Below, piece after piece: positions 1 through 64,000 of a stretch of 64,000 nt of DNA. Each line of letters starts with the position of its first letter. Positions within the stretch are counted from its first letter, which is position 1. Origin of the DNA: Okamejei kenojei (taxonomy: Eukaryota); assembly GCA_035221665.1 (NCBI GenBank), contig CM069160.1, forward strand, positions 34,410,001 to 34,474,000, in the 5' to 3' direction. A program made the position numbers and the translations under genes. The notes beneath the pieces were generated by a model. That model was not told the DNA's origin and made no database searches. It saw only the letters and a program-made list of their open reading frames with translations.

Positions 1-429
1 CCCTGCCACATGCTCTCTAGGGCAATGCCGCTCTCCGCGCTCGGCCCCGAATAGTCGAGGCGCTGGTTAGTTAAGTTAAGGTGGGGTAAGTTGTGAGGTG
101 AGATGTGAGGTTTATTTGAGATGCGAGGTTTAGTGAGGTACGGTTTAGTGGGGATTTAGGTGTGAGGAGAAGTTTAGTAGTGAGGTATCGTCGAGGCGAG
201 GGGTTTAGTGAGGCGAAGGGCTTAGTCGAGGTGTATGTGTGTAGGTGAGGTGAAGTGAGCGAAAGTGAGGTGACGCCAAGTGGGTGTCTGAGGTGCTGCT
301 GAAGGAGGCGAGACCACTGCCTTCTGTGGCAGAAAATTCCACAAATTCGCAACTCTGGGTGAACACGTTTTTTCTCATCACAGTGCGAGGGAAAGAGACA
401 TTTCAATTAACATTTTTTGTAAAGATATT

Positions 430-817
430 TTTAGCTGTATGAGGCCCTTTATTGAAACATGGAAGATTATTGAGGGTTTGGACACGCTAAAGGCAGGAAA
501 CATGTTCCCGATGTTGGGTGAGTCCAGAACCAGGGGCCACAGTTTAAGAATAAGGGGTAACCAAATTGCAACGGAGATAAGGAAATACATTTGCACGCAG
601 AGAGTTGTGAGTCTGCGGAATCCTCTGCCTCAGAGGGAGGTGGAGGCCAATTATCTGGATAATTTCAAGAGATAGCTAGATAGTGCTCTTAAAGATAGCG
701 GAGTCAGGGGATATGGGGAGAAGGCAGGAACGGGGTACTGTTTGGGGATGATCAGCCACTGAATGGCGGTGGTGGCTTGAAGGGCCGAATGGCCTACTCC
801 TGCACCTAATTGTCTAT
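430..817 (+). mobile_element. CR1 LINE 3' fragment
   Basis: Encodes [26 protein letters not shown] (CR1 ORF2 C-terminus), followed by the CR1 3' UTR (ggccgaatggcctactcctgcacct). Confidence 0.9.
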
Positions 818-885
818 TTCATGAAATAATATATCTTTTGGGGGTCAATTTTACTGCTTATGTGTGAGAAAAATTCCAAGCTTCA

Positions 886-2476
886 TTATCTGGGATTATA
901 AGAACCACAGAATAAATACAAAACACTTATGTAAATCAAAAATAAATGGAGGTTTAGCATTGCCAAATGTTAGGTTTCATTATTGGGCAGTTAATATTAC
1001 AAAATATGAATTTTTGGGTTGGAAGGAACTGGACAAACAACCAGATTGGTTTAAAAATGGAAAAGGAAGAATTGTTTACCCTTTGAAATTGGATCGATAC
1101 TATTTGCTATTACTAATTAAGCAAAATACCTATAAAGAAAACCCAATAAATAGACAGTGAATACGTATTTTGGAAACAATTAAAGAAAACGCTAAAATTA
1201 GATTGTTTACCATTAGCAATTCCCATTGTAAAAAAATAAAAAAAAAAAAAAATGCTACATTTAAACCCTCAAGATGGATAAAGGTTTTTTTTACAATGGA
1301 AAAATCATGGAATTAATAATGATGGGTGATCTCAATAGGAAAAATTCCTTTCTTTCATTTCAGGAACTACAACACATTTATGGGCTTCACTCAAAAGACT
1401 ACTTTAGATATCTACAAATCTTTAGAGACTATGCTAAGTCAAATACACAGGATTATAGAAATAGAAAGAGAAATTCTTGATGAATGTTTGAATTAAACCC
1501 GAATACAGAAAAAATTGATATCTATATTTATAATATTTTATTAGATAATGATGCACCCCATGACGGAAATTATTAGGCAATCATGGGAAAATGAACTAGG
1601 CCAAAGTAATAGGGCCAGAAAATATGGGATGAAAGCTTACAACATATACATCACTGTTCGTTAAATGCTAGACATTCTTAATACAATTTAAAGTTTTACA
1701 TAGATTGCACTATTCAAAAACCAAATTAAACCTAATTTTCCCCATGTGTATCCCCTATTTGTGATAAATGTCAACACTTAAGCTAATCTTACGCACAAAC
1801 ATTTGTAAACTGTATAAAAATTAACTAATTTTTGGACGGAAATTGTTTTAAATAATTTCCTTGTTGTCAATAACAATCTGGTCCCTGATTCAAAATTAAT
1901 AATATTAGGAATACTAGAAACCAAATCAATTATTCACCAACGAACCAAAGAAACTTTTATCGATTATAAGTTTAATAATTGGGAAAAAAATTAATATTAA
2001 AAATTCTGAAAGGCCCTATGACCCCCACCAATTAAAATGTGGACAATGAGAAATGTCGGAGAACCCTACATTTGGAAAGATTAAGATTTGTCTTAAGGAC
2101 AAACAAGAATCTATCATAAGAATATGGTCTCCATTTATTGAATATTTGATGAAGGGGCAAATTGGTTCGGCACGAGAACCTGACAGAACCTGAATTAAAG
2201 GAATAGATGACGAATTATATTTTATAATCCACGATATAAGCTCCAATGATGCATAATCAGTCGAATACCAATTCTTTTTTTAAAGGATTTTTTTTCTTTT
2301 TTCTTTTTTTCCTACTATTTTTCATCTATATACAATTTTAAAACAATTAAAGAAGTGCAATTACGATACAATTGTGTATTTAGTTTAAATAAATATATTA
2401 ATAATCTATGACTATAACAAACAACATGTTTTTTTTCATGTATCTACTTCTAATAAAAAAATATTTCAAAAAAAAA
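886..2476 (+). mobile_element. 5'-truncated L1/Tx1-clade LINE with poly(A) tail and 19-bp TSD
   Basis: GGLALPNVRFHYWA motif and a degenerate C-terminal Cys/His knuckle. AATAAA at 2452 and an A-tail. AGAAAAATTCCAAGCTTCA is duplicated at 867-885 and 2477-2495. Confidence 0.85.
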
Positions 2477-3139
2477 AGAAAAATTCCAAGCTTCAGCTGT
2501 TACGTAAACTATCAGCACAAAATCTTGAGAATCGATTTTCAATTTATTGAAAATGCAGGGAGCTTCAGGGGCGTTGCCCATTGAACCCCCCCCCCCCACC
2601 CCCCCCCCCCCCCCCCCACCGGGGCGCTTCCCCTGGACCCCACCGGGGGCCTAGCCAGCAACCTGGACCCCTGGCCAACACTTCCTCCTTCTTTTTCTGG
2701 AGGTGAATATCTTGTTCAGTCCACATAGCTTAAAAAAATTGTGGTCTTCTGTATGAGAAGGGGATTATTAATTATAGTAATACTATAGTATAATTATATA
2801 TAAAATAATCGTTAAAATAACATTAAAAGGTTATTAAATTATCATGTAGACCAGTCGTAAACGAAAAAACGATCAAATTAAGGATGTTTCATTCTAAATA
2901 TATTGCGTATAAAATTTAAAATACTATTAATATTTATGACAAACATTAACATTCATGGTGATCTGTCGTGGAACAACCCCATTGAATAAGATAACAGCGA
3001 TTACCCAGACGTCGTTGCTGGTTGCGAAGGGGCCCCCATAACAGCTCAAGCTTCAGGGCCCCAAAAATGTAGGTGCGCCACTGCGCCTCGGCACAGGCTG
3101 GGACTGACACGGCCGGGAACGGAATGGCAACGGCGAGGT

Positions 3140-3400
3140 TGTGTGTAGGAAGGAACTGCAGATGCAGGTTTACACCGAATGTAGACATAAAATGCTGGAG
3201 TAACTCAGCGGGACAGGCAGCATGTGTGGAGAGAAGGAATGGGTGACGTTTCGGGTCGAGACCTTTCTTCAGACTTAGAATGGGAGAGGGAGTCTAGAGA
3301 TATGGAAGAGTAAGGTGTGAAAAAGGTAAAGCAAAGGCGACGCGGTTCAAGTAAAATGTAGAACGGAACATTGTTAGCTGAAGGGGAAGGTGGCAACGAG
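3140..3400 (-). mobile_element. Penelope-like terminal-repeat fragment with a hammerhead-like motif
   Basis: Minus strand reads CTGAAGAAAGGTCTCGACCCGAAACGTC, then the recurrent gctgagttactccagcatttt tail. Related copies lie at about 3960-4310, 12290-12410, 37290-37418, 45275-45360, 50570-50905 and 55073-55140. Confidence 0.65.
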
Positions 3401-3591
3401 GCGATGGGGCGGTAACGCGGCGCTACCCGGTGACCCAACCAATGATCGTTGTAGTTCCCATCGCTGCTCTTTCTGTGGCTCTTCAGGCACCAGGCATCCT
3501 CTGCTGCTCACTGACCCGGCACACGGAAAGCCCTTTCCATGCCGAGATACATGTGTAACAGTCGTGTTTACCGATTACTTTCCGATTGCAG

Positions 3592-3876
3592 GATTTGGAC
3601 TCCGGCCCTGGATCCGCTTGGAGGAAAGCGCCACGCAAGGAGTGCGTGTGGTGTGTAAGTCGGATGGATGGTTTCCCAAGCCGGAGATACGGTGGCTGGA
3701 TGGGAGTGGACAAGATGTGACAGCGCAGTCTGACACACTGTTCACTGAGGACTCCAGCGGGCTGATCACTGTCCACAGTCACATCGATGCCACAAGTGAT
3801 TCTGTGAACAGGTATTCCTGTTACATACGAAGTAAAAGACTGCGAAAAACACAAAAGGCCCATCTCCAGATATCAG
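3592..3876 (+). CDS. BTN-like IgC exon, copy 1
   Basis: ttgcag|GA...TCAG|gtatgt, 285 nt. GFGLRPWI..VVCKSDGWFPKPEIRWLD..RYSCYI matches the B7/BTN IgC pattern C-x-S-x-G-W-F-P-x-P. Confidence 0.9.
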
Positions 3877-4756
3877 GTATGTGGGAGCCTGGATAACCCT
3901 CTATAAAAGAGAGAAGTTGATACACGGAACTGCAGGAGACATACACTCAGGAAACCTAGTAACCTTTGCTTTCCATCTCTCTCCATCCCACCCCACCCTA
4001 GTTCTTCGACTAGTTTCACTGTCCTGATTAATTTTGCTGATTGTATGCCTCATTGTCACCGTCCCCTCCGCTAACAATGAACCATTCTACATTTCCTTGA
4101 ACAATGTCTGCTTTGATCTGACGTTTTCACTCTTTACCCTTCTATATCTCCGGTCTCCCTCTCGCCTGACTCTCAGTCTAAAGAAGGGTCTCGACCATGA
4201 ACGTCATCCGTTCCTACTCTCCCGAGATGCTGCCTGACCCGCCGAGTTATTCCCGCATTTTGTGTCTATCTGCGGTGTTAACCTGCATCTGCAGTTCCTT
4301 CCTACACACAGGATCTATAACTGATCAGGTGTGGGATACCTCAGGAATGGACCCCAACATTCGGCAAGTGATGGGCAGCTGGGGCTGGTTGTTGGTGCTG
4401 TGGATGGGGAGATGGGGTTATAGACTAGGTGCCGCTGGGAGGAGACCACTAGTGCGTTGGGAGCTGATAAATTCAGTTCCACCTCCCGCTCCTCCTGTCT
4501 TAGTGGGAGCAAGTTCAATGCCTTTCCAGACTGTCCCAATGAGGAAACAAGGAACTGCAGATGCTGGTTCAGAATAAAAGACTCCCTCCACACCCCCCCC
4601 CCCCCCCCGAAACAGCAGTCATCTCCGTCAACTTATTCAAATGCTCGTGATAGGGGCGAGATCGGAACTGGAAGTCAGCTGCTGTGCTGTGTCTCAACTG
4701 AAGATGAAATCTACACATTATTTTATGATATGGATGCCCCGTGTTTCATGTCAGTT

Positions 4757-5931
4757 AGAATCATAGAATCATAGAAAATAGGTGCAGCAGTAGGCCATTC
4801 GGCCCTTCGAGCCTGCACCGCCATTCAATATGATCATGGCTGATCATCCAACTCAGTATCCTGTACCTGCCTTCTCTCCATACCCCCTGATCCCTTTAGC
4901 CACAAGGGCCACATCTAACTCCCTCTTAAATATAGCCAATGAACTAGCCTCAACTACCTTCTGTGGCACAGAATTCCACAGACTCACCACTCTCTGTGTG
5001 AAAAATGATCTTCTCATCTCGGTCCTAAAAGACTTCCCCCTTATCCTTAAATTGCGACCCCTTGTTCTGGAGTACCGCAACATCGGGAACTATCTTCCTG
5101 CATCTACCCTGTCCAACACCGTAAGAATTTTGTAAGTCTCTATAAGATCCCTCCTCAATCTCCTAAATTCCAGCGAGTACAAGCCGAGTCTGTCCAGTCT
5201 TTCTTCAAATGGAAGTCCTGCCATCCCAGAAATCAGTCTGGTGAACCTTATCTGTACTCCCTCTATGGCAAGAATGTCCTTCTTCAGATTAGGAGACCAA
5301 AACTGTACGCAATACTCCAGATGTGGCCTCACCAAGATCCTGTACAACTGCAGTAGAGCCTCCCTGCTTTTGTACTCAAATCCTTTTGCTATGAATGCCA
5401 ACATATCATTCGCTTTCTTCACAGCCTGCTGCACCTGCACGCCTGCTTTCAGTGACTGGTGTACCATGACACCCAGGTCTCGCTGCATCTCCCCTTTTCC
5501 TAATCACTATTCAGATAATAGTCTACACTCCTGTTTTTGCCGCCAAAGTGGATAACCTCACATTTATCCACATTATACTGCATCTGCCATGCATTTGCCC
5601 ACTCATCCAACCTATCCAGGTCACCTTGCAGCCTCCTAACATCCTCCTCACAGCTAACATTGTCCCCCAGCTTCGTGTCATCCGCAAACTTGGAGATGTT
5701 GCATTCAATTCCCTCATCCAGGTCATTAATATATATTGTAAATAGCTGGGGTCCTAACACTGAGCTTTGCGGTACCCCACTAGTCACTGCCTGCCATTCT
5801 GAAAATGACCCGATTAGTCCTACTCTTTGGCCCCTGTCTGCCAGCCAGTTCTCTATCCACACCATTACTGAACCCCCAATACCGTGTGCTTTAAGTTTGT
5901 ATGCTAATCTCTTATGTGGGACCTTGTCGAA
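4757..5931 (-). mobile_element. CR1 LINE (CR1-A), 5'-truncated, intronic
   Basis: RT motifs GVPQSSVLGP and FADDTKL. Tail (TTCTATGA)n. AGTT on both flanks. The empty site is visible at about 51340. Confidence 0.95.
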
Positions 5932-6595
5932 AGTTCATAGCAGCGGCTGAGATCTCAGTCAAACCCGCTATTTGTGTGAGTTGGTTCTTGTGCGAGTTGT
6001 TAGGACATATCACTACACGGCCAGCCTGTGAAGTGATACGAACCCTTCCTAATCTGGCCCTGCGTAATGAGAAGAACGACCTTTATCATTCTAAACCTCT
6101 GTCCCCGTGACACTCGTTGGCGGGGATAGCGGTCGAGGGCGCTTCCCTGATCGGCGCACATTTCACCAGAGAAAGGGCTCTAACACTAGCTCGCCAGACA
6201 AAATGCTACTGGTAAAATAAACACTCAAACTCCCTCCAAACTTTTCCTGTCCAATTGCCTTTTAAATTATGTTATAGTACCTGCCTCAGCTACCTCCTCT
6301 GGCAGCTCGTTCCATATTCCCAACTTCCTTTGTGTGAAAACGTTGCCCCTGAATTTGCATTAAATCATGCCCCTCTCATCTTAAGCCTGCGCCCTCTAAT
6401 TCTTTATTGCCCTATCCTGGGTAAAATATTGTGCACTCACCCTCTCTATTCCCGTCATGGTTTAGTACACCTCTATAAGATCACCCTTCAGCCGTCTGCT
6501 CTCCAAGGAATACAGTCAGATGCCGAATATCTCGCTGTAGCTCCGGTTCTCAAGTGCTGGGACATCTGATACGAGTGCACGCATTTCCTTTCTAG

Positions 6596-6724
6596 ATATG
6601 TTCATCAATAAAGTTAACGAGTTCAACATCTGGGTGCCGATATTCTGGGTGTTTGCCGGCCTTGTGGTCACAGCTGCTGCCTTCAATATAATGACCCACA
6701 GATACGAAGACAAAAAGATTCAAG
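6596..6724 (+). CDS. BTN-like transmembrane exon, copy 1
   Basis: tttctag|AT...CAAG|gtaagg. Encodes DMFINKVNEFNIWVPIFWVFAGLVVTAAAFNIMTHRYEDKKIQ: a hydrophobic helix followed by charged residues. Confidence 0.85.
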
Positions 6725-7275
6725 GTAAGGGGGGGCGGGAGGGGGGGGGGGTGGGGAGAGGGGGGGGGAGGGGGGGTTGAGCCGGTGATCATATAGAGGT
6801 GTATACATTCATGAAGGGATTAGATAAGGTGAGTGCACAGAGTATTTTACCATGGTCAGTGAATCACGAATTAGAAAGCTTCAGCTTACGGTGAGCAGGG
6901 AACGATTTAATACAAAATTTAGGGGCAATGTTTTCTCACCGAGGGTGATGGGTGAAGCCGCCAAGAGAAGAAGCCCTGGTGAATAGAATAATGGGATAGA
7001 GTCATTGGGAAGGATGTATTTCCATGAACTGTCAGACCAATAACTAGGGACAATAGGTTGAAGGTTCTGGGCAGGAGGATTGGAGGGGAGCTGGGGAAAT
7101 TACTTCAACCCAAAGTGTGTTGAAAGTCTGCAGATCCATGGGCATGTTGGGCAAGTAGTTTAGATAGTGCACTCGTTTACTGTCAACAGTGTTGGAATCC
7201 AGAGAGCACCGTCTGCACTGTTCTCTGACTGTGCGCAGTGACTGACACGGTCCTGGGACTTGTTCTTATTTCCAG

Positions 7276-7302
7276 AACTCCAGCTGTTTTGCACTTTGGA
7301 AG
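7276..7302 (+). CDS. 27-nt cytoplasmic linker exon (ELQLFCTLE)
   Basis: atttccag|...GAAG|gtaaga, phase 1-1. Micro-exons of this size are typical of BTN juxtamembrane regions. Confidence 0.75.
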
Positions 7303-8130
7303 GTAAGATATTTCGGGGAATTCCGACTCCAATTTACAACGACTGATTGAGAAATGTGTAATGTCGTTTCACAGCCCTTCTCCTGTGTCCGTGGTCCACC
7401 TTCCGCTAATCCTAGCGTCATGTTGGGCACAGACATTGTGGGCCAAAGGGCCTGTTCCTGTGCTGCATCGTTCTATCTTCCTCTTCTGATCCACTCACCA
7501 CCAAGTCCCTCGTCCCTTCCATTCATCTCACCTTTCAGACCGCAGTTCAATGGACTGTGTTTACTCATTTTATGTCTTGGAACCCCTTGGTGAACGAGAT
7601 AAAAACATGTTCTCATTAATTTATATCTCCAACAGAATTGGACAAATAATTATTTTATCCTGTGAATGTCTGAATACAATTTGGAAGAAACCTACACGAA
7701 AAGCCAACGATGTTTCAGTGAAATCTGCAAATATACACCCAGATTATGGTTTACTTGGGACAAATTCCTCTTGCCTCTTTGCAGTTCTCTTATTTTAACA
7801 TCGGGAAATCATGAGTCTCAGGCGGTATTAAAAGGGGCTGAGGGTGTAGCCTTCAGAAACAACAACGTTGAGATTTGTCATGGAAAATGCTCTGTTGCCT
7901 GTCCTTACTGATTACAGTCTGGGCGTCAGGAAGAGCTCTCTCTCTGCGACCTCCGCCCAGCTTGCTTCAAGATGTTCGGCTGGATGGTTAGAGATGAATA
8001 GACCATTTGATCTGTGCTGTTATTGTGGATTGTAACCTATCTTGTGGACATTTCTATTTCTACTTTGAATCAGCAAACAATGCAAGTTTTGAAGTGTAGT
8101 ATTTCTGTTTTTTGCAGGATATGATGATAT

Positions 8131-9346
8131 AACCATATAACCATATAACAATTACAGCACGGAGACAGGCCCTCTCGGCCCTTCCAGTCCGTGCCGACCA
8201 TTTGTTTTCCCCTAGTCCCATCTACCTGCACTCAGACCATACCCCTCCATTCCCTTCACGTCCATATACCAATCCACTTTACTTTTAAATGTTAAAATCG
8301 ATCCTGCCTCCACCACCTCTGCTGGAAGCTGATTCCACACAGCCACCACCCTCTGAGTAAAGAAGTTCCCCCTCACGTTACCCCTAAAAACTTCTGTCCC
8401 TTAATTCTCATGTCATGCCCTCTTGTTTGAATCTTCCCTACCCTCAATGGGAAAAGCTTATCCACGTCAACTCTGTCTATCCTTTCATCATTTTAAAGAC
8501 CTCAATCAAGTCCCCCCTTAACCTTTTGCGCTCCAAAGAATAAAGACCTAACTTGGTTCAACCTTTCTTTGTAACACAGTTGCTGGAACCCTGGCAACAT
8601 TCTAGTAAATCTCCTCTGTACTCTCTCTATTTTGTTGACATCCTTCCTATAACTAGGCGACCAAAATTGTACACCATACTCCAGAATTGGTCTTACCAAT
8701 GCCTTGTACAATTTTAACATTACTTCCCTACTCCTATATTCAATGCTCTGATTTATAAAGGCCAGCACACAAAGGCTTTCTTTACCACCCTATCTACATG
8801 CGATTCCACCTTCAGGGGACTATGCACAGTTATTCCTAGATCCTCTGTTCCACAGCATTCCTCAATTCCCTACCATTTACCATGTACGTCCTATTTGATT
8901 TGTCCTGCCAAGATGTGCACTTCACACTTATCAGCATTAAATTCCATCTGCCATCTTTCAGCCCACTTTTCCAAATGGCCCAAATCTCTCTGTAGACTTT
9001 GAGAATCTACTTCATTATCCACAATACCACCTATCTTAGTATCATCTGCATACTTACTTATCCAATTTTCCACCCCATCATCCAGATCATTGATGTACAT
9101 GACAAACAAACAGTGGACCCAAACACAGATCCCTGAGGCACCCCACTGGTCACCGGCTTCCAACCTGACAAACAGCCATCCACCATTACTCTCTGACATC
9201 TCCCATTCAGCCACTGTTGAATCCATCTTGCTACTCCGCCATTAACACCCAAAGATTGAACCTTCTGAACCAACCTTCCATGGGGAACCTTGTCAAAGGC
9301 CTTACTGAAATCCATATAGACAACATCCACTGGATGTTGTCTATAT
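8131..9346 (-). mobile_element. CR1 LINE (CR1-B, a different subfamily) inserted into a 27-nt coding exon
   Basis: RT motifs [15 protein letters not shown] and YADDTK. Tail (TTATATGG)n. It splits GATATGATGATAT|GGATACTGAATATG and is absent from the mirror copy at 15340-15365. Confidence 0.9.
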
Positions 9347-9790
9347 GGATACTGAATATGATAAGTACAGATAATTCTGCATCCCAATACTTTGTACTAT
9401 TTCACATTCTATTCCGGCTCACAGAGCCATCCCATTCTGCCCCTAATGTTTTGTGACCCGTTTGATGAAGCGTTATTGTCACATGTACCTCAGTACATTG
9501 ACGTTCCTCTCCTCTTCACCCCTCTTGCTCACGCTTGCACTGTTACTTTCCCCTCCACTGCTACCTCTCTCACTTCCTAGCACCATTCCTCCACTCCGCC
9601 ACCCACCCAACTTGCTCGCCCCCGTGCCTCACACACCTTTACTTCCCATCTTTGCCCCTCTATCTTCTCAATATCCTGCTTTCCCTTTTCTCCACCGCTG
9701 CATCTTCTGCCCAATCCGCTCCACAACGCTCTTCCCCTTTCGCAACCCACCTGCCGTCTCCTCTGCCGCTCATCCCACCACTGCCATTTC

Positions 9791-10083
9791 GGGCGCCACG
9801 GTGGAGCAGACGGTAGAGTTGCTGCCTCACAGTGCGTGAGAACGGGTTCCATCCTGACTACGGGTGCTGCCTGTGCGTAGTTTTTACATTATCCCAGTGA
9901 CCGCGTTGGTTATCTCCAGGTATCCCGGTTCCCTCCCACACTCCGAAGATGATTTTTCAATTTGAGGATTAATTGTCTACTGTAAATTGTCCCACGTTGT
10001 AAGATACTGTTAGTGTACGGGGTAGTCGTTGGTCGGTGCGGACTCGGTGGGCCGAAGGGCCTGTTTTATGCTGTGTCTCTAAA
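9791..10083 (+). mobile_element. tRNA-derived SINE (HE1-like) with a CR1-type tail
   Basis: A-box-like GGTGGAGCAGACGG and B-box-like GGTTCCATCC. 3' end gggccgaagggcctgtttt..gctgtgtctct. Mirror copy at about 14605-14888 (-). Confidence 0.75.
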
Positions 10084-10359
10084 GTGACGGTCCCCTGCCC
10101 ATTTGTACTCTCCCTCCTCACCCTTGCCGCACGGGTCGACGCGCCCCGTTCTCATTCTGCTCAACCCAGTTGCTCTTCCCAGCAGCTCGCCCTCCTGCCC
10201 TTGACACGTCCCCTCTCCCCTCGCTCCTCACCCCCCGGACCAACCTGCCCCTCACTCTGTCCTTCAATCCCACTCGGACCTCTCTCAATCCCGGGGCCGC
10301 TCCGCAGGCGTCTCGCCCCGACCCCCGACGGCTCTCTGATTCTCTGTTTCTCCCCCCAG

Positions 10360-10839
10360 TCTCCGTCACCCTGGACGTGGAAACAGCGCATCCGCGGCTC
10401 GAGGTGTCTGACGATCGCGAGCGGGTGAAAAATGTCGGGACCGAGAGGAGTCTCCCTGACACTGGGAAGAGGTTTACATACTGGTCTGGCGGGGAGTCGG
10501 GACTGGTGTCTGGGAGTCGCCGCAGAGTCTCTGGAGAAGAAGGAGGCGGTGAAACTGACCCCGGAGACTGGAGTCTGGTCCTTGGAGCGCTCGAGAGACA
10601 GGTTTTATGTAAACGTTTTACCGGATGCCAATGTCCCCACCCGTCCCATCCCCGGGAGGGTGGGAGTTTATCTCAGTTACGAGTCTGGGAAAGTTTCATT
10701 CTACGACGCGGACTCCAAGTCCTTTCTCTACTCCTTCACTGGGAATACATTCACGGAGAAACTTTATCCTTTCTTCGCCACTTGGGACATAAACCATTCA
10801 CTGAGAATCTGCCAAGTTCCACTCTGCGCCTTAAAGTAG
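10360..10839 (+). pseudogene. B30.2/PRY-SPRY terminal exon, copy 1, frameshifted
   Basis: ccccccag|(V)[21 protein letters not shown]. The [19 protein letters not shown] segment is missing, then [18 protein letters not shown] follows in another frame. Confidence 0.9.
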
Positions 10840-11164
10840 TCGGGACCAGGGACTGGCGTCAGGAGCGCGGGCCATGACTGTGGGATAGACATCACACTTG
10901 CCATCGGTCGGTGCTGAACGAGTCCCGTTGAATCCTCAAATTCCACGTCATAAACCCCCAGCGAGCGCAGATGTAAATTCAGTCGAAGATCGCGGTACAA
11001 ATCGAATACAGCGACCCGGGTCTCTCCTCCCTCACTTGTTCAATAGTGTTGCATTGCCATTTGCAGCGAAACGGAACAATAACATTATTAGGAGAAATAA
11101 TGAACTGCAGATGCTGGTTTCCAAACAAAAAGGCGGAAAGTGCTGGAGTAATTCAACAGAAGTA

Positions 11165-11842
11165 AGGCTGCCTCGCCAACAGTCCCTTCCTGCTTTAGTG
11201 TTTTTTACTATGTGTTAAATGAATGTTTTAGTGTACTTGAGATGGTTTTACGCGGGGGATGGGGGTGGGGAGATTGGGGGGATTTTTTTAAATCTCTTAC
11301 CTCGACGGAGATGCGATTATTTTCCGTATCGTATCTCCGTCCGCACTGCGGCCTAACAACGAGGAGCTGGAAAACTTTGCTGCAGACCGACTCCGGGAGC
11401 TCCAACAGCGGGAGCCTGCCGACTTACCAACATGGAGCTTGCGATCCCTGTCGGGGATCGACCTGGGAGCTCCGACCGTGGCAGCCTGTGGACTTTAACA
11501 TCAAGCAGCTCGCCGTCTCTGCTTAGAGTCCGACCTCGGGAGCTCCAAGCCGCGGATTCGATCGCCCCGACGCGGGAAGCTTTGATCGCCGGCTGCGGGG
11601 GCTTCGGTCGCCCCGACTGCGGATGGTTCGACTGCCCCGTCCGCGGGAGAATAAGGGGGAAAGAAGATAAGACTTTATTGCCTTCCATCACAGTGAGGAA
11701 TGTGGGGAATCCGCTGTGCTGGATGTGTATGTTCACTTTGATGTAGTTGTCTGTCTTGTTTTATTTAGTATGGCTGCATGGTAAATAGAATTGCACTGTA
11801 CCTCAATTGGTAAATGTGACAATAAAATGACCTTGACCTTGA
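11165..11842 (+). mobile_element. Non-autonomous LINE-derived element (Rex1/Babar-like ends)
   Basis: CpG-rich core, conserved 3' block ttgccttccatcacagtgagg, AATAAA and a (CCTTGA)n tail. Relatives at 25209-26309 and about 42955-43535. Confidence 0.55.
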
Positions 11843-12819
11843 GAAGAGGCAGGATCTCTGGTTGCGGGCCGGGGCCCTGTTTCAAAGCAAATTATTTACA
11901 TAATAATTACATTCTTACTGGCAGCAGCAAAACAAGTCTGTGAAAACCATAGTCAATGGATAACATCAGACACCAACAAATACGTTCAGTAAATAAAATA
12001 AATAATATTGGCCCAAATCAAAACAAAAGCCCGAGGTCCCTAGTGCAGTGAAGACAGTTGGTTGTCGAATGTAGACACAAAAAGCAGCAGGAACTCAACG
12101 GCTCAGGCAGCATCTCTGTGCAGGAGGATGACCGATCACATTGCGTCCTTTCATTCCCTGATGCCGTCCTGCATCATTCTGATTGGTGGCGCCAGTCGCA
12201 ATCCCTGCATGCACACAAGATGCTGATGCATGCAGTGCATGCGGGTGAGAGGATTGCCCATGCAAATGCGGAACTGAGTCCCAGACGTGTAAGACTGTGC
12301 AGGAAGGAATTGTGGATGCTGGTCTACAGCGAGGATAGACACAGAGTGCTGGAGTAACTCAGCTGAGCAGGCAGCATATTGGTTGAGAGGAATAGATTAC
12401 GTTTGAGTCGAGACAATAGAGTTTAAAATTCAAACCATGTAACGACATTTAAAGACCCATGTCCATTTTAGTTTGGTGCATTGTTGTCACGTGTAATCAA
12501 GGTACAGTGAAAAGTTTTTTTTCGTGCTGTCCAGTCAAAAATAAAAGATAATACATGATTGCAATCAAGCTCCGATATAGGATCAAGGTTACAAACATTT
12601 ATTATATTACAATGGACGTCTGATAAAGTCCAATTTTAATATAGGTGAAAGGTTTCTAATAACGTATGGGAGGTCAGGGCCCGCTCACTAGGTGTGGTAA
12701 TGATGAGTTCAGTTGCCTGATAACAGCTGGGATGAAACTATTCCTGAACGGAGTTGTGCGTTTTCACACTTATCTACCTCTTGCCTGATGGGGAGGGGAG
12801 AAGAGGGAGTGATCGGGTT

Positions 12820-13418
12820 GAGACATATATTAAAAAGGAGATAGGATAAATCCTGCAAATTATCGGCCAGTTTCACTGACCTCCATACCATGCACGATTC
12901 TCCAACATATAATCCACCGACATATTATGAACCATAGTGACTTCCACAAGGTACTAACAAACCACCAACATGGCTTTAGACAGGGTCGATCATGTGAAAC
13001 CCAACTGGCGGGACTCGTCGATGATCTATCCAGGCCAGACGATAACAAGGGTCAGACTGATCTGATTATATTAGACTTCAGTAAGGCTTTTGATAAGGTT
13101 CCCCACAAGTGGCTTCTGTACAAGCTCAACCATGTAGGAATAGACAGCAACCTCTTAAAATGGATTGAGATATTTTTGACCAGGAGACACCAGCGAGTTC
13201 TCTTGGAGGCAGAGACATCTATTGAAACTTCTGTGACATCAGGTGTACCACAGGGGACTGACATGGGTCCATTGCTCTTCCTACTGTATGTCAATGACAT
13301 TCCAAATGCAGTTTCGTCCAGAGTTCGACTCATCACAGATGATGCCATAATTTATAGAGAGATTAAAACACCAGAAGACAGCTTGTCCTTACAGAAGGAT
13401 CTCGATGTTCTCTGTGAG
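12820..13418 (+). mobile_element. Divergent CR1-clade LINE RT fragment, cut by the inversion breakpoint
   Basis: [26 protein letters not shown] and SGVPQGT. A longer paralog lies at 62945-64000. Confidence 0.85.
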
Positions 13419-16400
13419 ACACTAAAGCAGGAAGGGACTGTTGGCGGGGCAGCCTTACTTCTGTTGAATTATTCCAGCACTTTCCGTCTTTTTCTTTGGA
13501 AACCAGCATCTGCAGTTCATTATTTCTCCTAATAATGTTATTGTTCCGTTTCGCTGCAAATGGCAATGCAACACTATTGAACAAGTGAGGGAGGAGAGAC
13601 CCGGGTCGCTGTATTCGCTTTGTACCGCGGTCTTCGGCTGCATTTACATCTGCGCTCGCTGGGGGTTTATGACGTAGAATTTGAGGATTCAACGGGACTC
13701 GTTCAGCACCGACCGGTCTATCCCACAGTCATGGCCCACGCTCCTGACGCCAGCCCCTGGTCCCGACTACTTTAAGGCGCAGACTGGCACTTGGCAGATT
13801 CTCAGTAAATGGTTTATGTCCCAAGTGGCGAAGAAAGGATAAAGTTTCCCCGTGAATGTATTCCCAGTGAAGGAGTAGAGAAAGGACTTGGAGTCCGCGG
13901 CGTAGAATGAAACTTTCCCAGACTCGTAACTGAGATAAACTCCCACCCTCCCGGGGATGGGACGGATGGGGACATTGGAATCCGGTAAAACGTTTACAAA
14001 AAACCTGTCTCTCGAGCGCTCCAAGGACCAGAGTCCAGTCTCCCGGATCAGTTTCACCTCCTTCTTCCTCTCCACAGACTCTGCGGCGACTCCCAGACAC
14101 CAGTCCCGACTTCCCGCCACGTCCACCTCCCAATAATGTCTCCCCGATGTGAATCCCTTCGATCCCAGGACAGAAGACCAGTAAGTAAACCTCTTCCCAG
14201 TATCAGGGAGACTCCTCTCAGTCCCGACATTTTTCACCCCCTCGCGATCCTCAGACACCTCGAGCCGAGGATGCGCTGTTTCCACGTCCAGGGTGACGGA
14301 GACTGGGGGGAGAAAAAGGAAGAAGAGAAGAACAGAGAATCAGAGAGCCGTCGGGGGGGTCGGGGCGAGACGCCTGCGGAGCGGCCCCGGGATTGAGAGA
14401 GGTCCGAGTGGGATTGAAGGACAGAGTGAGGGGCAGGTGGGTCCGGGGGGTGTGCAGCGAGGGGGGAGGGGACGTGTCAAGGGCAGGAGGGCGAGCTTCT
14501 GGGGTTAAGAGCAACTGGGGCTGAGCCAGAACTGTGCGATCGGGGCGCGTCAACCTGTGCGGCAAGGGTGAGGAGGAGAGTACAAATGGGCAGGGGACCG
14601 TCACTTTAGAGATACAGCATAAAACAGGCCCTTCGCCCACCGAGTCCGCACCGACCAACGACTACCCCGTACACTAACAGTATCTTACAACGTGGGACAA
14701 TTTACAGTAGACAATTAATCCTCAAATTGAAAAATCATCTGCGGCGTGTGGGAGGGAACAGGGATACCTGGAGATAACCAACTGGGATAATGTAAAAACT
14801 CCGCACAGGCAGCACCCGTAGTCAGGATGGAACCCGTTCTCACGCACTGTGAGGTACCAACTCTACCGTCTGCTCCACCGTGGCGCCCGAAATGGCAGTG
14901 GTGGGATGAGCGGCAGAGGAGACGGCAGGTGGGTTGAGAAAGGTGAAGAGCGTTGTGGAGCGGATTGGGCAGAAGATGCAGCGGTGGAGAAATGGGAAAG
15001 CAGGATATTGAGAATGATAGAGGGACAAAGATGGGAAGTAAAGGAGTGTGAAACGTGTTGAGGCAAGGGGGCGAGCAAGTTGGGTGGGTGGCGGAGTGTA
15101 GGAGGAAAGGTGCTAGGAAGTGAGAGAGGTAGCAGTGGAGGGGAAAGTAACCTGTGCAAGCGTGAGCAAGCGGGGTGAATGAGGAGAGGAGAGGAACGTC
15201 AATGTACTGAGGTACATGTGACAATAACGCTTCATCAAACGGGACACAAAACATTAGGGCAGAATGGAATGGATCTGTGAGCCGGAATAGAATGTTGAAA
15301 TAGTACAAAGTATTGGGATGCAGAAATATCTGTACTTACCTTATTCAGTATCCATATCATCATACCTGACAAAAAAACAGAAATTACTACACTTCAAAAC
15401 TTGCATTGTTTGCTGATTTCTGTTAGTAGAAATAGAATGTCCACAAGATAGGTTACAATCCACAATAAACAGCACAGATCAATGGGCTATTCATCTCTAA
15501 CCATCCAGCGCGTACATCTTGAAGCAAGACTGGGCGATGGGTCGCAGAGAGTGCTCTTCCTGACGCCCAGACTGTAATTAGTAAGGACAGGCAACAGAGC
15601 ATTTTCCATGACAAATCTCAACGTTGTTGTTTCTCAAGGCTACTCCCACAGCCCCTTTTAATACCGCCTGAGAATCATGATTCCCGATGTTTAAAAATAA
15701 GAGAACTGCAAGAGGGCAAGAGGAATTTGTCCCAAGTAAACCTACCCTAATCAGGGTGTATATTTGCAGATTTCACTGAAACATCGTTCGTGGCTTTTCG
15801 TGTAGGTTTCTTTCCAAATTGTATTCAGACATTCCACAGGATAAAAAATAATTATTTGTCCAATTCTGTTGGGAGATATAAATTAATGAGAACATGTTTT
15901 TATCTCGTTCACAAGGGGTTCCAAAGAGATAAAATGAGTAAACACAGTCCATTGAACTGCGGTCTGAAAGGTTGAGATGAATGGAAGGGACGAGGGACTT
16001 GGGTGCGATGACGTGGATCAGAAGAGGGAAGATAGAACGATGCAGCACAGAGGAACAGGCCCTTTGGACCACAATGTCTGTGCCCAACATGACGCTAGGA
16101 TTAGCGGAAGGTGGTGGACCACGGACACAGTGAGAAAGGGCTGTGGTGAAACGACATTACACATTTCTCAATCCAGTCGTTGTAAATTGGAGTCGGAATT
16201 CCCCCGAAATATCTTACCTTCCAAAGTGCAAAACAGCTGAGTTTGGAAATAAGAACAAGTCCCAGGACCGTGTCAGTGACTGCGCACAGACAGAGAACAC
16301 CCTCCGTGCAGACGGTGCTCTCTGGATTTCAGACACTGTTGACAGTTTAAACGAGTGCACTATCTAAACTGCTTGCCCAAACATTGCCCATGGATCTGCA

Positions 16401-19400
16401 GACTTTCAACACTTTGGGTTGGGAGTAAGTAATTTCCCCAGCTCCCCTCTAATCCTATGCCCAGAACCTTCAACCTATTGTCCCTAGTCATTGGTCTGAC
16501 AGTCATGGAAAAAATTACAAAATTTTTTTTCCTTCCCATGGGCTCATCCCATTATTCTATACACCAGGGCATCTTCCCCTTGGGGGGGGTGGGGCGGGCG
16601 ACTTCACCCATCCACCCTCGATGAGATAACATTGCCGCTAAGGTTTGTATTATTAAATCTTTCCCCGCTCACCGTAAGTGAAGCTTTCTAATTCGTGATT
16701 TCAATGTCCATAGGTAAATTTCTATACTGTGCACTCACCCCCTTATCTATTCCCTTCATTGAATGTATACACTCAAAATGATCACCGCTCAACCCCCCCC
16801 CCCCCACCCCCCCACACCCGCGCCCCTCTTACTTGAAACTGACTTTTTTGTCTTCGTATTGTGGATCAATAGATTGAAGGCCAGAGGCTGTGACACAAGG
16901 CGGCAAACAGCCCAGAATATCGGCACCCAAGGGGATTTGTTGAATCGTGAACTGTTTGATGAACATATTAGAAGATGAATTTGCGTGCACTCGTATCAGA
17001 TGTCCCAGCATGAGAACGGAGCTACAGCGAGATATTACGGCATCTGACTTTATTCTTGGTAGCAGGAGGGCTGTGAAGGGTGTTCTTATAGATGTTGTGT
17101 ACTAAACCATGCTGGAATAGAGAGGGTGAGGGCACAATCTTTCACCGGATAATTCAAGAATTAGACGGGCGCAGGCTTTAGGTGAGAGGGGCATGTTTAA
17201 TGCTAATCTCCAGGGGCACGTTTTCACCTCATAGGATAATGGGAATATGGGAACGAGCTGCCGGAGGAAGTAGTGAAGGCAAGGGTACTATAACATAATT
17301 TAAAAATAAAAAAGGCAATTGGACAGGGGATGCGGATAGGGAAAGGTTTGGGGGAGTTTGCAGTTTTTGATTTTACCAGTTGCATTTTGTTCTGGCGAGC
17401 AGTGTCCTTTAGAGCCCTTTCTCTGGTGATGATGAAATGTGCCGGCCGATCAGGGAGCGCCCTCGGACGCTATCCCCGCCAAACGGGTGTACGGGGACAG
17501 AGGTTTTAGAATGATAAAGGTCGATCTTCTCATTTACGCAGGGGGGGGGGCCCAGATTAGGAAGGTTGTATCACTTTACAGGCTTGGCCGTGTAGTAGTG
17601 AAGTGATATGTCCTAACAACTCGCACAAGAACCTAACTCACACAATTAGCGGGTTTGACTGAGATCTCAGCCGCTGCTATGAACTTTCGACAAGGTCCAA
17701 ACATAAGAGTTTAGCATACAAACTTAAAGCACACGGTATTGGGGGGTCTGTATGGATGTGGATAGTGAATGGCTGGAGGACAGGAAGCAAAGAGTAGGAG
17801 TAATCGTGGTCCCTTTAGAATGGCAGGCAGTGATAGTGGGGTATCCGCAGGGCCTCAGTTTTGGGACCCCAGCTATTTCCCATTATATATGTATTGATCT
17901 GGCTGATGCGGGAATTAATTGCATCATCTCCATGGTTTGCGGACTGAACACGAAGCTGGGGGGCATCAGAGGTTTGTTATCTGTGGATGCTAGGAGGCTG
18001 CAGGTGAACCTGGATATGGGGTTGAAGAGATGTGGGGGCAAAGGCATGACAGGTGCTGTATAATGTGGATATTTGTTGGTTATCCTATTTGGCGGCAATA
18101 AAAGGAGCGGGGTAGACTTTTATCGGTATGGTGGGCGTTTGGAAAAGGGGAGATGGGCAACGAGACCGGGGTGGGGTCAGGGGTACTCCATGTCTTTGTT
18201 TGTAGTATTTGACATGGCAGGTGCAGCGGGATGTTGAAGAAAGCCAAGGAGGAAAGAAACAAGAACTAAAGCGAACAAATGGTTGATGTGGCTTTAATAG
18301 CAAAATGATGTTTGATGGTCTGTTTCTTAAGCAGGGTGGTTGACTGCAGTTGGGACAGGGGTCTTGTGAGGCCACACCTGGATTATTGCGTCGTACAGTT
18401 TTTTGGTCTCCTAATTGAGGAAGGACATCATTCTTGCCATGGAGTGCAGGAATGTACAGAGAAGTTGAATGTTCACCTTGAATCCTGGCGCTTGGCAGTA
18501 CTTCCCATATGAAGAAAGACTGGATAGGATCTGCTTGTACTCGCTGGAATTTAGGAGTTTGAGGGGGGAACTGCAAGCGATGTGGGGGGGTGGGGGGGGG
18601 GGGGGGGGTGGGGAATATTTATAGAGACCTTAAGGTGTTCCATAAGGCTAGATGCAGGAAGGATTGTGTACCGATGTGGGGGGGGAAACAAAAATAAAGG
18701 GAACTCCGGATCAAAGGGGGGTACAATTTAAGGACAAGGGGGACGGGACGTTTTTTAGGACCCGAGATGTGATTATGAGAAGTTCATTTGTACTCTGAGA
18801 GTGGTTGAGAGTATCTGGAGAATCTCTTGACCACAGAAGGTAGTTGAGGCCAGTTCTTGGCGTTACTTATAGAGGTGATAGTTGGATCTGTTGGGCCCGT
18901 GTGGATAATGAGGATTTGCATGGTATGGAACGTGAAGGCAGGGTACAGGTTTCTGAGTTGGGTGAGTCAAGACCATGTTAATATCTGGTATGGCGGTGCT
19001 GGATCGAAGGGGCGAATGGCCTACTCCTGCACCTATTTTCTATTGTTTCTATGATTTTTCTAACTGACATGATACACGGGGCAACAATATCAGAAAAATA
19101 ATGTGTAGATTTCATCTTCAGTGGACAACAGCAGCAGCTGACTTCCAGTTTCCGATCTCGCCCTGTCACCGAGCATTTGATTAAGATGGTGTAAATGGAC
19201 TGCTGTTTAGAGGGGGGGGGGGGGCAGTCTTTTATTCGGAACCAGGCATCTGCAGTTCCTTGTTTCCTCACTCCTGCCGACCCAGTCTGAAAGGCATGAA
19301 ACATGCTCCCACTACACAGGAGGAGCGGGAGCGGGAGAGACGGGGCAGGTAGAGGAGAAGAGAGAACGCGGAACAAGGGGGTGGGGGTGGGGGGGGGGGG

Positions 19401-21416
19401 GGGGGGGAGAGCAGTGGGGAGCAGAAAAGTTGAGAAAGAGTGAGTAAGAAGTGGAGCGTGAAAGCAGCAGAAAAATAGCGGCGAGAGGGTGGGGGGGGGG
19501 GGGGGGGGAAGAACGGGGAGGTGGTGGGTGGTGGGGAGGTGGTGGGAAGGGGGAAGAGAGAGAGGGAGAGGGAGAGCGAGAGCGGGGGGGGAGGGGGGGG
19601 AGGGAGGTTGTGGTGTGGGAATAATGGAACGGAGAAACTGGGGGATGCGCGGGGAGGTGGGATATAGAGCGGGAGGTGCGAAGGAAGAGTGCGAGCGGGG
19701 GAATCGGGGGGGGGCGGTGGGTTGGTGGAAGGGGTGGAATGGCGATATGAGGAAGAAGCGGGGGGGGAAGAGCGGGAGGTGTGGGAACTGAGTGCGGGAG
19801 GAGAAGCGGGGGAGGCGGGGAAGGCTGGGGAGGGTTGGAGAAACAGAGAAGCGGGAGGGGGAGGTGGTTGGAACTCTGATGGAATTGGAGGAGGTCTGAA
19901 AGCATGCATCGAGCAGCGAGCGGGGGGGAGGTGGGGAGCAAGCGGAGAGCGGGAAAGCAAGCGGCAGCAAAAGAGGAAGAATGGCGGGGGAGAAGCGAGA
20001 TAGAGCGGAGCGGGGAGGAGAGCGGGTAACAGCGGGAGGTGGTGGCGGGGGAAGGGGGAGAGAAAGCAAGAGGGACGGTGGAGGTGATGGAGGGGGGGGC
20101 CGCGGGAGTCGGGGAGGTGTGGTTTTTTGGTTGGAATAGAGGGAGAGGGTGTGTGGAAATGGTGGAATGGTGGTGTGGGGGGAGCGGGAGGTTTGGAATG
20201 TGGAACTGATGGATTGGAGTGGAACTGATGGAACTGAATAATTGTATTTTTGTGTTGTGGACGTTGTGGCAAGAAGTGCGGAGCGGGGGGGAGCGGGTGG
20301 TGGTCTGGTGGTGGTTGTGGAATGGATGGTGGTTGGGAAGGGTGGAATGGGAAGGAGGGGGGGAAAAGCGGGAGGATGGGGAAGGTGGGGGGAAAGCGTG
20401 CTGGGAGGTTTTGCGGGGGGGGATGCAAGCTGAGCGGAAAGAGAGCAAGCAGCGGGTGGGGGAGGTGGGGATGGGGAGGGTGGGATTGGATGTGTGGAAC
20501 CTGGAGGAGGCGGAGGAGGGGGGGGAGTAGCGGGGAAGGGTGGGGTGGGGGGGGAGTGGGGAAGCGGGAGGGGGAGCGGGGAGGTGGTGTGGAGGGAGGG
20601 GGAGAGCGGGGTGGTGGTTTGTGGGATGGTTGGGGAGCTGGGAAGGTTGGTTGGAATTGGAACTGAATTTATCAGCTCCCAACGAACTAAAGTGTCTCCT
20701 CCCAGCGGCACCTAGTCTATAACCCCATTTCCCCTACACCAGCACCAGCAACCACAACCAGCCCCCCAGCTGCCCATTCACTTGCGAATGTTGGGGTTTT
20801 GGTTTATTCCTGAGGTATCCCACACCGATCAAGTTATAGACCCCTGTGTTGTAGGAAAGGAACTGCTGATGCAGGTTAAACACCGCAGATAGACACAAGT
20901 TGCTGGGAGTAGAGTAACTCGGCGGGTACAGGCAGCATCTCGGGATGAGGAAGGTACGGGGTGCGTCAGGGTCGGACCTTCTTCAGACTGTGAGTGTCGG
21001 GCGAGAGGGAGACCGGAGATATAGAAGGGTACACGTGTGCAAACGTCAGATCAAAGCAGCCATTGATCAGCGAAATGTAGAATGGTTCATTGTTAGCGGA
21101 GGGAGACGGTGGACAATGAGATCATACAAATCAGCAAAATTAATCAGGACAGTGAAACTAGTCGAAGAACTAGGGTGGGGATGGGTGGAGAGAGATGGAA
21201 AGCAAAGGATTACTAGGTTTACTGAGTGTATGTCTCCTGCGTTCCGTTGTAAACAACTTCTCTCTTTTATAGAGGGTTTCCAGGCTCCCACATACCTGAT
21301 ATCTGGGATGGGCCTTTTGTGTTTTACGGCAGTCTTTTACTTGTAATGTAGCAGGAAAAAAAAAAACAACAAAAAAAATACCTGTTCACGAATCCCTTGT
21401 GACATCGATGTGACTG
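13419..21416 (-). repeat. Inverted segmental duplication of about 3776-11201
   Basis: Colinear reverse-complement match covering exons, the SINE and CR1-A. The spacer is 11202-13418. Error density rises toward the gap at 21417. Confidence 0.9.
13767..14302 (-). CDS. Intact B30.2/PRY-SPRY exon, copy 2
   Basis: Open frame [68 protein letters not shown]-stop. Confidence 0.92.
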
Positions 21417-24400
21417 NNNNNNNNNNNNNNNNNNNNNNNNNNNNNNNNNNNNNNNNNNNNNNNNNNNNNNNNNNNNNNNNNNNNNNNNNNNNNNNNNNNN
21501 NNNNNNNNNNNNNNNNNNNNNNNNNNNNNNNNNNNNNNNNNNNNNNNNNNNNNNNNNNNNNNNNNNNNNNNNNNNNNNNNNNNNNNNNNNNNNNNNNNNN
21601 NNNNNNNNNNNNNNNNNNNNNNNNNNNNNNNNNNNNNNNNNNNNNNNNNNNNNNNNNNNNNNNNNNNNNNNNNNNNNNNNNNNNNNNNNNNNNNNNNNNN
21701 NNNNNNNNNNNNNNNNNNNNNNNNNNNNNNNNNNNNNNNNNNNNNNNNNNNNNNNNNNNNNNNNNNNNNNNNNNNNNNNNNNNNNNNNNNNNNNNNNNNN
21801 NNNNNNNNNNNNNNNNNNNNNNNNNNNNNNNNNNNNNNNNNNNNNNNNNNNNNNNNNNNNNNNNNNNNNNNNNNNNNNNNNNNNNNNNNNNNNNNNNNNN
21901 NNNNNNNNNNNNNNNNCTACACTTCTCTCCCAATCGGGGACATTGCAACCAGACTTGCGTGTCTAAAGGCCAGCAATAATAAAAGTGACACCCACACATC
22001 TCCATCAAGGACATTTATCAACTCAGCTGCGCCCTCGGGCAAAAAGAAATCGTAGCTAAGGAACAAACATCAAGGTTCTGCACAGCTTCCTTCCCCACGA
22101 GCCATCAGACTCCTGAATTGCCATGTAATAGGCTGGCCACCATTGTCTAATTATCCTTTCATCACCATTTATTCCATTTATCCTTTTTCCCTGTCTGTTT
22201 GATTATTGTGTTGCACGTGGAGCCGAATACAACGGCAATTTTGTTTGATTTGCATATATCGATGTATTTTCTAAATACAATATAGTTTGTTGATTGATTT
22301 TGATTGTACATTAACAAAATAAAAATAATAATAAATCTCTCCCCAATGCTGCCCTTACCTGCGTGAATTGTATTTCAGCATCGCGGTAATTAAATCAGCT
22401 GAGAGTGACAGGTAAATGGCTGGGCCCAGAGAGTGTGGTGAACTGAGATATCCAGGGGTCCGCGATATGCCACCTGGAAGTTGCACTCGCGTTCAATATT
22501 TGTAAAATTTGGAGACATCCACCACAACCAACCAAATCTTGACCTTGATTGCCTAAGGTGCAATTAAAAAAAAAAACTAGAATTGGCAGCATTTGTATGA
22601 TGCATCTAGGAGGGTTAGCTGACAACACTAGGCATTAATCCCATCGCTCGTGGATTCATAATTGACCTGATTTGGGAAATGAGTGCAACGCGGTGGAATT
22701 TCAATGGGAGAGTATACACTAAAATAAATATATAAATAATATATATCTAATAATATATATATAATATATAATATGTGTACATATATGCTGTATATGGTGA
22801 GTACATTTTACCTTCAGTAAGGAGACAAAGACTGTGCCCCAGGTGAGGCCTCATCAACATCCTATATAACTGTGACGAGGCTTCCCAACATTTATTCTCC
22901 ATTCCCCTCAATTAAAATCACTGGGACAGATGTGATGGAACTCCAGTTAAACACATTCCCATGGCTGCCCTACATTTACTCAAGTTACTTCTCAATATAA
23001 ACATTGCAACAGCACGTTCTTAATTATGTAATTATTGTGAGGGATAAAGTGATTAAACCCTATTAAAGAAAGGATTTTATAAAAGAGAATTCAAACAAGA
23101 GGGGCTGGAGAGAGGATTCTGACACAGCAGTGTCTGAAGGTTGCCAGACCCATCCTTGAGTAAGAAGAGATAGCATTGTATACTAGAGAAGGTAGGTGTA
23201 TGTAGAGAGCTCGCCTATCAAGAAGGAGTGATGATTGGAACCCTTGTCACTATAGCTTAGCTTTGATGTACTGCTATAGGAAAACATGAGAGGGTTTATC
23301 ACTAAGGAGGTGAATAAAACTGGGCCAGGTCCCATGATTCACAGAGCAAGCATACTAGAATAAATGAAATTACAACACACCCCTGGTCAAGAAATTGGCT
23401 CATTACCCATGAACATTTAATTGAACATGCATCTGTATTATAGGAGGTGCGAGGGGCTGTACTGATGGGGATGTACCTACAGATTGTGCACCCGAACGAT
23501 TGGAAATTGGGGGGGGGGTCCGGAGGGGGATTGAATGTAAAGATTTTGTGTATAAAGGGGGAAGATCACTCTGGCTTCGTGTGTCCCGAGTTGGAGAGGC
23601 ACCCTGTCTGCAGACTCGAAAAATAAGAAATCCTCTTGCTTCCAGTATATAGACTTGAGTATTAATTGTGGCGCATAAGGGTATCTCACAAATTGGGGGC
23701 CCGTTACGCGATCAGACACCCGGCTTTGCTTGGTGGAGGCAATGAAGAGGAAGGTGCACCCTGCTGATTTCAGCAGCACGCGAAGATCTCCTTTCTTGCC
23801 ATCCGAGCAGTTTTGAGCGAGTGATATCCAGCTGGAAAAGACCCGGGAAGCAGAGGGGGTGTAAGGTAAATACGTACGTGAACGGACAAGCGATTCTATG
23901 TGCACAGGACCCAGTAAGCACAAACGACAATTAAGTATAACCTACCTGGTCGAACCGGAGGTCTGTCGGACGTGAATATCCGACGAGGTACTGGTAAACC
24001 GGAACGGGAAGAGTAGGGTCCGGGGACCTGGATGAGGCACATACTGATAATGGGAGCCTAACCTCTCCGCCCTATAGTCCGTTGGTGGCGAATGTTGGAT
24101 GGGGTGAAGGAAACAAACCCGGGAGTAAGAGTAAGGAACCTATGTGCCTCTCACCGTATGGGGTGAGTGAACTTTAAAAGGGAGATGAAAAGTTTATTGG
24201 AAGACCCCCTTGGGACTGCTGAACAAATAGATCAGTTCCTAGGCCAAAAAATGTTTTTAGAAAAATATTGAGGTGTTTCAAAACAATCTCATTGAAGTAA
24301 GAAAATGGAACTAATGTAATGTGAGGGTAAAAAAAACCGTTTTGTATGAATGAGGAAGTTTGTATATGTGATAGGTTTGTTTTGCTGTGGGCCACATGTT

Positions 24401-26116
24401 TAAGGGTATTGTGTGTGTTTCCTTTAAGGAATTGTAAGCAATGGGGAGGTTATTGTAAGGTAATATGGACAACGCTTTGTATCATCGAAACTTAAAAAGG
24501 GGAAGTTTGGAAATGTAGGTTGCATGCTTCTATAGATGTCTTTTCAGTAAAGTTAATTTGGAAAATTGTTAGTCGTAATGTTTTAAACTAGGAATTGGAA
24601 TTGGGAATTGTAGGATAATGGTTGTGAACAAAATTAGAAATAATTTAATTGCCTGACAACAAGCACTTTATGGTTTGTTTAGATAAACATTCTGTTGGAG
24701 AAGGGTAATAAATTAATGGGGCCCAGGAAAAAAAAAAAAGGGTTGGCAGACAATGATGTTCAATAAAGTGAAGTTTGTTTTACTTCAGAGAAAGACAGAT
24801 GGTCAGACAGGCGGAGAAGGGTTACAGGATTAAAGCGGGAGCAGTAAAATATCCCATTACTCGCGCGATTGGAGTAACCAAACAGAAAAAGTTGAGAGAT
24901 CCTCAGGGAGATATATAAACAATGGAATTAGAGAAGGCCTTTCCAAGTGGGCAGAATTTCGAACCGGGCTTTTGAAAATCAGCAGAATAAGGACAACCTA
25001 TGACAGTGTTTATTACAAAGATTAAGGAAGAATGTCCAGCATAATTCGGAGGATAGACCCTGATACGGCCGCAAGGTCCAGCAGTTTGTGAAGGTTAATT
25101 TTGTAACAAAATCAGGGCCAGATATTAGAAAGAAATTGGAAAACAATTGGAAGATTAGAATGAAAAACCATTGAATCAGTTGTTTAAACAGAGGCTCTAA
25201 CGGTATATTCAATTCAGAATTCAGATTCAGATTCCTTTATTGTCATTCAGACCTTTTGGTCTGAACGAAATTTGTTACCTTGCAGTCATAACATGTAATA
25301 AATTAAATATACAAAACAAACACAATAAACCACATATTTAACATCCCACCACAGTGAGTTCACCAGGCACCCTCTCACTGTGGTGGAAGGCAAAAGTCTA
25401 AAGTCTTTTGTCTTTTCCCCTATTGTTCCCCCTCTGTACTGAGCAATCCAGGCCTTCGATGTCCATCATCCACTAGGCCCTCGGCCCGAGCCTCCGTAGC
25501 CAGGCCGTCACCCGCCGCCGTTGCCGGAACGCCGAACACCATCACAGCTCCCAATCAGGATCGACCACGGGAACGCTGGAGCGCCGGAGCTCTGAAGCCC
25601 GGCCGACCGCCGGAGCAAAAACCGCTGGAGAGCTCGCTGGAAGCGCCGAAGCCCCGAAGCCGGGCCGCCGCTTAGCCCAACCGCCGGAGAGCCGCTGGAG
25701 CGCCGAAGCCGTCCCGGTGCCGCTGCTGGAGCACCGCTGAGAGCCGCTGGAGCCGCTGAGCGCCGAAGCCCCAAAAGCCGGCCGCCGCTGGACCACCGCG
25801 CCTAGAAGCCGCTGCGAGCGCCGAAGCCGGGCCGCTGCTGGAGCACAAAACACCCGCTGGAGAGCCGCAGGAGCGCCGAAGCCCGGCCGCTGCTGGAGCA
25901 ACCGCTGAGCAAACTTGCCGGAGCGCCAGAAAGCCCCCGAAGCCGGGCCGTTGCCGACCGCTGGAAAACACTGGAGCTCCGAACGCTCGCCACAGCTCCG
26001 AGGCCACCAGGCTCCGTCCATTAGCCTCACACAGAACGGAGACACGACAAGAAAAAGTCGCATTCCCCTCCTCCGCCCGAAGGGAGAGACTAAGAACCCT
26101 GTTTCTCCCACCTCCA

Positions 26117-26189
<73 letters not shown>

Positions 26190-29100
26190 ACACACACACA
26201 AACACAGCCTAATAAACCAAAATTCTAACTAAAACAGACACAAAAAGACGAAAAAAAACAGACGGACTGCAGGTGAGCCGCAGCTGCCACGCAGCGCCGC
26301 CACTTCTGGATATGTAAGACGGGATGAGGAGAAACAGAAGGGAAAGGCAAAAATGATGTTGCAAGCAATACAGCAAGTAGTACAGAAGGGGGGAATTGAA
26401 GGTGATAGAAAGCCGGGTGCTCGTGGAGACCGGGGAAGGGGAAGCAGTAGTATTAGAGGACGAGGAAGAGGTGAATGGAGGGACCGAAGTTGGGGTCCCC
26501 GGGAAAACAAAGAACAAGGATCAGAAGGGTGGTACACGGGGCCACCCCGGTGTTATTATTGTAACGAGGAGGGTTATTTCAAGAGGGAATGTCCCAGGCT
26601 ACGACGGGAGGTGCAGTCGTACGCACTCATGGAGGAAGAATAGGGGAGTCAGGGGTTCCGCTCCCTGGGGTGTATGGGATACACACGGGAACCTCTGGTA
26701 AACTTGAGATTAGGACTCCAGGGAGAGGATATGGTATTTATGGTAATTTGGGAGTGGAGAGATCAAGTGGAACTAAGATACCAGAAGAAATTGGATTAGG
26801 TGAAAAACAAGTCAGAATCTCGGGGGTAGGAGGGAAAGTGATGACATTACCCGAGGTAGAAGGGGTGGTGGTGGTAAAAAATGAGGATCGAGAAGTCAGT
26901 GGAAGATTTTAAAAGGAAGGTGAATAAATTTGCAAAGGAGGATAAACTATCTGAGAAGTAAGACATTGAGTTTAGAATGAGAAAGAAGGCAGATCAGAAA
27001 GGATTAAAGTGGGAAGCAGAGGGATGAATTGATGAGACTGCTTTAGAAAGAAAGAGCGTGAAAAAGGAAAGACAATGTTGTCAGTAACAACAGACCTGGT
27101 TGAAAAGTCTGAAATAAGTAATGCACCGACACACAGTGAGTCCTATAACAGGGGCCAGAGATTACATGCCAATAATAAATGTATTTGGGAGAGTGTTTTC
27201 TCAAATGCCCTATCGGGAGTGAAATAAATCTGGATCTAAGCCCAGACAAGGCTAGTAAGGAGATAGGTAATGGATAAGGTGTGTTGGGGATGTGAACAGG
27301 TACGATAATCAGGAAATAATAATAATAATAATAATAATAATGATCTTAATAATAATATTAAGATAATGGTGAACATAGCTATGGTAAGAACATTAAGATA
27401 TTAAATACACCTAGGCTAGGATGCGGCAGCGTTTTTAATACTAGCGCCGTGTTTTTAATCAGATTGTTGTAGGCAGGATTTTGGAAGGTGTTGATATAGT
27501 ATGTGGATGATTTGTTGGTTTTGTTCCACAAGTGAGGAGCAATGTGAGAGAGAGACATTGTAATTATTATCTTGGAAAAGATGGCACAGGAGGTCATGAT
27601 GTATCAAGGAAGAAGTTTTTGTTTTGTCAGCAGCAGGTAGAATATTTTGGACGAGTAATATCTAAAGAAGTAAAAGCTATAGCGCAGGATCAAATTGGAA
27701 GCTTGCCTGCAATCTTGCTTAGCTCAATTGGCAGAAATTAAGGCTTTAAGAGCAGCATATGTACATGGAGTCTGGCCACATGTTTGGAGAGCAGTAGGGA
27801 AACAGAAAGGCTTTGAGAAAAGCAACGGAGACCCCATGCAAAGTTAGCAGTGTCCCCCTGTGAAATGTTGTTTGGGTTACCTTATTTGGGAAAGATAGAA
27901 GGAATACCCACCATAAAGGGCAGTGATGTATTCTTAAGGAACTATTTACTGGCAGTATCCCGTTCCCTTACAGAATTAAAAGCTAAAGGACTATTGGCTC
28001 AAAGCCCACCACTCGACTTTCCGATACATGCTGTAAAGGCCGGCGACTGGGTACTGTCAAGAATTGGAAGGAGAGAAACTCCAGCCCAGTGGACCGGCCC
28101 ATACCTTGTATTACATGACAACCGAGACAGCAATACGAACAAAAGAAAAAGGGTGGACCCACGCGATCCGGGTTAAAGGACCCGTCGATCCACCCGTTCC
28201 TGATGAGGAGGAACAGTGGACGGTGAAGCCAGGAAACAAACCCCTAACAGTAATTTTTTTTTTTTTAAAAAGCATTGAATGTATAATTGACAGTATGAAA
28301 GGAGCAGTCGTGGTATTGTTTGCTTTGTATGTAATTGTGGTAAAAGGTATTAATAATTGTGATAAATGTTATCATCCTATTCAAAACAGAGGGGTAATAA
28401 AACCAGATCATTTACCTATCATCATCCCATGTGAACAAAAGTATGCCATGACCGAAAAGACTAGAATCATTTCGTCTGCGGGGCCGCAACGAGACTCCAG
28501 GATGGTATGTTGCCTCCCTGGTGCAAAGGTCAGGATGTCACTGAACGGCTGCAGAACATTCTGGAGGGGGAGGGTGAACAGCCAGGTTGTCGTGGTGCAT
28601 GTTGGCACCCAACGATATAGGTAAAAAAAAGGATGAGGTCCTACAAGGTGAATTTAGGGAGCTAGGAGATAAACTTAAAAGTAGGACCTCAAAGGTAGTA
28701 ATCTCCGGATTACTACCAGTACCCTTACGGGGCCAGTCAGAGTAGAAATAGGAGGATAATGCAAATGAATACGTGGCTTGAAAAGTGGTGCAAGGGGGAG
28801 GGATTCAATTTTTTAGGGCACTGGGACCAGTTCTGGGGGAGGTGGGGACCGGTACAAACAGGACGGTTTGCCCTGGAATGGAATGGAACCAATGTTCTTG
28901 GGGGAGTGTTTTGCTAGTGCTGTCGGGGAGGATTTAAACTAATGTGGCAGGGGGATGGGTACAAGAGCAGAGAGGCAGGAAGGGTGTATAAATGAGGGTA
29001 GAAGCATTAGGTAGCAAGGTGAAAGTAAAGTGGCAGGCAGACAAAACCAGGGCAAAAATCAAAAAAAAGGGCCACTTTTTTCAGCAAAATTGTATAAGGG

Positions 29101-32100
29101 GTAAATGCGTTGTAGAGTACAAGCCTGAAGGCTTTGTGTCTCAATGCAAGGAGTATTCGTAATAAGGTGGACGAGTTGAAACGTGCAGATAGATATTAAT
29201 GATTTAGGATATAGTTGGGATCACGGAGACATGGCTCCAGGTTGACGTAGGCTGGGAGCTGAACATCCAGGGATATTCAATAATTCATGGAGGGATAGAG
29301 AGAAAGGAAAAGGAGGTGGGGTAGCGTTGCTGGTTTAGAGAGGAGATTAAAGCAATGGAAAGGAAGGACATTAGGTTGGAGGATGTGGAATCGGTATGGG
29401 TAGAGCTACAAAACACTAAGGGGCAGAAAACGCTGGTGGGTGTTTGTGTACAGAGGCCACCTAACAGTAGCAGAGAAGTTGGGATGGTATCAACGGGAAA
29501 TTAGAAATGCGTTGCGACAAAGGCAAAACAGTTATAATGGGTGACTTCAATCTACATATAGATTGGGTTAATCAAATTGGCAGGGGTGCTGAGGAAGAGG
29601 ATTTTTTGGAATGTATGCGGGATAGTTATCTAAATCAACATGTAGAGGAACCAACGAGAGAGCAGGCTATTTTTAGACTGGGTTTTTGAGTAATGAGGAA
29701 GGGGTAATTAGCCGTCTTGTTGTACGTGCCCCCTTGGGCAAGAGTGACCATAATAATGGTTGTTGAGTTCTTCATTAGGATGGAGAGTGACATTGTTAAT
29801 TCAGAAACAATGGTTCTGAACTTAAAGAAAGGTAACTTTGAGGGTATGAGACGTGAATTGGCCAAGATTGACTGGCAATTAATTCTAAAAGGGTTGACGG
29901 TGGATATACAAATGGAAGACAATTTAAAGACTGCATGGATGAACTACAAAAATTGTTCATCCCAGTTTGGCAAAAGAATAAATCGGGGAAGGTAGTGCAT
30001 CCGTGGATAACAAGGGAAATCAGGGATAGTATCAAAGCAAAAGGATGATGCGTACAAAGTAGCCAGAAAAGCAGCATACCAGAGGACTGGGAGAAATTCA
30101 GAGACCAGCAGAGGAGGACAAAGGGCTTAATTAGGAAAGGAAAAATAGATTATGAAAGAAAACTGGCAGGGAACATAAAAACTGACTGCAAAAGTTTTTA
30201 TAGATATGTGAAGAGAAAGAGGTTAGTTTAAAACAAATGTAGGTCCCTTGCAGTCAGAAACAGGTGAGTTGATCATGGGGAACAAGGATATGGCGGACCA
30301 ATTGAATAACTACTTTGGTTCCGTCTTCACTAAGGAAGACATAAATAATCTGCCTGAAATAGCAGGGGACTGTGGGTCAAAGGAGGAATTGAGTGAAATC
30401 CAGGTCAGTCGGGAAGTGGTGTTGGGTAAATTGAATAGATTAAAGGCCGATAAATCCCCAGGGCCAGATAGGCTGCATCCCAGAGTACTTAAGGAAGTAG
30501 CTCAGGAAATAGTGGATGCATTAGTGATAATCTTTCAAAACTCTTTAGATTCTGGAGTAGTTCCTGAGGATTGGCGGGTAGCAAATGTAACCCCCTCTTT
30601 TTAAGAAGGGAGGGAGAGAGAAAACGGGGAATTACAGACCAGTTAGTCTAACATCGGTAGTGGGGAAACTGCTAGAGTCAGTTATTAAAGATGGGATAGC
30701 AGCACATTTGGAAAGTGGTGAAATCATTGGACAAAGTCAGCATGGATTTACAAAAGGTAAATCATGTCTGACGAATCTTGTGGAATTTTTCGAGGATGTA
30801 ACTAGTGGCGTGGATAAGGGAGAACCAGTGGATGTGGTATATCTGGACTTCCAGAAGGCTTTCGACAAGGTCCCACATAAGAGATTAGTATACAAACTTA
30901 AAGCATACGGTATTAGGGGTTCAGTATTGATGTGGATAGAGAACTGGCTGGCAAACAGGAAGCAAAGAGTAGGAGTAAACGGGTCCTTTTCACAAATGGC
31001 AGGCAGTAACTAGTGGGGACCGCAGGGCTCAGTGCTGGGACCCCAGCTATTTACAATATATATTAATGATCTGGATGAGGGAATTGAAGGCAATATCTCC
31101 AAGTTTGCGGATGACACTAAGCTGGGGGGCAGTGTTCGCTGTGAGGAGGATGCTAGGAGACTGCAGGGTGACTTGGATAGGCTGGGTGAGTGGGCAAATG
31201 TATGGCAGATGCAGTATAATGTGGATAAATGTGAGGTTATCCACTTTGGTGGCAAAAACAGGAAAGCGGACTATTATTTAAATGGTGGCCGATTGGGAAA
31301 AGGGGAGATGCAGCGAGACCTGGGTGTCATGGTACACCAGTCCCATTGAAAGTAGGCATGCAGGTGCAGCAGGCAGTGAAAAAAAGCGAATGGTATGTTA
31401 GCTTTCATAGCAAAAGGATTTGAGTACAGGAGCAGGAGGTTCTACTTCAGTTGTACAGGGTCTTGGTGAGACCACACCTGGAGTATTGCGTACAGTTTTG
31501 GTCTCCAAATCTGAGGAAGGACATTATTGCCATAGAGGGAGTGCAGAGAAGGTTCACCAGACTGATTCCTGGGATGTCAGGACTGTCTTATGAAGAAAGA
31601 CTGGATAGACTCGGTTTATACTCTCTGGAATTTAGGAGATTAAGAGGGGATCTTATAGAAACTTACAAAATTTCTTAAGGGGTTGGACCGGCTAGATGCA
31701 GGAAGATTGTTCCCGATGTTGGGGAAGTCCAGGACAAGGGGTCACAGCTTAAGGATAAGGGGGAAATCCTTTAAGACCGAGATGAGAAAGACTTTCTTCA
31801 CACAGAGAGTGGTGAGTCTCTGGAACTCTCTGCCACAGAGGGTAGTTGAGGCCAGTTCATTGGCTATATTTAAGAGTGAGTTGGATGTGGCCCTTGTGGC
31901 TAAGGGGATCAGAGGGTATGGAGAGAAGGCAGGTACGGGATACTGAGTTGGATGATCAGCCATGATCATATTGAATGGCGGTGCAGGCTCGAAGGGCTGA
32001 ATGGCCTACTCCTGCACCTAATTTCTATGTTTCTATGTTTCTATTTGTAAAGAGAGGGGGAAAGGAGTATTTGATGGCAGGCAATAGGGGGTATATAGGG

Positions 32101-34696
32101 AAGTTTGGGGCCGTTACCTGCCCAAGGGGAGAGAGATGGGTTTGTGTACAGTTAGTTTTCCCTTCTCAGATCGTAAAAGGGGCAATAGATAAGACGAAGG
32201 AGGAAGTAGTAAAAGAGGTTACTAAGGTAGTAGTCACTAAGCCTCTCCCTTCCCCCACATACTCAGCCTCAAGTGCACCAGACAATGTACGAAGAAATCA
32301 AGAAGCAGATCGAAATCCCTGAAGGAGAAAAAAAACTGTTTGTGGACTTGGCCACCCGGATAGCTGGGACCCTGAATGTGACTAACTGTTGGGTCTGCGG
32401 AGGACCACTGATGAATTCACGCTGGCCGTGGAGAGGATCCATTGTTGAAATATGGGACCTGATGGGGTGGAACCTGACAGTTGGACAAGACCGAGATCCC
32501 CAGGTATGGGTCCTGACAGACGCTCCGGTCGGGACTGAGTGTATCGCTAGGCCCTGGGCAAAGGATGCCGTCCTAGTAGGCAGCAGCCCCTGCCAGCGCA
32601 TCGTCACCCAGTGGCCAAATCAGTCCCGAGTGTGGTGGCCAGAGGAGCCTAAATGGTATCTAACTAAGAAATATGGGAAAAACTGCGCTATCCGGATGGA
32701 GATTGATGGAGTGGAATCAGCCGGACTATGGAACTGCACCGGGAATAACCCTTATCAGGGGATCCCAGTATTGCGAGATATATGGAACAAGGTTGCCTCT
32801 AGTGGACAGGCCCCTGAAGGACTGTTATGGATATGTGCATACAAGGCATACTCGGTGTTACCGATGAATTGGAGTGGGACTTGTTTTATTGGACTGGTGC
32901 AACCTGGATTCTTCCTGTTAAACCCCAAAGAAGGCCGGTCGTTAGGAACACCTGTATTTGATGACCTATATCGGAAAAAAAGGAAAATAGACATTGGAGA
33001 ATGGGAAGATGATGAATGGCCACCAGCAAGAATCATCTCATAATACGGACCAGCCACTTGGGCACCGGATGGATCCTGGGGCTACCGAACACCAGTATAC
33101 ATGTTAAACCGGTTCATAAGGCTACAGGCAGTACTGGAGGTAATTACCAACCAAACTGCGGGGGCGCTGGAGATGCTGGCAAAGCAGTAGACGCAGATGA
33201 GAGCAGCAATACACCAGAACAGGTTAGCCCTAGATTACCTACTGGCAGAAGAAGGAGGGGTATGCGGGAAATTCAACCTCTCTAATTGCTGTTTGAACAT
33301 CGATGATAATGGACAGGCAGTGATGGACATATCAGAAGGGATCCGGAAGTTGGCGCATGTTCCAATACAAAAGTGGAATTTGATTATGGGAACCCAATGG
33401 TTGGATTCCATCCTCGGAGGAACATGGTGGAGAACGGTGGGACTTGTGTTTCTATGTGCAGTGGCTGGACTGATCTTTATCCCCTGTTGTATCCCTTGTT
33501 TTAGGGAACTTATTACCAGAAGTATAAGTCAGATGCAGGCTGTAGTCATGCCTATGGGAGAGAAAGGGGAAATACAGAAAATAATGATAATGCGGCCAGG
33601 GGAAGTTTATGATTTACAGGAGCAGAAGGTTAGGACGATGTTACGTCAGTTCGAATTGAAGGAACTTAAAATGAGGGTTTAATCAGTGTATGCGTAGCAA
33701 AAGAAAAAGGGAGGATTGTGAGGGATAAAGTGATTAAACCCTATTAAAGAAAGGAGTTTTAAAGAGAATTCAAACAGAGAGGGGCTGGAGAGAGGATTCT
33801 GACACAGCAAGGAGTGATGGATGGGACCCTTGTCACTATAGCTTAGCTTTAGTACTGATATAGGAAAACTGAGAGGGTTCACTAGGAGGTGAGTAAAACT
33901 GGGCCAGGTCATGAGCAGCTGAGCATGCTTAATAGAATAAATGAATATTACAACACACCCCTGGTTAAGAAATTGATCATTACCATGAACATGTTTGAAC
34001 ATGCAATGTATGATATGGGAGGTGCGAGGGGATGTACGGTGGGATGTACCTACAGATTGTGCACCTCCGACCCTGATTGGAGAAGGGTCCGGAGGGGGGA
34101 TTGAATGTAAGATTTTGTGTATAAAGGGGGGTGATCTCTCTGGCTTCGGTGTGTCTCGAGTTGGAGAGGCACCCGGTCTTCAGACTCGTAAAATAAAGAA
34201 ATCTCTTGCTTCCAGGATTTAGTCTTTGAGTATTAATTGTGAGCATAAAGGGTATCTCACAATTATAAATCAACATTGTTGATTGAACGCTCTTTACCAT
34301 TTGTTCTTTTCACATTTATTGTCAACAATCGGTGTTTTACTTACTCACCTCGAACTCGCAGTTGAGCTGGAGATGTTTCATACTCAGTTCTGTCTGTAAC
34401 TGAACATGTATATTCCCCTTCATCAAACCTTCTTACGTTCTTTATTCTGAGGGAAATGTTCCCTTTGGCCACTTCATCTTTAAACAGTTCGGCCCTTGCT
34501 CTGTAATCCTGGTGTTGAGCGAGGGCGTCATTGTGTCCTTGTCTGTACACGAGGATTGGCGAGGTGAGACCTGACCTCCTCCACTGCACGACCATGTTGC
34601 GGGTCAATATATCTGGGACAAGCTGACATTCCAACACCACATCCCCACCTACAGTGGCTACAAAACCATCGCCCGGTACAATAATGAGAAATTCAC
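13767..34696 (-). CDS. Butyrophilin-like gene copy 2 (IgV-IgC-TM-linker-B30.2), spliced
   Basis: IgV 34696-34349; IgC partly in the gap (21416-21296 visible); TM about 16969-16834; micro-exons about 16243-16218 and 15365-15340; B30.2 14302-13767. The middle exons lie in error-rich sequence, so intactness is unresolved. Confidence 0.7.
21417..21916. other. Assembly gap (others at 39148-39430, 41464-41619, 42778-42951)
   Basis: Runs of N. Confidence 1.
23036..23690 (+). repeat. ERV 5' LTR
   Basis: TGTGAGGGATAAAG...GGTATCTCACA. TATAAA at 23551. Carries a block of about 90 bp that is absent from the 3' LTR. Confidence 0.95.
23694..23712 (+). promoter_or_regulatory. ERV primer-binding site, degenerate tRNA-Pro type
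   Basis: TGGGGGCCCGTTACGCGAT compared with canonical TGGGGGCTCGTCCGGGAT; 3 nt after the LTR. Confidence 0.7.
24900..26643 (+). pseudogene. gag: ERV gag remnant (capsid C-terminus and nucleocapsid)
   Basis: [15 protein letters not shown]; EALTVY|VRRDEEKQK across an insertion; knuckle [14 protein letters not shown] (His replaced by Tyr); TAG at 26641. Confidence 0.8.
25209..26309 (-). mobile_element. Non-autonomous LINE-derived element nested in gag
   Basis: 5' end AAGTGGCGGCGCTG; GC-rich internal repeats (gccgctggagcgccgaagcc); AATAAA plus a (CTGAAT)n tail; ATAT on both flanks. The gag frame rejoins on removal. Confidence 0.75.
26644..28250 (+). pseudogene. pol: ERV pro/pol remnant, heavily deleted
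   Basis: [17 protein letters not shown] protease start; YVDDLL at about 27500; [10 protein letters not shown]; an RNase H trace; integrase C-terminus [21 protein letters not shown]. Confidence 0.8.
28295..33682 (+). pseudogene. env: ERV env (gamma-type, ERV3-like), split by a CR1
   Basis: Signal peptide [16 protein letters not shown]; CWVC motif; furin site RKKR; [19 protein letters not shown]; TM helix. Stops at 33041 and 33188 in an otherwise single frame 32273-33682. Confidence 0.92.
28471..32044 (+). mobile_element. CR1 LINE (ORF1 esterase part and ORF2 EN/RT) nested in env
   Basis: [34 protein letters not shown] and FADDTKL. (TTTCTATG)n tail. Confidence 0.95.
33717..34261 (+). repeat. 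ERV 3' LTR
   Basis: Direct repeat of 23036-23690, preceded by the PPT AAAAGAAAAAGGGAGGAT. Confidence 0.95.
34349..34696 (-). CDS. BTN-like IgV exon (348 nt, intact)
   Basis: cccgcag|GT..CGAG|gtgagt. [56 protein letters not shown] carries the BTN IgV signature. Confidence 0.93.
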
Positions 34697-34754
34697 CTGC
34701 GGGTCAATTCAAATAATTGAAAACATGATTATTTAAGGAATCAATACGGGGAAC

Positions 34755-36210
34755 CTCTTATTGAAGGTTGAGTCACTGGTAGATGAGGTGGTCAAAAAAG
34801 CCTTTGGCTCTTTGGCCTTCATCAGTCAGAGTATTGAGTACAGAGAACTTGGCAGCTCATGTTGCAGTTGTCTAAGATGTTGGTCAGACCGCATTTAGAA
34901 TATTGTGTTCAGTTCTGGGCACCATGTTAAAGAAAAGATATTGTCAAGCTTGAGAATATTCAGAAAATATTTACGAGGATGTTCCCAGAACTAGAGGGTG
35001 TGAGCTATAGGGAGGGGTTCATAGCAAAAGGATTTGAGTATAGGAGCAGGGAGGTTCTACTGCAGTTGTACAGGGTCTTGGTGATACCACACCTGGAGTA
35101 TTGCGTACAGTTTTGGTCTCCTAATCTGAGGAAAGACATTCTTGCCATTGAGGGAGTACAAAGAAGGATCACCAGACTGATTCCTGGGATGTCGGGATTT
35201 TCATTTGAGGAAAGACTGGATAGACTCGGCATGTACTCGCTAGAATTTAGAAGATTGAGGGAGGATCTTATAGAAACTTACAAAATTCTTAACGGGTTGG
35301 ACAGGCTAGATGCAGAAAGATTGTTCCCGATGTTGGGGAAGTCCAGAACAAGGGGTCACAGTTTAAGGATAAGGGGAAAGTCTTTTAGGACCGAGATGAG
35401 AAAAACATTTTTCACACAGAGACTGGTGAATCTCTGGAATTCTCTGCCACAGAGGTAGTTGAGGCCAGTTCTTTGGCTATATTTAAGAGGGAGTTAGATG
35501 TGGGCAGTGTGAATAAGGGGATCAGGGGGTATGGAGAGAAGGCAGGTACGGGATTATTGAGTTGGATGATCAGTCATGATAATATTGAATGGCGGTGCAG
35601 ACTCGAAGGGCTGAATGGCCTACTCCTGCACCTATTTTCCATGTTCTGTAGGCTGGGTCTCTATTCCTTGGAGCACAGGTGGATGAGGGGCAATCTTATA
35701 GAGGTACAAAATCATGAGAGGAATAGATCGGGTAGATGCACAGAGTCTCTTGCCCAGAAGTAGGGGAATCGAGGACCAGAGGACATAGGTTCCAGGTTAT
35801 TAGGTATCTGAGGGGTAATCTTTTCACACAAAGTGGTGGTGGGTGCATGGAACAAGATGCCAGAGGAGGTAATTGAGTTTGGGACTATCCCATCGTTTAA
35901 GGAACGTTTAAGACCAGAGGACACAGGTTCAAGGTGAAGGGGGAAAGATTTAATACGAATCCGAGGGGTACCATTTTGACACAAAGTGTGGCGGGTGTAT
36001 GGAACAAGCTGCCAGATGAGGCAGTTTAGGCTGAGACTATCACATCGCTTAAGAAACAGTTAGACAAATACATGGAGAGGACAGGTTTGGAGGGAAATGG
36101 ACCAAGCGCAGGCATGGGGACCAGCATAGCCTGGACATTGTTGGCCGGTATGGGCGAGTGGGGCCGAAGGGCCGTTTGCACACTGTATCATTCAATGATT
36201 CTATGACTCT
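34755..36210 (+). mobile_element. Nested CR1 3' fragments (one subfamily, about 35018-35648, inside another)
   Basis: Two [11 protein letters not shown]-type segments and two CR1 3' UTRs. Confidence 0.85.
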
Positions 36211-36295
36211 AATGGAGTTAGGGAGGCAGAGATAGATCAGCACCCATAGATCCTGATGGGCGGAATGACCTTAATCTGCTCCTATCACTTATTAC

Positions 36296-36338
36296 CTAAT
36301 GACCTTATAATCCAGGGATGAAGCCAGGATATGAACAT
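36296..36338 (-). CDS. Candidate leader exon of BTN copy 2 (MFISWLHPWIIRSL-G)
   Basis: ATG in an aaaATG context and a phase-1 donor TTAG|gtaat compatible with the IgV exon. Hydrophobicity is only modest. Confidence 0.3.
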
Positions 36339-37439
36339 TTTCACTGGTTGTTCACGATTATTTTTTTTATATAACATTGGGGTCTCAACACCAATCCCCG
36401 TGGGACACAACTCCTTACATCTTGGAACCCTGAGAGTAAAACGATCAGCACCCACTCTCTGCTTCCTGCTATCCCGATTATCCACAAAAATGAAGTTGCC
36501 TCCTACTCCTGCAGGTCCCATCATCGCCCACAGAGGGAGGAAGAACCTCCTTACTGATCGTATTAAGTGATGTGGAGAACTGCATTCAAATGAGCGATTT
36601 TAAAATATGAATCTTCTGACCCCATGAAGCCCCCTCCATGAGATAAATAAATAGAAATCAGACCAGATGTTGTGGTCATTACCGTGGACTGAGCTGAGGA
36701 TCCCGTGCAGTAACAACACAGCGCAGTGAACCTCTCCCATCCCAGTGGAGGGGTCAGTGCCTGAGGGTGAGAGAGAGAGAGAGAAATGTTAGACCCGTGA
36801 TGGGCGGGAAGCTGTGACCCCCCCTCCTCCTCCGTCCCCGCTGCCGGTGTCCACCACCCCCACTCACTGTTGAGATAAGTGCCCTCGGACAGCGCTGACC
36901 CGGGGGGTAGGGTGGGGGCTGTCGGGAGGGATGCGATCCTGCGACCGCTTACACCTTTGTGCTCGGGTTCAGAGCAAACCTTCCTGCTTTCAATGACAGC
37001 ACCCACAAATATTTATAGCACAAAAAATGTCCATTTTGGCGGATTTTAACAGGTAAGAAGGTTCGCGTTCCGTGTGTTAACAGTATATGCCGGAGGCTGC
37101 CTTGTCCTCCACATTGCTGGAACTGCTCCATGCGTCACGCCCTTTGACCCGATGACCTTACGGGCAACCCCGCTGTATGTTTCAGTAAGATTTCCTCTCA
37201 TCTGTCTAAATTCCAGAGTAGGAAGTGAGGAAACGTGTTACACAGGAGGCAGTCGCTGTGAGATTCGGGTTCAGTTACATTCATATGTTAAAGAAGGCAA
37301 TGCACATGCTGGAAAATCGAGGGTACACAAAAGGCTGGAGAAACTCAGCGGGTGCAGCAGCATCTAAGGAGCGAAGGAAATAGGCGACGTTTCGGGCCGA
37401 AACCCTTCTTCAGACTGAAACATTCATATGTTCCCAGCA

Positions 37440-37940
37440 GTAACACATGAACCGTTTCAGCGCAGTTTTCGCCGCCGCCGGCCCAGAGTTTCACAGAGTG
37501 GAGCAGCAAGTTCCCTTCTTGCAATCGCGGCCGCATCCCGCCCGCCCGTCACAGACTGAACCCGGGAACCTACCGGGGCTGGGACGGAGCCGGACCCCGG
37601 GGGCAGCGGGGGATCCCGTTCACCGAATGCCGCCGGCAAACAGGTGAGTGAGTGATCGCTTTGTCCCAGCGGCTCCGGCGCCGTGAGTTGTCCCGGACCC
37701 CACTCACCTGATCAATCTCCTCCTTGTCCCCGGGGGCCGAGTCTGTCACCGGCGCCCAGCAACAGCGCGGAGTAACCGGCGTCAGAGAGAGCGCTTTCTT
37801 CAGCCTGGAGTCCGGGAATCCCGCAGGGGAACAGCGGCCGCCGGGGAGAGAGGGAGAAATGCGCTCAAGTTTCATAAAATGGAAGCCAGAAATTGGCGGG
37901 GTGGAGAAAGTGAAACCGGCCCGGAGTCTTGCACAACTCT
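37440..37940 (-). promoter_or_regulatory. CpG-rich candidate promoter/first exon with ISRE
   Basis: GAAAGTGAAAC at 37906-37916; GC box at 37895; GGGAATCCC at 37814; TTGCACAA at 37929; minus-strand donor CAG|GTGAGT at about 37708. Confidence 0.5.
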
Positions 37941-38108
37941 GACAGAGTGGCCCAGTATTCAGTTCAGCGCGTCTTCACAGCTGACCCCCCCCCCCCCCCC
38001 CAGCTCCACCTGCCCCTCACTCACTCCCCCCGACCCCCCTCGGACCTCTCTCAGTCCCGGGTCTCCCCCCGACCCCCGGGGACTCTGATTCTCTGCTTCT
38101 CCCCCCAG

Positions 38109-38262
38109 TCTCCGTCACCCTGGATGCAGTGGAAACAGCGGGTCCGCGGCTCGAGGTGTCTGAGGAACAGGGTGAGGCTGACCTGGACCCTGAGGATTCT
38201 CCCTGACACCGGGAAGAGGCTTATAGACTGGCCGTGTGTGCTGGGATCGGAAAGATTCACAG
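38109..38262 (+). pseudogene. Orphan 5' half of a B30.2 exon (frameshifted)
   Basis: ccccccag|SVTLD..ETAGPRLEVSE..LPDTGKRLIDWPCVLGSERFT, ending at a CA repeat and CR1. Confidence 0.8.
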
Positions 38263-38294
38263 ACACAACCACATAAACACACACACACACACAC

Positions 38295-38900
38295 ATCATA
38301 GAAAATAGGTGCAGGAGTAGGCCATTCGGCCCTTCGAGACTGCACCGCCATTCAATATGATCATGGCTGATCATCCAACTCAGTATCCCGTACCTGCCTT
38401 CTCTCCATACCCCCTGATCCCTTTCGCCACATCTAACTCCATCTTAAATATATCCAATGAACTGGCCTCAACTATCTTCTGTGGCAGAGAATTCCACAGA
38501 CTCACCACTCTCTGTGTGAAAAGATATTTTCTCATCTCGGTCCTAAAGGTCTTCTCCCTTATCCTTAAACTGTGACCCCTTGTTCTGGAGTTCCCCAACA
38601 TCGGGAAAAATCTTCCTACATCTAGCCTGTCCAACCCCTTAAGAATTTTGTAAGTCTCTATAAGATGCCCCCTCAATCTTCTAAATTCTAGCGAGTGCAA
38701 GCCGAGTCTATCCAGTCTTTCTTCAAATGAAAATCCTGACATCCTAGGAATCAGTCTGGTGAACCTTCTCTGTACTCCCTCTATGGCAAGAATGTCTTTC
38801 CTCAGATTAGGAGACCAAAACTGTACGCAATACTCCAGGTGTGGCCTCACCAAGACCCTGTACAACTGCAGTAGAACCTCCCTGCTCTTGTACTCAAATC
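38295..38900 (-). mobile_element. CR1 3' fragment
   Basis: [13 protein letters not shown]...[10 protein letters not shown] plus the 3' UTR. Confidence 0.92.
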
Positions 38901-40055
38901 ATGTTTGTATGTATATATGTGTGTATGTGCATGGAAATATGCATGTGCGTGTATGCATGTATATACAGACACACATACACATATATATATACACATATAT
39001 GTACATACATGCATGTGTGTGGTGTATGTATACACCTGCATGTACATATATATGTTTGTGTATATATTTGTGGGTACATATGTGTGTATATATATAATTG
39101 TATGTATGTGTGTGGATCTGTGCATGTGACTGTATATGTGTAAGTGTNNNNNNNNNNNNNNNNNNNNNNNNNNNNNNNNNNNNNNNNNNNNNNNNNNNNN
39201 NNNNNNNNNNNNNNNNNNNNNNNNNNNNNNNNNNNNNNNNNNNNNNNNNNNNNNNNNNNNNNNNNNNNNNNNNNNNNNNNNNNNNNNNNNNNNNNNNNNN
39301 NNNNNNNNNNNNNNNNNNNNNNNNNNNNNNNNNNNNNNNNNNNNNNNNNNNNNNNNNNNNNNNNNNNNNNNNNNNNNNNNNNNNNNNNNNNNNNNNNNNN
39401 NNNNNNNNNNNNNNNNNNNNNNNNNNNNNNNATGCTGGAGTAACTCAGGCAGCATCTCAGGAGAGAAGGAAGGGGTGATGTTTCAGGGTGTGTTCGTGTG
39501 TGTGCGTGTTCGTGTGTGTGTGTGCTCGTTTGTGTGTTTGTGCATGTGTGTTCGTTCCCCCGGGAGGGAAACGGATGGAAGCTGGGAGAGAGCACGGTTG
39601 CAGAGTGGAGGATGCAGCTTCACCTCGCTGCTGTTCCCGGATGGAGTTACCATCGGTGTCCGGAATCTGCCCTCGCCCAGTCTGCAGTCAACCCCAGCTG
39701 AAGCTTTTTGTTTCATCTTCAGAGTCTGAGGATCGATTTCACACCAAAGTGAAACACAGCTGTGACGGCCATTCACTGGAACCCTGACAACCGAGCGTTG
39801 AGAAGATTTACCCATCTTTGGTAATGTTTACCTTTCTTTAGTTCAGAGATACAGCATGGAAACAGGCCTCCGGCCCACCGAGTCCACGCCGACCATCGAT
39901 CGCCCGTCCACACATGCATAATGTTACCCCAGGAGCCGCTGGAAGGTGGAAGCCCCTCGGAGAGTGCTCTTGTTTTCCACTGAAGTTACAGTGGGAATCT
40001 GGGAGAATCCCGCCCGGATTTCCTGACCTGCATCTTACGCTGTTGTTTAACGTAC

Positions 40056-40178
40056 CTTTGATGCGTCTGTTTTGTTTCACGTTCCAATAAAACACAGCAA
40101 CGTGGGCGGCAATGAGAAGACAAACGGTGAGGACCAGCGGCAGGGCCCAGTCAGGAACTCCAGCAGGGAAGATATCAT
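40056..40178 (-). CDS. Orphan transmembrane exon of a divergent BTN/B7-like paralog
   Basis: ctctgcag|AT..AAAG|gtacgt, phase 1-1. DDIFPAGVPDWALPLVLTVCLLIAAHVAVFYWNVKQNRRIK. Confidence 0.65.
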
Positions 40179-40911
40179 CTGCAGAGTGAAGACAGTGAAT
40201 CACGGTGACAGTGACCGACTCACACACACTCAAAAGCACTCACACACGCATCACAGCTGTTATGCCTGTGTATCATATATGCCTGTATATTTAGAATACA
40301 CACATATACATCAGCATGTCTGTGTACAATATAGATACATATACTGGCTGTGATGTCTGGTACTATATGAAATATGTATTTAATGTAAATGCCAGTGCCT
40401 GTGATGCCTGTAAAGTGAAGAGGGAGATGTGATGTCTTGGTACTGTAATATATATATATTGTGTAATCTAAATATATTGTGTAATCTAAATTGGAAACGT
40501 GTGCCTGAGGTCAAGTGACCTTCAAGATAAAACGCAGTGTTTGCAGAATGAACCGGCTCTGACTCGGTGGTGGATGTGTCTGTCTTTGTGCCAGTCACAA
40601 CAGAGCCTTACCTCATCAGCAACCTTTACATTGGTGTAGATAGACTATATTGTACACACAGACATCCTGATATATACTGTATATATTATATATATTTAAT
40701 GGGGTGAGAGAGAGAGAGAGAGAGAGGAGAGAAAAAGAGGAATGAGAGAGTGGGATAGAGCGAGCGAGAGAGAGAGAAAGGAATGAGAGAGGGGAGAATG
40801 CGAGGGAGAGGTAGAGATAGATAGAGAAACAGATAAAGAGAGAGATTGTGTGACATCAGACCGGTCTCTTTACACCAAAGATCCGACAGCTTGCTACAGG
40901 AACTTTGCTTT

Positions 40912-41133
40912 ACTGTCCCCCACACACGGCATCAGCCCTCACGGTCACTACTGTCCCCCACACACGGCATCAGCCTCACGGTCACTACTGTCCCCACACA
41001 CGGCATCAGCCCTCACGGTCACTACTGTCCCCACACACGGCATCAGCCCTCACGGTCACTACTGTCCCCACACACGGCATCAGCCCTCACGGTCACTACT
41101 GTCCCCACACACGGCATCAGCCTCACGGTCACT
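40912..41133 (+). repeat. 35-37 bp minisatellite, 6 units
   Basis: (actgtcccc[c]acacacggcatcagcc[c]tcacggtcact)n. Confidence 0.95.
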
Positions 41134-42242
41134 TCACTCTGTCCGTCCCCGGCTCCAACCATTTGGAATACAACCGCCACCACGTGAGCGCTCGGCCCAG
41201 ATCACGCCCGGTCCACGCGAGAGTTGCAGCCCGACCACCCAGTGTTGCCCAGCAACACGCCTCAGCCCCACACACTCACACACACTCACAGACAGACACA
41301 CATTCACTCACACACACTCACACTAACACAATCACACACACACACTATCACAATCACACTCACACACACTAAACACAATCACACACACTCGCTCACACAG
41401 ACACACACACACTCACACTAACACAATCACACTCACACACACAGACACACACACCCTCAGACANNNNNNNNNNNNNNNNNNNNNNNNNNNNNNNNNNNNN
41501 NNNNNNNNNNNNNNNNNNNNNNNNNNNNNNNNNNNNNNNNNNNNNNNNNNNNNNNNNNNNNNNNNNNNNNNNNNNNNNNNNNNNNNNNNNNNNNNNNNNN
41601 NNNNNNNNNNNNNNNNNNNATGTCTGTGTACAATATAGATACATATACTGTCTGTGATGTCTGGTACTATATGTAATATGTATTTAATGTAAATGCCAGT
41701 GCCTGTGATGTCTGTAAAGTGAAGAGGGAGATGTGATGTCTTGGTAATGTAATATATATATATTGTGTAATCTAAATATATCGTGTAATCTAAATTGGAA
41801 ACTCGTGCCTGAGGTCAGGTGACCTTCAAGATAAAAAGCAGTGTTTGCAGAATGAACCGGCTCTGACTCGGTGGTGGACGTGTCTTTCTTTGTGCCAGTC
41901 ACAACAGAGCCTTACCTCATCAGCAACCTTTACATTGGTGTAGATAGACTATATTGTACACACAGACATCCTGATAGATACTGTATATATTATATATATT
42001 TAATGATGGGGGGGGGGGGGGGGGGGGGGGGTGTGAGAGCGAGGAGAGAAATGAGAGAGAGAGAAAAAGAGGAATGAGAGAGTGGGATAGAGCGAGCGAG
42101 AGAGAGAGAAAGGAATGAGAGAGGAGAGAATGCGAGAGAGAGGTAGAGATAGATAGAGAGACAGATATAGAGAGAGATTGTGTGACATCAGACCGGTCTC
42201 TTTACACTAAAGATCCTACAGCTTGCTACAGGAACTTTGCTT

Positions 42243-42646
42243 TACTGTCCCCACACACGGCATCAGCCTCACGGTCACTACTGTCCCCACACACGGCATC
42301 AGCCTCACGGTCACTACTGTCCCCCACACACGGCATCAGCCTCACGGTCACTACTGTCCCCCACACACGGCATCAGCCTCACGGTCACTACTGTCCCCAC
42401 ACACGGCATCAGCCTCACGGTCACTACTGTCCCCCACACACGGCATCAGCCTCACGGTCACTACTGTCCCCACACACGGCATCAGCCCTCACGGTCACTA
42501 CTGTCCCCCACACACGGCATCAGCCCTCACGGTCACTACTGTCCCCACACACGGCATCAGCCTCACGGTCACTACTGTCCCCCACACACGGCATCAGCCT
42601 CACGGTCACTACTGTCCCCCACACACGGCATCAGCCTCACGGTCAC
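42243..42646 (+). repeat. Same minisatellite, 11 units, within a duplicate block (40313-41250 vs 41620-42777)
   Basis: Direct repeat of the flanks with a different unit count. Confidence 0.95.
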
Positions 42647-43536
42647 TTCACTCTGTCCGTCCCCGGCTCCAACCGCCAACCGTTTGAATTCCAACCGCCG
42701 CCCCCTGACCACGTGACCGCTCGGCCCAGATCACGCCCGGTCCACGCGAGAGTTGCAGCCCGAACACCCAGTGTTGCNNNNNNNNNNNNNNNNNNNNNNN
42801 NNNNNNNNNNNNNNNNNNNNNNNNNNNNNNNNNNNNNNNNNNNNNNNNNNNNNNNNNNNNNNNNNNNNNNNNNNNNNNNNNNNNNNNNNNNNNNNNNNNN
42901 NNNNNNNNNNNNNNNNNNNNNNNNNNNNNNNNNNNNNNNNNNNNNNNNNNNTCAACATAAAACATCCCCCCACAGCAGGATCAAAGTTTCCCACTGTGAG
43001 GGAAGGCACCAAAGTCAGTCTCTTCCCCTGATGTTCCCCACTGTTCCCCCGTGGTCGGGGCCTCCCCGAGCCCCCTGCAGTCGCCACTACGGGCGGCCCG
43101 ATGTTCAGGCCCCCTCGCCGGGGTGATGTAAGTCCGACGTCGGGGCTGGGAGATGTCCTCAGCGGCCTGGACCTCGAGTCGGCCCCCTCCTACCGGAGTC
43201 CGCGGCTCCCAATGTCCGCAGGCCGCACCGGGTGGAGATACAACGCTGGAGGCCCTCGGCAATGGGCCCCAGGACTCATGGAGTTCAGCGCCGCCCGCGT
43301 TGGGAGCTCTCCCAACCAGAGCTCCATGATGTTGGAGCAGCGGCCCAACGCTGCGGAGCTCCAACGGCGACCCAGGTAGGGATCGCCCGTCCCGCGGTGA
43401 CTCCTGCGCTGCCGCTGTTGCAGCTCTGGTCCGGTTCCCGGTCCCCGGCAGGAAAGGCCGCTCCGATCCAGGAGGTGGGGGGGCGAGGTGGGGGGCGAGG
43501 ATGCGAATCAGAGAAATAGTCGTGTCCCCGCCCCTA

Positions 43537-45175
43537 GTGACAAATGTGAGGTTATCCACTTTGGCGGCAAAAACAAGGGGACAGATTATTATCTCAATGG
43601 GGTTAGGTTAGGTAAGGGGGAGGTGCAGCGAGACCTGCGTGTCCTTGTACACCAGTCACTGAAAGTTGGCGAGCAGGTACAGCAGGCGGTGCAGAAAGTT
43701 AATGGAATGTTGGCCTTCATAACAAGACAATTTCAGTATAGGAGTAAAGAGCTTCTTCTGCAGTCATATAGGGCTCTGGTGAGACCACATCTGGAGTATT
43801 GTGTACAGTTTTGGAGTCCTAATTTGAGGAAGGACATCCTTGTGATTGAGGCAGTGCAGCGTAGGTCCACGTGATTGATCCCTGGGATGGCGGGACTGTT
43901 ATATGAGGAAAGATTGAAAAGGCTGGGCTTGTATTCACTGAAGTTTAGATGTATGAGTGGGGATCTTATAGAAACATATAAAATTATAAAAAGGAGTGGA
44001 CAAGCTAGATGCAGGAAAAATAGGGGGGGGTTGCAAGTAAGGTCACTGGGTCATAGGGTTTGACGCATGGAGCCGCTCAATCCATCTGGAGGACATCGCA
44101 GCTTCCGGTATATGTTGTTAATACACGAAACGTGTGATTTCTTACCTGTTAAAAACCAACAATATTGGATTTTTGGGCTGTAAAAAATTGTGGAAATCGG
44201 GGTAAGCGTGACATACATGTACCCAACTTCAGAATCCCAAACGTGAAGCGGAATGAAGGTAAAGAGAGGCGAGAGCTGAAGGGACAACAACAGCTATAGT
44301 GCTTGGCGAACAGATATCGAAATTGAAAATATTGGGAATGATCGCCTTTGCTCGCTGCATTTCATCAACAGGAAGGCATTATTTGTGTTTTTTCTTGATT
44401 CCTTTGGTATCTAAAAAGTCTCAGAAGTGATAAATCTGGCTGTAAATTTTGCTTCAGAGATGTTTTCTTTTTATACGTAAAAACCCACTTGAGAGCCATG
44501 GGCGATTTTAAAATTTTACAGCCAGATTTATCACTTCTGAAACTTTTAAGATGCCAAAGAAATCAAGAAAAAACCCACAAATAATGCCTTACTGTTGATG
44601 AAATGCAGTGAGCAAACGGCCAATGTTCGCCAAGCACTCTGGCTGTTGTTGTCCCTTCAGCTCTCGCTTCTATCTACCATCATTTCTCCTCACATTTGGA
44701 ATTCTGAAGTAGGCTAAATGTCTCTCACGCTTATCCCGATTTCCATAATTATTTACACCGCAAACATTGACCATTTCGGTGGGCTTTAAAGGGCTTTAGC
44801 AACAGTACGGGTCATGGGTCATCATCCGACTGATGTGCAACCTCCCTATGTTCCCAATGTTGGGCGAGTCCAGAACCAGGGGCCACAGTCTTAGAATAAA
44901 CGGGAGGACATTTAAGACTGAGGTGAGGAAAAACTTTTTCACCCAGAGAGTTGTGAATTTGTGGAATTCCCTGCCACAGAGGGCAGAGGAGGCCAAGTCA
45001 CTGGATGGATTTAAGAGGGAGTTAGATAGAGCTCTAGAAGCTAGTGGAATCAAGGGATTTGGGGAGAAGGTAGGCACGGGTTATTGATTGGGGACGATCA
45101 GCCATGATCACATTGAATGGCGGTGCTGGCTCGAAGGGCCGATTGGCCTCCTGCATGTATTTTCTATGTTTCTAT
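43537..45175 (+). mobile_element. CR1 3' fragment interrupted by a MITE
   Basis: [15 protein letters not shown]|MFPMLGESRTRGH rejoins across 44021-44848. Confidence 0.9.
44021..44848. mobile_element. Fold-back MITE / non-autonomous DNA transposon
   Basis: Termini TAGGGGGGGGTTGCA and TGCAACCTCCCTA. Internal inverted arms at about 44170-44450 and 44511-44770. Confidence 0.8.
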
Positions 45176-45512
45176 GTGACAGACCCGGCCCCGCGCACCA
45201 ACCCTGTCACGTTACAGACCCGGTCTCTGACGTGGGTTCTGTCATACACCGATTAGCCACTAGCTGCCGCTACAGGGTGACGTTTCGGTTCGAGATCCTT
45301 CAGACTGAGAATCGTGGGAGATGGAGTCAGCGACATGGAAGGGTAAGGTGTGAAGAAGAGAAATCAAAGTCTGTGGAATTCTCTGCCTCAGATGGCGGTG
45401 GAGGCCGGTTCTTTGGATACTTTCAAGAGAGAGCTAAATAGGGCTCTTATGGAAGTATAGAGAGCTAAATAGCAGAGTCAGGGGATATGGGGAGAAGGCA
45501 TGAATTGGGTAC

Positions 45513-48500
45513 TAGAAACATAGAAACATAGAAATTAGGTGCAGGAGCAGGCCATTCGGCCCTTCGAGCCTGCACCGCCATTCAATATGATCATGGCTGA
45601 TCATCCAACTCAGTATCCTGTACCTGCCTTCTCTCCATACCCCCTGATCCCTTCGGCCACAAGGACCACATCCAACTCCCTCTTAAATATGGCCAACGAA
45701 CTGGCCTCAACTACCTTCTGTGGCAGAGAATTCCACAGATTCACCACTCTCTGTGTGAAAAACGATTTTCTCATCTCGGTCCTAAAAGACTTCCCCCTTA
45801 TCCTTAAACTGTGACCCCTTGTCCTGGACTTCCCCAACATCGGGAACAATCTTCCTGCATCTAGCCTGTCCAACCCCTTAAGAATTTTGTAAGTCTCTAT
45901 GAGATCACCCCTCAATCTTCTAAATTCCAGCGAGTAAAAAGCCAAGTCTATCCAGTCTTTCTTCATATGGAAGTCGTGCCATCCCAGGAATCAGTCTGGT
46001 GAACCTTCTCTGTACTCCCTCTATGGCAAGAATGTCTTTCCTCAGATTAGGAGACCAAAACTGTACGCAATACTCCAGGTGTGGCCTCACCAAGACCCTG
46101 TACAACTGCAGTAGAACCTCCCTGCTCTTGTACTCAAATCCTTTTGCTATGAATGCCAACATACCATTCGCTTTCTTCACAGCCTGCTGCACCTGCATGC
46201 CTACTTCCAATGGGTGTACCATGACACCCAGGTCTCGCTGCATCTCCCCTTTTCCTAATCGGTCACCTTTCAAATAATAGTCTACCTTCCTGTTTTTGCC
46301 ACCAAAGTGGATAACCTCACATTTATCCACATTATACTGCATCTGCCATGCATTTGCCCACTCACCCAGTCTATCCAAGTCATCCTGCAGCCTCCTAGCA
46401 TCCTCCTCACAGTTAACACTGCCCCCCAGCTTCGTGTCATCCGCAAACTTCGAGATGTTGCATTTAATTCCCTCATCCAAATCATTCATGTAAATTGTAA
46501 ATAGCTGGGGTCCCAGCACTGAGCCTTGTGGCACCCCACTAGTCACTGTCTGCCATCGTGAAAAGGACCCGTTCACTCCTACTCTTTGCTTCCTGTCTGC
46601 CAGCCAGTTCTCTATCCACATCAATACTGAACCACCAATACCGTGTGCTTTAAGTTTGTATACCAATCTCTTGTGTGGGACCTTGTCGAAAGCCTTCTGA
46701 AAGTCCAGATACAACACATCCACTGCTTCTCCCTTATCCACTCTACTTGTTACATCCTCAAAAAATTCAATATGATACGTCAGACATGACTTACCCTTCG
46801 TAAATCCATGCTGACTATGTCCAATGATTTCACCACTTTCCAAATGCGCTGCTATCCCATCTTTAATAATTGACTCTAGCAGTTTCCCCACTACCGATGT
46901 TAGACTAACTGGTCTGTAATTCCCCGTTTTCTCTCTCCTTCCCTTTTTAAAAAGTGGGGTTACATTAGCTACCCTCCAATCCTCAGGAACTACTCCAGAA
47001 TCTAAAGAGTTTTGAAAAATTATCACTAAGGCATCTGCTATTTCTGGCGCTACTTCCTTAAGTACCCTGGGATGCAGCCTATCTGGCCCTGGGGATTTAT
47101 CGGCCTTTAATCCATTCAATTTACCCAATACCACTTTCTGGCTAACCTGGATTTCACTCATTTCCTCCATCTCATTTGACCCGCGATCCCCTGCTATTTC
47201 CGGCAAATTATTTATGTCTTCCTTAGTGAAGACAGAACCAAAGTAGTTATTCAATTGATCTGCCATGTCCTTGTTCCCCATGATCAATTCACCCGATTCT
47301 GACTGCAAGGGACCTACATTTGTTTTAACTAATCTTTTGCGCTTCACATATCGATTAAACACTTTTGCAGTCAGTTTTTATGTTTCCTGCCAGTTTTCTT
47401 TCATACTCATTCCTAATCAAGCCCTTTGTCCTCCTCTGTTGGTCTCTGAATTTCTCCCAGTCCCCTGGTAGGCTGCTTTTTCTGGCTAATTTGTACGCTT
47501 CATCTTTTTCTTTGATACTATCCCTGATTTCCCTCGTTATCCACGGATGTGCCACCTTCCCTGATTTATTCTTTTGCCATACTGGGATGAACAATTGTTG
47601 TAGTTCATCCACGCAGTCTTTAAATGCCTTCCATTGCATATCCACCGTCAACCCTTCAAGAATCAATTGCCAGTCCATCTTGGCCAATTCACGTCTCATA
47701 CCCTCAAAGTTACTTTTCTTTAAGTTCAGGACCCGTGTTTCTGAATTAACAATGTCACTCTCCATCCTAATGAAGAACTCAACCATATTACGGTCATTCT
47801 TGCCCAAGGGGCCACGTACAACAAGGCTGCTAACTAACCCTTCCTCATTACTCAATATCCAGTCTAGAATAGCCTGTTCTCTCGTTGGTTCCTCTACATG
47901 TTGGTTTAGAAAACTATCCCGCATATATTCCATGAAATCCTCTTCCTCAGCACCCCTGCCAATTTGATTCACCCAATCTATATGTAGATTGAAGTCACCC
48001 ATTATACCTTCGTTGCACGCATTTCTAATTTCCTGTTTGATGCCATCCCCAACTTCACTACTACTGTTAGGTGGCCTGTACACAACACCCACTAGCGTTT
48101 TCTGCCCCTTAGTGTTTCGCAGCTCCACCCATATCGATTCCACATCCACCAAGCTAATGTCATTCCTTTCTATTGCGTTAATCTCCTCTCTAACCAGCAA
48201 CGCTACCCCACCTCCTTTTCCTCTCTGTCTATCCTTCCTGAATATTGAATATCCCTGGATGTTCAGCTCCCAGCCTTGGTCACCCTGGAGCCATGTCTCC
48301 GTGATCCCAACTATATCATAATTATTAATAGCTATCTGCACATTCAACTCATCCACCTTATTATGAATGCTCCTCACATTGAGACACAAAGCCTTCAGGC
48401 TTGTTTCTACAACACTCTTAGCCCTTTTACAATTATGTTGAAAAGTGGCCCTTTTAGATTTTTGCCCTGGATTTGTTTTCCTGCCACTTTTCACCTCGCT

Positions 48501-49557
48501 ACCTATTGTTCCTATCTTCATTTTACACCCCTCTGTCTCTCTACTCACACATTTAAGAAGCCCTCCACTTCTTATTCTCCGTTCGTTATTTTTTTCTTCT
48601 TTCCTCCCTACGTGTTGCGTCTGACTGCTTCTCTTCTCTGCCGCCTGCCTCACAAACGGACTACTTGCCTTCTCTATTTGAGTCCCTCCCCCCAACCGAT
48701 CTAGTTTAAAGTCTCCCCAGTAGCCTTTGCAAATCTCCCCGCCAGGATATTGGTTCCCGTCGGGTTCAAGTGCAACCCGTCCTTTTTGTGCAGGTCACAC
48801 CTTCCCCAAAAGAGGTCCCAATGATCCAGAAATTTGAATCTCTGCGCTCTGCACCAGTCCTTTAGCCATGCATTTATCCTCAACCTTGCTCCATTCCTAC
48901 TCTCACTGTCGCGGGGCACAGGCAATAATCCTGAGATTGTAACCTTTGCGGTTCTTCTCCTTAACACTCTTCCTAACTCCCTAAATTCTCCTTTCAGGAC
49001 CTCCTCTCTTTTTCTACCTATGTCATTGGTACCTATATGTACCACGACCTCAGGCTCCTCTCCCTCCCATTTCAAGATATCTTGGACACATTCAGTCACA
49101 TCCCGGACCCTGGCACCAGGGAGGCAAACTACCATCCGGGTCTCCTGACTGCATCCACAGAATCACCTATCTGACCCCCTAACTATGGAGTCCCCTATTA
49201 CTGCTGCCCTCCTCTTCTTTTCCTTACCCTTCTGAGCAACAGGGCTGGTCTTTGTACCGGAGGCCCAGTCGCTGTTGCTACCCCCAGGTAGGCTGTGCCC
49301 CCCATCAGTACTCAAACAGGAGTACTTATTGCCAAGGTGCACAGCCACCGGGGTACTCTCTAGTCCCTGCCTCTGCCCCTTGCCTCTCTTAACCGTGACC
49401 CACTTTTCTGCCTCCTGTGGTTTTGGAGTGACCACCTGTCTGTAGCTCCTCTCTATGGCTTCCTCACTCTCCCTGACCAGACGGAGGTCATCGAGCTGCT
49501 GCTCCAGGTACCGAATACGGTCCATTTGGAGCACCATCTTGACGCACCTGGCGCAGA
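45513..49557 (-). mobile_element. Near-full-length CR1 LINE (ORF1 and ORF2, a few frameshifts)
   Basis: ORF1 VIGDSIVR/VHIGTND (SGNH esterase); endonuclease GITETWL/MGDFN; 480-aa RT ORF; (TTTCTATG)n tail. Confidence 0.95.
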
Positions 49558-50394
49558 TTGTAGCAATTTTACAAAATTTTGAGATTTTAAAAATCAAGTC
49601 TGCAATGTATCCCATCAGATAAAGCATAAAAAGAAGTTTAATTTGACATCTAATTCCCTTTCAAATCTTCAGTATTAAAAAAGTTACGGCCATTTTCATA
49701 CTTGGAAATTAGCATCCCTATTGCTTTTCCATTGACTTAACACAAAAGTTGTGATCGAGGACAGTCAAAAGCCCATAACATTCTTTAAAATTAAGAGAAC
49801 TGAAAGACATTTTCCGTTATTACAGATTGACCTGAAATTAAAGCATATAATTAGTTAGTTACCCAATTGTAGCTAATTACAAAATTCAATTACTAGATCT
49901 AAACATCTATCCATTTCTTAAGAAAATATTAACATTTTTTTAAAAAGCCTAAGTGTCCAAATAACATTCACACAAGAATTCACAATATAACATGATTTTT
50001 AAATCTCATTGTTATGAATTTATAGGCCAAATTGAAGGAATTTAGTTTTTAATGCCCATAAATGAATGGCCATTTTATTCATCTTTCAAGTGGGAATTTC
50101 TGGAACGGGATGGATTGGAACATTGTGGTTGTGGTGAATTTAAACCCCATATCGGCAGGAAAAATACTGCCGGCTCATATGGGGAATAAATCAACGTTTG
50201 GCAACATGAAATGTTGATTAAGGACATCTTAACAAGCAAGTTTATATGTAAAAATAAACAGCTTTTCTTTACCTGTCCCCTACGTAAAATCAATCCCCGT
50301 TGTCGGCGTTCACGGCATTAGAAGCTAACTTTTATTTTACTCCAGCGCTCAAATAGTCAGGCGATTAAAAAAAATTTTCAGATACCGGCAGTCG

Positions 50395-52548
50395 GATGTC
50401 ACAAGTGATTCTGTGAACAGGTATTCCTGTTACATACGAAGTAAAAGACTGCGAAAAACACAAAAGGCCCATCTCCAGATATCAGGTATGTGGGAGCCTG
50501 GATAACACTCTATAAAAGAGAGAAGTTGATACACGGAACTGCAGGAGGCATACAATCAGTAAACCTAGTAACCTTTGCTTTCCCTCTCTCTCCATCCCTC
50601 CCACCCTAGTTATTCGACTAGTTTCACTGTCCTGATTAATTTTGCTGATTGTATGCCTCATTGTCACCGTCCCCTCCGCTAACAATGAACCATTCTACAT
50701 TTCCTTGATCAATGTCTGCTTTTCGCACTTTACTCTTCTATATCTCCGGTCTCCCTCTCGCCCGACTCTCAGTCTGAAGAAGGGTCTCGACCCTGAACGT
50801 CACCCATCCCTTCTCTCCCGAGATGCTGCCTGACCCGCCGAGTTACTCCCGCATTTTGTGTCTATCTGCGGTGTTAACTTGCATCTGCAGTTCCTTCCTA
50901 CACACAGGGTCTATAACTGATCAGGTGTGGGATACCTCAGGAATAAACCCCAACATTCGGCAAGTGATGGGGAGCTGGGGCTAGTTGTTGGTGCTGTGGA
51001 TGGGAGATGGGTTTATAGACTCGGTGCCGGTGGGAGGAGACCACTAGTCCGTTGGGACAGCTGATAAATTCAGTTCCACCTCCCGCTCCTCCTGTCTTAG
51101 TGGGAGCAAGTCCAATGCCTTTCCAGACTGTCCCAATGAGGAAACAAGGAACTGGAGATGCTGGTTCAGAATAATAGAGCCCCCCACACCCCCGAAACAG
51201 CAGTCATCTCCATCAACTTATTCAAATGCTCATGACAGGGGCGAGATTGAAACAGGAAGTCTGGTGCTGTGCTGTGTCACTACTGAAGATGAAATCTACA
51301 CATTATTTTATGATATGGTTGCCCCGTGTTTCATGTCAGTTCATAGCAGCGGCTGAGATCTCAGTAAACCCGCTACTTGTGTGAGTTGGTTCTTGTGCGA
51401 GTAGTAAGGACATATCACTACACGGCCAGTCTGTGAAGTGATACGAACCCTTCCTAATCTGACCCTGCGTAATGAGAAGATCGACCTTCATCATTCTAAA
51501 CCTCTGTCCCCGTGACACCCGTTGGCGGGGATAGCGGTCGAGGGCGCTTCCCTGATTGGCGCACATTTCACCAGAGAAAGGGCTCTGACATTAGCTCGCC
51601 AGACAACATGCTACTGGTAAAATAAAAATTCAAATTCCCTCCAAACCTTTCCTATCCGCATCCCTGTCCAATTGTATTTTAAATTATATTATAGTACCTG
51701 CCTCAACTACCTCCTCTGGCAGCTGGTTCCATATTCCCAACATCCTTTGTGTGAAAACGTTGCCCCTGAGATTTGCATTAAATCTTGCCCCTCTCACCTT
51801 AAGCCTGTGCCCTCTAATTCTTGATTCCTCTATCCTGGGTAAAGTATTGTGCACTCACCCTCTCTATTCCCGTCATGGTTTAGCACACCTCTATAAGATC
51901 ACCCTTCAGCCTCCTGCTCTCCAAGGAATTAAGTCAACCGGCCAAATATCTCGCTATAGCTCTGGTTCTCAAGTGCTGGGACATCTGATACGAGTGTATG
52001 CATTTCCCTTCTAGATATGTTCATCAATAACGTTAACAAGTTCAACATCTGGGTGCCGATATCCTGGGTGCTTGCCGGCCTTGTGGTCACAGCTGCTGCC
52101 TTCAATATAATGATCCACAGATACGAAGACAAAAAGATTCAAGGTGAGAAGGGGCGCTGGGGAATGAGCGGGTGATCTTATAGGGGTGTATACATTCATG
52201 AAGGGAATGGATAAGGTGAGTGCTCAGAGTATTTTACCATGGACAGTGAATCACGAATTAGAAGGCATCAGCTTAAGGTGAGCGGGGAAAGATTTAATAC
52301 AAACCTTAGGGGCAATGTTTTCTGATTGAGGGTGATGGGTGAAGCCGCCAAGGGAAGATGCCCTTGTGTATGGAATAATGGGATAGAGCCATTGGGAGGG
52401 ATGTATTTCCATGATCTGCCAGAACAGTAACTAGGGACAATAGGTTGAAGGTTCTGGGCAGGAGGATTAGAGGGGAGCTGGGGAAATTACTTCAGTCCAA
52501 AGTGTGTTGAAAGTCTGCAGATCCATGGGCATGTTTGGCAAGTACTTT
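50395..52548 (+). pseudogene. BTN-like copy 3 relic: IgC 3' end (50395-50485) and TM exon (52015-52143)
   Basis: Colinear with 3786-7157 but lacks CR1-A. TM exon DMFINNVNKFNIWVPISWVLAGLVVTAAAFNIMIHRYEDKKIQ with intact splice sites. Confidence 0.88.
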
Positions 52549-55072
52549 ACACAGAGCTCCCGTGGATTTGGAAGCAATAGCAACAAAGAGAAGCAGGAGA
52601 AAACACTGATTGGCTCTAGCCCGAGTGGGAGGAGAGTTAGAAGTGAGCCAGAGGGGGAAAACAGTTGAAAACTGAGGAATTTGGTTTGTAAATTGGTAAA
52701 TTAGGCCATTTTTCAGTCAATATTAGCAAGACAGTTGGCCTCTTTGGTTTTGGCTCAACAGCCCCTTTTGCTTTGCAAGCCAGTCCGCCGCTCAGTGCTT
52801 TAACGTCTTCTGTCCCGACAGCTTCTAAGTGTGTGAACCTGTTCACAAGAGGTACAACACCCGGGGACCTTTGCATTCCAAGTTTCCCTCCCTTTCTCAC
52901 CGCTACACGGGTGGTTTTAAACTGAATAAGGAGGTTGGGGTGTCAAATGAGATAGTCGAGGATGGAGTTAAAGGGACAGAGAGTAAAGGGATGGTTAATT
53001 ACCCCAGAATTAACGGGAAAGGAAGCTCACAAAGGGATAGGAGAGGATGGCCAAGTGTAATAGGGATCGATGTGAAAGGTGAGATGCGTAAGGAATTAAA
53101 AGTATTGTATATGAATGCGTGAGGTATAAGGAGTAAAGTAGATGAGCTTGAGGCTCAGTTAGCGGTTGGTAGATATGACATTGTGGGGATTACTGAGACG
53201 TGGCTGCAGGAGGATCGGGCCTGGGAACTTAATATTCAGGGTTATACATCCTATAGAAAGGACAGGCAGGTGGGCAGAGGAGGGGGGTAGCTCTGCTGGT
53301 GAGGGATGGAATTCAGTCCCTTGCGAGGGAAGACATACGGACTGATGAGGTAGAGTCACTGTGGCTTGAGTTGAGGAATTGTAAAGGCAAGAAGACACTA
53401 ATTGGTGTTATCTGCAGACCCCCAAATAGTAGCCCGGATGTAGGGTGTACGTTGCAGCAGGAGTTAAAACTGGCATGTAACAAAGGTAATGCCACTGTGG
53501 TGATGGGGGATATCAATATGCAGGTAGACTGGGAAAATCAGGTTGGTTCAGGACCCCAAGAAAGAGAGTTTGTAGAATGCCTCCGAGATGGATTCTTAGA
53601 GCAGCTTTTAATGGAGCAGACCAGAGAAAAGGCAATTCTGGATTTAGTGTTGTCCAATGAACCAAATATGATAAGAGAACTCGAGATAAAGGAGCCGCTT
53701 GGAGGTAGTGATCATAATATGATTAGTTTTAATCTGCAATTTGAGAAGGAGAACGTTAAATCGGAAGTGGCAGTGATGCAGTTGAACAAAGGGGACTATG
53801 AAGGCATGAGTGGGGAGCTGGCCAAAGTAGACTTGAAAGGGATCCTAGCAGGAATGACGTTGGAACAGCAATGGCAGGAATTTCTGGGCATAATACGGAA
53901 GACGCAGGATCATTTCATTCCAAAAAAGGAAGAAAGACTAGCACTTTTCTCACAGGGCACTTCCCTCACAAGGCCGCTCCCTAAGAGCTGTCTTGCTTAC
54001 AGTGACTGACAAATTACCTAATTAACCAATTTACAAACCAAATTCCTCAGTTTTCAACTGTTTTCCCCCTCTGACTCACTTCTAACTCTCCTCACACTCG
54101 GGCTAGAGCCAATCAGTGTTTTCTCCTGCTTCTCTTTCTTGCTGTTGCTTCCAAATCCACGGGAGCTCTGTAAAGTCTGCCTGTGCTTTGCCTCTCCTTT
54201 TAAGTCACCTGGATTGGATGGACTGCACCCCAGGGTCCTGAAAGAGGTGGCTTTAGAAATTGTGGAGGCATAAATTCATAGATATATACATAGCATCTGT
54301 GATATTTCAAGCATCACTAGAGTCATTGGGAAACTTTCATAGGACAACAGAAGAAAACAGAACGGGCAATACGGGCTGAAAAGATGAAGTACGAGGGGAA
54401 GCTGACCAGGAATATAAAGAAGGACAGTAGGCAGTGAAGAAAGCAAATGGAATGTTGGCCTTCATAACAAGAGGATTTCAGTACAGGAGTAAAGAGTTTC
54501 TTCTGCAGTTGTATAGGGCTCTGGTGAGACCACATCTGGAGTATTGTGTAGAGTTTTGGTCTCCTAATTTGAGGAAGGACATCCTTGTGATTGAGGCAGT
54601 GCAGCGTAGGTTCACAAGATTTATCCCTGGGATGGCTGGACTGTCATATGAGGAAAGATTGAAAAGCCTAGACTTGTATTCACTGGAGTTTAGAAGGATG
54701 AGGGGGGATCTTATATAAAATTATAAAAGGACTGGACAAGCTAGATGCAGGAAAATGTTCCCAATGTTGGGTGAGTCCAGAACCAGGGGCCACAGTCTTA
54801 CAATAAAGGGGAGGTCATTTAAGACTGAGGTGTGAAAAAAACTTTTTTACCCAGAGAGTTGTGAATTTATGGAATTCCCTGCCACAGAGGGCAGTGGAGG
54901 CCAAATCACTGGATGGATTTAAAAGAGAGTTGGATAGAGCTCTAGGGGCTAGTGGAGTCAAGGAATATGGGGAGAAGGCAGGCACGGGTTATTGATAGCG
55001 GACGATCAGCCATGATTACAATGAATGGTGGTGCTGGCTTGAAGGGCTGAATGGCCTCCTCCTTCACCTATT
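52549..55072 (+). mobile_element. Scrambled CR1 (pieces in both orientations)
   Basis: Inverted repeat of about 190 bp (52545-52737 and 53988-54176). Endonuclease ORF 53299-53930. RT C-terminus and 3' UTR 54430-55072. Confidence 0.8.
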
Positions 55073-55728
55073 GGAGTAACTTAGCTGATCAGGCAGCATC
55101 TCTGGAGAGAGGAATAGGTGACATTTTGGGTCGAGACCTTAGAGTCAAACTTCAACATTAAAAGACCATGTCATTTTAGTTTGGTTTATTGTTGTCACGT
55201 GTATCAAGGTGCAGTGAAACGCTGTTTTTAGTTTTCGTGCTATCCAGTCAAAATAAGGATTTTACTTCGGAGCAACATGAGTGATTCCGTGAAGAACCCC
55301 GTCTAGGCCACATGCGTGTCAGTACGTCAGCTGCACTGGCACAAGTACCAGACTGGCAGGACAGAGCTCCTGCCAGCGGTAAGTTAAACCTAGAGGTAAG
55401 TTCATTTTTACTTACCATGTTTTTTCAGGCAGGAGCCTCTTTTCACAGAGGTTTTCCTGCCAGTTTCGCAGCCCGACGAGTGTGCCGGTTATGGACTGAG
55501 GGGAAACCCAGACCAAAGGATAGCCGGCAAATAGATCGGGTTGCATGATAAGGAGCCACTAACAAGGCAGTCAGTGGCTCCCAGGCTGCGGGGATGCCGT
55601 GAAACCGCAAGAAATTCAAGCCAGAGTCGCTGACAGTGCAGTCAGCGGCTCCCAGGCTGTGGGGTGCCGTGAAAAAGCAAGAAATTCCTGCTGACACGGA
55701 GTCTCAGGGTATGGCCATGGGGCACACC

Positions 55729-55903
55729 TGTAGAGAAGGTACACAGACACCTTAAGGTCTTCACTACTTTATTAATCATACATCATATATAGCCCTGGCT
55801 GTACGTGGTCTGTCACGATCACTAGAGAGAGAGCTAGGGGCATGTGGGTTACAATTATACTAACTGGTGGGGCGGGTGGTTAGCATGGACATCATCACTA
55901 TCA
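55729..55903 (-). repeat. Gypsy LTR, inverted solo copy
   Basis: Reverse complement of 58650-58822 with TG..CA ends. Confidence 0.9.
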
Positions 55904-58649
55904 ATTAGGCGGGCACGTAATCACCAACGTAACTCCTCATCAAATCAAGATCAAACTTCAAACTGTTAAGTTCTCATTTAATCTTACTATTTTACGCGAG
56001 TGATTCCGTGAAGACTTCAAAGCTTTGTAATTTCATGCCGCAGATTGAAATCTCGGCGTCTCACTGCATCGATTGACTCAGGATGAGTGAATAATCAAAA
56101 TGCATTAGCATGATATTGATGCACATGTATTAATGGTTTACGTTAATAAAGAAATCCATAGCAACCCCGGTAACTCAGGGGAGGCTAAAGTGGACACAAA
56201 CAGAATGGGCAAATCCCCGGGTCAGTAACCGGCCTATGGAAAAAATTAAAAATTAAAAATTGCCATCCTGCGGTCATGAGGATATGGTAGCTGGGCATGT
56301 CCATTGCCCTGGCCGCTGACGTTGATGCTGACCTGGTGGAATGAGATATACAATCGTCGGTGTTAATACGTGCATAACCCAGAACCTGCTGCAGCCACCT
56401 TGAAATAGTATGAACCAACCTTCCTTTGTGTAGTTGTTTGTTGATTAATAAACAATGCTGATTCCACACTTCTAAAGATTCTGGTGGCCTTGATAACATA
56501 GACGTGAGACCGTGGAGTATCTGAAAAATGATCTTAAGTCATGCCACCCCTGGTCTGGTCTGCTTGCGTAGACCAGAATGTAAAATGTAATGGCACCTAC
56601 AGCCAATTCCATCCTATCTAACCACAGCGTTTGCAATGTTTGACGTCATTGTGCTGATATAGTGTCATGACTAAGGATGTAGCTGGAACCCCTTGGTGAA
56701 GTAATTTTCACACATTTTCAATAACCAACTGCTTAATCTTGTAATGGGAGAACTTGTGTCAAGATTTTTTTAACAACTTGACATCCGGGTTGCACCCGAC
56801 GGAGTAGTTCACTTTTGTTGCAGCTGTAGTGTCTCTAGAACTGAATTATTGTCAAATTAAGAATGAACTGGAAAATGTCAGTAATCTGAACCGTATTAAA
56901 AGTAACATTAACATTTAAGCAAAATCACTTCTGATTCTCCTCAATAGGAATGTACTGCTTTTTTGGATGCTATCCCTGCACTCTGCAGTGAGTACATTTA
57001 TGGCTTGATGTGATAACCTGAGGCATAAGTCAATCCATTCAAAATGTGTAAGTCAATAATTGTTTTATTGTGCAAAGGCCGGTCTCCTGAGCCACTGTTT
57101 GAACCAGCAAGTTTTTGTTTTTTGGAATAACCATATATCGTTGTGACATTATGCCTGATGAAGCAGGCAACATGGCTGCTTAGCCAGTCCGACAGTACGA
57201 ACCCAAGCGAGTTCTTGCTGACTGTTTTAAGACCCAGCTAATGAGGTGAAAAATGGAGGTAAACAAAAAAAACATTCCTCCTTTTGTAGCAAGAATATAT
57301 TTCTCTGTACTGTTATGCCAAATATTTTTGCAATCAGTGAATAAACATGCACCAACATGTCGATATTCAATGTAGTATTGAACCATACTTTCATAATACT
57401 TTGAGATCCAATACCTATTCTGTGTTGTCATCGAACTGAACTGGATGATACACCAGTGGCAAAGGAGATTTAGGTAATTATTACAGGGGACTTTTACTTG
57501 ATTACCATGTGACTAACATATGTCACCATCGTAGAGCAGCAAATTGAATTTGAGCATGTGTAATATGTATATTCGCTCAATAGCCCCTTACCCATGGGGT
57601 GCATCTAGTGTACATATTTAGTTGATACCAACAATTGAAGAATTGGTAACTCATGCAATCTCCAATACCTCCAAGTAGAGATGGTATTCGGAACTTCTCA
57701 TCTTAGAGTCCTTAGCATCAGTTTGTAATATCTGAATTTGACCGGCCACACTACTGTGGCAGGTTTCAAGTTCAAGTTCAAATGTGTTATTGTCATGTTC
57801 AACAATGCTGAATACTGTTTTTTCATCATTGTGACTAAGGTAGCTTCAGCTGACAATAGCATAAGGTTGTTAACAATGGTCTAATTGTCATTTGAGAGGT
57901 TGCTACTTACACGATATCAGTTCCTTGATTTGCTCGGCTGAAACACAGCTGCTATATTGCCAATTACTCTTGATGAAAATAAAACTCAGTTGTATAACAG
58001 ATTGCTATTAACTCCAATCTCTTGCCACAGGGCTGGAGGTTCAAGGCTAATAATTAAAAAGGTAAATCCCAATGACCAACGTACATGTTAATCCCATTTC
58101 GCAAAGCTTTACTGTTATTAGTACAGTTATATTGTCTTTGATAACCTCTGTAATGGAATTTGCATAGCATGGATCTTTGACCCTTATGAATCTGTTGTTA
58201 GTCAGGAAAAATAAGTTTTCATATTTGGAAAGTTCAAATGCCTGACACTCTCCATTCTTCATAATAACATGCCACTCCTGCCTTATTCCATGGGTGGTTT
58301 GCATGAGAACATTTGCCCAATTTCCGAACCTTATCTTTTAAAAAATAACCCTGGCCATAATCACATTTGCTTGGAATGCTATGACTGTGCCTTAATCAGA
58401 TATTTTTACCCTTTGTGTGTTGTACCAAACAAATGTGCTCTTCCCTCCTCGGAGAGTGTGATTCATAGGCAGCCCTAAACGGGCGCTGCCGCAGGCCGCA
58501 GGATACCAATACTGATAAGAACCCACTGCACCAAACCCAAATAGGATATTCTGCTGGGATGGCAACTTTGTTGTCAGGAAAAAGGTACCTCTGACATGTG
58601 CCGTTCATCCCTTGGGGTATTGTAGATGATATGTGTATACACCTTTAAT

Positions 58650-61600
58650 TGATAGTGACGAGGTCCATTCTAACCACCCCCTCACCAGTTAGTATAATTG
58701 TAACCCACACGCCCCTAGCTCTCTCTCTAGTGATCGTGACAGACCACTACAGCTGGGGCTATATATGATGTATGATTAATAAAGTAGTGAAGACCTTAAG
58801 GTGTCTGTGTACCTTCTCTACATGGCATCAGAAGTGCTTCTTTCTGCGTCTATTGCATTTTATTTTCTAAGTCCCAGTACCCCCTCCCTGTGCCGTGATG
58901 GCTTCTGCCTGTCGTAAACCTGACATCCTAGTCTTTGATGCAGACATCACTCATCGCTGGAGTGTGTTCCGACATAACTTTGAGCATTATGTTACCATCG
59001 CTCACCCTGCTGTGGTCCCCGCTGTCAAGGCTTCCCTGCTGCTTAACCTGGCTGGTCCCGAAGCGCTCGAGCGTTCGGAGTCGTTCATCTATGGACAGGG
59101 TGAGAGTGTCCAGGACCCGGTATGTCTGCTTGCTAAATTTACGGCGATGTGTGACCTTCCCACTAACCACATCTTAGAGTGTTTCAAACAGTTCTCCAGA
59201 CGCCAGAACCCTGGGGAATCTATTGACAATTTTGTGGCCGCACTGCGCCAACTGGCTCGCCGATGTGACCTGCGTGTTCTGACCCCTGATACTTTGACCC
59301 GTGACATCTTGGTCTTTGGTCTACGGGATGATAAGCTGCGCTCTGAGCTGCTGCGTAAGCCTGATCTGACATTCGATGAGGCGTTGCATGCCTCTCGTTT
59401 AGCTGAGGCTGTCTCCTCCGCTGTACCCGACCCTGTGGTCCACGCAGCCAGTCTCGCTGGTCGCCAGTACAATGCTCCCCGGCGACAGAGGGTAAGACCA
59501 CTGCAGGGCTTCAGACCGCCTCAACGATGTCCAAATTGTAACTTTGTTTCACACCGTTCTAATGTGTGCCCAGCGTTGGGGGAAACCTGTAATTTCTGCA
59601 ACAAGCCCAACCACTTCTCGGCAGCATGCCGTTCCCGTGGGAACCCTGTACAGCCACAGCAGAAACCGTCTCGCTACCTGACACATGATGATTCAGCGTC
59701 TGGTTCCCGTCTCCAGCACGATGATCTCCCCCCGTATGACCCTGACTCTTCTCAGAGCGAGCTGAGTGTGTTTTCCTTGCGAGGTGCCACTGCTCTGATA
59801 ACGGACCCGACCGTCCGAGTCATGGTGAATAGCATGGCCTTCTCTGTAAGGTGGATACGGGGGCTGCTGCTAATGTTATGTCTACAAGCCTGTTCAGGAA
59901 GATAAGAAATAATTAGCCCGTTTCCACAGACAGTGCTGTTTTGCATGCCTATGGGGGTGGCGTACTTGTTCCTGTGGGGAGGGGCACTCTCCACTGCAAG
60001 GTGCTGAAGACCTCAAGGCCCCTCTCTTTCTTCCTGCTAGACGGTAAATGTGACCCCCTGCTCGGCGTGGAGGCCTGCCAGGACCTCGGATTGGTGGGGG
60101 GGGGTGGGGGCGGGGGGGGTGGGGGGGGGGAGCTTCCATAAAAATGAGTGAGAATGTGAGTATGATGATAGAGTGTAGAGAACCAGTGATGTCCACCTGG
60201 TAGAGGCACCCCTGAACCCGCTGGCCGAATCCCAGACGGTTTGACTCGAAGCTGGGGAAGTTTGCCCAGCAGCTACAAGATATGCCCTCAATCCCGACAT
60301 CACGCCGTTATCCCGTCCTCCGCACCGTGTGTCCTTCGCCATGAGGGCAAGGTCAAGTCTGCTCTTTGTGTGAGATGGTGGCCACGTGCATCCTGAAGCC
60401 AGTATCGGACTCCACCCAGTGTTTCTACTATGGTTGTTCGCTGCGAAGAAAGACAAGAGCGAAATACGGATCTGCATCAACCCTAAGGACTTGAACTTGG
60501 CCATCAGGCGCCCCATTATCCCATGCGGGACGGTGGAGGATGTTGTTGCACAGGTCGGCCCCTGCCACCGTGTTTCTCGGTTCTTGGATGCCAAGAGTTT
60601 GTTCTGGCAGATACCTCTAGACGAGCGATCCTCGCACCTGACGACCTTCAGCACGCCCTTCGGCAGGTATCGCTTCCTCCGCATGCCGTTTGGGATCAAC
60701 TCTGCCAGCGAGGTGTTCCAAAGGACCATGGAACAACTGTTTGCTGGACTTCCGTGTGCCATCATTGTCGACGACATCCTGGTTTATGGGAAGAATGTCG
60801 CTGAGCACGACCACCACCTTTGCCAGGTGCTGCAGCGGGCCCGGGAGGTCAACCTGAAGCTCAACCCGAAGAAGTGCCGATTCCAGGTCCCTGAGGTCAC
60901 CTACGTGGGGCATGTCTTCACTGCATCAGGGCTGAAGCCCGACCCGCAGAAGACGGCCGCAATATCCGAGATGCCTGCACCTGCTGACGTGCCTGGCCTA
61001 CAGCGCTTCTTGGGCATGGTCAACTACCTGGGAAAGTTCATCCTCGACCTGAGGGAACTGAGTGCCCCTCTGCGGGATCTGGTGAAAAAGGACACTGCCT
61101 GGGCCTGGTTCCCGCAACACCAGCAAGCATTTGACACCCTCAAATCTAAGCTGATCAGCATGCCAAAGCTGAAGTACTTTGACCTCCAGCGCCCCATCGT
61201 TCTCACATGTGATGCATCTAAGTTTGGCCTCGGGGCCGCCTGCCTGCAGATCCATGACGGGGTGCAACTGCCTGTGTCCTACGCATCCCGCACAATGACG
61301 ACCGCTGAACAACGCTATGCCCAGATTGAAAAGGAACTGCTGGCTGTTGTCTTTGCCTGCTCCAAATTCAAAGACTATATCCTGGGCAACTGCTTCACTG
61401 TTGAGATGGACCACCAGCCTCTGGTCACCATCCTCAACAAGCCGATACACATGGCCTCCTCCCGGCTCCAGCGCATGATGCTCCAGCTACAATGATTCAC
61501 TTTCACTGTGGTTTATCGCAAGGGCAAGGACATGTTTGTTGCTGACACACTGTCTCGGGCGCCTCTCTCATCCACAACCTGACATCCGTACGAGACGTCC

Positions 61601-62464
61601 GATCTGATAGTCCTAAACGTTAACTCCATGCCCTCCAGTCAGTTGAAGTCCCTGGCCGGGCACACGGCAGCAGACGCTTCGCTACAGCAGCTGGCCGCAA
61701 TCATCAAGCAGGGTTGGCCAGACCGCCGTTCTTCCCTGCCGGCCGCAGCGGTGCCTTACTTCTTGGTTCGTGACAAGTTGGTGCTGCGTGATGGTGTGAT
61801 TGTGAAGGGGCACAAGGTGGTGGTGCCCGCAGCACTACGAGAACAATACTTCAAAACCGCTCATCGTGGCCATCCCGGGGCCGAGGCGACCCTTTCCATC
61901 GCTCAGAGCCAGTTTTTCTGGCCTGACATGCCTCGCTACTTCCAGGATAGGGTCTCCGCGTGCCCTACCTGCAATAGCCTCGCTCCACAGCAACAGCGGC
62001 AGCCGCTCCTGCAGCTGCCAGCTGCTGACCTGCCATGGTCTGCGCTGGCAACCGACATCTTCGAGTGGCACGGAAAGCACTTCCTGGTGCTTGTCGACTC
62101 TTACTCCAGCTGGTTTGAATTTGACTAGCTCCACTCCCTCTCTTCCTCCGCGGTCATCGAGAAGTTGCGCCGCCACTTTGCCACCTTCGGGTCTCCGGCC
62201 AGCCTGCAGTCGGACAACGGCAGCCAGTTCACCAGTGCCGAATTCCGCGCTTTTGCCGAACGATGGAACTTTCGTCATTACACCAGCAGCCCGGAATACC
62301 CGCAGAGCAACGGACTGGCCGAACGCGCGGTCCGCAGTGCTAAAGGATTGTTGGAACGTTGCCGCCTATCCCACTTCTGACACCATGTAGAGATGGTACA
62401 CAGACACTTTAAGGTCTTCACTACTTTATTAATCATACATCATATATAGCCCTGGCTGTACGTG
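58650..62464 (+). mobile_element. Ty3/Gypsy (Mag-like) LTR retrotransposon, truncated in integrase
   Basis: 173-bp LTR; PBS TGGCATCAGAAGTG; gag with Cys/His knuckles; VDTGA protease; IIVDDILVYG RT; CDASKFGLGA RNase H; HRGHPG..CPTC and SDNGSQF..GLAERAV integrase. Confidence 0.95.
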
Positions 62465-62944
62465 CCCGCCACACCCTACCGTCTCTCCTAAAGATCATCT
62501 GGCAGTTCCCGAGTCACGCATCTTACTATGTCACTTCGATGTTTGTTATTTGTGATTTCAATTTGTGATTTGAAGATTGACACGCATGCGGCCGAGACGG
62601 GGTTCTTCACATAATCACCAACGTAACTCCTCATAAAATCAAGATCAAACTTCAAACTGGTAAGTTCTCGATTAATCTTACTATTATACATGATTGCAAT
62701 CTATCCGTCCACAATGCACAGATATAGGATAAAGGTTATAACACTTATTAAAACAATGACGTCTGATATGGTCCGATCAAATATAGGTCAAAGGTTTCTA
62801 ATGACGTAGATGGGAGGTCAAGTCCGCTCATTAGGTGTTGGCAAGACGATTCCATTGCCTGATAACAGCTGGGAAGACTCCTGAACAGAGTTGTGCGCTT
62901 ATCTACCTCTTGCCTGATGGGAGGGGAGAAGAGGGAGTGATCGG

Positions 62945-64000
62945 GTTGAGACATATATAAAAAAGGAGATAGGATAAATCCTGCAAATTATCGCCCAGTT
63001 TCACTGACCTCCATACCATGCACGATTCTCCAACATATAATCCACCGACATATTATGAACCATAGTGACTTCCACAAGGTACTAACAAACCACCAACATG
63101 GCTTTAGACAGGGTCGATCATGTGAAACCCAACTGGCGGGACTCATCGATGATCTATCCAGGCCAGACGATAACAAGGGTCAGACTGATCTGATTATATT
63201 AGACTTCAGTAAGGCTTTTGATAAGGTTCCCCACAAGTGCTTCTGTACAAGCTCAACCATGTAGGAATAGACAGCAACCTCTTAAAATGGATTGAGATAT
63301 TTTTGACCAGGAGACACCAGCGAGTTCACTTGGAGGGAGAGACGTCTATTGAAACTTCTGTGACATCAGGTGCACCACAGGGGACTGACATGGGTCCATT
63401 GCTCTTCCTACTGTATATCAATGACATTCCAAATGCAGTTTTGTCCAGAGTTCGACTCATCACAGATGATGCCAATAATTTATAGAGAGATTAAAACACC
63501 AGAAGACAGCTTGTCCTTACAGAAGGATCTCGATGCTCTCTGTGAGTGGGGAAAAACTTGGCAGATGTCATTCAATACAACCAAATGTCATACTATACAT
63601 GTCTCATACAAGATTACACGACTTTTATCAGAATACAACAAGGGTAGCTATACATTGCTTGCTGTCGACCATCACCCATATCTAGCAGTTGAATTAAGCA
63701 AAGATTTAAGTTGGGCGAGCATATTAGTCATGTGTCTAACAAAGCAAATAGAACTCTCGGCCTACTCAAGAGAAATGTTCACGCATGTGGTACATCCGTC
63801 AGGCCCAAACTGGAGTATTGTGGAGCCGTATGGGATCCTTTCACCAACAACAGCAAGATCACCCTGGCGAAAGTACAACGCCGAGCAGCCCGCTTTGTAT
63901 GTAATGACTACAAGCGCAAATCAAGCGTGAATAATATGCCGATTTCTCTCGGACGGGATTCCCTAGAGTTCCGCAGAATCAGGCTAAGACTTATTGCAAT
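62945..64000 (+). mobile_element. Divergent CR1-clade LINE RT fragment (paralog of 12820-13418)
   Basis: Near-identical to 12820-13418 and continues to RPKLEYCGAVWDP..KVQRRAARFV. Confidence 0.85.

Follow-up and report, generated by a model that had tools for sequence, protein, structure and literature searches.

Results

Exons and gene copies in the window

The window (the whole 64-kb stretch of DNA analysed) comes from a skate, in agreement with the cartilaginous fish proposed by an earlier, sequence-only reading: its IgV shares 80-86% identity with proteins from Amblyraja, Leucoraja and Rhinoraja. As that reading also held, three related butyrophilin-like copies are accompanied by orphan exons, namely a TM exon and a B30.2 fragment (Table 1). 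The predicted domains were all matched by Pfam (V-set, E = 1.5e-12; C2-set_3, the BTN IgC profile, 2.3e-19; PRY, 5.2e-16; SPRY, 2.5e-19); these values are far beyond chance, and the exons are genuine. PDB matches were found for IgV and B30.2.

Table 1 Butyrophilin-like copies and exons in the skate window
Feature	Position	Strand	Remarks
Copy A (type 2a)	3592-10836	+	one of three related copies (A, B, C)
Copy A IgC exon, 285 nt	3592..3876	+	type 2a; intact, AG/GT ends
Copy A TM exon, 129 nt	6596..6724	+	intact, AG/GT ends
Copy A first 27-nt heptad exon	7276..7302	+	intact, AG/GT ends
Copy A second 27-nt exon	8118..9360	+	interrupted by ~1.2-kb retroelement piece, compared with the intact sister exon C30:34560603
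Copy A B30.2 exon	10360..10836	+	56-nt deletion causing a frameshift
Copy B (type 2a)	21416-13767	-	
Copy B B30.2 exon	13767..14302	-	PRY and SPRY intact; 79-82% nt identity to TRIM exons
Copy B heptad exons (15340-15365, 16218-16244) and TM exon (~16830-16970)	15340..17000	-	indel-rich
Copy B IgC, 3' remnant	21295..21416	-	stops at 500-N stretch 21417-21916
Type-1 IgV exon, 348 nt	34349..34696	-	intact, AG/GT ends
Type-1 signal-peptide exon	36683..36760	-	ATG at 36740; splice to IgV seen in related skate
Orphan 5' fragment of TRIM-array-type B30.2 exon	38093..38258	+	interrupted by LINE
Orphan type-1 TM exon, 123 nt	40056..40178	-	
Copy C: final ~90 nt of type-2a IgC, intron, TM exon 52015-52143	50395..52548	+	truncated on both sides

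The exon sizes given earlier stood for IgV (348 nt), IgC (285 nt), TM (129 nt) and the first 27-nt exon; a clean second 27-nt exon is missing from the window. In copy A this exon holds the retroelement piece (8131-9342, with ATAT duplicated at both ends) and has AT as its donor, and a perfect second 27-nt exon is found in the sister copy of A; in copy B the second short exon is 26 nt long and lies in noisy sequence. The signal exon and IgV of copy A lie outside the window (C30:34408901-34409500, the IgV ~500 nt before its start); this IgV carries four 1-nt insertions and 3 substitutions and is 36% identical to the window's type-1 IgV. The intron of the latter has an LTR element inserted, resumes at ~23035 and then enters the N stretch.

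None of the genes within the window is complete: copy A has lesions, a 500-N gap is reached by both copy B and the type-1 gene, and copy C is a fragment, so that the full-architecture gene claimed for this stretch is nowhere intact. The lesions of copy A are real, although true gene death from its IgV frameshifts is doubtful. The heptad and TM indels of copy B are probably read errors. That every frameshift marks true gene death is rejected for the distal part of copy B on an indel/substitution ratio of ~1.5, vs. 0.09-0.30 elsewhere. Some of the seeming gene death probably stems from errors of assembly, the indel-rich sequence adjoining 500-N gaps.

Two gene plans in a cluster on the MHC chromosome

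The window lies inside a skate butyrophilin-like cluster of at least 0.7 Mb on chromosome C30, the MHC class I chromosome. All 15 MHC-I matches fall on C30, at 1.5-8.5 Mb, and the cluster occupies 34.2-35.0 Mb; thus, the two share a chromosome at a distance of ~26 Mb, and the suggested MHC synteny is borne out at this level. A search for MHC class II beta gave no match anywhere and is uninformative.

The single IgV-IgC-TM-27-27-B30.2 gene assembled in the sequence-only reading proved to be a composite of an IgV of type 1, on the minus strand, and other exons of type 2a. Among the nine type-1 IgV exons in C30:34.23-34.96 Mb, seven are followed by a type-1 IgC and none by the IgC type of the window, which rules the composite gene out. 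Amino acid identity between type-1 IgC and the window (2a) IgC is 33-36%, and the Ig exons of the two types show only 51-52% nt identity. The type-1 exon plan is 58-348-282-120/123-33-27-B30.2, and two type-1 genes of the cluster splice to full ORFs of 466-467 aa that match P0007 (Rhinoraja), with IgV, IgC, TM, heptad exons and B30.2 in one gene. For the two 2a genes with a TRIM-like B30.2, the second short exon was not located. A head-to-head arrangement of types 1 and 2a, with 4-5 kb between them, occurs twice, as copies of one duplicated block; the locus is actively duplicating, as had been proposed. The signal-IgV and IgV-IgC splice joins of type 1 were seen in contigs of related organisms, taken as RNA by guess; among the joints listed for such contigs, mostly repeats, none connected TM or heptad exons to B30.2.

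Butyrophilin family membership and ectodomain trees

In an ectodomain tree of 46 rows, six B7-like rows from outside C30 (one a CD276 match) are separated with 97/93 support from the 40 butyrophilin-like rows, among which are mouse BTN1A1 and cat BTN2A2; HHLA2, MOG, chicken BG and BTNL are absent as named rows. The earlier assignment to butyrophilins instead of other B7 members is thereby upheld, and the ectodomain tree contains no one-to-one orthology to mammalian BTN/BTNL. In a tree of 82 rows, type 1 (35 rows, 100/100), type 2a (21 rows, 100/95) and a further type, 2b (11 rows, 99/95), each include sharks and batoids; by this tree, the subfamilies defined on the ectodomain are older than the divergence of sharks and rays.

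RING, B-box and coiled-coil exons were present in all nine loci checked of a TRIM array on the same chromosome, and none was found in the 734-kb cluster; therefore, the genes of the window are not TRIMs and have only the last exon in common with them. At the BTN3A1 H351 position, copy B (aligned to alpaca BTN3) has Trp, and His occurs in 0 of 23 exons of the skate's own genome. Of the six positions compared in the basic BTN3A1 pocket, H351 among them, copy B retains just the Lys. Judged from these residues, the phosphoantigen pocket is absent.

The B30.2 exon in butyrophilins and TRIMs

Seven B30.2 exons of the cluster are 86-96% identical in nucleotides to eight TRIM exons located up to 24 Mb away on the same chromosome, and the TRIM exons are 89-97% identical to each other; these TRIM exons were picked as top matches to a butyrophilin B30.2, and the likeness is therefore favoured. 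The window's own B30.2 copies reach 79-83% (copy A, 81-83% to seven of the eight and 79% to the remaining one) and are narrowly closer to TRIMs in amino acids (72 vs. 70%). The identity forms an island of ~0.6 kb (88-99% in each 100 nt between −100 and +500), with background levels outside. Members of a butyrophilin subfamily have the intron 5' of B30.2 in common, and butyrophilins at large the 3' flank, neither being common with TRIMs; the exception is a type-1 copy at C30:34530k, whose 3' flank is common with TRIMs to +708. pS was 0.067 between butyrophilins and TRIMs vs. 0.063 among TRIMs, and pN was 0.090. Between six butyrophilin exons and 17 array exons (nine of the latter checked for RING), no difference was fixed, and 49 of 525 columns were variable in both groups; B30.2 variation is concentrated in short patches. 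A test for mosaic tracts inside the B30.2 exon gave a negative result, 4779 of 5000 permutations yielding a value as low. The sequence-only reading had missed the B30.2 sharing with TRIM genes.

Across species, the B30.2 tree follows host lineage, with butyrophilins and TRIMs intermixed. On a quick tree of 128 rows, 13 changes suffice to explain host order (minimum 9, mean 64.1 after shuffling), whereas gene class takes 34 (minimum 2, mean 41.6 after shuffling). In a careful tree of 42 rows, chosen after the first tree with rows against the pattern omitted, the host-lineage pattern recurs in about seven host lineages, and AU tests rejected monophyly of type 1 (p = 3e-46), of 2a (p = 1e-39) and of the TRIMs taken alone (p = 1e-8). 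Among the omitted rows, the shark type-1 proteins P0003, P0033 and P0042 have a different B30.2, grouped by orthology (82% among themselves, 49-51% against TRIMs), and the B30.2 of P0046 and P0071 stand apart. The nearest B30.2 is a same-order TRIM, not a same-subfamily gene of another order, in 20 of 24 type-1, 13 of 14 type-2a and 1 of 5 type-2b rows, 15 additional rows having no TRIM sampled. Rows in the B30.2 comparisons are related, not independent, and the other-species proteins are RefSeq/UniRef predictions, some plainly fused models (P0002).

Discussion

What is new here is that the last (sensor) exon of skate butyrophilins closely matches that of otherwise unrelated TRIM genes on the same chromosome; butyrophilins in cartilaginous fish were already known. 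The window holds pieces of two old butyrophilin-like subfamilies whose terminal B30.2 was probably overwritten repeatedly by conversion from the same-chromosome TRIM array, and recurrent gene conversion is the likely cause of the B30.2 pattern, the mechanism being deduced from it. Speaking against this account are the negative mosaic-tract test, the shark type-1 proteins with a different B30.2, and the lack of a heptad-to-B30.2 joint among those listed. The array on the MHC chromosome would repeatedly donate B30.2 sequence to the terminal exon of types 1 and 2a, with subfamily 2b outside the exchange and the type-2a copies of the window having presumably quit it earlier (79-83%).

An ordinary birth-and-death cluster of mammal-like butyrophilins, selecting or activating gamma-delta T cells as heteromers, is a possible but less probable reading. 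The full architecture found in the cluster, ectodomains clustering with the butyrophilins of bony vertebrates and away from B7 members, the MHC chromosome and the two head-to-head pairs all suit it; however, it leaves the B30.2 pattern unexplained, and the lack of one-to-one orthology to mammalian BTN/BTNL and the residues at the H351 position speak against it. For the outer domains, such a cluster is compatible with the conversion account.

We consider it unlikely that the pattern goes back to a series of separate 3' swaps, by unequal crossover or by duplicating the 3' end of a TRIM, and not to ongoing conversion. The 3' flank at C30:34530k is what such a swap would leave, and compatibility inside the exon without distance decay also agrees with it, but in the other pairs the likeness has a limit at either end of the exon (−140 to +536), and therefore two breakpoints are needed. 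It is also unlikely that butyrophilin ectodomain exons were artefactually joined to stray TRIM-derived B30.2 exons, with many copies being false duplicates, even though the 734-kb cluster has five 500-N stretches and indel-rich sequence, window positions 32057-38001 are near-identical to C30:34335497-34341576 (8 mismatches in 6083 nt), several cluster B30.2 exons have no assigned gene, and heptad-to-B30.2 introns reach 11 kb. Against this, TRIM 5' exons are absent from the cluster, the flanks of B30.2 are those of butyrophilins, the pattern recurs in about seven host lineages, and the spliced models are full ORFs matching P0007.

Under recurrent conversion, the variable patches may represent the ligand-binding face, and intact genes would encode receptors at the cell surface, with an inner domain that draws on the binding repertoire of the TRIMs in the cytosol. 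By analogy with heteromers that engage gamma-delta TCRs (BTNL3/8, Btnl1/6, BTN2A1/3A), types 1 and 2a could pair and signal to lymphocytes, possibly gamma-delta T cells. Rather doubtfully, we suggest that elasmobranch butyrophilins might be membrane-anchored members of the TRIM sensor repertoire, loaded by conversion with the fast-diversifying B30.2 faces of antiviral-type TRIMs and reporting cytosolic pathogen structure to T cells at the surface; if so, butyrophilin signalling from the inside out would be an ancestral trait whose specificity varies, and mammalian phosphoantigen sensing one frozen case.

If the butyrophilin B30.2 of sharks and rays is continually refreshed from a TRIM array and hypervariable, a fixed metabolite pocket is impossible and the search for ligands should begin with TRIM-type targets, e.g. 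viral proteins. Whole-protein or B30.2 trees would then mis-date the family, given that class- or species-specific grouping can stem from conversion.

Comparison with known systems

B30.2 expansions in fish were reportedly described by Suurvali and colleagues in 2022 and may bear on novelty, and concerted evolution of BTN3 acts on the ectodomain. We found no report in the literature of butyrophilin-TRIM B30.2 exchange in cartilaginous fish; the supplements of PMC12841164 and PMC12262214 may bear on this. PMC10751288 and PMC8455134 mention neither TRIM, B30.2 nor butyrophilin.

The locus had been put forward as a poorly described system; however, chondrichthyan butyrophilins have already been reported, along with their class-specific duplications and MHC linkage (Marenco et al. 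2026, PMC12841164), and RefSeq annotates these genes as 'butyrophilin subfamily 1 member A1-like' (e.g. P0007, Rhinoraja type 1; P0075, Leucoraja type 2a). The genes described in the main text of that paper are the same, with IgV-IgC-TM-heptads-B30.2, duplications and MHC-chromosome linkage; that text has no type 1/2a/2b split or domain-wise trees, contains no occurrence of 'TRIM', and notes that butyrophilins persist in squamates without gamma-delta T cells. The skate genes resemble mammalian BTN/BTNL (BTN1A1, BTN2A, BTN3A, BTNL3/8) in domain order, phase-1 exons and short heptad exons, but have no one-to-one orthologues among them, do not retain the phosphoantigen pocket, and carry a hypervariable B30.2 in common with TRIMs.

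Zebrafish NLR-B30.2 genes (Howe et al. 2016, PMC4852459) are alike in that gene conversion of B30.2 crosses group boundaries within a single chromosome and variable patches are under positive selection; there, however, conversion runs within NLRs, whose B30.2 are closer to each other than to TRIMs, whereas in the skate it would connect surface receptors and TRIM ligases. In the available part of a preprint on the squamate harbiTRIM locus (PMC12262214), recombination is described among all PRY-SPRY domains of a locus of TRIMs, butyrophilins and orphan domains. That is one local locus, for which this part of the preprint does not state TRIM-to-butyrophilin replacement; in the skate, by contrast, the putative donors are as far as 24 Mb away, and B30.2 replacement throughout a lineage appears to recur across sharks and rays.

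Locus, host and family relationships

The window (G000:C30:34410001-34474000 of a 2.76-Gb genome) lies within a stitched butyrophilin cluster of 734 kb (C30, 34.23-34.96 Mb). The sequence-only reading had suggested a probable cartilaginous fish; the host is a skate, because the window IgV exon shares 80-86% identity with proteins from three genera of skates, against 57-73% with those of other batoids and 42-63% with those of sharks. MHC synteny, proposed there as a check, was found at the chromosome level: all 15 MHC class I matches in the genome map to C30 (1.5-8.5 Mb). TRIM genes of the RING-B-box-coiled-coil-B30.2 type, near-identical to one another, form an array along the chromosome (C30, ~2-35 Mb) that is interleaved with these class I genes, and additional, deeply diverged butyrophilin-like lineages are located at 16.28, 30.45-30.66, 32.27, 32.38, 33.34 and 33.72-33.75 Mb, including an apparently intact type-2b gene with its own B30.2 at 30.65 Mb.

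In the ectodomain tree (82 rows), type 1 (100/100), type 2a (100/95) and type 2b (99/95) each include sharks and batoids; thus, the split of these subfamilies predates the shark-batoid divergence. Consistent with the assignment to butyrophilins and not to other B7 members, a 46-row tree places six B7-like genes from other contigs apart from all butyrophilin-like rows (97/93). Butyrophilins of bony vertebrates are a separate group in this tree (96/85), whose branching relative to the chondrichthyan lineages it does not resolve. In RefSeq, these proteins already carry butyrophilin-like names. PMC12841164 describes butyrophilins in four chondrichthyans (MHC-linked in three), class-specific duplication, and retention of butyrophilins in squamates that lack γδ T cells; PMC11788884 and PMC13262535 date the family to gnathostomes, and in PMC11372145 btnl2 is named for a T-cell cluster of a shark.

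Exon organization and gene copies

The exons reported from the sequence alone are present, their sizes are as stated, and domain searches identify V-set, BTN-type IgC, PRY and SPRY. The single IgV-IgC-TM-27-27-B30.2 gene assembled from them is, however, a composite, the window exons being split between type 1 and type 2a. This follows from the exon order in the region, where the nine type-1 IgV exons are followed by a type-1 IgC in seven cases and by the window-type IgC in none; from the window type-1 intron, which continues past an LTR element and then enters a 500-N stretch; and from contigs of related organisms, presumably RNA, in which the type-1 signal exon is spliced to IgV across GT..AG (runs X1-X3) and, in one contig, IgV to type-1 IgC. 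The type-1 exon plan is 58-348-282-120/123-33-27-B30.2; of four models spliced on this plan, two give full ORFs (467 and 466 aa), whereas the reading frames of the remaining pair end after 216 and 440 aa. Tandem IgV duplications (V-V-C, V-V-V-C) occur in the models at C30:34571342-34583972 and in the predicted proteins P0050, P0013 and P0003 of other elasmobranchs. Upstream of the orphan type-1 TM exon, a duplicated block contains two arrays of 37-nt tandem repeats.

Features of the window
Feature	Position	Strand
Type-1 signal exon	36760-36683	-
Type-1 IgV exon	34696-34349	-
Orphan type-1 TM exon	40178-40056	-
Type-2a copy A	3592-10836	+
Type-2a copy B	21416-13767	-
Type-2a copy C (fragment, two exons)	50395-52548	+
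37-nt repeat, 6 copies	40911-41133	
37-nt repeat, 11 copies	42243-42647	
Endogenous-retrovirus-like element, LTR-bounded	23223-34262	
Its LTRs	23223-23691, 33809-34262	
Its env-like frames	32234-33682	
LINE interrupting it	28965-32043	
CR1-type LINE, near-complete	45513-49160	-
LTR-like stretch matching the Ty3/Gypsy-like element	55729-55907	
Ty3/Gypsy-like LTR retrotransposon	58646-62400	

Type 2a is represented by copies A, B and C. Three defects of copy A look like true lesions: its second 27-nt exon is interrupted by 1.2 kb of inserted sequence, a donor reads AT, and B30.2 has lost 56 nt; four 1-nt insertions in its IgV, just outside the window, may be read errors. Copy B has an intact B30.2 and an indel-rich 5' part (indel/substitution 1.5) that stops at a gap, so it may be complete in the animal and truncated only in the assembly; an intact counterpart is predicted in Leucoraja (P0075). 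The duplication and loss behind the proposed birth-and-death cluster are real, but the numbers of copies and pseudogenes cannot be relied on: 32057-38001 matches C30:34335497-34341576 (8 mismatches and 84 gap openings in 6083 nt), possibly an uncollapsed haplotype or a very recent duplicate.

The retrovirus-like element interrupts the intron of type-1 IgV at ~90 nt from its start and has sister copies at C30 34.277-34.356 Mb; its LTRs share 411 matches, with 29 substitutions and 28 gaps, and its env-like frames match TLV_coat below the cut-off (E 9e-5). The CR1-type LINE retains an SGNH/GDSL-esterase ORF1 piece with endonuclease and RT frames, and the Ty3/Gypsy-like element RT, RNase H and an integrase zinc domain.

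B30.2 exons common to butyrophilins and TRIMs

Genome-wide, 679 RING candidates and, with the window B30.2 as query, 633 B30.2 candidates were found, with the same spread and best matches mostly on C30 (~123 of the 150 scored B30.2 candidates, by hand count); except for the window's own two copies, scored candidates are 59-72% identical to the query (aa). TRIM architecture, RING-B-box-coiled-coil-B30.2, was present in all nine loci checked, and no RING, B-box or coiled-coil 5' exon was found in the 734-kb cluster.

Eight TRIM exons at distances of 2-24 Mb share 86-96% identity with seven B30.2 exons of the cluster, of which five belong to type 1 and two are assigned to 2a. The similarity begins in the intron, at about −140, continues as far as the stop codon and drops to background outside; the intron upstream of B30.2 is common within each butyrophilin subfamily. 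Silent divergence between butyrophilins and TRIMs (0.067) equals that among TRIMs (0.063), and no fixed differences separate six butyrophilin from 17 array exons, whereas type-1 and 2a Ig exons share 51-52% identity. Replacement divergence (0.090) exceeds silent divergence, with patches near residues 11-30, 41-50, 61-70, 81-110 and 161-170, several of which coincide with binding-pocket positions when aligned with alpaca BTN3 and TRIM21. H351 is documented in PMC7348870. The identity of copies A and B to TRIM exons is 79-83%, and in the tree both are placed with 2a counterparts from skates, which suggests that both left the exchange earlier; for 2b B30.2, the range is 64-67%.

Across species, a quick B30.2 tree (128 rows) requires 13 changes of host order (minimum 9) vs. 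34 of gene class (minimum 2). A careful tree of a 42-row subset, picked after the first tree, mirrors the host phylogeny: within a genus, butyrophilins adjoin TRIMs, and gene-class clades are rejected; the exceptions, namely, three shark type-1 proteins, P0046, P0071 and most of 2b, are among the 86 rows left out. Those shark proteins have a different B30.2 that tracks orthology. A TRIM of the same order is closer than the orthologue in 20 of 24 type-1, 13 of 14 type-2a and one of five type-2b rows, the TRIM sample being absent for 15 rows. Three sturgeon (Acipenser) butyrophilins, P0122, P0140 and P0156, carry two B30.2 domains, and one groups with a B30.2 protein of sturgeon that has no Ig domain; bony fish may undergo an exchange of this kind.

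Mechanism, function and precedent

The island of similarity, bounded on both sides, and its recurrence in many lineages make ectopic gene conversion of a single B30.2 exon the probable cause: the TRIM exon would have been copied over the butyrophilin one repeatedly, lineage by lineage. Against conversion count the lack of distance decay of site compatibility inside B30.2, the selection of TRIM rows by likeness, the predicted nature of the gene models, and the RNA evidence, which covers the IgC and TM exons and includes no joint into B30.2 among those listed. The products could be receptors at the cell surface whose inner sensor domain varies. By analogy with mammals and from one duplicated head-to-head block, types 1 and 2a might pair and contact the γδ TCR, the role originally proposed; they are unlikely to sense phosphoantigens as BTN3A1 does.

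The butyrophilin-like family is already known; the domain-level B30.2 exchange is apparently undescribed, no published butyrophilin-TRIM exchange in cartilaginous fish having been found in a search of mainly open-access literature. Related processes are reported in the passages covered of two studies, namely, recombination between the PRY-SPRY domains of a squamate locus with TRIMs and butyrophilins (PMC12262214) and B30.2 conversion across zebrafish NLR groups, which differs from the present case in that TRIMs are not involved in the process described there (PMC4852459).
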